Assembly (NCBI GenBank): GCA_030265395.1
Contig: JARFYF010000068.1
Coordinates: 6,680,267 to 6,743,392 of the forward strand
Origin: Rhina ancylostomus
Lineage: Eukaryota
Direction: 5' to 3'
DNA length: 63,126 nucleotides
The notes beneath the pieces were generated by a model. The model worked only from the letters and a program-made list of their open reading frames with translations, was not told the origin of the DNA and did no database searches. This document shows, in pieces, positions 1 through 63,126 of this stretch. Position numbers and translations under genes: made by a program. Each line of letters begins with the position of its first letter. The first letter of the stretch is position 1.

Positions 1-59
1 TGACTCCAGTCGTGTATTGGTGTGCCGCATTTGGGTTCTCTGTGAGTTTGATCTGGATC

Positions 60-900
60 AACACTGTGACACCAACTTCGTCCAACCTCTCGTTATAGCA
101 CGGGCCCTCGAATCCAGGCAGCATCCTGCTAAACCTTTTCTACATCATCTCCAAATCCTCCACATCCTTCCAGTCAAGGGGAGACCAGAACTGATTGCAA
201 TACTCCAGATGTAGCCGAACTAGTGTATTATAAAGCTGCAACATAACTTCCTGACACTTTAATTCAAGCCTCGACTAATGAAGGCAAACATGCCATACGC
301 CTTCTTTACCACCCTATGAACCTGTGCAGTTACTTTCAGGGAGCAATGGACTCGAACCCCAAGATTTCTCTGAACATCAATACTGTTAAGGGTCCTGCCC
401 ATAACAGTGTGCTGTCTCTTTACATTTGATCTTCCAAAGTGCAACACCTCACACTTGTCCGAATTGAACTCTACCTGCTATTTCTCTGCCCATATCTTCT
501 ATGTATCCTATGGCAATCTGCTACATTGTCTACAACACCATGAACCTTTATACCGTCTGCGAACTTGCTTATCCACCCATCCAGGTTTTCATCCACGGCA
601 TTTATATATATCACAAACGGCAGAGGGCTCAGTACGAATTCTTGCAGTACACCACATGTCACGGACCTCCAGCCAGAAAAGTCCTATCTACCATTATACT
701 CTGGGTGAGCCAACTCTGAATCCCAACGGCTAAGTCACCGTGGATACCATATACCTTAATTTTATGGATGATCTACCATGAACAAAGTCGTCAAATGCCT
801 TACTAAAATCCATGTATACATCATTCTCAGCTCTACATAAATCAATTGTCTTCGCTGCCTCCTCGAAAATCTCAATCATATTGGTCAGACACGACTTGCC
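60..900 (-). mobile_element. CR1-type LINE reverse transcriptase fragment
   Basis: ORFs give GVLQEFVLSPLPFVIYIN...ISKFADG and LHFGRSN...VVKKAYGMFAFISRG. The fragment is degenerate. Confidence 0.9.
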
Positions 901-1721
901 CCGTACGAAATCAATAATTTGTATTTACTACGTTCAGCTTCACGTTTGGCAGTGAATGCTTTGAAAAAAGTATTGCAGAAGACGCAATATTTTATATTTG
1001 ACTGACAAAAGAAAACAAAGAAAGAAATTGATTTATATTTCCTGAATAAGTATAAATATACGGCAGCTGTTGAAACGTTATTCTGTACACTTGACTGCAT
1101 GTAAATTTCAAAACACTATGATTTCAAACAGATGGTAGCTGGACAAATTTGGTTTCAATAACCCCTGAAATAGTTTGCAGTAATAAGGCAGCCATTCCAG
1201 CGATGTACAATCATTTGGGGAGAACAAGAATACAAGAGCTATGAAAGTTAATGTGACATGTATTATACAACCATTTCTCTCTAATTGCGGAATTATACAT
1301 GGATCCAGTAATGAATGTTGCCAACATCTAAAACTGTTGCTGCAATCTCATATATATTAGGTTCTCTGTACTACATATCAGGATTACTTATGATTCCTCG
1401 TGTGCTTTTTCCCCAGGTTAGCAATTTCATTCCTTGATGCTATCAAGGAAGTTGTGTCGAAGAAATTATAATTTCTGGAGGTATTGTTGTGTTCGTGAGC
1501 TATCTAAGTGTATCAAGGTCCCGCTGATTTCTATAGGATTGCCGATCCCGTTTGAAAAAGCGAGATCCGTTAAGTGGGTTTTTTTTTGAAAGTTTTGCAT
1601 ATTATTGTCAATGTATTTCCTCAATTTTGAAAAAAGACTGCATAAATAATACTTGATCTTTCAAACTTTAAAACGTTTTATTGTCATTTCTAATTGTTCA
1701 ATTCTGTTTCTACTGCGTTAC

Positions 1722-1870
1722 CTTTCTCTGTCATGAGTTTTCGATTAATGATTGAGATGAGCAAGAGCAGGTCCACACGCTCTAACACGAAAAAAAGCAT
1801 TGTCGTATCCAGGGTCAAAATATTACCTCTGGATATCGCCTATGTTAGACCTAATATGTACGTTATACGG
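1722..1870 (-). pseudogene. Exon (2 stops)
   Basis: ttaacag|PYNVHIRSNIGDIQR*YFDPGYDNAFFRVRACGPALAHLNH*SKTHDRE|gtaacg. Confidence 0.45.
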
Positions 1871-1876
1871 CTGTTA

Positions 1877-1879
<3 letters not shown>

Positions 1880-1956
<77 letters not shown>
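1880..1956. repeat. (GT)n microsatellite
   Basis: Direct observation. Confidence 0.98.
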
Positions 1957-1958
<2 letters not shown>

Positions 1959-2094
1959 ACAAAGATAAAGTAATTCCACAGCAAATTTTGAAAAGAAAAG
2001 CTCAAATGGTGTTAATCTGGAGCATGTAAAATAACAGGTCCCAGCCACCACTTCATTGATTCGGCATCGTTCTATGTATGTTGCATTAACTCAC

Positions 2095-2352
2095 GATATA
2101 TAATATCGAACAGTGCACAGACTGAAATCGACACATTGTTTCCACGCATACACCATTGCCGATTCTGAACCCGAATATGTATGTCAATGGAATGTTTTAA
2201 ATGGTCAGTAATTTCAAATACAGCTCTTTGCCACCTTTTCCTACCTTTCTCTTTCGTGCATGTAATCGAACGATCTGGATCTGAAGACGAAAAGTTTTTA
2301 ATTACAACTTCAGCTACATCTATATTACATTCATTTTCTTTTATCACAGAAA
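2095..2352 (-). pseudogene. 258-nt exon (phase 1-1, open)
   Basis: actcttgtag|SVIKENECNIDVAEVVIKNF...FEITDHLKHSIDIHIRVQN...FDIIY|gtgagt, overlapping ORF 2072-2347. Confidence 0.6.
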
Positions 2353-3671
2353 CTACAAGAGTTAAGGGGGCGGGAATGCATTATATCTAAAATAGCATGT
2401 TCCTGAAGTAACACGCAGTGAAATAATTGGATAGATATCGTAACACCACTTTTATTATACGGTTGATATTGGTATGTTTCTGAAAGAGGAAAGTCGCTTA
2501 TGATAAAAGGAACATCTTATAATCATAGAGTTCCTAAGTGTGTTTTATTGCAAACAATTAAGTATAACATTCTAAATCTCTCAAAACCCAGAAATAAATA
2601 GACGCACTAGGGAGATATCGGAAAATTTCAGAAATTAATAGAATAAGAAACAAGCAATACTGTGAAATTTCCTAATCCACGAGAAACCACAAATATCTCA
2701 GGCACATATTGATTGCAACTGAGAGCTTTCGGTGAAAACCCACAGCTCATAATCCATGCCACACGAATCTTCACACCATGCAAAAAAGCTGTTCATAGGA
2801 ATTTGCAAAGGAAATAAGTTTCAGGACAGATATCGAACACATTTCATATTTAGGTATTGGACCTTGCACTATTTGAGTTGGTGTTCAGAACTCTGGTGGC
2901 TCCGAAAAGAGGGAAATACAGAACTTTGCAAATGACTGTATTCTAAGATATAGAGCGTTATTAAATAGACATCAACCTTAACCCTATAACCACGGATATG
3001 ACTGAATATACTTTCGTCCAACTGCTGTATCTTCTACTTGAGAGTAACCCGTTGACTGAGGACTGAAGAAACATTAAATTTTCCTCCGTACGGTGAATTT
3101 TGTTAATTTGCAGAGCGACTAAACGAATTGTATCTTTGACAACAATAAAGAACGGATAGTCGATGGACGATACTGACTTCAGGAAATAACCATTAACTCC
3201 GCGAGAGAAGAAAATTTGACAAACTTGTGGGGAGCCACCAGACGAACAGACAGGTTTATTGACCTGAGACCAAACAGAATCTCAGAAGATTGTATCAGGC
3301 ATTGCAGTGATAAATTTCAACATGAAAATATTTTGACCAGAAAGCGGGAAGTCACGAAAAGGAATTGAGTATCGATTCTACAATTTTAAAATTATAACAT
3401 TAGAAGTATGGCAGAAATAGATCATAAACACCCTTGAGTCTGACCCACCATTCTGATCTGATTTTCGCCTAAATGTGGCAAAATGGACATTTGAACAATA
3501 GGATTATAGAGCAGAACCAAGTTCGTGGCATGGACTGTTTGCGAGCAAACAGAAAGATGTTAATAACCTATCAAAATGCAAAGTCTTGAAATTATGTTTC
3601 ACTGTAAAATAGAACAATTAAAAAGACAATAATACGAAAATGGTAATTCAACAGATGTCGGCCACAATTAC

Positions 3672-3830
3672 ATCCGCCAACATTTCCATGTTCCCTGTGC
3701 TATTTCTGAAACAGGTTGCATATCTTATTCTGAAAACTGCAGGCATTTTGGCATGCGCTTCCATTCAATTCAACATTCTTGTAGGAATGACCTGCTATCT
3801 ATGCATTTTTCTAAGTTTTCCGCAGAAATT
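3672..3830 (-). pseudogene. 159-nt exon (2 stops)
   Basis: ttttctctag|NFCGKLRKMHR*QVIPTRMLN*MEAHAKMPAVFRIRY...MLAD|gtaatt. Confidence 0.45.
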
Positions 3831-5277
3831 CTAGAGAAAATTAAGAGGATTAACAAACCCCATATAAGACAAGAAGTAAGTTGAATGCTTATAGCAATCC
3901 ATATTCAAAACTTCAAAAAAACAGTCATAATTCAATGACAATGAAGGGCGGACAACGTTTAATCAATACAAATAATAAGATGCTCAATGAACTTAGCTGC
4001 AGAATTACTTCGAGCTCTCCTAAATATCTTCCTTTCTTCTGGAGTCACATAAATAAATCCAGGTCAGTACCCGGTCCAAACGTTCACAAATCATAACGCG
4101 GTTACAAATTATATAGTTATCTTCCATGTTGATTAAATCACAAAATAACTGCACCAAAAGATAAACTTAAACGAAATCAAACTTTATGTATGTGTGGTGA
4201 ATTTAGCTAATATTACTTCGGACCTAATTTGATTTGGTAAATACTTTACTTGGTGAAACTAACGTGCATAAAGTAATAGGCAAACTTTCTGTGAGATTGT
4301 GGTTGGTAACTTTGATAATCAGAACTTGAGTATCTTTGCAACTGGAGTTGGAGTCCAGAGTATCAGCCGGGTGTGAGGCCTACACACATGATGGTACAGA
4401 CTTTTACGAGCTGAAATTTACAGAGAACTTGTTAGATTAGTAAAGGGATTCAGAACTATATGCCGTTCCCGACTTAGTGTCATATCAGTGGTCTTCGAGG
4501 TACTCACTGTTTTGCTATTCGCTTCAAACCCCTCTCACTTGTTCCTCGTCAATATTGAGGACTTCGTATAATTGGATCAAATTCACTCTGCTTTGTTAAT
4601 TATTTCACTCATTTGAATATCNNNNNNNNNNNNNNNNNNNNCCGTACTCCTTAATTCTTCTCACATTCCAGGCATGTGCTACTATGTTAAGTGGCTCTTA
4701 TAACTTGCCCCTAGTGCAAGGGGTGGGCACCATCAGAATTGCGGTGGGGGCAGTTGATGAGCATGTGAAAAGATATATGTTACCGGGAAATATGTGGACT
4801 AATAGGATTGAAGGGATTGGTCTGAAAGGTGGCACAATGGGCCAAATGGCCTCCCTCAATATGGTGGAGGAAAATGATGAGTTATGTAATTCAATTTGCA
4901 TGTTGTATTACGATTATCTTTAGCGTGTATCTTTGCCATTTCTTCATGTGAGGTATAATTGGACAGCATCAACAATATTGAAATTGTTAAACTAATTTAA
5001 CAATTGATGTTGGACTTGAAATGTTAACAGCATGACTTTCCAAGATGCTGATGGACTAGTATTTTCTTTTTTTTAGTCTGGTCAATCAATTTGTTAAAGA
5101 TTATGGTGACAACACGGTGCAGACCTTAAATCAGAAATACTAACACAGGTCGTAATTTGATCAAGATAAGTTCATTTTGTGTTTGAAATTGCTCTAAAAA
5201 TTTAATTATGGTGCAGTAACATTATAGTTCTCAGCCTCAATCAGGAATTCTTGTTTTTCTTCTCTGTTTCACATTAC

Positions 5278-5304
5278 CGTTTTGTTTGCGAAGATATCTA
5301 ATTT
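5278..5304 (-). pseudogene. 27-nt micro-exon
   Basis: ctttttaccttttcctcag|xIRYLRKQN|gtaatg, phase 1-1. Confidence 0.6.
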
Positions 5305-6645
5305 CTGAGGAAAAGGTAAAAAGTAACAAAGTACTTTAGAACTTGAAAAGCAAACGTTCTCTCGCTTGTTGTATTATAGTATATATGTAAAACGTATAGT
5401 TTTTAACAAAAAAAAGATTGACGAGGGTGGTTTGAAGTTGAGCTCAAGACTGGAGGTCTGAGTTTGGTCAAATTGGGGTCTTACTGGACGACTGATTGTG
5501 GTCGGTCTGAAAATTCTTCTTAATTGGCTTGCGTGTGTGGAAACCAGCAACAATGGATACGTTTTTGAAAAAAAACACTCCTGGAGGATTGCAGGGGATG
5601 AGGAAGCNNNNNNNNNNNNNNNNNNNNNNNNNNNNNNNNNNNNNNNNNNNNNNNNNNNNNNNNNNNNNNNNNNNNNNNNNNNNNNNNNNNNNNNNNNNNN
5701 NNNNNNNAGTGGACGACTGATTGTGGTCGGTCTGAAAATTCTTTTTAATTGGCTTGTGTATGTGGAAACCAGCAACAATGGATACGTTTTTGAAAAAAAA
5801 CACTCCTGGAGGATTGCAGGGGATGAGGAAGCCTGATTTGCTGAACTCTTCAGAAAGTTAAAAAACTGCAGAAAGCCTGCCCGATTGAAAGCCTTTGTTT
5901 TGTGAATACCTCCCTTTTTCGTTGTAAAATATTATTAGCAGCAGAGATCCCAGGATTCTGATACTCAATTAATGTTATTTAAAATACTTCTTTGCCCAAA
6001 CGATCGGCATATAAATGACATTCATTAAGGGACATCCATTTCTTTAAGGCATGTGTAGCTCTCAGAGTGATTGTATTCTCAGAGTTATGATTCAAACGGT
6101 TCGTAACATTCTTTCTAAAAGCAAAATTGGATACTTAATGACTGCTTTTATAAAGGTCATATAGAATCTGTTCCAAAAACCCCATCTGAGCCATTCAGTC
6201 TCTTTGGCCATCAAGAGATATTTTACAATTTCTCTGTTAAAAGTTGGGGATCTCCATTTGTTTTGCGTTTGCTCTTCATCCACAAAACAACTCCATGAGT
6301 ATAACAAGAACCAATGCAAGCCAAGACGTACAACCATTAGAAAAAGGCTGAACGTCCTTATCTACATTCAATTTATCGACGATCAGTTTCGCCACTTGAA
6401 GCATCTCCCGAAGATGTGATTACGTATGTCTTTCTAGATAGCTGTTAATTTTCCCCTCCACCTACCCCATGTAAATATTTTCGTGGCATTATATGAGCAA
6501 CAGCATGTTTTTCTTCCTGGCCATATTCTTTCATCCAATGTGCACCACTCAAAAACAATGAATATTCCTTTGATAGATTGAAGTTTCTGGGGTAGTGTGA
6601 AAAGTTTGACAGAAAACTTGCACTAATTTATAATCTGTCGCTTAC

Positions 6646-6820
6646 AAAGAAGTCCTGATCCATTCCAAGGAATTGGAAATGTGGGACATTTCCAGGGATA
6701 TGAAGGGAGCTTGTGATTCGTTAATATTCGCTTTGCATTTTGTCCAAAGTAAATTAAATGTCATCCAGCCGTCCACAATTAACAATCTCTTACCTTCGTC
6801 CTTTAGTCGTAGAAGCGCCT
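6646..6820 (-). pseudogene. Exon beginning with a KD-x unit; an internal donor allows a 27-nt version (6794-6820)
   Basis: cattttctcacag|ALLRLKDE(G|gtaaga)KRLLIVDGWMTFNLLWTKCKANINESQAPFISLEMSHISNSLEWIRTS|gtaagc. Confidence 0.55.
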
Positions 6821-7576
6821 CTGTGAGAAAATGGATAAACCTGAGCAGATTATAAGAATACACAACCTTGCCATTCGATGTGGCTGTTTCAATAGGCAAA
6901 AAAAAATAGCGAAATTATGGATAGGAATAAAGTAATTAATTTCATTAAAGAAAATTGTGTAGTTCTCCAGGAAGGATAAATGTAGAATNNNNNNNNNNNN
7001 GATGAAATAAAGGGGTCGTACGTGCAGAGATGCAGAACACATCAAAAATACTATTCAAAACTTGAATACTGTGCATTGGATTTAGCGGGAGCAGAGGAAC
7101 ACAACTAAAACACTGAAGCTTCATGTTTATTATGTAAATGAATATGTTTTTTATGGAAATTGAAAATAATGGAATGGCAAAGATTTAAGAGTGGCGACTA
7201 AATAAATTGATTGTAGTTACTGGTATGAATGACACCGAATTCCTCTAACCCACTGTCATAAATGACACAAACATCATTGAATGTCTCTAACTTTCAATAA
7301 TAAGAAAGTATTTCAAACTTTTCAAAACATAGGCAACAAATTAAACACGTTAAAATCAAATATAATTTAAAATACGGAAATAAAAGCAGTATATACCGAG
7401 TGCTTCAAATTACTGCATCAGGTATACCAATGATTCAAAACTAAAAACAATTGACCAAAATATACTGCTGTACCTCCCAGACACGTTGCTTCTGCGCTTG
7501 GTCTAATGTGGTTCGATTTGTTAAATTTTAGGGGTGAGTCCGGGTTCTAGGTATAAAAATAACCTTTGACCATTAC

Positions 7577-7752
7577 CATAACTTGATTCCCATGAAATAA
7601 TTTGGATACAAAACTCTTTTGGCAAAGTAAACTAGCATATGAGTGAATTCGTATCAATGAACCCAAGGGGAAGTTGGAAGAAGGAAAGTGAAAAGAAAAG
7701 AACAATAAGTTGTCCTGCCGAGGTTGTGGATACGGCTTGAAGTACATAAACA
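7577..7752 (-). pseudogene. Exon (open)
   Basis: ctcctctgtgctcag|FMYFKPYPQPRQDNLLFFSF...LFHGNQVM|gtaatg. Confidence 0.45.
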
Positions 7753-8280
7753 CTGAGCACAGAGGAGAGGAGTTTCCACGAGTGCTCTGTTTGCTTGCCC
7801 TTTTAAAAAAATTACTGCATTGTTGCATTCCTTTAAAAAAGCATTAAAGTTTCGCCTTCAGCTAGACTCCAAACGCATTCCATTGCTCAAGCCATTTCTG
7901 CGAGTCAGTCCATTCATTAATTCTGTATCTGCACTTTGAAAAACCGAAGTACTGGACTTACTTCAGTCTATTGACTCGTAACTGCACCCAGGGCACTTCC
8001 CTTCGGGCGGGAGATACTTCGCATATAAATATTCAGATTACGGTCGCCAAGGTTGGCATATCAAGCGTGTATCCGTGAATTTAAACTGGTCGACAACTTT
8101 CATTATTAATGCATTTTTGTTTCTTTGTCATTATTTCACTTAATGTTTTGATTAGATTTAGTTTGATTCACTTTTAATTGGTTTAAAGGTATAGATTATT
8201 AAAGTATAACTATTTGCTGTTGTCCTGCGAAGTTCTTGTATCTCCGGTAACTTCCGAGTAGTTAATGCTGGGGAACTTAC

Positions 8281-8334
8281 CCGAGAAACTGTCTCTAAAT
8301 ATCATCATATCATTTAGAGATGTTTGAAAAGACT
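8281..8334 (-). pseudogene. 54-nt exon (phase 1-1, open)
   Basis: SFQTSLNDMMIFRDSFS|gtaagt. Confidence 0.5.
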
Positions 8335-9201
8335 CTTTAAATAACAAATTAGCAAAAGTCTTTGAGGGCAATTCCAGTCTGCCTCACTTTTCTCTGCCTG
8401 AGTCCTTTATGCTGCTTCACGCAACAGTCCCATCAGCGAATCCCTGTGGATTTTAACAGTCCCGCAGATGCAAAATATTTGCGCCGTACTAGCACAGGAG
8501 AATATGTCCAAAAAGGTTCGGACCTTTGTTGAACGAATTGGAATGACAGTAAAGCATTTTTTCAAATAATTGGCAAAACGTTATGGAAATATATCACAAA
8601 ATATGGACAGAAAGCTCACGCACGTTAAAAAGAAGGGGTAACATACTCTTCACACCTTGAGTTTAAAGAGTTATTTTTGCAGTGACAACGTGGCGTGGGT
8701 CTGCTAGTAGGTCTTGAGATGAACTAATATATGTTAATATAACTCTCCACTATTTTCACCTTTCAAAAATGGAAACAGTAATTCTCGCTAAGTCTAATAT
8801 GACGCATGTTGTTTGCTGAGGTTCGCAGCATGAGCAATGGCGAATTTGAAGTGTCGACAACGAGAAGTCACGTGATGTATATGATCGTCGGGTCAACATT
8901 TTCCTCAACATATCTTTTAAGAATTAAATGGTTTTGGTTCCCTTCACAGCCGTCTACCCCCACCTCACCCAAATAATTGATAAACATATCTTACCGACAT
9001 CTTTGCGAATTATTTCTATTTGTTCTATTTCTAAAATCAAAAATATCGCAATGGTTAAAATGACACCTCCCATGGCAATTTATACGTGAGATGATTGAAC
9101 TAAGACTGAGGCAATTCATTGCGTGGAAAGTAGACTGCTACTTTCTGGGTACTTTGCGTGTATTGGCAGGTAGTTGGGAGGAATACTTCACATGTGTTAC
9201 T

Positions 9202-9267
9202 GTCTAGGGGTATGATTCTCGCTTCGGGTGCGAGAGGTCCTGGGTTCAAATCCCGAACGAGCCCCCA
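9202..9267 (+). tRNA. tRNA-Pro(CGG) retrocopy, 5'-truncated, with encoded CCA; not a functional gene
   Basis: GTCTAGGGGTATGATTCTCGCTTCGGGTGCGAGAGGTCCTGGGTTCAAATCCCGAACGAGCCCCCA matches vertebrate tRNA-Pro from about position 10 with 2 substitutions. The 5' acceptor strand is absent. Confidence 0.9.
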
Positions 9268-9270
9268 ATT

Positions 9271-9347
9271 TGTTACGAACCAGCAACAACAGAAACACAC
9301 TGAGACATGTATAAGTGTTAAAAACTACTTTATTAATAACTACTTAT
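9271..9347 (-). mobile_element. 3' end of an LTR (same family as 12310-12984), running into a gap
   Basis: Near reverse complement of 12908-12984. Ends GTAACA and is followed on the minus strand by AAT and a tRNA-Pro PBS. Confidence 0.8.
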
Positions 9348-9951
9348 NNNNNNNNNNNNNNNNNNNNNNNNNNNNNNNNNNNNNNNNNNNNNNNNNNNNN
9401 NNNNNNNNNNNNNNNNNNNNNNNNNNNNNNNNNNNNNNNNNNNNNNNNNNNNNNNNNNNNNNNNNNNNNNNNNNNNNNNNNNNNNNNNNNNNNNNNNNNN
9501 NNNNNNNNNNNNNNNNNNNNNNNNNNNNNNNNNNNNNNNNNNNNNNNNNNNNNNNNNNNNNNNNNNNNNNNNNNNNNNNNNNNNNNNNNNNNNNNNNNNN
9601 NNNNCTGTCATTCTGTTTGCGAGACTCTTGTTATAGAAGCCAGACCTTCAAAATTAACCAGGCATAACCAGTTAACAAAACTTTCCTACCATCACGTTGC
9701 TTAAATTTGGTTCCCATTATTTATCTCCAACCGTGAGCTGAAAGCCATTATTACGATTGGTCGTTCCTATCAAACTGAGAAGGTGTTAAGTTCTGTTTTT
9801 ATGCAAAATAGACTGCACATTGATCACTCCGGTGTGCAACAATAAAACGTGAGGAAAGTCTCTTTTTTAGATCTTCAGCAATGCCATTGCAACTCTTTCC
9901 GGATTCAGCGTTTTACTCGAAAGATGTCATGAACGCAAAAGAAGAACAAAC

Positions 9952-10173
9952 CTGTTCTAGTTTCACGCAGCTTTGCCTCTGTGATGAAAACATAAGCAAA
10001 TGCAATTAGTATTTCCCCGAACTTGGCATGGCTAAAATAATCGCTTGTAGCTTCCTCATAAGCAAAATCGTTCGGAATTTTGTCGAAAACTATATAATAC
10101 GGAAGAAATCTTTCAAACAATATCTGCGAGAATGCTTTGTTTGTGCCTTTTTTGCTGATATTCACTTTAACCA
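9952..10173 (-). pseudogene. 222-nt exon (phase 1-1, open)
   Basis: aattcgcag|VKVNISKKGTNKAFSQILFERFLPYYIVFDKIPNDF...EAKLRETRT|gtttgt, within ORF 9905-10174. Confidence 0.6.
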
Positions 10174-11095
10174 CTGCGAATTTATCGAATAATTGGCTAT
10201 ATATTTAAATGTAATCATACTCCATTCCTTCTCTCGCGGTCCATTGTTCTTCAGTCCTGCTGTTCCTTACGGAATACTTTATGCTTCGTAATAGTATCAG
10301 CAGGATATATAACACAGTATTATTAAAACTAATGTTTCCACAGGAACAATTAGCAATGCTAAGATATAGTCCATTCTATTATCACGTGCTATTTAGCAGT
10401 CTCTGTTTTGTTGACGTAATGCCTTTGAAAAGGAAAATAAATTAACACATGTTAAGGAACTTTTCTCGATTATATGCTAAAAGTTATTGATTTAATTTTT
10501 ATTCTGGTTTGTTTCGGTAAGACGTGTTGTTAAAATCACAACTCTGCTGAACTAAATATTACATTCCTTCCTTTTTTTGCTACCAAAGCCTTCCACGTTC
10601 CTCCCGTACTTCCAACAGTCGACTGCTGATTTTCGACTATATTATTTTCTTCTGCCATAAAATTTCGATACTTCTGTAGTTATGATAAAATATTATCGAC
10701 TTTAAAATGTATTTTTTGGTTCTGCATACGAGCTACCTGATCGATGACGATCGAATCAAGATTTTTTCGGCCATGTCTTCATACTTTTCTTGTGATATTT
10801 TATTTGATCATTTGTACACTTGTAGGTTAAGGTACCTCACTATATCTAACTTCCTAGATAGTTTCCTTCATATTAATGATTTTACGTTGTATTTTATATT
10901 ATCAATATTAATCCATTGTTGATTAGCCTTTTCATATAAAACGTAATTGGCATTAACGTCAGAACCCGGAAAACGAAAGGCAATTCAAAAGTCATATTTT
11001 AAACAAATCAATCCATCTGCGATTAAAGCACTCTGCTGATTCAATAACATTGTATAACTTCCAGTATAAGCAGTACACAAGGTAAAATTGCTTAC

Positions 11096-11113
11096 CGTCG
11101 TCCTTCAAGTGAT
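11096..11113 (-). pseudogene. 18-nt micro-exon (KD-x family)
   Basis: aattatag|xHLKDD|gtaagc. Confidence 0.5.
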
Positions 11114-11270
11114 CTATAATTATATCAATAATTAATGTGATTACGATTGTAACAATAATAATGGTGGGAATCAAAATCAAAGACGTTATGGCAGTACAAT
11201 TACTATAAAAATTTAAATAAATTGAAACATTATTTACTCTAATAAGCGGAATAAGCATCAATAAGTGTAC

Positions 11271-11285
11271 CTGACTCTTTATCAA
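11271..11285 (-). pseudogene. 15-nt micro-exon
   Basis: ctttcctcctgtttgcag|TTGATAAAGAGTCAG|gtacac. Confidence 0.5.
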
Positions 11286-11894
11286 CTGCAAACAGGAGGA
11301 AAGCGGGTAAAGAATTATTAAACGAAAGTAACTGTGCACTGAGTTATTTCAAGGGAGCTACTCATAACGGAACGTACATGTAAATGGAAAAGAATCATGT
11401 GGTTTCCCCAAGTATGAAGTATTCTGTTCAGTGGAATTGAATGTAAAACGAACAAATCGTGTGTGCTGGTTTACTATTTTCACCAACATCCGATGCTAAA
11501 TATTAATTATAAGCGCATGAGGATATCAACTGAAGTTTACAAACGAAGTTCTTCGTATAAGCAAAATAGAAAGCCGAAATAAAACGAGCATAATTGTCTT
11601 TGAGTTGACATTTTATTTTGAAAGGTTCATTTGAGTGTGTTTATACTCACTTTGTTCCTTCAAACGTCTGTTGAGATCATCAACTTCTGTAGCATCAAAA
11701 ATATTACGTATTCTGTCAGTTACATAGAAATCAACCCAAAACTTCAATCATATTGTTTTATTCCTTCCCTTTTGGAACATTCCAGCATCAGAGATCACAA
11801 TTGCAATTATATTCCACACGAAATCTTTCGTTTCATGTTCATCGATTCAACTAAACAATGGAAAACAAATACAACTTCTGGAATCTGAAACCCC

Positions 11895-12052
11895 CAAAAA
11901 AGCAGAAATCCTGCAATAACTCAACCAGTCAGGCAGAATCTGTGGAACGTGCTTTCTCAGTTCTCACAAGTTCTTGACTTGAAACGTTCAATGATTTCTC
12001 TTTCCACAGAAAATGCTTAACTGGGTGAGGGCTTCAAGCATTCCTGTTTCTA
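11895..12052. mobile_element. Short inverted-repeat element built from Penelope-like termini
   Basis: Left arm actcaaccagtcaggcagaatctgtggaa and right arm ttccacagaaaatgcttaactgggtgag, with an internal gaaacgtt. Confidence 0.55.
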
Positions 12053-12309
12053 ATTCAACTAAGCATATGTACCGCCCTCAGAGAAAAGATGTCAATAAAA
12101 TATTACTGGAATAGATGAACGAAGATGTGTATTGACATTGTCATGAATGCGGACAACATGTGTCCGGCACAAGGCAATCAGTGGAAAGTTTTCAGATGTA
12201 TTCACCATGTGTATAAATAAATGATATAAATACGATTTCTACTCGTCTAAATCGATCAACTAATGTAGATACGCACTATGGATTAAAATATGCTTTCTGT
12301 TACAGACTA

Positions 12310-12344
12310 GGTTACTATTGCTGAATGTCCCTTTAAGATACAGT

Positions 12345-12404
<60 letters not shown>

Positions 12405-12984
12405 TGTGTGTGTGTGTGTGTGNNNNNNNNNNNNNNNNNNNNNNNNNNNNNNNNNNNNNNNNNNNNNNNNNNNNNNNNNNNNNNNNNNNNNNNNNNNNNN
12501 NNNNNNNNNNNNNNNNNNNNNNAAAGCAGTGGAGTTCAGATTGTTGTTGACCTGTAGAAAGAAACAAGTATTTGTGTGGACGGCCACGATTCGAGTGCCT
12601 TTCCTGGAGATGCAGATGCGGTGGAGTAGTCGCTGCTGAGGAGACACTAAGATGTCGTCTGGGTTCCAAAGTGGAACATTTTGATTTCGTAATTACTCTA
12701 TTTTCTCTCTACGTTTTGTTTTCAGTCAACAGTTGTTGTTGAAGAAGCCCTTGCTCACGTTTCACGTTACGGCTTGCTGAACTGAACTTTGAAAACTATT
12801 CCTGGACTAGGAGTTTGGAAGTTTGCCACACACACACACACTACGAGTTTAGTTTTAGGGGCTAATGTTTAAGATCTAACAGTTTTACTTTTATTTTTCT
12901 TATTATCATAAGTCGTTATTAATAAAATAGTTTTAAACACTGATACATGACTCAGTATGTTTCTTTTGTTGCTTGTTCGTAACA
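12310..12984 (+). mobile_element. Probable solo LTR (Gypsy- or ERV-like) with an internal (GT)n and a gap
   Basis: Starts gGTTAC, ends GTAACA, has AATAAA near the end, and has a second copy next to a PBS at 9271. No convincing target-site duplication. Confidence 0.65.
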
Positions 12985-14234
12985 ATTCGATCAAAATAAA
13001 GTGGTCAGCTAAGTTCATATGTCAGAATATACTGATACAAAATTTAAAATGATACTTCACTTTTGTGTTGCACTTTGGACTGTGACTTCAATTTTTTTCA
13101 CAACTTGCAGACTATTTATAATGTTTTGTTTCTCTGAAGAATTCTTAAGGGGTAATGTTAATAAAATATAATTCCCAGGGAAGAGTTTATGTCATAAGCC
13201 GGAAACTGATTCGTAATTTAGTGGAGGTAACTGAATCAGTTATCTAATTTCTCCAGAAACGGAGAATTACATTGGATATTATTGCCACCAGAATAATAGA
13301 AAATGTGGTGTACAAAATAAAACTGATAAAATGAACAAAAAATAAATAGGCCAAGCAACATCCACATGGATAGAAAAAGAGTCAATGGCTCACGTCGACG
13401 ACATTTCATTACAACAGGATAAAACTGAAATTGGATATGATTTATGTTACAAATAAAAGGTAGAGTGGAAGAAAATAACTAATGTTTGTGATAAGGTGGA
13501 AGCGAAGAGAAACTGAGTGACAAAACTATTAGTGATGCTCGGTAAGCGGATCGTGAAGGCTTTTTTAAAGCAATTGATCTAACTAGAGGAGAGCTAAGCA
13601 CATGACAGGATGTTAGAACAGAGAACAGAGTGAAAACGTGTGGAACCGTGAGATTATTAAGAATGTATTTTTTGAGAATCTGACAGGAAAGAGAATACTG
13701 GAAATACTTAATATATTAAGTACAGAGTGGTTCTGTAGAGGTAGTCCCTTCATCAGATATGCCCAGTTCCGCAAGAAAGTCAAAGGCTGATCATCTAAAA
13801 TTGTTCAATTCATTTGTTCAGTCCTATGAGTTGTTACACGCCTATTCATTGGAAGATTTTTCCTTCGACTTTCCACCGGTCTTCATTGAAACAGTGTAAG
13901 AAGCCGAATACAAGTATGGAATAGAGAATTTACAAGTAATTTGCAACGGAATGACTTTGTTGAAGGAAAGAGAAAACAATCCTTCAAACGTTGCTTAAAC
14001 AACCCTTTCTGATCCCATCCAATTCGCTCTCTGCAGAGAGCTCAGCCTCGTCCTTATTCATCCCCGTCAGAATGAACTGCACGCCCAATGTGATATTGAG
14101 TTCCTTTCCCGTTACGCCTTTGAGCCAGGTTTATTGACGGAGAATCCTCACAGAAAGCTTTGATTCGTTTCTCCTGGCTTCCGACTTGTCTATCTACGTG
14201 GAATTCTACCACCTTCTAATAGGAAGCTCTGCTC

Positions 14235-14648
14235 TCACCCAACAGTTATCACCAGCTTCAAGAAGACCGGTACCATCCCGGTACCTAAGAAAAACAAGGT
14301 AACATGCCTTAAATACTACCTCCCCGTGGCTCTGTCATCCACGATCATGAAGAGTTTCGAGGTGCTGGTCATGGCACGCATTAACTCCAGTGTCCCAGTA
14401 AATTTGGANNNNNNNNNNATTCGCCTACCACCGGAACAGGTGTCCGGCGGACGGCATCTCCCTGGCCGCACACTCATCTCTGGAGCATCTGGGCAGTGAA
14501 AACTCCGACGTTAGACTACTGTTTACTGAAACACAGCTCCCCCTTCAATACTATAATTCCAATCAAACTCATCACAAAACTCCAAGACCTGGGACTAAAC
14601 ACCCCCCTTTGCAACTGGATCCTTGACTTCTTGATCAACAGACCTCGG
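14235..14648 (+). mobile_element. Rex1/Babar-type non-LTR reverse transcriptase fragment
   Basis: Reads FKKTGTIPVPKKNKVTCLKYYLPVALSSTIMK...FAYHRNR...[18 protein letters not shown]...CNWILDFL. Confidence 0.9.
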
Positions 14649-15478
14649 GAGGTGTGTTGCGATCTGAAAGAATAAACAATGAATTCCGGACAGACAAGTT
14701 CTGGTGAAAGTTTTGTGCCTGCTATTTTAATTCTTCTTTTGTTCTCTATTTGCAGTTCTCCGAGATTTCCAGCGATTGTGGTACTTTTCATCTCTTCCAA
14801 CAAAGTTTCGTTTGGTTCGAGTATATATTCTCATCACTTCATTCTGTACGTCTCCTCCAGACAGCTGCTGTTAACACGCATTCACCCCTCATTCTCTGCC
14901 GACAACGCCACGATCTGTCATTCTCTTTCTGGAATGCACCGTACCTCAGACAAATGTTTGCTCTCTTATTATACTCATGCTTTCTGAGAGTTAAAACATG
15001 TTCGATGTCTAACTCTCCATGTTTCTGCTAAAGGGTCGGGTTAATCTGTTACGGTAATTCCTTGATTCGCTCTCAAAGGATTTGACCTGACACGCTGTGA
15101 TTTTCCAACATTTTCCCCATAATTATTGGACCAAGTAGGTCTTACTGCACAATGAAAAACCTAGTTGACCTATAGTTTGAAGCCAATTGTATATCACGTT
15201 TCAGAATCTCACTTAAAGATGTGAGAACTGGCAAGTGACTTTTGTAAACTCAGTTATGCCTTTCTGATGAATAAAGTCAGAAAAAAAATAGCTCATTGCG
15301 GGACGGTGACAAACTGCCAGATATTAATCATCCACGCTTACCGTAGAAGTTTTTTGACCCTTTTTTAAAAACATGTTGTTACATCGTTCTCAAAGTGCCA
15401 TTGAATAGGGAGTTAAATAATGAGGCCCAGCAACAAGTAGGAAACGGCTGAACAAAATTTCAAATCAGGATAATGTAC

Positions 15479-15605
15479 CGCATAGATAGATAACTTGCAT
15501 GTGATTTTTGTTCTCGGTCCTCTTCTTTGCAGCTCATCAACTTATCGTGATTTGAGAGGCCCAGGGAACGCAAACGTGGCCAGTAAATACAATTTAATCT
15601 CGGTC
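15479..15605 (-). pseudogene. Exon with a W-P-x-L-x-x-L-G-L motif (open)
   Basis: gattgtag|PRLNCIYWPRLRSLGLSNHDKLMSCKEEDREQKSHASYLSM|gtacat. Confidence 0.55.
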
Positions 15606-18109
15606 CTACAATCACGGATAAAAGTAATTGGTAATTGATGATTCTTTTTACTGCTCCCGTGGCAGAAAATAATATGTACTTGTGTTTAATTCTGCATTGC
15701 GTTGATGGAATCAAATTTTCGTTTGAACTTTGGAAGTTAGGTACTGTGTCTCCTGATGCGTGTAGAGAATCAATGATTCATGTTTACTCTGCTTCCCCAA
15801 CTGAATAATAGTGCTGTCATCGACCGTTGTTATCTATTCATCTCCTTGAAAATCTGCCTTGATTCACTGTCCACAACCTCTCCATATCAATAAATGTCTG
15901 GGTTGCTCGAAAAATGGAAACTGGACCCTGTTCGTTCTGTCAAATCTGCTAAGTAATCATACACCTTTGAAACATGCCTGATCTTCAATATTCACTACCT
16001 GTCAGAATGTATGCAAATAACTGACAATAATCGTTCAGAAAGATACTTTCTGAGACAGGAGCTGTTCTGACACGGGAGTTAGCAACGATGAGGCTGTCTC
16101 ATTACACTGGAGAATTATAGTCCCGAATTCTATCTTAGAGGATTAAAGGAAAGGATTTGGAAGATAAGCCATCCTGGAAAAATGTTGTTTTCAATTGTTT
16201 TAACAGGAACCAAAATTGCAGTTTACATTAAAAGATGCAAATTGGTAAATTACCAAGTTCTTTTCTGCGTAGATTGTTCTCTGAAAAATAAACATTTTAA
16301 TATAATAACTTACAGCAATGTTTCCAAAAACATTTGGATACATTCATCCTTGCTTTTCTATTCCCGACTAATTCCATTACTTTATTAATGAAGCAGGGAA
16401 TGAAAAGTGGGATGAATGCAAAATGGACCACGGATTCCTATTCCCTGCTGCCATCGAGTATCAGTGCAAACTGTGACTGGAGATATTATTTGTTGGTTGA
16501 TCTTATCAGATGAGTTGATCATACCACATACTCTGAAACACTTTGTAGAACTGATAGCGTTCGTTTGAGTATATGTGCAGATATTTTATTGACTCAAAAG
16601 TTCATTCAACTGTTTTAATGTCTTTATTGAATATTGGGATTCGTTTTCTAAATGTGAAATTTTTAATACGCAATGACTCATTGATATATTGAGGATCATT
16701 TTGGTTTCTATATGTCCACCGAATACCCAGCCGTATTTTTCCCTGGCTCTATGTAGAATAACTGTCGAATACCGACCTCTCCCGCGGAAGTTTTAAAGAA
16801 AAACATGTTCCCAAACTAGTCGATTAAAACTGTAGTTAACTGAAACGGATAGACGGTTTTCTGCATTAAAATGTGGCTACATAACTGTGTTCACCGTAAA
16901 TTCAAAGAACTGCCAGCTGAGATAGGATAAAGGAAAAATAATTCCCCGCCATCCCCACCGAGTAGTATTTTATCCAATTGAACCTGTTTCTGCTAAGTAT
17001 TGTTGCTGGTTTCTTTACTTCGAGCTTTAAGCATTTCCAGATACATTTTCTCACCAGAATCTTGCAAGTTTGCCTNNNNNNNNNNNNNNNNNNNNNNNNN
17101 NNNNNNNNNNNNNNNNNNNNNNNNNNNNNNNNNNNNNNNNNNNNNNNNNNNNNNNNNNNNNNNNNNNNNNNNNNNTGCCTTCAATGTATCTATTTCTGAA
17201 AAATAAAAAAATAAAAAAACAACGCATAAATCACTTATGTTCAGTTCACGTACAAATTAACAGAATATTCCGCTTTCCTGACATAAATCGCGATGACCTG
17301 ACGATTTTTTTTACATCGTCTTTCTTTATGAACCCAAGTAAAAAAAACGAATAAATAAAACGTGGTGATCCGTTTCAACTGGTCTGTTATGTTGAACAGA
17401 AAACAAAAAAGTTTAGGGCAGTTCTCCTTGATACGTGACTTTGGAACTGATTTCCGAACCTCTCCGCCTCTTAAACTCGCTTCTTTGTACTGTTCCCTGA
17501 AACTATTTCCACTTCTTCACGAGTATGTCCACTGATATTCTTTTAACATATTAGGATACGGCTTGAAAAATATTGTTTTTTAAATGTGCTCATGGAAGTC
17601 TTTATAAGTTTGTCCATGGACCGCGTCCTGCTGACTGTGCCTGCTGGTTCGGAACAATTAAACCAGCTATCCCAACGGAAATGTTCTTAACTTACACAGA
17701 CCTGTGTTAAGTGCAGTTTGCATGAGTGACAGACAACGGAGAAACTAATTCTCTGTTCCAATGGTGGACTGGACGTCGCATGCAAAGACATACGCCGGTC
17801 TTGATGGTATTTCCCAAACTTACAATGGGTATGTTGTCTATCTGATCATATGCAGCTCAGAGCTGCGTATGATATTTTTCAAACATTTTTTTCCTGGAGA
17901 TTTAAGTAAAGAAAAGGTAACTTAAGTCCTACACATTTTACTCCTGTGGTTGTTGTTTTCGGTTATTTCATATCTTAACGTGGGTTAATTATTCTCAACA
18001 TTTAAAAGTGTATATTTAATTATCTGAATCAATTAATATTTTAAAGTATGTGGCTGCTTAAACCTACTATTAATTATACCAGATTTAAATGAAGTGAAAT
18101 CTCAATTAC

Positions 18110-18291
18110 CAGCTTTGACCCTCTCAAAAGGCGTTCAGCAGCAAATTCTCAAGGCTGGGCTGTTTGAAACCTATTTGCCTTTGATGCGATTACTCGGCAG
18201 TTGCCTCACAAGTGTGAGGGACTATATTGATCGCCCCCTTTAATCTGTTCCTGGGACAGTGGTATGTAGCCTAATACAACTCTCCTCAGCC
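18110..18291 (-). pseudogene. Exon (multiple stops)
   Basis: ctcttttag|AEESCIRLHTTVPG...FERVKA|gtaatt. Confidence 0.45.
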
Positions 18292-19279
18292 CTAAAAGAG
18301 TTATGGAAGCTAATGTCAGTTTTGTTGATTTAAGTGCCGTTTCACTTCGTCGATGATTGTGAAAGACGACAGCCAACGTGAAAGAACAAACAGAAAGAAC
18401 AACATAATTTTGCTTAAAATGTTCTAGAGTAAGAACGTCTCAAGATAGCACTTGGGTCGGAAAAACCCATTTCGACGAAATGTGATGTTCGGAAATGAGA
18501 GCACTGAAATTAAGAGATTATTTCAGCTACAGTTATTCCGAAAACTGAGAGCCAACTCAATAGTACTTGAGCAAAACAGACAAGATTAAATGTTATGATC
18601 TCTACATAGAACGAATAACTAACATGCCAATTGTGTGGAAATTCTGAGTGGATGCATCCGATGGAAGTTCAATTGAGTTGGTGCAGTTTTCCATCTCCAA
18701 CACGCTATTATCACTGAATCAACATTATTGGACAAACGGTCATGGCAACGGTCCAACGAGTTCTAACCCGGACTGCACTGACCGTTCGACTGAACCGTTT
18801 GTTTGGGGCGACGAGAATGTGAAGGAACAATGGAGAAATCGCGGAAGTGATCAGTTGTTGGAGTAACACTAACGAAATGCCTCATCTTTAATTTATGGGA
18901 ATACCTACTGTATTAATTGTTTAGACTGAAACAATAACTTTTTTTTCTAAATAACGGTTCTTCATTTGAGTCCATTTTACAGAATGAAAATTAAAAGGAC
19001 GTAGAATTATAATGTTCCAGAAAACAGTAACTAATTAGAATTGTTCTCAGGTGTCTTTTTGGGATGCAAAATCCTCCCAAGATAAGGACACATGGAATAT
19101 ATCTTCAGGCTGGCGCCCTGTACTTTTTGCACTGTTTTCATTGCTAGATTAATTACTTTATAATAAAAGAATGCTGTAAAATTATGAGTCGATATCCATT
19201 ACAATATTAAACTGTGTATATCTTGTCGTGATGAATTTCAACTGTGGAATTATGGGTGAAATTATCTGTTCTTGTTTAC

Positions 19280-19306
19280 CTTTATCTTTTAGAAGAAGTT
19301 GCCTCA
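19280..19306 (-). pseudogene. 27-nt micro-exon (KD-x family)
   Basis: tttttctcctaacag|xRQLLLKDK|gtaaac. Similar to 47754-47780. Confidence 0.65.
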
Positions 19307-19663
19307 CTGTTAGGAGAAAAATAACAATTTAATTGTAAAAATATTATCGAAATAATGCAACACTGTTCAATATATCCAGAATCACTTCAGTATCTGAGGA
19401 GTGAAGAATTAATTTGCACACCGGCACACTGGGACGTCATTTCAAAACCTTGTTTTTGAAGAGTTTTAGGGCGGCAAATATGTTGGGTTGTGAGTCATGC
19501 ATGATTCACAGCATGAAAATAAATATTTTACCAGACAACAAAGATATGATAACCAAAAAATTGGCGGATGGGGTGCCGTGTGTGATCACTCAACTTTTAC
19601 CATATTGGGCAGTCCCGACCACTCAGCGACACAGATACGCCAATAATTTTTCAGTTAAGTTAC

Positions 19664-19750
19664 ACCTCTAATTGTGAAGAAGCCTATAGTTGGGCGAAAC
19701 CCTCGCTTTCCCATCGTCACTACCTCAGGGTGCAGCTCCTGAGTTAGATA
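19664..19750 (-). pseudogene. 87-nt exon
   Basis: Long polypyrimidine acceptor ctcttctcccttcacctttcacag. Reads YLTQELHPEVVTMGKRGFRPTIGFFTIRG. Confidence 0.5.
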
Positions 19751-20578
19751 CTGTGAAAGGTGAAGGGAGAAGAGGGGACAAATTAATTTGCCAACCCAAT
19801 TGCTGCCCAATTTGCATCTAACATGCATTTTGGTCCCAGATTATTTTCTGGTCATTAATATCCCCCAGTGATTGGTAATTCCGCTGCCATTTATCAGCAG
19901 TGGATATAACAGCCCAAAAAAGGGACACAACCGAGATACATCACAAAGGACCCCTAACAAAGGCATACATAAACGAACACCTTAAGCTCCATGAAAGTTC
20001 ACCAGTTCACATCTCTGTGAAGTTTCCTACCACCACCATTTGGCGCTTTTTTATGAATCCATATCTTCCTTTCTGCAGTTTTAATCTGTCTCGGTCAAAC
20101 TGTGATGATCGCTCATGCGCCTTTCAGGTGCTGTGTTTTCTGACATTAGTTTCTACATTTCGAAGTATTATCTTTTCATTGGATTACATAATATTTCAAC
20201 CTCAATATCATGGTCTTTTACTTTAATTCCACTAAGCAGTTTGGAATGCCTTAATGCAATTTTCTGTTGTATCTGACCCTGCATGTTTTCAGATTAATTG
20301 TAGCGATAGTCTAATGCCTTTCATTTCACTGCCAGTGCACACTAAGCCCCTCATTAGATAACTGTCATGGGCATTGCTTCCGCAAAATTAGAAGTAAATA
20401 CTTTGGATTGAGTTTTTAACATTGACAGCAGTGATATTTATATTCAAACAGACGTAAACTACTTAATCTATTGTAAATAGTGGGAATGTTGTTATTCAAT
20501 TCGAAAAATCACATTTAGGGGTAACCTTTTACAGCCATTGATCTTAGTTTTCTCAAAGGCCGTGAGAAAGCTCATGTC

Positions 20579-20729
20579 CTTGGGTGTATCTTCCAACCAA
20601 TTGCAGGAATACGTAAAAAATATGCATCTTGGATTGACCATTTATCAAACCTGCAGCTAGGAATTTAGAGGTAGTGCTCCTGGCTCCAAATTTTAAGAAG
20701 GTTTTTGACTTCAGCAAGTTGATTCCTAC
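20579..20729 (-). pseudogene. Exon (open)
   Basis: ctttcacttgttgttctcacag|VGINLLKSKTFLKFGARSTTSKFLAAGLINGQSKMHIFYVFLQLVGRYTQ. The 3' boundary is approximate. Confidence 0.5.
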
Positions 20730-22805
20730 CTGTGAGAACAACAAGTGAAAGCGAAGAAAGCGGTCAGAGTGCCGAGGTCTAAAGGATGAGGACGGACCAG
20801 GAACTTCAGTATGTTAACCGAATATAACCAGAGACCTAAATAAGGATACTTTCATTGCTAAATTGGGAAACTAAAAGTATAAAAAATGTAGAAATGGGGA
20901 ATAATTTTCAACGGTGCCGGTTCACTTGGGAACTAAAACCAAAGCTGATTTACCAGCAGTTTAATGTAAATGTGACTAAAGGGGAGGGGTTCAATTTCAG
21001 CAGCAAGAAGAGCGCGATCAGAAAACTAATTCTGAAGGTACAGAGAACAAATGTTGCAGTACCAGGACAGTTAGCTTGCTTTCAAATGACGTGCCCTGAT
21101 AAACACTTTTTCTTAAAAAGCAATATGAGCATGGAAAGCAACAAGCCTTTTTCCTTTCTATTTTAGTAACAAGCTCTTCTGCGAGGTCTTTACATTATAC
21201 CACCCGCCACTTCTATGTCGTCAGGCTTGACTATTGGCAGGATTTTACAACTACAATTTGAGAAATATATTTGCAGCAGTACGAGGAAAATTCAAGATTA
21301 AATTTGAAATAGATTAAATACCATGCAAATTAAGTTACACTATGATATGACGTCCGTAATGTTATTGTTCGCGCTTTTGATAAATTACTGACGTCGTATC
21401 ATGGTGAACTATTTGTTATTGCTATCATAGATAACTTCACTATATTTTTGATTGCTTACTGGTATCTTGAAGAAGGATTTTGAATTCTGTATAATATAAT
21501 CATAAAGGAATCATATGTATAAATCTGTATTGGCAGTTGGTTGTGCACGTTGTGCACTATGCTGGCAGCCTTGAATTTGAGCAACACATGTTCTCACTGA
21601 CATTCGCGCGCACGCACACGCACACGCACACACAATTTAGCAGTAAACAATTTAGCAGTACGATCAGTGCCTTATCGTACATTATTGTCGTTCTCATATT
21701 GAAACATTAATAGTCAGGCATTAAAATAATTTTACGTATGAGCTCTTATCATTAAATATATGAATCAGTTCAAAGAAATGCAATTCCAGCTCCAATAATT
21801 GTTATGCCCATTGTGCTGGTCCTCCTCGCCGTCAGCACTGCAATTCAAGAAATAATAAACCGTGTCATTAATTGACACTCTGTGCTGAACTCCAGTTTCG
21901 CTAAGCTACTCAAATGTAGTTTGCAATAACTTTTAACCATCATATTGACAAATAAAACCTATATTTGCATTGAAGTTAAGACGACTTGTCGATATATCTC
22001 GAAGTCTTTAGCACAGGAATGGGACAAAATATGGCTGCATTAGCTGACGCAGATGCTCTTAAAACTCATCAGTACTTAGAAAGAATCGTTTCATGAAGAA
22101 CGTATGCATTTGCTGCTGGTGTCGAGGATCTTGTCAAGAATGCCTCCCTAAAAATTGCAGTTCTGTTCATGTTATTAGCGAATAGTTTAGCAATCTGATG
22201 GAAATAGAAAACGGTGTATTCAGGGATCTGAAACAATAACCCTTAAAATAAGATAGAGTGCCGATTTTACAGTCCGAGGTGTTACCACATTGAATGTGAT
22301 AGTGAAAACAATGAAACGCAAAGTTTTCATTTTCACACAGTTTCGTAAATAAGGAAATTATCCCTCAGCCTTTTTCGGTGGCAGCCTGACACAGTCGTAG
22401 TTATGAAATCTCAATATTCATTCAGATCTTTTCATGATGACCCATCAACCCGACATAAACATAAGTGTAGTAACTACAGTAGTATTCAGTCAAGAGAGCT
22501 GAACATGACTTTCTGAAAATTGACGATGGCACCAACATACCATTGTGGGCAAAGTGAATCAAAGACAATTAAGTATTCTCTGGGCTTTCTCAGTTGCTAA
22601 ATCATTCGACCTTATTTTAAAAAGAGTGCGTGGTCTGCAATGGATTAAAAATTACTCTTCCATCACGAACAAAGGATGTATAATCTTCCCTCATGAACTA
22701 TATAATGATTAAGTAACAAAATAGATTTGACACTTATAGTCCAATTGCCGCAATCCTTTGTGAAACAATTCTCTCATCCACATCTCCCATTCGCTTGATC
22801 GTTAC

Positions 22806-22973
22806 CTCCAGTCTTGATAATCACTCCACAACAACTGCGTGCTTGATTCTCCTTTACATGTTCTTTCACGAAACAACAAGAGTTCCAGATCATGTCGGCT
22901 CTTCCATAAAAAATCCAGCACACACCTTTTGTCACAGTTAAACTACGTTTCGTGGGCTGAGTCGTTTTCATAC
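22806..22973 (-). pseudogene. 168-nt exon (phase 2-2, 1 stop)
   Basis: YENDSAHET*FNCDKRCVLDFLWKSRHDLELLLFRERTCKGESSTQLLWSDYQDW|gtaacg. Confidence 0.55.
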
Positions 22974-23209
22974 CTACATTAACAACTTCTCTTCAGTTAC
23001 TATTCTAAATCCACCATAGTTCTGTGTACTTCTTTCAAATGTCAGCTTTTTTTTCTCTGGTTCTTTGCACCAGGAGGTAAAATGATAGATCCTCCAGAAG
23101 TTGGATTTCCTAATCACTTGACAACTGTATTCTGGGACCTTCACGTCCTGTATTCTGTAGTAACTATGATTTCAATTGTTATTCAATGTAAACTTGATAA
23201 AGTGCCTCA

Positions 23210-24290
23210 TTAAATCACAAAGGGGAAGTTACAGGTTTATGTTGTAAAGGGGACGTATTGGCGTGGATGGACGATTGCATCGCTGACTCAAAAAACAGAG
23301 AATGTCCATAATGGGCTCTTTAATTTTTCGCAGCAACAGATGTAATGAGTGGTGCCACTGGCTTGGGAACATTTTTGACAAATGATGCAGTGTAAACGCT
23401 TACATGAAGGTATCAAATGTATAGTTGCTAAATTTCCCAATTACACAAGCATAATTTGGAAAGTAAGTAACTTATTCAGAGGATATAAGCCTGCCATATC
23501 CAGTTAGCGAGCGGCCGAAACTCAGGCAATAGAGGAGAAATGTTGTAAAATATGAACATTCCTATCTCAGCAAAGCAAACCGAAATGGTGAGAAGCATGG
23601 CGCAAGGCAATTTGGGTGTCTTCATGCGTATCACAAATAGTCTGATATTCAATTGCAAAAAGTAAATAGGAAACTAAATGAATACTTTGCTTTATTTCTA
23701 AAGGAATTGGAGGCACACGTCGGACAGTTGTGCTTCATGTACTTCGTTGGTGAAAGAGCAACTGGAGTACAGTGTAGAGTCTCCTCGTTTAGGGAAACTT
23801 GCTGATGTTTTGGAAGTCATTCCGAGAATGCTTAGTGAATTAATAACCGGAATGTGTGGATTTCTTATTAGGAAATGCTTGATAGGCTATACTTGTACAT
23901 GTTGGAGTTTAAAAGTGTAAAAGCGGATGATTAAAACGTGCAAGATTCTGACGAGTCCAGAAAGAATGGGTTTAAGGAGAATGCGTGCTCGTGACAGAGT
24001 GTCTCCTTCCATGTTTACTCTTTACGATGAAGAGTAGCCAGCTTAAGGCAGAGACAGGTCGATTATTTTCTCTCGGGGGTTGTGATTCTTTTTAACAATA
24101 AAAAGTGTCTTTGAACTCTTAATAAGGAGAAGGATACGTGATCAACAAGGTTTGAAAGATTGCCAGGTGGATGAAAATATGGAATTGCAGTTACAATTAG
24201 TGAGTTGAAATATTAAATGGCGGAGCCGGATGTCCTGGTGGTGGTGCGATGGGGTGGGTGAATTGTAGCCTGCTCCTCCTACATTTTGAG
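23210..24290 (+). mobile_element. Old degenerate CR1 fragment
   Basis: Residual RT and 3'-end text, e.g. gttgctaaattt, caactggagtacagtgtagag and gataggctatacttgtacatgttggagttt. Confidence 0.6.
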
Positions 24291-24778
24291 TCGATAGTTT
24301 CGCACCTCCTACTTCGATATGTTTCTCTTCATAAAGGGCAGTATCCAATATGCTATACTTCGCTCTGATAACCGGCTGATAGTTTCAAAGACTTAATCAC
24401 TTATAGATCCTGTCATGTTACACATACTTTCTCTCTGCCAAATATTCCCTCCAAGTTCTTGCCTCTAAAATGCTTTAAATTACGCTTCACACTATTAAAT
24501 TTCATTTCACTCTTGTATGTCTGCCTTATACCGTGTCATGTTCGTTTGCATTCCATTACTATCCTCAAATTATGGGGGATGTCTTTAAGTGTTGATAACT
24601 CTGGAAATTCCAAATTTCCATTTGCTCATTAATTTCCAAATCATTGACTAAAAGGGCAGAGACAGGAAGAACACGCTGTTGCTCGAGGAAAAGGATTAAG
24701 CGAAGAACTAATCTTTTCAATCTATTTCTTCAAATTTATCCATCCATGAGAATATGGGTATCAGTGACCGGTGCATAC

Positions 24779-25074
24779 TTTTAGAAGAGGTAATTGCCGG
24801 TGTTGACAGCAAATATATCTCCATATTTTTCGATGTGTTTTTCTCATAATTAAGGGTCCAGTTCAAATATTTCCATTTGTAACTGGTGGTTTGCCATGAA
24901 GCAGTTAATTGGAGGGTAGATTTCCGTAAATTTCGTCATCTTGAACAGCAACAGAGCTCCACAAACTTTCAAGGGTTAGTGTTGATTTCTTTCAAGCATC
25001 TTTAGGTCGGATATCCACAGTCCATAGTCTCTTTTGGTCCTTGAGCGAGGTCTCTGGCAACAATTTTCAACAAC
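24779..25074 (-). pseudogene. Exon (frameshifted)
   Basis: LLKIVARDL...LRKSTLQLTASWQTTSYKWKYLNWTLNYEKNTSKNMEIYLLSTPAITSSK|gtatgc. Confidence 0.5.
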
Positions 25075-25628
25075 CTTCAATCGAATTGATCATTAAAAAT
25101 ATCAGTGTGCGCTAGGTATCTGGTAGATAGAAGAAATACTGTTTGTTCCAGATGCAATACAGTTCAAATGGCAAGCATATGCCTCTGTATATTTTTATCA
25201 GTAGCATTAGAAACCGCGAACAAAAAGAATATGCAAGATTGGCTAAATACATCCTACTCTGTAATAAACCGAGGTAATCCTACCTGGCGCATATATCCAT
25301 GATTAGATTAATCACAGTGATCAAGATAATGATGGAAGGTGCTTCGATAGTTCTATTAAGTAGCACTTATTCCTCGTAGCCCTGCTCACCGGGATTTAAC
25401 TTGTCTTCATCCAGAATCAATAGCACCACGTATCAACACACATTAGGCTAAAAATATATTGCATGAGGTAATTCTCGACATAATTCAAACGTAACTGCAT
25501 TTGACGTGAAGGCAGTAATTAAGAGAGTGATATCAACAGACATGACTAAAGTAAACAGAAAAGTAACCGTTTGCCGAAGTTATGGTTATCATTACTGAAG
25601 AATGTTGACGCTGGTGCATGACAAGTAT

Positions 25629-25924
25629 CTAAATGCAGGGATTTCGTTACAACGGTACGTCACTGCGATCTCCCAGGCCGGCCTGTCCTCAGTTCTTGAG
25701 ACCGTTTCTGATCATTGCAAAATGTTCAGTTTCATTCCCAAATCCTCCAGTAATATATGTTCCAGATATTCCATCTTCCAAATTAGTCTGAAAAAATTCT
25801 TGGTTACGACTCCAGTATCAAGGTGCTTAACAATTAAGTTCTCTGTAACTGTTATTGTTGTTATTGACAGATTAACGACAACTACAGAATTGATTTGCCC
25901 CACAACAGCTTTTTAATACGATGG
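25629..25924 (-). pseudogene. Exon (1-nt shift near the start, 1 stop)
   Basis: KAVVGQINSVVVVNLSITTITVTENLIVKHLDTGVVTKNFFRLIWKMEYLEHILLEDLGMKLNILQ*... Confidence 0.55.
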
Positions 25925-26110
25925 CTACATAGGGGTGGGGATTCTGAATTCCCTCTGTCCTGGGGCATTGCTGATCAGTTGACTTTCATTCTGGTTTTCT
26001 TTCTCTGGTATAGACAGAACATAATATGTGATCGAATATTCAACAGTTTTATGGATGCATGTGGTTCCACGACACCCAGTTGAGTCCATGATGTTTAGAA
26101 CAAAGACGAC

Positions 26111-26279
26111 CTTCAGTAGGTGACATATGCGCAGCTCTGATATTCGTTTCCTTCACCGTCCGTCCACAGATATCGTAGGTTTTTCTTGATGCATGCACTA
26201 AGCCATCTCACTGAGGCTTCTTCAGCAAGAATCCATGCCTAGTGCCGGAAACTTCAACAGCTGGCCAGCTGAACACCAT
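26111..26279 (-). pseudogene. Exon (1 stop)
   Basis: acttctag|MVFSWPAVEVSGTRHGFLLKKPQ*DGLVHASRKTYDICGRTVKETNIRAAHMSPTE|gtcgtc. Confidence 0.5.
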
Positions 26280-26975
26280 CTAGAAGTTCGTGAACAAATT
26301 AAAACAAATTCTGTCATGGTAAGGGATCCAATTCCTTCGCAACTGCTGGCTCAAAACCACGAAACTCCATGATGAAAAACAAATTTAGGAAATGATCCTC
26401 ACAAAGATTTCACGATGTCGGAAGGTGAATCTCTATAACCTTTTTCGGTGGACAGTGAATGCCAAGGGCACTCATTCCTCTGCATGAATGAAAGCGATGT
26501 ATTTCTGTTCTTTTTGTTCATAAATTTATAACGCAATAATAATGGTATAAAACATAATAGAATATACCTTTATAGTTTTGGAACAGTTTATCTATTAGAA
26601 AGCAAGGAATGCTATTAAAATTCGGCAAATATCATATGTGTAAAAATGACAGTTTCGGAACAGTTATAACAGTCGAAATTTTAGAACTTCCTGGTGTTTT
26701 AAAGGCATGTTTTTCCTGGAATTTCGTGTGACATAGTCAAAAATGATCTTATTCCGATAATTTAGGTGCTCCCTATTTCTAAGGCTTCCGGTTTCCTTCG
26801 GAGGTTCTGTGCTCAAATGAATAGCTGAAAATAACCCATTTTATTCTCCCATAGCAGAAATGCCTACAATAAAATCTGATGCCTATTGCCGTCGGGAATA
26901 TTGTACGGGGGACTTGGTCTATTGTTCGTTTCAGTCTGCACTGAACACTTCCATTATTAACACGTCTGTTATCAC

Positions 26976-27142
26976 CCCTTCATCTGATCTTTTTTCTCTG
27001 CCGAATTGAATAGTTGTATGTGGGTAACGTTAAGTGTGGCCACCCGAGTTCTAAGTGTCAATTTACGCACAGATATTTTCCTTTTGTGACAGAGACCAGG
27101 GCTTCGGCCCCATGTCTTTACACTGGTGGATACGTGAAAAAC
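26976..27142 (-). pseudogene. Beta-region exon (open)
   Basis: VFHVSTSVKTWGRSPGLCHKRKISVRKLTLRTRVATLNVTHIQLFNSAEKKDQMK|gtgata. Confidence 0.5.
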
Positions 27143-27804
27143 CTAAGTACTTCGTATAATTAATTTTCTTAACTCCACAGCAAATGTTGAAAATTTTCTA
27201 CAGATCAGAACATGTTTGTAGCGAGAGAAGCATAGTTGATGATTTGGACGAATGAATGACGAGAACTCAAAAATATGATATATTTTATGAGTCTGTCAAA
27301 AAGCTGGAGAGCAAGGAACAGAATCAAAGTCAGTGATACGCGAAATGCAGAAGTGACTAAACGGAAAGGGATCCCATCATGCAGGCAAAAGAAACGTTAT
27401 ACCATAAAGGAAATGAATCTCCCATCACAACGGAATATGGAAAAAATGTTTCATAGAAGTGAGATACAAAACGTAATTGGAGGGGAAGAGAAAGTTCATG
27501 ACGTGCAAGTAATGTCAGAGGCCATTTGAAACTCTGAACTGAATGGAAGTGACGGTGGATGATGATGCCAACATGTAATTGCTGAACGCATTGTAAGGAA
27601 ATTTCATGATGATCAGTGACTGCGATGGAACAATTTGAATGAATATAATCAAACAGCAATTTCAACTTCAATTATCAATTGTGATTCGGAATAAAGGGGA
27701 AGAAAAGTAGTGCTACGATTCCACGTGAGGGTATGATGGGAAGTGCAGAAAAAATTAACGGAGATTGCATATTGAGCCATGTTGTCATGGAAAAAAGAAA
27801 TTAT

Positions 27805-28020
27805 CTGCTGAATGCCGAGTGGAGTCGACAACAAAGTTGTTTGATAATGTCAGTAAGTAAACTGTGCCTGGAGCAGATAAAGATGAGTAACTGGTAGACT
27901 TGCAGAAAAACGTAACTGGCTCAACAATAAAAAGGCACTCCCTCCCATTCCCACGGCACTTTCTGAGCAACATGCTATGTTGTACTGCACATCTTCCCAT
28001 AAGGACACCACAAATTCTTC
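27805..28020 (-). pseudogene. 216-nt exon (open, donor mutated)
   Basis: tttcttacag|RICGVLMGRCAVQHSMLLRKC...DSTRHSA|ataatt. Confidence 0.5.
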
Positions 28021-28071
28021 CTGTAAGAAACATTAATTCTGTTCTGATTCATTAAATATGACGTAGTCATA

Positions 28072-28420
28072 CAGTCAAATGGTACTACGCCGCTGAAACC
28101 GGCCCTTCGGTCCATTTAGTCCATGCCGCCTGAGTTTATGTCCAGTTCCAGCTACCTGCACATAGATGACATCCCCCCAAACCATTCCCATCCATGTACC
28201 TATCCAAACGTCTCTGAATGTTACAATTGAACCCGTAACTACCATTTCCGCTGGCAGCTCGTTCCACACTCCTACCACCCTCTGAGTGAAGAAGTTTCCC
28301 TTAAGATTTACGTCAAATATTTCAGCTTTCACGCTAAACCTATGACCTCCAGTTCTAGTCTCACCCAAGCTTAGGGGGGGAGAGCTTGAATGCATTCGCC
28401 CTACCTGATCCCCTCATAAC
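28072..28420 (-). mobile_element. CR1 3' end
   Basis: ORF reads TRTGGHRFSVK...KGNFFTQRVVGVWNELP. Confidence 0.9.
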
Positions 28421-29450
28421 TTTTTTATAGTTTCGCTGAAATCGCTAAACCTTTCTGAATTCCTGCTCAATTCAATCCTCAAATTCACACACCTTTGCAA
28501 GGGAAGTCGAATATAACATTGAAGAAGAGAACCTCATATTGCAATCAAACATATTGTAAAATCCAACCTCTTTAGATCGTGTCGTTCGTTTTACACGGCA
28601 GACCTTCTCCGTGGCATTCTGGTTTGTGTGTTACTTATCCTTTCCTGACTTCTATCCTATGTTCTTTCCATATCGAATCCTATTCCTACCGAACTTTGCA
28701 AGTTAAACTATTTCTAGCTCTTGTCTTTCGAGTAGTAGCACCAGTTGATTGATCGATGCAAGTTTACTCGTGTTTTCTCCCTGCTGAGTTACTGGTCGTT
28801 TTCAGCATTTCAAATGTTGCTCATATTCACAATTTTATGCAACCGTACGAAGTCATATTAACTAAGGTGGATTTTAAAATATGCACTTTGACATGTCATG
28901 GTTATGGTTTCAGTTATTTTGCCGTCGTGTTTCAAAATGGCAGACTGTGCACATGGCCTCGAAGAGAAACAGCTTTAACTTAGTTGCCCTCACTACCACT
29001 GAAAAATACATGCCGCCATCAATACATTTTTTAAAAATCTTTTAAAAACATTTACAATGTCATAACCCTTATTTTTGTTATTGTTCTTTGTACATGATAA
29101 ACATATTTACTTTATCGATAAATGCAATGGCAATACGAGTTTCATTCTAATGTAACAGGGTGACAGCATGGACAAGGGTTTCGCTGATAATTTCTCTGAT
29201 TAATTTCAAAAGGACAGCTGAGTTCTAGCCGGCTAGCTACCATTGTAACTCCTCATTTGATTGAAAATAATGTGAAAATTGCGTGCACATTCTATTTATT
29301 GACGTTAGCCATTGACTTCTGTTGTAAGCATCACTTTCTGATGGTTTTAATAAGGGGGCCAACTTAATGGAACTTAGATAGTATTGTTAACTGTGTGATT
29401 TAATAAATTAATTTTATAGCAATGACATGAAATACATTAACTCTATTCAC

Positions 29451-29660
29451 CCTCCACCAGAAGCAGAATTATAAAGGGATGGCTCAACTTTCCTCTTCCT
29501 CCATGTGAAAATGATCCCAATGCATTTACCAAGGTAAAATACTTGATCGCGGCTGTGAAAATCCAACATCCTGCCTACGCAGATGATGATCTGAACTATA
29601 AATATTTTTGTCATTATCTGCTGCGTTTGGCAGATTAATTTTTTAATTTGCAGCATATCC
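29451..29660 (-). pseudogene. 210-nt exon (phase 2-2, open)
   Basis: ctttaacag|DMLQIKKLICQTQQIMTKIFIVQIIICVGRMLDF...SASGG|gtgaat, within ORF 29447-29761. Confidence 0.55.
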
Positions 29661-30614
29661 CTGTTAAAGCGGGCTCCCTTACAATACTTGAATATGATCT
29701 TTCTTGTTCGGTATTTTATTGCACATATGAAATGTGTAAATTCATTGTATATCTTCTGCACTATGAATAAGCTTTAAAATAACTTCTAAAATGCTAACCA
29801 AATTGGACTCTTATTTTCTATTTAACAACAGAAAAGGAATGTTGATGTTTACTGCGACTTATGGACGATGGAAATTCTGACTGATGCATCAGTTTGAAGT
29901 GAAACGAACTGAAGCTTTAGTTTGACAGTTTATTAGCCTTTTTTCACAAACACCATGTTTTTTTCTTCATGTACAATGTAAAGTAATGGCGACCTATCAC
30001 TGACATGATTAATGAGGTGATGAACTTCCGTTTTTTAAGGGATTTCCATCGTTTGATGGAATACATAGCTCTCGACAACACCTGAGGAAGCTCTCGGTTA
30101 CTCGTTCTGAACATCTATCGAATAATGTAACGATAAGCAATCTCTAAATTACCTGACACGTTTGTACTTTATGTGTCTTTCCAGTACCAGTTATGCCGCG
30201 AGTATGTGACAGAATTTCAAAAGGGGCATTGGTAGAAAACAGCGTTGCTACCTTGAATTACGGTGATGCATTTTGCACAAATTTCTGCTGTTTTTGTCCA
30301 TGCATTTTAAAAATAAACGCTTGTATATAATGTGCAACTAACTAGTTTGCAGAACAATGATAAAAGATATTTCTTAGGCTTCACTGCATCCACTTCAGCA
30401 TTTGAAAATTCTTACTTTGACTTAACATACAAATTCACAATGTAAATCAATATATTGAAGAACAGAAAAATCACTTGTACGTAAATATATGTTCTGTATT
30501 TCAACATACTACGAAGACAATATTTAATCTTGCTAAAACCCAAGAGAAAATAATCCCTTGAAAGCTAATCTTGGTGGGCTACATATTAATGATCCGATTT
30601 ACTTCAATTCCTAC

Positions 30615-30642
30615 CTCTGTTATTATCACCCAATTTTTTTCT
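30615..30642 (-). pseudogene. 28-nt micro-exon (27 nt plus one A in a homopolymer)
   Basis: ttttattttccacaacag|...KKLGDNNR|gtagga. Confidence 0.5.
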
Positions 30643-32613
30643 CTGTTGTGGAAAATAAAAGTAAGTTTGAAGTATATTGTAACTTAGTTGTTCTGGTGTT
30701 TCAATAGTAATTGATAAGGGATTTGATTTACCCTTTCCATGGGAAGAGGTTTGAATTTATTTTTTGAAATTAAACTTGCAGGTGCAAATTGGCAGCTATA
30801 GAGCATAATATCATTGCGTTTTGTGATATTCACAACCCATACTTTTTGCAGTCAAGGCAAAACATCTCAAAAATACTCAACCATACAGAGCTAGCTTGTG
30901 TGCGCACGGACTCACATACAAACACACATACACACATATGCCCACGTTCACACTAACACACATACACAAAAGCAAATACACAATCAACCATGTAAGCATT
31001 TGTACATACGCGCACACGTGTGTACATGCGTACGAGTGTGCATGTGTGTGTGATTCCAAACAGTTCCCTCTCCAGCTTCGACTTGATGAAGACGATATAT
31101 GCCGGGAAATGCAGAAGACAAGCAAAACATTCATATAAAAATAGACAGATAAACTATAGATGTCACTAACTGTGAAGAAAATGAGCGATAATGAAGACTA
31201 GGCACTTAAATATGTTATGAGATTAATGGGTAAAGAATGCTTTTGAGGACAGAATTCTGATACTCTATTAGGTATCAAAATCACATCCACAGCACAGTGG
31301 AAACTATGATGAAAACAAAACATGGAACCAAGATATTGACTACTTTTTGAATGCTCATGCTATGTGGCTTTTCTGCATTTTTGATGGAGAGAAAATAATC
31401 GAACGTCCGAAAATATGAGTTTGTTGCGACCATACAGGAATCAAAACTCTACGTGTCATAACTATTTTAAAGGAAATCATAACTTTGTATTTCCAGTGGA
31501 TAACATATATGGTCAGTCGGCAATAGCAAATGACCACAATTATAATTCATACAATGAGCGGCTGATTGGGTCCGGGGGGGGGGTGGGGTTGGTAATAGTT
31601 CCGCAGAGACAAACCAATAAAACCAGAATAAAATATACTAAGTATGAATCTTCACGTAACTGTAGCTTGCTTAAAGGATACAGGGAGAGGTATTCTGTAC
31701 ATCATTAAAATGCACCTATGAGGAGAACAGACTATTTCTTTTCAGCTCAATCTGACTGTCAAACTATGGTAACGAACGTGATCGGATATGTAGAAACTGA
31801 AGTTGTTGATAACTACTTCATTTTACTTAATACAAAGGCATACCATGCTTCAACCTAAGGGTAGTACTGATCTGGATGTGATTATAATCTCTGAACGGGA
31901 TTGGGCAAGTTAATAGATCAAGATTTTAAATTTTAGATTTCACCCATTCGGTAGTTTCCAAGAAGTTTGTAATGGTGTGGAGGAAAGGCACATACACATG
32001 TTAAAATTTTTATACATTAACTTACAGGCAAATTCATATTCCAGAACTTAATGCTCCTAAAGATCTTCAGTTCAACGAAAGCACCTACTTTTTCATCTTC
32101 AACATATCGTCTGGATATGAAGTAATCACATGTTTATTAAAAGGAAATAAGAATCGCTGATTAGCGAAAACACCTGCGTTTTTCAGACTATCTCTCAGTT
32201 TTTCGATTTCTGAAAAAGACAGAAAATTATTTAATTCGATTTATCAGCTAACGTTCTGTAATGTCACTATTTATGAACAGAAAATTAAATACAAATAATT
32301 CATTGTTCATGACATTTTGAAATTGACGATACCTTCAGTATGATAATCAATAATGAATTAGCTTGCCTTAAAATATTGTGCATTTCATCACTAAATACCT
32401 CACAAAAGTAATTATGTATTATTTTCAATTTTCTCTTCTTCTAAATATACTCAATGTTCTCTGTTTTTATAAATTTTGAACGGTAACTAAAAGCAATATT
32501 TGAATTATGCATCAGATTAGAGTTTGGTCTTCCTGTGTTTAATATTATCAAATAAAATGAGAAACAATACTTTCTACAAGGAGAGGGCTTTTCAGGGTAT
32601 TGGTTGCGAGTAC

Positions 32614-32643
32614 CTCTGTCTTTATCTCTGAGTTCATCTTCAA
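32614..32643 (-). pseudogene. 30-nt micro-exon (KD-x family)
   Basis: tatttcattacag|xEDELRDKDR|gtactc. Visibly similar at the DNA level to 38673-38699. Confidence 0.6.
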
Positions 32644-35600
32644 CTGTAATGAAATACGAGATATACTAGTTACATGCGGAAGTTGATTTCGTGGGAAACA
32701 ACAACAATGGAGCAATCAAAATTGAGAAACATGTTTGGTCGCAGAAAATTCACGAGTATAGCAACATTCGCACATCTTTCCCATATTACCGAGCAGTACA
32801 TCCGAAGTTTGATAGGATGTTATATTTGTATTCAAGAACAAAATTAATTCATTTGCAGGAATGAAAACGTTTGTATATGTTCATTTGGGGAAAAAAAACT
32901 TCCATTAGCATTTACTAAGGTAATGTAGTTGAGAAGAAAAAGTACGTTTATTTTATTAAGAGCATCACACGTTTGCAATCCAGAGTTCCGTCGAAAAATA
33001 AATTGCTAAGTTATTTATCTAAATATTCAAATGATTTCTTGGTTACCTCTCTGTCCCCTATCTCCCCGTCCTATCTTCTCGCTTTATGACGACGTGTGTC
33101 ATTTAAATATTTCATTTTTCGAGAAAATTCGGAAATTATTTTAATGTTAAATATTTGTATTCAGACTATTCTTACCATCAATCCATTCTTCTAATTAGGA
33201 CATCCTATCTACTAATACGTATATTTTCTACTCTTCATCTTCAAACTTTACTCCAATTATATCTCCATTAATTATTCTTGCAATTATTTTCTTAGATATA
33301 TAAAGCATGGAAAGAACACTTATATAGAGGAGATAAAAATATGAGGTGTACTATATAAATTCATGGCATTGCATGACATTTATATTATTTGGTTATCGTT
33401 AGACGCTTTATAACGCACAGGTGAATGCATCTCTGCATTATTTTGTAATATTTCTACGAGTTTGTAAAGTATCTTCATTCATATCTTAAGTTTTATGTTC
33501 TTTTGTTTTGCTGTCTTGGGGGAGCATCCCAGAATTCGTCTGTTTGTTTCATGGGAATAGTTAATAACCTTTAAGGAATGTATTAATTAGTTTCATGGCC
33601 ACTTGCATCATCCGCTCCTAACCAGAAATGGAACACCAACACCAGCCATGCTTCTATTTTTCTGTCCAACCATACCACGATAAGAATCTGTGAGCTTTTA
33701 CTTTGCATTCCATGAACGCACTATCTCTGTTTTCAACTGTTTGGGTAAGTGTTTTCTATATTTCAGTTTACATTCTTGGTTAACTTGGCCTGTTTTTCTC
33801 TATTTCTTTTAAATTGTTTTTCGACCTATTTTCCAATATAGCCTTCTTGTTTTTGTCACCCTTTCTGTTATTATCTACACACTTAGTTTAAAAAAAACAT
33901 TCGAATTCCTCCTCCCGCAGCGCTAATGTTAGTTTTATTCCGTTTCTTTTTCACTTGCTGCAATAAAAGGAATTCATTTTATCCCATCATCAGTAAAGAC
34001 ACTTGACTAATTTGGATATAGCGATATCATGGGTTGAGTAAGATTCTAAACATTGCCACACTGAATGTCGTGCTTATTATATTGGAAGGTATTTTTTTTC
34101 CAATTCCTGGCCACGGCGTTCTCGATATTTTTTAATGTCTCATGAATATTACACATCAATCATATAATCATCTGTATTCTTCTCGTTTCACAAGTAAACT
34201 TCCACTGCTCAAAGTTACCAAGTACAATTGTACCCAGAAGGAAAAAAAAGTTTCTGCGTGTCCTTTACACTCGACTGCAATCTGCGCCTGACGGTCGTTG
34301 TTCGTATTCTGGTGTTTTTCTCAGAATCTTTCTCAATCATCACCGAAGAGTATAAGTGTACACTCTACCTGCAGATTTCTAATATTCTCTGTATCCCTTT
34401 CTCCTTCCTTTATATCCCCACTCCGCCCGATCTGCAATTGACACAAACTCCCTCTTGCATTATGGGAAGTCGACAGATTTTTTTGCAAATGTAAAAGGCT
34501 TAAGTTTTATCAGTTTATTTTTGACGATTACATTTTCTGTGGGTGCCTATGAACGGAATCAGAATAACTCCCGAATAATCCTGCCGTGTACCTTTCTTTG
34601 TCATGTCTGAATATTTTACAACTAAGGTTTTTGAAAGAAATGGCAAGGGTTACATTCAACATGCAAAAATGGTACATTTGCTGTAGATATAATTCATCAG
34701 TTATCATATGTGCTGAAACATGATCAATTTGATATACTCATTCAGATATGATTCACTAAAATTAAATGTACGTTGGATATGTGTGTAGCCTTGGAGCACT
34801 CTCATAAATTCTACATTAATGGGCTGGAATGTTAAATCGCTGTGAATTTAAATAATAAAGCTCTCGATAAACATTTAACCGCATCGGAAGCTGGTGCCTT
34901 TCAGTTTCCATCCTCTGCTGATTTCATGTCATTTCGATGGATTCCCTGGCATAAATTTTATTGAAAGTAATAAAGTTGGTTCTGCCGCCATTCAGATTAA
35001 AGAACTCAAGGATATAGAATAACAAGAAGCAGTGATTTTTTTGTTAACAGGTTAAAACTTGAGTTGCTCATATAATAATAATTATGGAAAATGAATTGTC
35101 ACCAATATATCATAAAGGATACATAAATCTCATTATGAATACTTAATGCGAAAAGCATTTACGGGTGGCCAGATTCTGTGATTAGAGTAGTACACCATAA
35201 TGATCTGTCATAAGGTCACGTTCCCCAGAAGCTGTAAATATTCACGTGTGCCAGTATAAAATATTGCAGGTTTTATATTAGCAAGGCTGAGGTTTTAAGG
35301 AATATCACATTTTTGCGATTTCGAATTAGTCCCAATGAGAATGTTGCAAACGACAGCTATGAATGGTGTGAAAATTTCGAAATTTTCCACTACGTGAGGC
35401 GAAAGCGTTGCCATTGCCACTGTTGAAGTGCAAAAAAATATTGAACTGCATCAAACCAAACTGCATAAGAAATAGTTATGTACAAAAGAAAACGTGAATG
35501 GAAGTTAGCAATCGATCGTTCACATGAGCGTTTCAGTATAAATATAATTCTTCATTGCATGCATGTGATATTGAAATGTTACTACTCAATGAGAATGAGT

Positions 35601-35937
35601 TGCTGCAAGATATGGTACTATTATTTGCATTTTGAAGGTCAAAAGCATACAACTAATCATTCAAATCCTGTTACAAATACACAACTTGTTGCTCAGTTCA
35701 TAACTTCTTTTAATTCATGCCTTTCCTTGCAGAATATAGTTTGTCTTCTGTTGTTGATAAAACAACAGTTTTGAAATATGTTGTGAGCTATTTGTTATGA
35801 CATCAGAAATAATCCTTACAATTGGCGGCCTATTTTCAATTCTTTGAAATGCAAATGTTTTCTTTCACAGTTTATATTCTCTTTCCTTCAAACAACTTGG
35901 AAATATGAGAGACACTACCACAGCCAAAAGATAATAT

Positions 35938-36517
35938 TGTCACAATGTTGATCCGGAGCAAACTCACAGAGAACCCAAATGCGGCACACCAATACAAGAC
36001 TGGTGTCAGGATACTTCCTCAGGACAAACGCAGGCAGTATCTGGAAGGAATCTTGCCTCGGAGATCAGAAGACGAATCCCAACACGAACTGGATCTTCGC
36101 AAAGGAATAGAGAACACAGGACTGCTCTAGAGTAAATCTACTCTAAGCAANNNNNNNNNNNNNNNNNNNNNNNNNNNNNNNNNNNNNNNNNNNNNNNNNN
36201 NNNNNNNNNNNNNNNNNNNNNNNNNNNNNNNNNNNNNNNNNNNNNNNNNNATTAAAAAGAAAGCAGTCAAACTTTGACAGAACATCTGAGAAGTCAGTGA
36301 TGACTTGCAGGAAATTAGAAGGTTAATCTCGCGGAGTTATGATTGAACAGCGGGTCCGATAGACAAAATTGTGGTTTAAATGCAGACGGATGGGCAGCCG
36401 CAGTGAATAATAACTGAGAGCGGTGAAAATGGGACGCAATGTCAGGTGAAGTTACTACCCTGGACGGCAACTGTGAACTGTGTGAACTGACGCGTGAAAG
36501 GAATGTGAACCATGACG
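35938..36517. mobile_element. Possible solo LTR
   Basis: Begins TGTCAC, ends about CATGAC, is more GC-rich than its flanks and contains a gap. Confidence 0.35.
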
Positions 36518-36599
36518 TTTGCGCGTGAGGGCAAGAAATAGGCTGTGTCCGGCTGTTCCGAGCTGAGAAATGTCCAAGGCCGCTGAGAAGCTTTACATT

Positions 36600-36760
36600 A
36601 TGAAATCTTGTCACCTCATCGATTGCTTTCTACAAATCTTAATACATTGCATTTATTTCTTCTCCTTTATCCACTCTGCTTATTTTAATCTTCAAAAATA
36701 ACCGTATGACTTCGTCACATATGATTTCATTTCGTAAAACCACGATAGCTCTACTTGATA
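36600..36760 (-). mobile_element. CR1 RT fragment
   Basis: SRVDKGEEINAMY...KAID, resembling the LDFxKAFD motif. Confidence 0.6.
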
Positions 36761-37541
36761 TTATTATGATATTCCAAATATCTTTGTTATTACTTCCTTG
36801 CGATTCCAATATTTTCCCCATGCAGACCTCGGTCAAACTGAGTTGTTGTTTCTGTCACTCTCATTTCTTCACAGGCCTATTCCCTCGCATGCTAATGATC
36901 CTTAATTAAATAAACACGGTCTTCAGTTCTAGGCTTGATCTGGTCAAGGAAATATCAGAGAGGCAATTTCACAAAACTTTGCTGAGGAAATCCAGAAAGC
37001 GGTTCAAACACGAAAAGTAGTAACAGGCAGAGCGAACAGACCCCGTAGGCCCAATTTTACTTTCCCTTAAGGATTGAACCTTGACGATTCTCTCTGCAGA
37101 TAGTTAGAGGTCACCATCAACAGGATTTAACTCTTAGGCATGGCAGTGTATCATCCACAGGCTTGACTATCCCAGAGGATAATAAAATTCACAGTGGAAG
37201 GAACAGAAAAAAACACTTGAATATAGTGTAACGGCAATAGACTAAAATATGGTGATTTAAGGGAGATGCTGGTGTCATAAATGTTTTGAATATGAAAGAA
37301 GCTGTAAACACGAAGCAATGTTTACGACGATAGGTAAAGATCAAGGAATAGAATGGATTGAATATGTGAATCTTAATGAAAGCCTGGAAAATTTAATGTT
37401 TTGTACGTCGAATAAATTGGGTTGATTTTAATAGAAGGAACGGTGAACTATCATTGACTTTAATGAACATAAAAAATCATAGATATGGAAGTGCGCTGCC
37501 CAGTCATTTCTAATATTTTTATGCCATCGCAATAAGATAAC

Positions 37542-37660
37542 CTTTACTTCCTTGGATGAATAGGAAAAGTGCAAATTGCTTATTACTCGTGTTAAGTAAT
37601 ATAGCTGCGTTATTGCTAATCCACCCGCGTATTTCACCCTGTCGTTAGCTCTTTCTATTT
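37542..37660 (-). pseudogene. Beta-region exon (open)
   Basis: tttttgtctctctattacag|IERANDRVKYAGGLAITQLYYLTRVISNLHFSYSSKEVK|gttatc. Confidence 0.55.
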
Positions 37661-37992
37661 CTGTAATAGAGAGACAAAAACAAAACACCCACATTGAGTT
37701 CGAATCGCTATGTCCCAAATTTCCATATGAGCTAAGGCCAAGTGCTGCAGGCCAATGACATATCAATGGATTGCTACGCCGACTTTAAAAACAATACGAG
37801 AAATATAAGTAGCCTTATAATACTCTCTCAATTAAATGGCATCTTTGCTGGGCAATTACGTAAGTACACAATGGTATGAATTTTTTTCATGTATAGCTAT
37901 TACTTATTTTGTACTGTAATATAATGTCCATATTCCTTGCTGGTGCAGGGCACATTGGATATAACAATAAAAACTAATGTTAGATGTCCTAC

Positions 37993-38250
37993 TTGTTCAC
38001 CAGTCTCAAAATGGAGGATACATCCGATATGTTTCTGTTATTGGTGTTGAGTGTGAACACATATTATCGACCAGGTAAAATCCAACTACATTTTAGTTGC
38101 CCTTGGTTTAGTTTTAGCAAGCCTGTGATGCGTAACGATAACATAGATATTATAGAATCCGTTTATTCTGCTCTTTAGGTTGTAATATTTGCATTTATCC
38201 ACTTTATCGCTGGCATTGTCTGACGTAGTCGTGACAATTTTGGGGTTTCC
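37993..38250 (-). pseudogene. 258-nt exon (phase 2-2, 3 stops)
   Basis: tttcattcctgcag|ETPKLSRLRQTMPAIKWINANITT*...SSILRLVN|gtagga. Confidence 0.55.
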
Positions 38251-38502
38251 CTGCAGGAATGAAAGTCTGAAGATTGTGGCATCTGTTGCTTTCCTGACGG
38301 TGCTTCAACATTGTATTGATCACGAATACAGTAAGTGAATAGGAAGTTGTAGCAATTATCATCAAACATATTTAGTTTGTAAGGTTATTAATATCGGTGG
38401 AGTTTTAGACGTTGTGAATATTTTGAACCTTCCTGAATGTCCAGTGCATTGAATGTTTCTGTTTTGACAGTTAGCAAAACTAGGACCTGAAAATGCGCTT
38501 AC

Positions 38503-38580
38503 CTTCAATTATATGTTTCTCTTTTTTGATGGCTTAAGCTTCGCCACGCGAAGATATTGCATCGATATTTTGAATGTCAG
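38503..38580 (-). pseudogene. 78-nt exon
   Basis: DIQNIDAISSRGEA*AIKKEKHIIE|gtaagc, phase 1-1. Confidence 0.5.
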
Positions 38581-38672
38581 CTCCAATTGGATAAACCATG
38601 TTAGATACATTCAAACATTTTGCATTTCAGCGTCCAACACTAGCAAATCCCGGCAAGTCCGCGCATAATTAC

Positions 38673-38699
38673 CTCGGTCTTTCTCTCTCGCTTCGTCTT
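38673..38699 (-). pseudogene. 27-nt micro-exon (KD-x family)
   Basis: ttttatgtcacaacag|xDEAREKDR|gtaatt. Confidence 0.65.
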
Positions 38700-40494
38700 C
38701 TGTTGTGACATAAAATAGAAATTGCATTATGATTTGTGGATTGGATTTCGTTTACTAGGTAGGAAAATATTAACTGGATTAACTGGTGAATGTGGTTTTA
38801 TAACAGGAAAAAGTAATATTTAGGATGTTGATACTTGCAGAAATATATAAAGGTTTCANNNNNNNNNNNNNNNNNNNNNNNNNNNNNNNNNNNNNNNNNN
38901 NNNNNNNNNNNNNNNNNNNNNNNNNNNNNNNNNNNNNNNNNNNNNNNNNNNNNNNNNNACAAAGAACATTGAACAGTAACAAAGAACAAACTGCTCTGGG
39001 TGAAACTGCGAAGGCTGTCAATTTAGTTTATATACGAGACGTCAAAAAAGATGGCAGGGAAGAGATTACGAAATTAATGCGCCAAAAATAAAACAAAAGA
39101 AAGAGTTGTTTATGTTTTTCAACTCTGTTCCTCGCAGCTGCAGGAGTCTGTTGCAAGCCATCAGAAATTGTGTTTTCGTCGACTCTATGTAGATGTGTTT
39201 TTTATAATGCTGATGTGCATCCGAAAGCAGTTGATCAGAGAATAAAGTTCCATGTTGGAAGCTGTTGGGAATCCACTAAGGGGGATCTACAGAATCAGGC
39301 GAATTACAAATAAATCGAATGGTTCAACGTACATATGTAGTAAGAATAATAATGAGGTGAAAAGAAACGACGTGTTAAATGCATAAAACAATCGACATCA
39401 GCAAGGATATATTTTAATGCGCCGAATTAATTAAAATATATGTGAATAGTTTTTTTCTAAATAATGCTCAGCTGCCATAGGATACTATTTGTTTATCAAA
39501 GCTCATACGACTTCTCAAGCCTCAGATTTCAGAATGATGCCATTGACCATGGAGGGCCAAAAGGACTACGTACCATTCTTGCATGGAATGTTCGTGCGAG
39601 ATAGTCACGCTGCTATTGCTGAACGTTTGAAACGATACTGAAACAAGGAATTGACGTTGTGCACAGCTTCTCCTGCAGTCTAATTTATGTAACAGTTTTT
39701 GAAAGCTTTGAGCTGCACATGTCTGCTCCCATTTTGAAATAGGTTATTTCATTCCCACGTGTATGTGTGTGTGTAGATTACACAGAGGATTGAAAAGGGA
39801 TATAGAATCGTAGATGGCCGAATCAGTACAGTGCAGAAGAGGATATGAATGGAATGAATAGTTCCATGCGTCACAGCCAGTGTGAATGGAACACATTACT
39901 GAATGGCAAGAAGCATGTACGATGCATCAGAAAAATAATGAGTCAAACATAACGACAAGTAAATCGAAAAACCTGTAAAATTGGGAATAGTGTGAAAATG
40001 AGTAAGTAAAGAGTGCAGGACTATAATGAATCTAGGTTCGTGTGAAGTTGCACAAATATAAGAATTGGCACTAAGTTAACTGAGCAGCTAGTGCAATGTA
40101 TAATACTATTTTAACAGGAAAACTACAAAATTGGTCAGAAACATGATTGTTCATTCCACTGAAATAAATGCAAATTTAATGTCATTTAGTTGTATTAGAA
40201 GTGAGCANNNNNNNNNNTGAGCAAACTACGGTGCTTATTCATAGATGAGGTAGAACTTAATCTGGTCATAGTTGGTATCACCAGGAAGTCTGGTTAAATA
40301 GGAAGTATGTGCGTCTCTATGAACATTGCATGTGTAAAGTTGCTGTGAGGCTTCCATTAAATCCTTACTGGCTCTTTGTAATTCATTTCTCAAATTCTCT
40401 ATTTCTAAAAGTCAGTATAAAATATTGCATCAGTTAAAGACAAAAAGTGACATATGTGAATTTCAAATAAACCACCGTCTCTCTCTCTCCCTCA

Positions 40495-40504
40495 CAAACA
40501 CACA

Positions 40505-40545
<41 letters not shown>

Positions 40546-40550
40546 ACACA
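40495..40550. repeat. (CA)n microsatellite
   Basis: Direct observation. Confidence 0.95.
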
Positions 40551-42479
40551 AGCACAAATATTTAGTGAATAAATTTCGATCTCAACAAGTTCGAAATTCA
40601 TCAGTGAAGTTGCGTTTTCACTTTTCCACAGAATTGTATCCAGAGACTGACGTACATATCTGGTAATTCAAATAACTATGCCAGGATAAAAACGCTGATT
40701 TTGCTGATGATTTACCTGCATTCTTTTCAATTAAATCTTTCCCAGAAATGTAATATTCCAATGACTTTTCTATCCCTCTGTTTGTATTATATACAAATTA
40801 AAAACTCGATAAAAATAATCTAATGTTATCCTGTCAGAAAATAATTTTGTGATGTAAGCCATATAGACTGCAAATGTAGACGGCAAAGGGTGCCACTTTT
40901 TCTGAGCAAAATGAAGGCATCCCGTCCTGAATTACTCAAAAAGGGTTAATGTTTCTGTTCAGTGTTAGAATCAAATGGAATGTCAAATGTACACGAACAC
41001 TTCTGTAAATAATGCATTAAAATATAAAGCCCTTTGTACTTTCACAAAGATGTGTGTCTGTGTGCGCGCGCGCGCGCTGTAATATAAATATATAAATAAT
41101 GAACAAATGTTTTTCTTCTGCATTCCCACTCAAATAATTAATGATTAATATTTTATAGGCAGCGTTATAATAAAAGAAATCCGCTGACCTTGACAAAAAC
41201 CAGACCAGCATGGGATGTCCTCTTTTATGGGAATATTGCATTTCCTCACGTCAATTGTTATAAAGGATATGTGAACGAGAAGTCTGGTGTCCATTCGCAG
41301 CGTCGTGATCAAGCAAGCTGAGCAGTCAAGCACGTTCAAAATGAGTATTGCTATTTTCAATTAGGTTTTAACCATTTTCCCAAGAAAGAAATAATTTTAT
41401 TACTTATCTGCGAGATTAAGATAGAAACTACGAATTATAACGAAACTTCAGAAAAGAAGAAGTCACAACATTCGGAAAGCATTACCGGCCATTTGATATG
41501 ATCATGCATTCAACCTGCACAACCCTCCAAAGTGGGATGTCCAGAGGATCGACGCCCTCAGCGTGAAGAACTTCCTACGTACGTCAGTTTAATATGCTAA
41601 CCAACCAATCCTGTAACTAATGTCCCCTCGTTCGAGATTCCCCACCAATGGAAGCACCTCTACGTCTATAATTTCACCTCCTCGCCCCCCGAAGATAGGA
41701 TATTTTTCAAAATAATATGTTATTTTTTTTGAGACACAGAGCTGCTTAAGCAGGAATTAAGGCATAATATACCATAAAATCCGCATTTACGTCTCAGTGA
41801 TTGTTTCTGTATATTGTTTTTAAACAGATGGAATAGAATTTCATATAAAACCTCTGACTGTACCAGAGAATGCTGCGACAGTACAGCATGCAGAGGAACA
41901 TGGAATTGGTAACGATTTCACAATCTGAGTTTTTAACTATGGACAGTCAGCAAGTTGCTGGTGGCTTCCTGTGTTATCTTATTGAAATACTACAACTTTA
42001 TCATTTCCATGCGAAATAGTGGCATACATAAAAACTAGTTTTGCAATGAAACAAGTTAAGATTGCAGGTATTGATAAATAATTGTGAATCAATAATTGAA
42101 AGAATAAATAACAATGACAGTTGCATCGATGTTATATGATATTACCTGAGTAGTTTGTTCCTTTGTTTCATTCAAGGAAACAAACAGAGATCAGATGTGA
42201 ATATCACAATCAACATTTCCAACCAACCCAAATATTTTATTCAAATGAAGAGAAACTGGTTCAGGTAAAACAATATGTGAATGGTAATATTGTGGCGCAT
42301 TTAGCAGTTAGAAAGAAAGGTGGTATACAGTAGCGTAACACACAAAAAGCTGCAGTAACTCATCTGGCCAGACAGCATCTATGGAAGGAAATGGACAGCC
42401 GAAATTTTGTGTCGGACCCCTTCATTCAAGGGAGACTATAACGGGATGAGGGAGGAGTTAAAAGTAAGGACAGCAAGGG

Positions 42480-44392
42480 CGGTGAAAACCAACCTTGGAC
42501 AGCTAAGGAAATAAAAGAAGGCATAAATCTAAAACCTCATGCATACAAAGTCACCAAGAGTCGTGGGAAACCGGAAGACGGGAAACTGTAAAAAAAAACA
42601 AAGAACCACTAAGCACACAATAAGGAAATAAAAGATAGATTATGAAAGTCAACTAGAACAACATATAAAAACAGATAGTAAAACTTTCATAATTATATAA
42701 AGCGGAAAAAGGAGGCTAAAGTGAACGGAGGTCCCTTGCATGATGACAAGGGGGAATTAATATTGGGTAATGTGGAAATAGCCGAGGCCTTTAACAGCTA
42801 ATTTCTGTCGTTCTTCACGGAGGAGGATACGTCTAACATGCCAAAGAGTGATGCGATGCGAGGCGAGGACCTCGATACAATCGCTGTTACTAAAGAGGCA
42901 GTGATGAGCACACTAGTGTATCAAAAGTTAGACTGGTCCTGATGGGATGCATAGCAGGGTACTGACGGAAATGGCAGAAGTCATAGTAAAGGCGATTTGG
43001 ATAATTTACCAAAATTCCGTGGACTCTGGGCAAGCCCTGGAGGACTGGAAGACAGTGAATTTCCAGCCACTATTTAAAAAGAGGATGCAGGCAAAAGGCA
43101 GGAAACCATAGGCTAGTTATTTGAATTTCTGTAGTCTGGACAATGATTGACGCTATCATTAAGGAAGAAATAGCAAGGCATCTCGACAGAAGTGTTTCTA
43201 TCAGGCAGACCAGCATGGATTCAGGAAGGGCAGGTCCTGTTTGACAAATTTAGTGGAGTTCCTTGAGGATATAATGATCGTAGTGGACAGAGGGGAACAG
43301 GTGGATGTTGTATACTTAGATTTCCGGAAGATAAGATGCCGTATAAAAGACTTTTTCATAAGATAAGGATACATGGAGTTGTGGTAATATATTAGCCTGG
43401 ATAGTGGATTGTTTAACCAATAGAAGGCAGAGAGTTGGGATAAATAGATGTTTCTCTGGTTGGTAATCAGTGGTGAGCTGGGTGTCGCAGGGGTCGGTGC
43501 TGGGCCCGCAACTGTTTCCGATATACATTAATGATTAGGAAGAGCGAACCGAGTGTAGCATATCTAAATTGTCTGAGGAAACTGAATTGAGTGTAAAAGT
43601 AAATTGTGCAAAGGAAGCAGAAAGTCTGCAGGAAGATATAGATAGGTTAAGTGAGTGGGCGAGGGTCTGGAAGCTGAAGTACATGTTGATAAATGCGAGG
43701 TTATCCACTTTGGAAGGAAAATACAAATTCAGATTATTACTTAAATGGTCAAAGATTGCAGCATGCTGCTCTGCAGAGGGACTTGGCAGTGCTTGTGCAT
43801 GAATCGCTAATAGTTGGTTTCTAGGTGCATGGCTTATCAAGAAGGCAAGTTGAATGTTGGTCTTCATTACAAGAGGGGTTGAATTTAAGAGCAGGGAGAT
43901 TATGCTGGAACTGTACAGGGTACTGGTGAGGCCGCACCTGGATTGCTGTGTGCAATTCTGATCTCCTTACTTGAGTAAAGTTGGAGGCGGTGCAGAGGAG
44001 GTTCACCAGGTTCATTCCGGAGATGAGGGGGTTAGCCTATGAGGACAGATTGAGTCACCTGGGACTATATTCACTGGAATTCAGAAGAATGAGAGGAGAT
44101 CTTATAGAAATATATAACATTATGAAAGGGACAGAGAAGATAATTCAGGAAGGTAGCTTCCACTGGTAACTGAGACTAGAACGAGGGGACATAGCCTCAA
44201 TATTCGGGCGAGCAGATTTAGGATGGAGATAAGGAGGAACTGATTTTCCCACACTGTAGATATTTTTTGCATAGTAGTGGAATCAAAGGTTATGGGGAAA
44301 GGCAGGTGGGTGGAGATGAGATTAGTCTTCATCTTATTGAATGGTGGAGGCTCGACGGCCCAACTCCTGCCCCCTTTTTTATGTTCTTATGT
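42480..44392 (+). mobile_element. 5'-truncated CR1 LINE (ORF2 RT through the 3' tail)
   Basis: QHGFRKGRSCLTNL, QGSVLGPQLF and EAVQRRFTRFIPEMRGLAYEDRL motifs, with a tail ending tatgttcttatg. Confidence 0.95.
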
Positions 44393-44953
44393 GAAAAGGA
44401 CTGATCAGGTTGATTGCCTTTCATTAATGCAACATGAAATGTAATAAAAGATGATGATGATGCAAATCTGAAATTTATAAAAGACATAAATTCTGTAATG
44501 ACCCAGGAGATTAGGCAATATCAGTGGAAAGATAAACAGTTANNNNNNNNNNNNNNNNNNNNNNNNNNNNNNNNNNNNNNNNNNNNNNNNNNNNNNNNNN
44601 NNNNNNNNNNNNNNNNNNNNNNNNNNNNNNNNNNNNNNNNNNGAGATTAGGCACTATCATTGGAAAGATAAACAGTTAACGCTTAAGATCTAATGCCTCT
44701 CCCTGTTCTAATGCTATTGATAAATACATGTCGTTACAAGTTAAGCAAGAAAAAGCAAACAACGAAGGAAATGTTGCTAGATCTGATTGTTGGAAATGAG
44801 GTCGATTAACAGCGTTAACTTTCAATTCAGGAGTACTTAGTAGGTGGTAATCAAGGCGTAATAAAATGTAATATCAGTGTGGGATTATTCGTTTAACGGT
44901 TGGATTCAAGCTGATTCAAGTGGTATCAGATTGATTTCAATAGAAAGGCCTAC

Positions 44954-45170
44954 AAACAATTTCGACTTCGAAGTCAAGCTATTTCACTGACTACAATCTC
45001 GAAATTTACGTATAGGGATGCAGGTGCAAATTCTGGAGGGAATTTCATATAAAATGGCGAAGACAAGTTTGTATTCCTCGATAACCAGTTAATCCGTAAT
45101 ATTTCTTTTTGAGTGCAACTTTTCCACATTCTTAGTAACTGATACTGCATTCGTTCTGATCGTTGATGCC
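44954..45170 (-). pseudogene. Beta-region exon
   Basis: Acceptor atttggcag. Matches ORF 44974-45177 (HQRSERMQYQLLRMWKSC...). Confidence 0.45.
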
Positions 45171-45290
45171 CTGCCAAATATCTGAAGCTTCTTTTTTGTA
45201 TTTTCAGTTAAATTGTTAACAAAGAAATGAAGTGCTTCACTTTACAGTCCGTCCATGCGCAGCCTTGTTCAATACGTTCTTGCATCTTAC

Positions 45291-45308
45291 CTGGGTAGGA
45301 TTTGCCTT
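45291..45308 (-). pseudogene. 18-nt micro-exon
   Basis: ttgtttatatttcacag|AAGGCAAATCCTACCCAG|gtaaga. Confidence 0.6.
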
Positions 45309-45529
45309 CTGTGAAATATAAACAATTGAGAAAGAATGAAATGGAGTATAGAATATATTCGACTACATAAAATTAAATCTACATGTTAGCATTTTTCCAT
45401 TGTGATATTGTAAGATAATTCAGGGAGAAGATCAAAATAACGTACCAAAACAATAGACAAAAACGAAAGGCAAAGCTTTAAGACGTATTAAATAGAAACA
45501 GTTCTTTCACGGATATAAACGCCTAAAAC

Positions 45530-45710
45530 AACATGAAAAACACGATGATGATGGAGAAACTCAGCAGACCAGGTCGCATCCGTGGACAAAAGCAGACGGT
45601 CAACGTTTCGGGTCAGGACCCTTCTTCAGGACAACTCCATGATGCTGGAGGAACTCAGCAGCGCTAACACCTAGATTACAGCATCTGGAGTCCTTTGTTT
45701 CTCTGAAAAT
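45530..45710 (-). mobile_element. Penelope-like element terminal fragment(s)
   Basis: gatggagaaactcagcag...caacgtttcgggtcaggacccttcttcagg, followed by a second gatgctggaggaactcagcag. Confidence 0.65.
45599..45632 (-). ncRNA. Minimal type I hammerhead ribozyme motif
   Basis: The minus strand reads GUC CUGAAGA A GGGUC-CU-GACCC GAAAC GUU GAC. This gives the CUGANGA and GAAA core, a closed stem II, stem I GUC/GAC and a palindromic stem III. Confidence 0.6.
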
Positions 45711-46100
45711 AACGTTGGTTTTATCGTGTTTCTCAAAATAAATGCGTATTCTCTCGTTATCAAACAACGACCAACACATCTTTCCAATTTTGTCTTCCAG
45801 GACGCATTGACATATGAATAATAATTTCAGAAGCATTAGTTAATGAGATTTTAGTGGAAATCTTTAAGTTCGAATTTCAGTCCATAACTACAATGCACCA
45901 ATTTAAACAACTACTCAGGCCCTTGCTGACGTGTGCAAATCATACTACCACGTTTCTAAGATTTGAGCAATTTTAGGACATTGGCCTCATTATCAGCATT
46001 ACTGGCAAGGCACCTTTAAAGGACCAACACTTCAATTATAATTGCAATTTTCATGACGTCTCATAGAGGCAACTGCCTCAGCGTTTTGCCTAATACTTAC

Positions 46101-46166
46101 CTTTCAAATGGCACTGGTCGATATCTAAAGCAATTTATCGGACTATAGCTTGCGTAAGGAGTCATC
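46101..46166 (-). pseudogene. 66-nt exon (stops)
   Basis: Donor aag|gtaagt. Reads LLTQAIVR*IALDIDQCHLK. Confidence 0.4.
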
Positions 46167-47109
46167 CTGACACATGCTATACTCGTCCTCCTCCAAAATA
46201 TGCAAGGAGGTATAACAGTACATTTCAGAAAAGTCCACTTTTAGTGCCGTCTTCACAGAAATTGAACCCATCTTTGTCCTCCCGATGGATCCGATAATAT
46301 TTTAGGGATAATAGATGTACAATTCTCAGTTCAATTTTCCCGCACATGGGCGTGTATTTCCTCCATAGTTCCCATGCAGAGGAAAGAAAAAAGACATAAT
46401 TCACCAGAAATTTAGCTTCAAACTTTTAAATGAGTATTCTTAATAATACTCATTATTGTACAGAGTAATATGCAAAGTAATAATGCAGAGTACTCACGAT
46501 ATTTTGAGAATACAAAATTGAATATACTGCTCTAACAACTATCCACAGGGCTGCCCTTGAACACTCTACGCAAAAGATGCATTTCACTGTGTGTTTCGAT
46601 GAACATGTGACGAATAAAGATCTTACCTTAGCTGATCTTATCCACCCATTTCATTTTATGCGTTATTACAGCCAGTATAATGAAGCAAGTAGACTTATTA
46701 ATTCTAACTAAATAAACTAGTTGCCAATAATTCAATGCTCTCGCAATTAATTAATGCACATGAAGTGTATGCAATGGTAACTCTGATGAATGTGAAATAG
46801 ATTTTCAAGGACCATAGACAATGCAATTATAAAAAAGAACACTGCCTGCTATTAGCTGAAATTAAATATACTCTTATTAATTTACATGGCGACTTTATCC
46901 TAAAACATTACTGCATATGCCCTGCATGTTCATCACTACTTCCCCTCAGAAAAATTAGCTGCTTATTAATCTTGTCTTAATACTTGATAGTCAGCCACAA
47001 GAAACAATAGAAAATGCATCAAGAAGGACATAATGTAATCTTTTTTCCGTTGTAATAGATGTGATACTGACGCACAGTTTTAATTCAATAGAATGGATCA
47101 ATGTCTTAC

Positions 47110-47145
47110 CACCATCTGAAACCTTTAACTTCAGGATTTCAATCT
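47110..47145 (-). pseudogene. 36-nt micro-exon
   Basis: ttttttcaacag|xIEILKLKVSDG|gtaaga, phase 1-1. Confidence 0.65.
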
Positions 47146-47753
47146 CTGTTGAAAAAAAATTACACAACGTCAGACCATTCCATTGATATCGCTCAAATAC
47201 GTGCGACGTACACTTTTGAAGGATAAATATTTAAATTCTCAATAAAGGAGTTTTGAGCTTCAACAAAACTCTTTATTGCGTAGGCCATCCGTTATACGCA
47301 CATTTTCCAAGAGCTATTTTCCCCCGTTTAAGATCATGCACTGGAATCAAGCAGAAACTTGAGCAATAGACGTGCGGAAATTAATGTTACTTCTTGGACA
47401 ATCACTTGGTTTCAACGAGCATAAAATTCTAATGCAGTTGTTATGGATCAATCAGCAATGTCACAAAGCACAACAATGTTTTCGTTGCACTGAATACGAT
47501 GATCAAAATAAACTAGAATGCTTTTTCATGCGACACAATACATTTTGGTGAAATTTTATGCGTATTGTAAAACGCATTTTGCTTATCTGATACTGATGTT
47601 GACTAGCTATTTAATCATATAAATCATTTAGTTTCTCATACGGTATTATCTGTTTGCTCTCTATTGGACATTTATTAAAATTCCATATCTTCTGAAATAA
47701 AATGTCGTTAAGAATTTTATGATATTTATTAACAGTTCTTCTGTCCAAATTAC

Positions 47754-47780
47754 CTATATCTTTTGCCAGCATCTGTTTCA
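47754..47780 (-). pseudogene. 27-nt micro-exon (KD-x family)
   Basis: ttttttcattcttacag|xKQMLAKDI|gtaatt. Confidence 0.65.
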
Positions 47781-48731
47781 CTGTAAGAATGAAAAAATAT
47801 CGATATTAATGCCCCATTATTACCTCTGATCTCACCACATTTATTCAATCGAAGTAATCGATTGTGTCAGGAAAGGGAATTTATTCTCGATATGAACGAT
47901 TTTGAAGTTATTTTAACATCTGCGGAAAGGAATGAATAAAGACAATAGATCTTCAAAAATATCTGAAATTAACTATGGTTGGACACTATCATCAAAACTG
48001 AGAATGAATCCAATAAAGTAGACGCAATTAAGCAGCCATCACCGGTGCCTTAAATTTTAGACGATATCTTTAAGCAAACCATGCTACATGGAACAAAGAT
48101 TTCTGGATGGACCAATAAGGCCAATTGACAGCAGGGCTTTTCAAATAATAAAAGTTTTGAGTACCCACTGAAAGATTGAGGGGATAAATGTGGAATCATC
48201 AGCCAAAACATTGCAATCTACACTACAAATTACACAAATGAAAGCAAAGAAAACGACATTGAGGGTTCCATCACAAAAGACTAATGTATGATAAGCCCAC
48301 ATTTTATTCTGTCATTACACCTGTGCACCGATGAAGTTAAAGCTTATAGGCAGAAAATTGATATTACTATCCGCGCTACAGTGAGGAGGAAAATGGTCCC
48401 CACCCACACCCACCATCACCTAGAGTGTGTATTGAAAGAACACATACAGCAGGTGAGTTTAAGAACACGAATTACTGTTCAGATGAACTACTTAGCAATT
48501 TGCCGTAGGGCTGACTACTCAAACTGGAAGCTGACAACTTATTCTTCGGTTTGATTTTATTACCCCAGCGAGGTTTAATTTCAGCCCCTTGACATTTCAC
48601 TATATTCAAATAATTTTCCTCCAATATTCTGCACTCAGGACCCACATGCATGGATCTATTCGTCGGGAACCTAATTGCTCTAAGGCGCGCCTCAAGCCGG
48701 GTAAATCTGAATTTGTTTTACAACAGCCAGG

Positions 48732-49166
48732 TTGTACAAATTTGGATTGCTTTCTCTGAAGCATCGGAGGCTGAGAGGCGACCTGATTGAAGTATTCCAA
48801 GCAATGAATCGCAGAGTTGTGGGACTTTCTAGGAGTCTTTCTCCGAAGGTGGAAATGTCACAAACTCGAGGACATAACTTTAAGAAGAGAGGGGTAAAGT
48901 TTAAAGGAGATTTTCCAGGCAAATTTTATTTTTACAGAGAGGTAGTTGCCTGGAGCGCGCAGCCATTGGAGTTGTTGGAAGCAGATACGACAGTAATGTT
49001 TAAAAGGCATTTCGACAGGCTCATAAACAGGCGGGGCATGGAGGAATACAACCGATGTGCAAGCAGATGAGATTTTTTCTAAATTGTCATCAGGGTGGCA
49101 CAGACATTGTCGGTCAAAGGGCCTGTTCCTGTCCTGTCCTGTCCTGTTCTATGTTCTTTGTTCTAT
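48732..49166 (+). mobile_element. CR1 3' end
   Basis: ORF reads GLLSLKHRRLRGDLIEVF...TRGHNFK, with a tail gttctatgttctttgttctatg. Confidence 0.92.
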
Positions 49167-50204
49167 GACACATAAAACCATTGACTTAAAGAGACGTTAG
49201 ACTTACCGACGATATTTCTGACGCTCTTATGTCGTTCAATCGTTCGTATTTTATCCCAATTTAATGTTTTGAGAACACTACGAGCTATTGTAAAATAACC
49301 TTAATTACGGTTTCATTTAACATGACTTCTGGGAAAGAAGAATGTTCTAGCTTTCTTAATTCTTTTGACCATGATTACGACAGTCAAGTAATCATAAATG
49401 TTGGGGACAATATCAAAATAAAGCAGACTGCTGGAAACACACGAAAATGTACTGCAAATAATCATTTCCCTGACATGTAATTCGAATTGTTATGAATACT
49501 GATCTCGAAATAAAAGCGTTTATATCATGAATTCTGTACTCACTGCTCTCCGCTATAAGTTTTTCCAAATCTAAAAATGAATGGTGAAAAGAAATAAGTT
49601 AAAATCGAGTTACCTGACCGACCAAGAAGCATGCTAGACATGCACAGGGACAGCTCAATATTCAGGAAGAAAAGCAGCATTTTTATGTGCGTTTACATAC
49701 ACGATGAGCTTTTGTTTATTTACAACACATACAAGTATTAGGATGAAACTTCTCAAATTAAAGAGGCAAGTTTTTCCAATTTATTTAGGACTTAACAGTT
49801 GGAGAGAATTGGAGAACGACTGGATTGTGAGTCAGGAGTGATTCAGATCAGACACGCTTCAACGTGAATGTAATTCTACTGAAAGTCAGGAAGTCATAAA
49901 TCTTGGATTGCCTGCGGGTATACCTGTTTTATTCACATTATTAGTTATCACCTACAGTATATTAATGTTAAAAAGCGTGCATATTTTAGATTCAGGAGAA
50001 TGAGTATTGTTTATTTTATGTTTCCTCGAAATCAGGAAATTATCGGGGTATCTGTGGACACATTTAAGTCAATGTGCGAAAGATTCTGAGAAAATTATTC
50101 ACTTGATAAAATAAAACGCATACAATGTTTTAAACTCGATAAAAAGTTCGATGGGATGGTGCTGTTATTGGTGTGGAAGAAATTTTCTGTGTGTCGACGC
50201 TTGC

Positions 50205-50377
50205 TTCCATCAAGAATTGTAATCGTTTCTACCCCTTATCTGCCAAGCATAAATCTAAAACAAGAACTGAAATTTCTCGAAACACTCAGAAGTCCGGCAC
50301 GAATCTATGGAGAAAGAAGCAGAGTCAAGTTTCATGTCAGCGCGACTTCCACAGCTTCTAGCATTTCCTGGTTCCTT
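50205..50377 (-). pseudogene. Beta-region exon (3 stops)
   Basis: ttctttag|RNQEMLEAVEVALT*NLTLLLSP*IRAGLLSVSRNFSS... Confidence 0.45.
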
Positions 50378-51632
50378 CTAAAGAATTCAAGAATTTGATG
50401 TTTTATGCATAGGCGCCAAAAAAAAATGATCAGTCGAACCCGTTCAAATTATTCTCAAAAGAAGCAAAAGGGAAGATTTTACAATTCGGAATTGCAAAAC
50501 ATCATTAGGTTTTGTTTGGAATCATACATTTAAAACAGATTAGGAGACAAGCCATGCTTAACATTAGTTAATTGACAACATGGTCCAGGACCTTGCACTA
50601 CAAATGAGAAACAAAATTAAAATGTTTTTTTACAGAGGTAACTGATGTTCCCAAAGGTGTTAAGAATCACTTTAACCCAGAATGCAAATCGATGCTTTGG
50701 ACTTTGCAAGGGGTCATACGCTGAAAATATCAAAGCTGGGTGAATGTGTAAATTTGTCATCGTGAAAAATGGTGTGCGCCTACAGTGCACAACCCAGATT
50801 TACAGTAGCACTCGTGCTCTGTGGAAACCGAAAATTCACGCAATGAAAACAGATTTGAAATTCACACAGCGGACAAAAGAATAACCTTCATGCCGACAGC
50901 ACAGGCGATCAGCATGAAGATGTACTGAGATTGAAATCGACCCTTCGGTCAACAATTGGCGTCTGGGCCACAAAGAAACGCCAATGGAACTGCACTTCGA
51001 AGACACATCCCACTTATTTTGCGTAACATAGATTATACTTTAAAATGCCTTTTTTGAAGTGTAAAACAACAAAAAACGAATTTGACAATTAGTTGAAGGT
51101 AAGTTAATTTGTACTTTTTACTGTCCCTACTGCCCGTCTTCTCCACAAAAAAATGTCTTGATCGGCTAGGCTTTGCTCAACTTAATCAGGTCCACCTCCT
51201 TCCGAACAGGGTCCCTAACGTATTAAGTAGATAATAGCACCAAATTCTCCCGTTTTCCATGATAACGAAGGGACTAATTTCTGAGCAGAAGCAAAGAAAA
51301 ATATTACAGCAGAACTTTCGAGACGTTTGCATCTTTGAAGTAACGTTTGAAATGAAGCAATAGAATTAAGTATTCCCTTAATCTACATGTTCAGTGTTTA
51401 TCATCCTTTACGCTTGCAACAATAAATACTAGTACGATTGTCTTTCTTTACCTGCATTTTTTTCCATCAGCGCGTCTTTATGGGGCAAAAAACAAAGCAC
51501 AGTTGTTAATAAGTTGAAATTAATATCGTTAATCTGTAAAAATCGGATCACATAAACCCAAAGAAATTTTAAACTAATAGTGATTCTGGATATCTCTGTT
51601 TTGGGTAGATGTTTCGTATTCCAGAACCATAC

Positions 51633-51685
51633 CTGTTGTCAGAGACGTTCTTGACATATTGTCACAACTCAAGTTGTCTGTTACA
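51633..51685 (-). pseudogene. Exon with the first Cys of a C...G-L-x-x-C-like motif
   Basis: gttttttag|VTDNLSCDNMSRTSLTT|gtatgg. The next segment (about 51125-51255) reads GRIWCYY...FFVEKT. Confidence 0.55.
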
Positions 51686-52899
51686 CTAAAAAACTAAATA
51701 TTGGTGTCTGTTTTCCTTTATGTTGTCCCCTCGCTGATGAGCCAGTGCAGATTTAGCCGGTTTAAGACACAGCAGTACCTGATCATTCTTGCAGGCCAGT
51801 ATGTGGAATTTCAAATAAAACTCATGTTCCATTCAATTGGATTCACAACGTAGAAAATGATAGAAAGAGGAAATGAAATTTATTGATCTGAAAATCATAC
51901 TAAACCGGCAAGCATTATGCCCGGACTATTTCTAAAGTTCCTAAAGTCGCACTTCGGGATTTTTGTAGCTTAATGCTGATGTAAAATTCGTACAAAGTAT
52001 TTGCCAACTAATTTCAGCTTTGTTTTGTTTGCGAATTACTTTAATGATTAATACAGTTGTTATCATTCTGTACAGATCAAGCAACTGGCAGCATTCACAG
52101 ACTAAAACGCACTTCGAAAAAGAGAAGTCCAATCACTAGCGTATGTCTTGTTCAATGTACCTATTAAAAGTGGTCTTATTCGATGTTTAGCTTGCATGTT
52201 TTATTGTGGCATGGATGGTGAGGGGCAGGACCACTTTTAAGAAATGAAATTTTGCATCACCAATTTTAATCTCACCAAATATTATTTTCACGCAACTTCA
52301 CCATCTCTCGTTATACAGTATGGTTTGAATCCGGATGTCCAGGAAGGTGGTATGCTTATTTTCTAACATCTCTGTGCATCACTGTGCTCTTGTTTAATGG
52401 TTATCTTAAGAAATTATTTTGTGTTTCTCAAGATTCACGAGTTGAAAATCGCACCAGTAAAGGTAATACCTACTTAATACAGCCTTTTATTCACACTTGA
52501 AATAAATATATTACCAAAACTAGAAAATTCTCAGAGAATGCGATGAAGATCTACTACTCTGATATCGTAAACTAATTCCAAGGTGCCATTTCTTGTTGGT
52601 GAAAGATGTTACGGATATCCCATTTAAAAGGGAAAACTGGATCTGGCAGTGATGAGGTTATATCAGACTGTTCATTATTATAGACTCATTTAGGATTATG
52701 ACGCATGAACTGTCCGATGAAAGAAAATGGCATTTATGATTAATGTAATCTATAAACAGAACCAGGAAGAGCAAAATACAACACCAGACTTTCCCGTAGA
52801 TGATCTAAGGGATTCATGTTATTTCATGAGCTATTGAGGACCAGGTAACAGCGTTATCTGGTTTATATTTCAAAAGATCATTCTGATGTTTGTACTTGC

Positions 52900-53061
52900 T
52901 TTTCAGATAGTGAATCCGCAAAACGATCTTTAAGTAGAGGGACAGAACGACCATAAAAGCAAAACGGGACGCCAGAAAATAAATATACCAAACATAACAA
53001 CGCCTTGTTTATCCGTGATGAACAATCAAAAGAATAACAACACATAGGCAGGCACTTTAAA
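52900..53061 (-). pseudogene. DUF1943-like exon with a P-T-x-x-G-L-P-L-like motif
   Basis: ttctttttctgtatag|LKCLPMCCYSFDCSSRINKALLCLVYLFSGVPFCFYGRSVPLLKDRFADSLSE. Confidence 0.6.
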
Positions 53062-53688
53062 CTATACAGAAAAAGAATGCAGTTTCTAAAACCTAGTTTA
53101 TCAAAACTCATATCAATAAACCAAATAATCGCAGACATTTACTATGAATAAATTGTAAAAAAAAATGGTGCATTCCGACAGCAAAGGCCTTTGGTTCTAA
53201 ACAAAGAGGAGCTATACCTAGTAAGACATTAAACGTATACAGAACCGATAGTTCTTCGTTTTGTTCTTGATATATCGACTCTCTAGAGCATATATCCACA
53301 GTGGAAGCCTATTTCTCCTTATCTATTGCACGTTGCTGGACTAATTTTAGTTACACCCAACATTTGTGGCACTCGAAATGAATCTCCAAACATCTTGTTT
53401 TTATTTCATGGACTTGGTATGCCGCTTTCAGCTCTTTGGTACGGTGGGAGTGAGGGAGGGTTGGAGCGCCTGGGCGTGGTTCTTGGCATATTATACATTG
53501 ACTCTATTAATATGAAACTATAATATGCACCGTATTCTGTCCAAAAATTTATACAAAAAACGTAACATAGAATTTGCTTGAAATAGAAAGCAAAAATATC
53601 GCGTTCTAAAAGTTTTGACAAACGCTCTCAGAGTTGATAGAATGCCTTTTTGCACAGCGGGCCTGTACATTTCGAATCAGTGTCTCAC

Positions 53689-53724
53689 CATTATCAGCAA
53701 GTGCTTTTTTCAGCCTTTCATTGT
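53689..53724 (-). pseudogene. 36-nt exon
   Basis: ttctttccttggaatag|NERLKKALADN|gtgaga, phase 1-1 and open. Confidence 0.55.
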
Positions 53725-54123
53725 CTATTCCAAGGAAAGAAGCATCAGACGCATGAGTATAAAAGGTAAACGTTTTCCCCAAAGGAAAAAAACCTTTTCA
53801 TTATTGTTTGGTAAGTAGTTTCTGTGAGAACTACAATCAATGAACGGTCATTGAAAAACTCGATGGAGTATTTGGACGAAAAAATGTGCTGATAAAAATG
53901 TGCTTAAGAGAAAGAGTAGTGCTTAGTTCGGAGGTATGTACTATTATTACGTTGGAGGGCTAGGATGCGTGTATTGGAAATATTTTATGAGCAATGGACT
54001 TCAAGACATTCCTGCAGTTTCTGATGATGTATGGACAACAAACACCACCTAAATTTACCCATATGGAATTTAGCCCCTATCCTATGACTTCGTGAAAGGA
54101 AATGTTTATGGAATGTGTTGTAC

Positions 54124-54271
54124 TTAGACGATGGAGAGTCACAAATAGGGATGATTTTCATCTGGGCATACGGTCAAAGGAAGAAGTGCGTCACAAGTGA
54201 ATGGTTTAACAGAGTTCGCAGCATGTGTCACAAAAGAAGAACGGGGGGGGATATTGTTATTTACCTTCAGC
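54124..54271 (-). pseudogene. DUF1943-like exon beginning AEG
   Basis: atatttttag|AEGK*QY..., completing the R-x-E-G motif across the intron. Confidence 0.5.
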
Positions 54272-54587
54272 CTAAAAATATGACTTCGTGCACATGAAAA
54301 TCCAAACGATTTTGTTATGGATGCCAGGAACTGCATGAACAAGTCACTAAATTAAGTTTCCTGCTCAAGTCCCCAATGAAATATTGCAACAGTACACGGT
54401 ATTAGGGGTTGTCTTTGTGTACAACTTGCACCAAATCGAAGTTAACTCCTTTGTGAACAGGTATATCCCCGCATGAGACCAGGCAACTCATCTGTAATAT
54501 TCAACATCAGCGCTCAAGTCTAGCTTCCCCTTTTAAACTCCGGTAGTGTTACAACATTAACGCAAACAGAAATATATAGAGAGTTAC

Positions 54588-54740
54588 CCCGGATGTGTTT
54601 AAACCGCAGTATATTCATATTATCGAATTCCGCAATCCAAACCCGATGAATGCATTTGCTCTAGAATTTGTCATATTTCGTGCTATGTATCTTCTGATCA
54701 ATTCCACAGGACGTGGAATAAACTTGAAAGCCATCATTCC
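54588..54740 (-). pseudogene. DUF1943-like exon
   Basis: ELIRRYIARNMTNSRANAF...MNILRFKHIR|gtaact, resembling SYLPRS...NLLEIGxR. The 5' boundary is approximate. Confidence 0.55.
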
Positions 54741-54957
54741 ACGCAGGAATAATTATATCCCTTTCCCCCCATCCCACTCCCACCCCATAAATGTAGGATG
54801 GCTCTTCGCGGGGTAAAATGTGTAAGACCTGACATTACATTAGCTATATTTCATCGAAAGTAAAGGTAACGAAATTTTATTAGAGAGTAAAATGGTCTTA
54901 ACTTCCTCGATGAGCCACCATTTCATTTGAGAAAAAGGAATAAAAATTCATGCACAC

Positions 54958-55027
54958 ATGAGTACGAATATTTCTGTGGGAGTTTCCAATAAGAATGTCC
55001 ACTGTTGAGGTTCTAACTCTGAATTAG
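54958..55027 (-). pseudogene. LLTP exon at the Vitellogenin_N/DUF1943 junction
   Basis: tctttggcag|LIQS*NLNSGHSYWKLPQKYSYS, resembling the RKFSRN motif. Confidence 0.55.
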
Positions 55028-55584
55028 CTGCCAAAGATGAGTCAGCCACGAGATTTCCCCACAACCCTTTATTTTCATCGTTAACATGCCGTTTATAATC
55101 TATCCATGAAATACGCGCTGTTAGTGCATCTGGACTATTATTGCTATCTGCTTAAGCATGTGTAAAGCACCTTAGAATCCTTTGCCGAAGTGGAAGTAAG
55201 TGGCGTAGGCATTTTCCGATTTCAAATTAAGTTCACAGATATCAAAATTATAACTTTGCACATTCGTTGGCTAATAAAAGCACAANNNNNNNNNNNNNNN
55301 NNNNNNNNNNNNNNNNNNNNNNNNNNNNNNNNNNNNNNNNNNNNNNNNNNNNNNNAAATCATTCGGCAGGTTTTGTAAACATTTTGAGATGGCAGATGTT
55401 CGTCCGCGTTATTCTGCTGGGCAAGAAGCTTTTACTCCTTACTTTTTACTGATCAGGGTTGCTCAGCTTCCAGGAAGCAAAATATCAATTTTCTCAATCG
55501 AAATCAAAATAATTTACCGTCAAAGATATGCCGTTTGTTCCGAACGACTTACATAGTACCTCCATTTTTTTTTACAAGACTTAC

Positions 55585-55602
55585 CTCTGGAATCACCCAT
55601 TC
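55585..55602 (-). pseudogene. 18-nt micro-exon
   Basis: tttttgcttgctttatag|GAATGGGTGATTCCAGAG|gtaagt, with strong splice sites on both sides. Confidence 0.55.
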
Positions 55603-55875
55603 CTATAAAGCAAGCAAAAATATATATTGATGATTGTTTTAACTTCTGAAAATAATATGTAACGAGGTGATGATATGACAGCCGTTAAACAGCAATTCTG
55701 AATTTCGTCTCTTTGAGAAAGATCTTTGGGTTAGATATAAGACGAACTGGCAATTGTTCCGGTACGTTTGTTCACACAGTTAATGCTCAATTTTGCTTCC
55801 CCTTCCCACCATCGCCATTGAATATACAGTGATCGGCCGACGGTAATCGGATTTTGTTTGCACTTCATCGTTTAC

Positions 55876-56015
55876 TTAATATTGGTATGATTTCAATAGA
55901 ATCTGCTGGCTGAGACTGGTCTCTGAGCATGCGCACAAAATATGCACGTGAATTGTCATCCCAAAGCATTTTCCTTGCAGTGATCGAAACAATAGGAATG
56001 CTGCACAAGTCGAAT
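55876..56015 (-). pseudogene. LLTP exon with an E-x-R-I-A-A-like region
   Basis: ARKMLWDDNSRAYFVRMLRDQSQPADSIEIIPIL|gtaaac. The acceptor is degenerate. Confidence 0.55.
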
Positions 56016-56311
56016 TTAAACAGGAAAAAACATGGTTAAAGAGGATGTGAAAGAAAGCAAACACGTGAATCAGCCTTCTAGAATCATATAAGCAATCTTA
56101 TGCTGTATGCCGAAAACAGGAAATATTAAGAGATGGAAAATATTCGAAAATCAATAAGTAAATTTCTTCTCTTGTAGTCTTGCAGAATAAACACATCTGG
56201 AACACGGACAAATTTAACACAAGTGTCAAAGTTCTTTTTCTAATTGTTCTTGCCTTTCGAAGGCCGGTATTAATATATTAACTATTGTTCAGCACACTCT
56301 GACGCATGTAT

Positions 56312-56511
56312 CTGATTAATTATAGAATTCGTTGCTCCTATGATCTTAGTCGTCAAAACAGCTGGTTGGCAGTTTCTAATGAAATAAAGGGACCACCGTA
56401 AGTGGTGAAGAGAGGAAGTTTTTTTTAAACTCCAACGTTTAATAGACTTTAATATCAGCATTTTCCCCAGCATCAGCATTTGTCCAAGTGTACATTGAAG
56501 CCAACATTTCT
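56312..56511 (-). pseudogene. LLTP exon with a YLKALGN-like region
   Basis: In phase with the previous exon. Reads EMLASMYTWTNADAGENADIKVY*TL...SSPLTVVPLF. Confidence 0.5.
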
Positions 56512-56702
56512 CTACCATTTTAAATAAATTTAAAATTCTATTAATTTCGCAATACGAAAGTAAAATTCGCAAAGTTCCTACAATGAACTGTTGTATTTTA
56601 TTCTCTTTACCTTTATATTTTTGAACGTCCGAGCTAAAATATTAGAATTCGTAGGTCGACAGCTGCATTGTGATGGGAAACAATGCGTTCAAGTACACTG
56701 AC

Positions 56703-56836
56703 CTATTACGAGATGCTTCTTCTGAGAACATATAACTTATTGCTGCTTGTCTATTTCCGTCCCAACTGTCAATGCTTTGCTCTATGTTAGTTGTGCAAGG
56801 ACAATCGACCGTGCACGTAACAATGACAAGGATCGG
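56703..56836 (-). pseudogene. LLTP helical-domain exon (open frame)
   Basis: tatatttttcag|PILVIVTCTVDCPCTTNIEQSIDSWDGNRQAAISYMFSEEASRNR|gtcagt. Confidence 0.6.
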
Positions 56837-56911
56837 CTGAAAAATATACAATTGGTAACAGGACGTGGAACATCTGATCATATGAGGTTTTTTTTGGCAA
56901 TAAGAACTGAC

Positions 56912-57129
56912 CTTAGGCGATGTATTTCTTATTCAACAATATCTTATTGTTCAACAGCTTTGGTAGTTGCACTCAGTGAAATCAAAACAATGTAATAATT
57001 GTTTCAGATACGCAAAATAATTGTCAGGAAACAAGTGTCCAGTTATCTATAATTTGGTACTTCCAATTACGTGAAGTATAAAAAATGTCCTTGCAATATT
57101 ATATTTTGCCAATAAATTCACAATGTTAT
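56912..57129 (-). pseudogene. LLTP helical-domain exon (stops, frameshift)
   Basis: Acceptor aataatag and donor ag|gtcagt. Reads NIVNLLAKYNIARTFFIL... Confidence 0.45.
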
Positions 57130-57242
57130 CTATTATTCAAAAACAAATGTTTCTATGTCTTTAAACAGTAACATTTTAGTTGCAAATGTAAATCTTGTTT
57201 ATCCCAAATTGAGAACTTTAAGAACGATTCATGAAGGGGAAT

Positions 57243-58310
57243 GAACATAGAACATTGAACATAGAAAAACTATAGCACCGTTCAAGCCCTACAGCTCACA
57301 AAGCTGTGCCGAACATGTCCCTAACCTAGCAATTACCAGACCTACCCATAGCCGTCTATTTTATTCAGCTCCATGTACCTATCCAACAGTCTCTTGAAAG
57401 ACCCTATCGTATCCGCCTCCACCACCGTTTCCGGCAGCCCATTCCACGCATTCACTACTCTCTGCGTAAAAAATTACTCCTGACATCTCCTCTATATCTA
57501 CTCCCCAGCACCTTAAACCTGTGCCCTCTCATGGCCACTATTTCAGCCCTGGGGAAAAGCCTCTGACTATCTACCTGATCAATACCTCTCATCATCTTAT
57601 GCACCTCTATCAGGTTCCTCCTCATCCTCCGTCTCTCCAGGGAGAAAAGGCTGAGTTCCCTGAACCTGCTTTCATAAGGCATGCTCCCCATTCCGGGTAA
57701 CATCCTCGTAAATCTCCTCTGCACCCTCTCTGGCTTCCTCATCTTTCCTGTAGTGAGGCGACCAGAACTGAGCACAATACTCCAATTGGGGTCTGACCAG
57801 GGACCTATATAGCTGCAACAATACCTCTCGGCTCCTAAATTCAATTCCCCGATTGACGAAGGACAATACACCATATGCCTTCTTAACCACAGAGTCAACC
57901 TGCACAGCCGCTTTGAGAGTCCTATGGGCTCGGACCCCAAGACCCCTCTGGTCCTCCACACTGCCAAGTGTCCTACCATTACTACTATATTCCACCAACA
58001 TATTTGACCTACCAAAATGAACCAATTCACAGTTATCTGGGTTGAACTGCATCTGCCACTCCTCAACACAGCTTTGCATCGTACCTATGTCCCTCTGTAA
58101 CATCTGACAGACTTCCAAACTATCCACAATACCCCTAACCTTAGTGTCGTCTGCAAACTTACTAACCCACCCTTCCAGTTCCTTATCCAGGTAAAATGAT
58201 AAAGAGTAAGGGTCCCAGTACAGAGCCCTGAGGTCACCGACCTCCACTCAGAATACGTCCCTTCAACAACCACTCTTTGCCTTCTGTTGGCCAGCTAGTT
58301 CTGGATCCAC
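57243..58310 (-). mobile_element. 5'-truncated CR1 LINE
   Basis: ORFs give WVSKFADDTKV, VKKAYGVLSFVNRGIEFRSREVLLQLYRSLVRPQLEYC and ERVQRRFTRMLPGM, with a (GAACATA)n tail. Confidence 0.95.
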
Positions 58311-58585
58311 ATCTGGATGGGACATCTGTTCAACCAAAATCTGGATGAATAATCTCCCTTTAAACCCAAATTGGTTCGTAATTACACGAATTATGCCCTT
58401 TAATAAAATGCAAAGGTCTCGATCTGGTTTAACTTTTTAAATTATGAAGTGCAATGGTGTTGGCTAATCGATTTCCCGATACATAGTAATGAGAAAACGG
58501 TGGTCACTGGCAACATTGACTGTCAAAACTTCTCAATTTCGTTATTGTTTTAAATAAAAGTCGAATTTAAATTATCATCACTTAC

Positions 58586-58955
58586 TCAACACCAATAGTC
58601 ATGAACAAATTCGCCTTTCAATAAAATCCCTGGATTGATATGTCAAAAGATACACATCCGTGGAGAAAAAAAATAGAAACAAAGGAAATGAAATTATATT
58701 CCCTAAAGTCGGTGAAAGAACAATTGCATTTCTCGGCTATTGGGCTTTGAAGGAAGCAGGATAAATTCATAACGCTGCAACTGGAGCAAACGAGATCTAT
58801 GGCATCACGAATAGGGACATATATTGCAAATGTAAAGGTAAAATGTTTAGTTAGGCTAAACATTTTCAAGTCAATCGCGAAGACAGCAGGGAACTTTTCA
58901 AAAAACTTAAACCAGGCATCATACTTCCAGGAACATGTCACGGCTAATCAGGAAC
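58586..58955 (-). pseudogene. LLTP exon at the start of the alpha-helical domain
   Basis: Acceptor ctcctccag and donor gtaagt. Overlaps ORF 58618-58941: PIRDAIDLVCSS...PIAEKCNCSFTDFREYNFISFVSIFF. Confidence 0.6.
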
Positions 58956-60224
58956 CTGGAGGAGTCGAATGGAATGGTTGAGTTGATTTGATGTTGAAGT
59001 TAACTTAACTGAGAACGACCGTGACATTCTACTTTGAATAGGTCAGAACAAGAAACCGTTTTCGACGAATATTCATTGTTCTGTAGTTATGAAGGAATGT
59101 ACCCTCTGCCCAGTCAAAGAAAATACTTGATTGGCAAATGAACTAAAATGACATTAAAGTCCGTTTCTGTTGCTACCGTCGATTCTGCTTGCTAAACCAG
59201 TTGCTTAAAATTAGAAGCCTCACTGTCAAGTATACCAGAAACATGGTTGAGAGATGATGAAGCCTAAGTATTGAAATTAATGTTTAGTCTTCCTTAAAAG
59301 CTAATACCATTACAAATACGCACGCACACTTCCTCCCGCCCTCTCCACAGCAGCACTCCATCAGTATTGTATTCGGTTGCATTGCTATAAAAAAACAAAT
59401 ATATTGGGTCGTCTAAGTTTTCCAAATTAGTCAGGCTCTACCGAAATGAAACCTACACATTAGTATGCACAAGCTGAAAATAAATNNNNNNNNNNNNNNN
59501 NNNNNNNNNNNNNNNNNNNNNNNNNNNNNNNNNNNNNNNNNNNNNNNNNNNNNNGCAGCTGCTTTTCTATCTTACCATCGCTTTCAGTTTCTAGAGGAGG
59601 AAAAGAAACGAAGCATGTTATTCATACTTTACTGAGAATTATCACATGCATTCTTACATTTCATAATTCATTATTCACACATTCGCAGGTACATGTTCCA
59701 TTCTTTAATAGAACCATACATTTAAACGATGAGCTACCTATTTATATTCAGAACATTAGAATTGTTGCTCCCAAAGCGAAGATTTATGGCACGTATTGTT
59801 CAAATAAAAGTAAATTACAATTAAATGCATGTACTTGGGTACAATGATGAATAATATCTGTACTCTTCCCGAAAAATGAAATTATAATTAATATCGTGAT
59901 CATAATTTAAGCAAAAAAAGGCCATGTTCCTCGGACATCACCTTCTGAACCCGCAATCTCTGTTATAACGAAGGACAAATACAGTATGTGCATGGGAGCA
60001 CCATCACATGCAGCTTCAACCTCCAAGTCCAGCAACATTCTGTTCGGAAACATTCCCATTCTCTGTTGTTTGCCTGTCAACCAATACTCAATCCTTGCCA
60101 TTTGTTACACCCAGCTCCAACTTTTCTAAACCTGTGAGCCAACTGCCTGCTTTGGACTTAAAGCAAAGCCCCATCTATCATAAGGGTCGAAGGGTGCTTG
60201 TTAAAATAAAAAGATGCACATATG

Positions 60225-60440
60225 TCCCTTTAGGAAGTAAATCTTCAGCCTTTTCTGATGGAATCGATATTGCATTCCTGTGCCGATAAGTCTCTTCCAT
60301 ACTGTACCGAGGCTTGGCAGTACAGTTTTCGAATAAAATAAAGAGGGGAGTTAAATTTAGGTCTCCTCGCTAATGTCCAAATGTCAGGAATGATGTTATA
60401 AAAAAGAATATCATGTAAAGCAATCGCTCCAAGAATATAT
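60225..60440 (-). pseudogene. LLTP exon with the G-x-C-x-T-x-Y and downstream N-C motifs
   Basis: ILG / DCFT*YSFL (about 60408-60435) and FENCTAKPRYSM (about 60300-60332). Boundaries are approximate. Confidence 0.65.
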
Positions 60441-60989
60441 CGATCAAACAGGACGAAAGGAAGATGGTAATGCTAAGTTATCTGTCAGCTTAGACCAAAG
60501 TAAATTCCAAATAAACTTGTTGAAAAATAGGTGGCCATTTATTTTTAGGGTTATATCAAATGAGCCGCGTGCTCTCACTCTGTAATCTACAAACATCACT
60601 TAAATTGTTCAATTCACTGAAAGCAGCAAAATTGCTGTATTACACTTTACTCGAAAATGTATTAGAATTGCACGTTATGAAAGAACTAATTGACGTCGTA
60701 GAATATGTTGAGTTTGAAAATGTTGCAGTTTATTTGGATACTTACATCTGCTATTACTGTGGTCCACACTTTAATACATGTAACAAGATTTTCACGTCAA
60801 ATGTCTAAACGTAACAATTTTCACAACTACGTGTTTCGAATTTTTGAATAATAATGCCCTATGAAATGTTAGATTTAGATAAAGATAACACAAAATCTGA
60901 TGTTCCCTTATGAAGTAACGTCGGATTTGTAAATAAGCATGGTTTGTTGGAACAAATTGTTGTGTAACCAACTGAAACATGTGAATGCC

Positions 60990-61137
60990 TTTCAAGTACA
61001 ATAATCGACAATTTTGTAAAGAATGCCATGAACTTTTGTCTTGACATTTTCAAAATGAACAGTAGTTTTGCCTGAAGTCGAATGGCTAACACACGCCATT
61101 GAATTTGAACATAACTCCACGAAGTTCCCATGGTTCT
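60990..61137 (-). pseudogene. LLTP exon with an LNIKRGIL-like motif
   Basis: Acceptor ttctctccag. VMFKFNG / VLAIRL / HFENVKTKVHGILYKI occur across frames. The 3' boundary is approximate. Confidence 0.55.
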
Positions 61138-61367
61138 CTGGAGAGAATTTCCCTTTTGTCATCGGTAGATTATTATTTGAAATCATAAGCCTTCTCCAAT
61201 TTAATGGAATGGAATATTCAAACCTACTACCAGTGGGACAAAATCATTCATGCTATATTTGTGGAATGCCCCGCCCAGGATTTGGATCTCTTGCTCTACC
61301 TTTGACTCTTCACAGGTCAGGCGGCAGTTTTGGATTATATAAATTTGGAAGGTTAGGGCAAAATTAC

Positions 61368-61462
61368 CTGTGCTGCAGAATTATTGCCAATCGCATTTAG
61401 CACGCCTCCCGCATCAGTGCATTGGTTAAAGCTGACGTGCATGGGCATTTAAATTCTGCAAG
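61368..61462 (-). pseudogene. LLTP exon 3 (frameshifted)
   Basis: Acceptor tttacag and donor cag|gtaatt. Reads LQNLNAH...GGVLNAIGNNSAAQ across frames. Confidence 0.5.
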
Positions 61463-61781
61463 CTGTAAACTGTTTTCATTTGGTCCACATCCCAATTCCA
61501 AAGCAGATCTATAATTTCAGTCCAGCAGTACTTCGTTGAAAAATGGACATTGCATTGGAACTTTCTTTGTGGTGCACAATATCCCGGACCAAGGTAAGAG
61601 AAGGTAAAATAGAAACTTATGCCCTCCCAACTAGCACGGCACAACTCCAGCAGCACCCTGGAATGGCTTGGGTAAAAGACCACAAAGTATGGTTAACTTT
61701 CATGCATACCTTTCAGGCGGACGTAAGTGTAAAAAAAATCGTCAGTATTTTCTATTTCGACAACTCCCCTCTGCCATAATC

Positions 61782-61960
61782 CTTCAGCACTACTATCAGA
61801 GTTGGATTGAATCTCACTAAGATCGCATTCCACTGCACGGGGCATCATCATAAATGGACTTTCTGCAGCCACAACCTAATTCCAATTCCATACAATTCAG
61901 ACCTATGCCCTTCCAAAGCGTATGCATAATTTTCATCTTCTGGAATGTACATTTCATTTC
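61782..61960 (-). pseudogene. LLTP exon 2: start of Vitellogenin_N
   Basis: Acceptor tgtcatag. Reads NEMYIPEDENYAYALEGHRSELYGIGIRLWLQKVHL**CPVQWNAILVRFNPTLIVVLK, resembling the Y-x-P-G-x-x-Y-x-Y-x-Y-E-G...LKL N-terminus. The donor is degenerate (ga). Confidence 0.7.
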
Positions 61961-62195
61961 CTATGACAGTTTTCTATTTCAACACATATGATTGGAAATC
62001 TGTCGTTTTACCTCCACACCCCAACTACGTGAAGCAGTCTGTGTGGTATATATGGATGGAATTTCTTTAATTTACCCGAAACACTCGTAAAACACGTTTA
62101 CCTGTTTGAAATTACTTTTACTAAATAATTTTATATGAAATGGAGAATCCAAGAAGACCGTGACCTCTTTTGATGGATGACGCAGCACTACATAC

Positions 62196-62256
62196 GTCAG
62201 CCATGACTGACAAAAAGCCAATGAGCCAGATGACAAGAACATTTAACTCCTCTCAT
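62196..62256 (-). pseudogene. LLTP exon 1: signal peptide (frameshifted)
   Basis: ATG at 62256. The +1 frame reads EELNVLVIWLIGFLSVMAD and is followed by donor gtatgt. The ATG frame hits TGA. Confidence 0.65.
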
Positions 62257-62332
62257 CGCCAGATATTTATGCTTTGCGTGTGTTCGCATGTCACATGCAA
62301 TGCACAAGCACCTGGGTCAGGAACCCGCCGAA

Positions 62333-62351
62333 CTTTATATTGTATTTATCT
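62333..62351 (-). promoter_or_regulatory. Candidate TATA box (TATAAAG, 62339-62333) with an adjacent GATA site (AGATAA, 62351-62346)
   Basis: Both motifs lie about 80-95 nt upstream of the ATG of the signal-peptide exon on the same strand. Confidence 0.5.
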
Positions 62352-62609
62352 GCTGGTTATCGACAGAATCACCAGGTAAATTTCCACACTTTCTGACATA
62401 CAAACTAAACATTAATATTGTCTCTTCTTTGATTTGCCTCTTTACAATAGCCTTCCTATTGCTTAGAAAAAGAATAACACGCACATCTTACATCTTCCGC
62501 CATTTCTCTCAAAATATTTGTTATCATTCCTATATACCGGATGCTAAATTGCTCCAAAGCTCCATCGAATAGAATCCACAAACATGTGAATACTGATCAG
62601 AAAGTGTCC

Positions 62610-63126
62610 TCTTCGTTTACGAAAGCATCCCATCTGGATGAGTCACAGCTTCGTATGGTTACTGCTCTGCCCAAGACCGGAAGAAACTGTAAGATGTGGA
62701 CACAGCCCAGCGCGTCACGAAAACTAGCCTCCTCTCCATGGGCTCTGTCTTTACCTCTCGCTACCTTGATGAAGCAGCCAACATAATCAAAGACCACACC
62801 CACCCAGGTCATTCTCTCTTCTCTCCTCTCCCATCAGGCAGAAGATACAGGAGGCTGAGGGCACATACCACCAAGCTCAATGACAGATTCCATCTCACTA
62901 AGACTACTGAATGGTTCCCTTGTACGATGAGATAGTGTATTGATCTCGTAATCAACTTTGTTGTGATCTTGTACTTATTGTTTACCTGCACTGCACTTCC
63001 TCTACAGCTGTGGCACTTTACTCTGTACTTTTATTGTTTTTAACCAGTACTACCTCAGTGCACTCTGTACTAACTCAATGTAACTGTACTGTGTAATGAA
63101 TTGACCTGTACGATCTGTATGCAAGA
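62610..63126 (+). mobile_element. Rex1/Babar-type non-LTR 3' end
   Basis: DTAQRVTKTSL...AANIIKDHTHPGHSLFSPLPSGRRYRRLRAHTTKLNDRF followed by a 3' UTR. Confidence 0.9.

Follow-up and report, generated by a model that had tools for sequence, protein, structure and literature searches.

The window, meaning the whole 63,126-nucleotide stretch of Rhina ancylostomus DNA that was analysed, is spanned by a chain of about 27 tiny exons on the minus strand. The chain stands above chance and consists of two exon families that alternate: type A, of 27 nt and often ending in K-D-x, and type B, of 36 nt and encoding E-I-E-x-L. One A+B pair gives 21 residues, that is, three heptads of the coiled-coil type. 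On balance, the window as a whole is best explained as an internal part of a rod gene of very great size from a cartilaginous fish, most likely of the type in which the rod is joined to a B30.2 domain; neither end of the gene lies within it.

Two alternating micro-exon families

A preliminary description of this DNA listed eight micro-exons of about 27 nt. All eight lie on the minus strand where it placed them, each preceded by AG, followed by GT and ending in G, and the DNA-level likeness it saw within two pairs is confirmed (47754 and 19280 are identical at 18/27 nt, 38673 and 32614 at 21/27). The size holds for five of the eight (the others are 30, 18 and 28 nt) and the K-D-x ending for six, failing in the other two. 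The splice sites are less uniformly strong than was supposed, the acceptor of 11096-11113 being weak and the acceptor of 38673 and the donor of 32614 scoring only about 0.5. Nor do the eight form a single 27-nt family; the list mixes type A exons with a linker of 18 nt (11096) and one exon (5278) that resembles a type B cut short. The evidence supports the proposal that a multi-exon module was duplicated as the protein grew, with the amendment that the unit is 27+36 nt and not the 27-nt exon alone.

The plus strand had been set beforehand as the background, and an excess on the minus strand appears once splice quality is counted. Without a filter, AG-N27-GT units number 212 on the minus and 178 on the plus strand; when scored with splice matrices of textbook frequencies, untrained on Rhina ancylostomus, they number 10 against 2 at a score of at least 4 and 7 against 0 at a score of at least 6. 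Among units of 12-39 nt scoring at least 6, a count in which overlapping alternatives may enter twice, 17/24 on the minus and 2/6 on the plus strand are symmetric with an open phase 1-1 frame; the expectation for such units from 60 block shuffles was 1.7±1.3, with a maximum of 5. At a score of at least 5, the length is a multiple of three in 22/29 minus-strand and 3/13 plus-strand units (binomial p 3e-6). These tiny exons look real.

DNA identity within each class is 47%, compared with 34-35% in codon-order shuffles (0/2000 as high). In a leave-one-out profile test six of eight type B exons scored above all 353 background units, and all ten type A exons scored between 5.9 and 18.2. Hydrophobic residues occupy module positions 4, 11, 14 and 18, and K-D-x-E-I spans the A|B joint. 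The introns between micro-exons measure 0.16-5 kb or more; self-BLAST and flank alignments found no convincing paralogy in the intron flanks and no segmental duplication between modules, and the duplications are therefore taken to be old. Three type A exons have lost their acceptor, each having an in-frame AG 3-6 nt inside the exon, and a profile scan of the window, which required neither an open frame nor a GT, found stops or lost GTs in none of the family members with strong scores. This in-frame rescue and the absence of stops or lost GTs are as expected under selection for frame.

Table 1. Exons and exon candidates of the chain, from high to low position; fractions give the background units scoring as high
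Feature	Position	Strand	Remarks
15-nt phase 1-1 linker-type micro-exon	59576..59590	-	acceptor 9.9, donor 4.3, frame open
18-nt linker-type micro-exon	55585..55602	-	acceptor 7.3, donor 7.8
Type B, 36 nt	53689..53724	-	1/353; no type A partner found upstream, where the intron holds a 70-N gap
Type A, 24 nt, AAG acceptor	51452..51475	-	leave-one-out 18.2; family likeness extends 3 nt beyond the exon start, where AG is absent
Short type B, 27 nt	49544..49570	-	B profile -3.1, A profile -19.4
Type A, 27 nt	47754..47780	-	0/380; KQMLAKDI
Type B, 36 nt	47110..47145	-	0/353
18-nt Gly/Pro linker exon	45291..45308	-	
Uncertain candidates near 45291..45308	46101-46124, 44059-44073, 43010-43036		43010-43036 fits neither family (164/380)
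Type A, 21 nt, weak AAG acceptor	40716..40736	-	leave-one-out 9.7; CTG, not CAG, precedes the 27-nt position
Type B, 36 nt	40369..40404	-	0/353
Type A, 27 nt	38673..38699	-	4/380; DEAREKDR
Type B, 36 nt	37625..37660	-	0/353
Type A, 30 nt	32614..32643	-	EDELRDKDR; no change among differences listed in runs X2-X4 where covered
Type B, 36 nt	32174..32209	-	by A/B profile test; no change among differences listed in run X2
Type A, 28 nt	30615..30642	-	an additional base within a run of A puts it out of frame
Type A, 24 nt	26568..26591	-	leave-one-out 7.2; TAA, not TAG, precedes the 27-nt position
27-nt exon	21460..21486	-	short type B by hydrophobic positions, nearer type A by DNA profile
Type A, 27 nt	19280..19306	-	0/380; RQLLLKDK
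Type B, 36 nt, interrupted by 100-N placeholder gap	17055..17195	-	leave-one-out 14.7; 0/353; flanks of the gap overlap by 5 nt
Type A, 27 nt	16254..16280	-	0/380
Type B, 36 nt	11651..11686	-	3/353
15-nt linker exon	11271..11285	-	acceptor 8.1
18-nt linker exon, weak acceptor	11096..11113	-	acceptor -3.4; HLKDD
Type A, 27 nt, GTTTGT donor	9952..9978	-	3/380; from profile scan, outside training set
Type B, 36 nt	8995..9030	-	0/353
Type A, 27 nt	6794..6820	-	0/380; ALLRLKDE
27-nt exon, short type B-like	5278..5304	-	IRYLRKQN
30-nt exon candidate	2245..2274	-	36- and 108-nt alternatives; 108-nt form 2245-2352 searched with a 55-residue read-through: 37 candidates, none at E of 10 or below (weak evidence)
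Uncertain further candidate	1722-1781		

The assembled rod and an exon out of frame

Joined together, the 27 curated exons give a model of 744 nt and 248 aa that is free of stops, with 49% charged residues, one Pro and a strongest hydrophobic period of 3.5. Its windowed power is 0.53, compared with 0.22 for shuffled exon order (0/1000), a continuity that hinges on the hand-curated list of exons; for exon sets chosen by splice score alone at a score of at least 4 the null reached the real value in 8/500 (residue) and 54/500 (order), and at scores of at least 5 or at least 6 there was no signal of heptad continuity. No convincing Pfam domain was found in 88 scanned ORFs, of which 6 came from the plus strand and 82 from the 179 that reach at least 52 aa on the minus strand, two weak matches lying below the cut-off, and ARAGORN and Rfam gave no matches over the window. 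The window also holds a LINE relic, whose best named match is a Mobula hypostoma protein at 66% identity.

The exon 30615-30642 had been described as symmetric, phase 1-1 and encoding KKLGDNNR, but that peptide belongs to another frame; the length of 28 nt shifts the frame, and the phase-1 frame runs into a TGA inside the exon. The extra base is present in this organism's own reads (run X1, the best match), where one unbroken contig of 2908 bases carries it and no second allele is seen. In run X4, from a relative, a low-depth contig (depth 3) has one base fewer at 30634, giving an open exon of 27 nt.

These reads would suit a gene that is the same but was recently disabled in the species or the individual, the 28-nt exon being constitutive, its frameshift cutting the protein short, and the shift of three acceptors representing early decay. 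The splice sites of the exon are still good (4.5/4.6) and, by a rough estimate, four lesions would correspond to about 2% neutral divergence over some 28 exons. Every lesion is, however, in a type A exon, each changed acceptor has an in-frame rescue, and the profile scan revealed neither stops nor lost donors. Further, the broken exon has no type B partner that could be found in the next 4-kb intron, though a decayed copy could escape, and it shows 3 differences in 28 nt, whereas the neighbouring exons show 0 in 66 nt (Fisher p 0.024, among the differences listed and with X4 at depth 3). The outcome of a local register test of inclusion versus skipping varied with the acceptors assumed. Recent disablement of the gene is unlikely, although far from negligible; most likely, 30615-30642 is a relic or a skipped exon of an incomplete module.

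Likeness to catfish rods that end in B30.2

The rod resembles the si:ch211-14a17.10-like proteins of catfish (XP_053086106-119 of Pangasianodon, XP_017313118 of Ictalurus and KAK3511214 of Hemibagrus), which have a signal-peptide-like N-terminus (from hydropathy, by eye), no transmembrane segment and a B30.2 end, whereas the window shows an interior only. Catfish rod+B30.2 proteins carry the automatic names myosin-3, interaptin, EEA1 and CCDC18. Like the ray model they have a long charged rod, a charged repeat of 21 residues whose register agrees with that of the A+B module, and the motif E-I-x-Y-L-basic-basic, which in the ray is encoded by 5278..5304. Written as E-[IV]-x-Y-[LI]-basic-basic, the motif was found, among the proteins compared, in the exon model and in only 10 proteins of the rod+B30.2 family. 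A profile of the module ranked 13 catfish rod+B30.2 proteins (scores of 19.4-24.9) at the top of 135 B30.2 proteins of at least 300 aa, the next protein scoring 15.5, in a comparison set selected for B30.2 with no myosin-like rods among the controls.

This likeness is one of repeats, and it might have arisen by convergence of charged heptads in a lineage-specific coiled-coil gene unrelated to B30.2 proteins. Colinear homology to the catfish rods is not apparent, module-order shuffles equalling the real score in 14-79/200, as would be expected if the repeats had expanded separately. The composition-adjusted BLAST E against the catfish proteins is only about 0.005, and a reversed-sequence control does not discriminate, since forward scores exceed reversed ones in unrelated coils too. 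That the controls were all B30.2 proteins also favours convergence. Three of the four catfish proteins tested exceeded a heptad-preserving column shuffle (2, 4, 8 and 30 of 300), as did the control protein P0189 (6/300). Convergence would nevertheless have had to produce a 21-residue unit in matching register together with the shared Tyr motif, and it is considered improbable.

Predicted RefSeq isoforms of the catfish look-alike have 983, 1004, 1025, 1046, 1049, 1067 and 1070 aa and differ mostly by 21-residue steps (21, 24, 42, 45 residues), which would be indirectly in keeping with a rod length varied by splicing in the ray as well; their skip boundaries seem to miss the B|A joint by about 2 residues, a placement that is ambiguous in repeats. 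The catfish proteins have 4-17 N-glycosylation sequons each, whereas the ray exon model has none in 252 aa. No named cartilaginous-fish protein was among the 13 matches of a B30.2 search. In the literature searched, the si:ch211-14a17.10-like proteins figure solely as entries in lists, in the available portions of a zebrafish embryo proteome (PMC9995408), a microglial-cluster gene table (PMC9653411) and an Arapaima testis study (10.1101/2020.09.29.317222).

Related designs and implications

According to the available text of PMC4046983 and PMC5938342, chicken BG genes encode a coiled coil on symmetric split-codon micro-exons, whose number varies from 13 to 36 per gene, and they show both alternative splicing and read-through of introns. 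The DNA of the ray likewise contains a long run of many such phase 1 micro-exons that would encode a rod. BG has one 21-nt exon per heptad and is a membrane protein with Ig-V and without B30.2, whereas in the ray gene three heptads take a pair of exons (27+36 nt). In the window 27 and 36 nt prevail over the 21-nt size of the BG exons; no 21-nt unit scores at least 4, and 40716 is the single, weak form of that length.

The rod could, in principle, be the cytoplasmic heptad tail of a butyrophilin- or BG-type membrane protein whose Ig-V and transmembrane exons lie upstream of the window. Symmetric split-codon micro-exons build BG tails (PMC5938342, available text), butyrophilins whose heptads vary in number are present across jawed vertebrates (PMC12841164, available text), and the lack of sequons would also fit. 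Exons of mostly 27 and 36 nt, however, differ from those of BG, which measure 21 nt or occasionally 18 or 24, and a ray butyrophilin-type model, P0083 (Narcine), is at background by the module profile (3.8 vs a null of 4.2). The ORF scan found no Ig-V or transmembrane part, though the gene extends past the window, and no RING or B-box. Such a tail is very improbable. Butyrophilins and TRIM proteins do resemble the ray gene in having a coiled coil followed by B30.2 (putative in the ray), but they have few heptads, and their Ig/transmembrane or RING/B-box parts are not seen in the window. The enterophilins of guinea pig combine a long heptad leucine zipper with B30.2 and are not known to have RING or Ig. 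Triadin, collagens, CD23/CD209 necks and gasdermin linkers were considered and set aside as probably differing in exon size or composition. It is scarcely credible that the units are chance AG...GT pairs in AT-rich DNA of introns or between genes. Although unfiltered counts are similar by strand and some peripheral candidates match neither family, the bias in strand, length and frame and the family tests already disfavour this for the core exons.

Under the favoured interpretation, a rod+B30.2 gene, its coding part in the window would be symmetric phase 1-1 micro-exons only. If these are spliced as read, each A+B pair would fold into three heptads of charged coiled coil, short B exons and 15+18-nt pairs might act as stutters or hinges, and the rod would have been lengthened by old duplications of the pair. 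The gene would belong to, or work like, the fish proteins in which a signal peptide is followed by a rod of great length and, at the C-terminus, by a B30.2 (PRY-SPRY) domain; the rod would serve for oligomerisation, and its number of modules would determine how far away the binding domain is held. Since an exon of 9 or 12 residues does not fit the heptad and the pair does, duplication and skipping should act on pairs; skipping a single exon would keep the frame but move the heptad register, making the pair the likelier unit. It is distinctly doubtful that cartilaginous fishes share with bony fishes a secreted rod+B30.2 family dating back to the ancestor of jawed vertebrates, with rod length set in each transcript by inclusion or skipping of three-heptad exon pairs. 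If true, a normally cytosolic immune recognition domain would be displayed extracellularly, at a distance that could be adjusted, and the family would have been overlooked because annotation fails on its micro-exons and automatic naming calls its products myosins or golgins.

The exon chain is real and a variant of the chicken BG design, in a gene type undescribed in the literature searched, which took in few subscription journals. The design principle is already known from the BG genes; the ray gene is a clear example of exon structure in step with protein structure, and it draws attention to a large family of fish genes, unstudied so far and mislabelled by annotation. Should the link to the catfish proteins prove correct, the ray gene would have a teleost counterpart that is expressed and probably secreted, and a zebrafish gene would be available for experimental work.

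Two alternating families of micro-exons

The eight micro-exons of the preliminary description (starting at 47754, 38673, 32614, 30615, 19280, 11096, 6794 and 5278) all lie on the minus strand at these positions, flanked by AG and GT and ending in G. The proposed size of about 27 nt is exact for five, the others measuring 30, 18 and 28 nt, and the K-D-x ending given for the family is found in six and not in the other two. Contrary to the claim of symmetry, the unit at 30615-30642 has 28 nt and is not symmetric; the peptide assigned to it belongs to a different frame, and in the phase-1 frame a stop falls within the exon. Unfiltered AG-N27-GT units are about equally frequent on the two strands (212 minus, 178 plus), but at a splice score of at least 6, using matrices from textbook frequencies, there are 7 on the minus strand and none on the plus. 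At this score 17 of 24 minus-strand units of 12-39 nt combine symmetry with an open phase 1-1 frame; the same criteria give 2 of 6 on the plus strand and 1.7±1.3 in 60 shuffles. At a score of at least 5, lengths are multiples of three in 22 of 29 minus-strand units (3 of 13 are symmetric on the plus strand), and 19 of these 22 are open in frame 1-1, 12 in 0-0 and 9 in 2-2.

Wider scans of the window give about 27 chained exons between 59590 and 2245; five or six more are uncertain. The minus-strand candidates 2245-2274 and 1722-1748 have similar ends (T-x-K-E-K and T-E-K), their last 8 nt being identical; in the latter the short position expected to hold an AG has none, and one stands 60 nt upstream. 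Exon families do recur, as proposed, but the repeat module is a pair of alternating exons, type A and type B, and none of the eight type B exons had been listed. Type A exons are typically 27 nt (exceptions: one of 30, two of 24, one of 21 and one of 28), and 9 of 11 carry leucine at position 4. The eight type B exons have 36 nt and an N-terminal E-I-E-x-L. Together they make 63 nt, or 21 residues, which is three heptads. Three 27-nt exons (49544, 5278 and 21460) occupy expected B positions; the DNA profile supports the first as type B, the second weakly and the third not. DNA identity within classes is 47%, compared to 34-35% in codon-order shuffles (0 of 2000 reach 47%), and in leave-one-out scoring 6 of 8 type B exons outscore all 353 background units. 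Intron comparison across modules retained no convincing paralogy, and a Pfam scan of 88 window ORFs gave no domain.

The curated model, a conceptual splice of minus-strand exons, has no stop, 49% charged residues and a periodicity of 3.5 residues, and its true exon order is better than 1000 of 1000 order shuffles, its exons having been picked partly for coil-like appearance. Exon sets chosen by splice score alone gave a weaker signal at a score of at least 4 (8/500 for the residue null, 54/500 for the order null) and no significant periodicity at 5 and above or 6 and above; the signal is weaker because absent exons disrupt the heptad register.

A frameshifted exon and its surroundings

Exon 30615-30642 carries an extra base in a run of A. 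Contigs from four sequence runs (X1-X4) were aligned over 30450-32750. Across this exon X1 (share 0.93, possibly the source sample) agrees with the window in a single uninterrupted contig, which shows the extra base to be present in the reads. In X4, a relative showing 18 differences over 445 bases, the run is one base shorter and two bases are substituted, so that the 27-nt exon is open (one contig, depth 3). Exons 32174-32209 and 32614-32643 show no difference in X2-X4 where covered, among the differences listed. No type B candidate was found downstream of the broken exon. In three other type A exons no AG stands at the 27-nt position, and an in-frame one lies 3-6 nt further in; both 24-nt forms precede a 27-nt exon, giving 17-residue modules. 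We read the broken exon and shifted acceptors as turnover of exons in a gene under frame selection; recent loss of the gene is a less likely alternative.

The flanks of the placeholder gaps repeat each other and the gaps therefore have negative true size; the one with the shortest overlap interrupts a type B exon. The best named match of a LINE relic comes from the ray Mobula hypostoma, an indication of cartilaginous-fish origin. At about 9202-9266 (plus strand) lies a truncated stretch resembling tRNA-Pro; ARAGORN and Rfam gave no hit. The 71-nt pair is probably a dispersed element end.

Positions of shifted acceptors, gaps and repeats in the window
Feature	Positions	Strand	Remark
Apparent inward acceptor shift, type A	51476-51478, 40737-40744, 26592-26596	minus	3 or 6 nt
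100-N placeholder gaps	5485-5832, 44507-44678, 17055-17195		flank repeats 123, 36 and 5 nt
Reverse-transcriptase LINE relics	57458-58247, 113-595, 43839-44010		mutually similar
78-nt element	9270-9347, 12908-12985		inverted repeat copies; first adjoins tRNA-Pro-like stretch
71-nt inverted repeat pair	1-71, 35938-36008		93% alike

Resemblance to known rod proteins

Relatives were sought from natural B30.2 seeds. Of 6523 representatives the best 150 were compared with the model, and a catfish protein of 1479 aa gave the closest local match (adjusted E 0.005). Its B30.2 domain retrieves 13 long proteins, the 12 named ones all from catfishes and one isoform bearing the zebrafish label si:ch211-14a17.10. 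Their N-terminus is hydrophobic, no membrane segment follows it, the rod has a 21-residue period and a B30.2 domain stands at the end. The module profile from the window places those 13 at the top of 135 B30.2 proteins, in matching register, and the motif E-[IV]-x-Y-[LI]-basic-basic is common to the model and 10 members of this family. One catfish gene has 19 predicted isoforms of 983-1070 residues, differing in steps of 21, 24, 42 or 45. Several observations count against orthology: the model is not colinear with the catfish rods (order shuffles match the real score in 14-79 of 200), the heptad-preserving column shuffle is also beaten by one protein of a control set without myosin-type rods, the isoform skip boundaries apparently miss the B|A joint by about 2 residues, and none of the 13 retrieved is a named protein of a cartilaginous fish.

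Automatic names of the catfish proteins are misleading (myosin, interaptin, EEA1, CCDC18, leucine-rich repeat protein) and vary among isoforms of one gene. A 632-aa bowfin (Amia calva) protein, with an N-terminal hydrophobic segment, repeated rod and B30.2, ranks next after the catfish proteins on the module profile (15.5). In the literature found, si:ch211-14a17.10 appears only in gene lists, other hits concerning a neighbouring gene.

Chicken BG coiled-coil tails are built from 13-36 exons, each 21 or sometimes 24 nt long, with alternative splicing (PMC4046983, PMC5938342). The gene design is alike, but the exons of the window do not follow BG's 21-nt rule; BG identity was therefore dropped. 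Butyrophilins are present in cartilaginous fishes (PMC12841164), to which PMC10445537 adds nothing. No account of a 27+36-nt module came up in literature searches.

On balance, we lean slightly towards these exons being part of a long rod that would oligomerise and bear a B30.2 binding domain. Spliced and folded as predicted, and presumably secreted, such a rod would have lengthened by duplication of the A+B pair, and skipping of pairs may vary its length.
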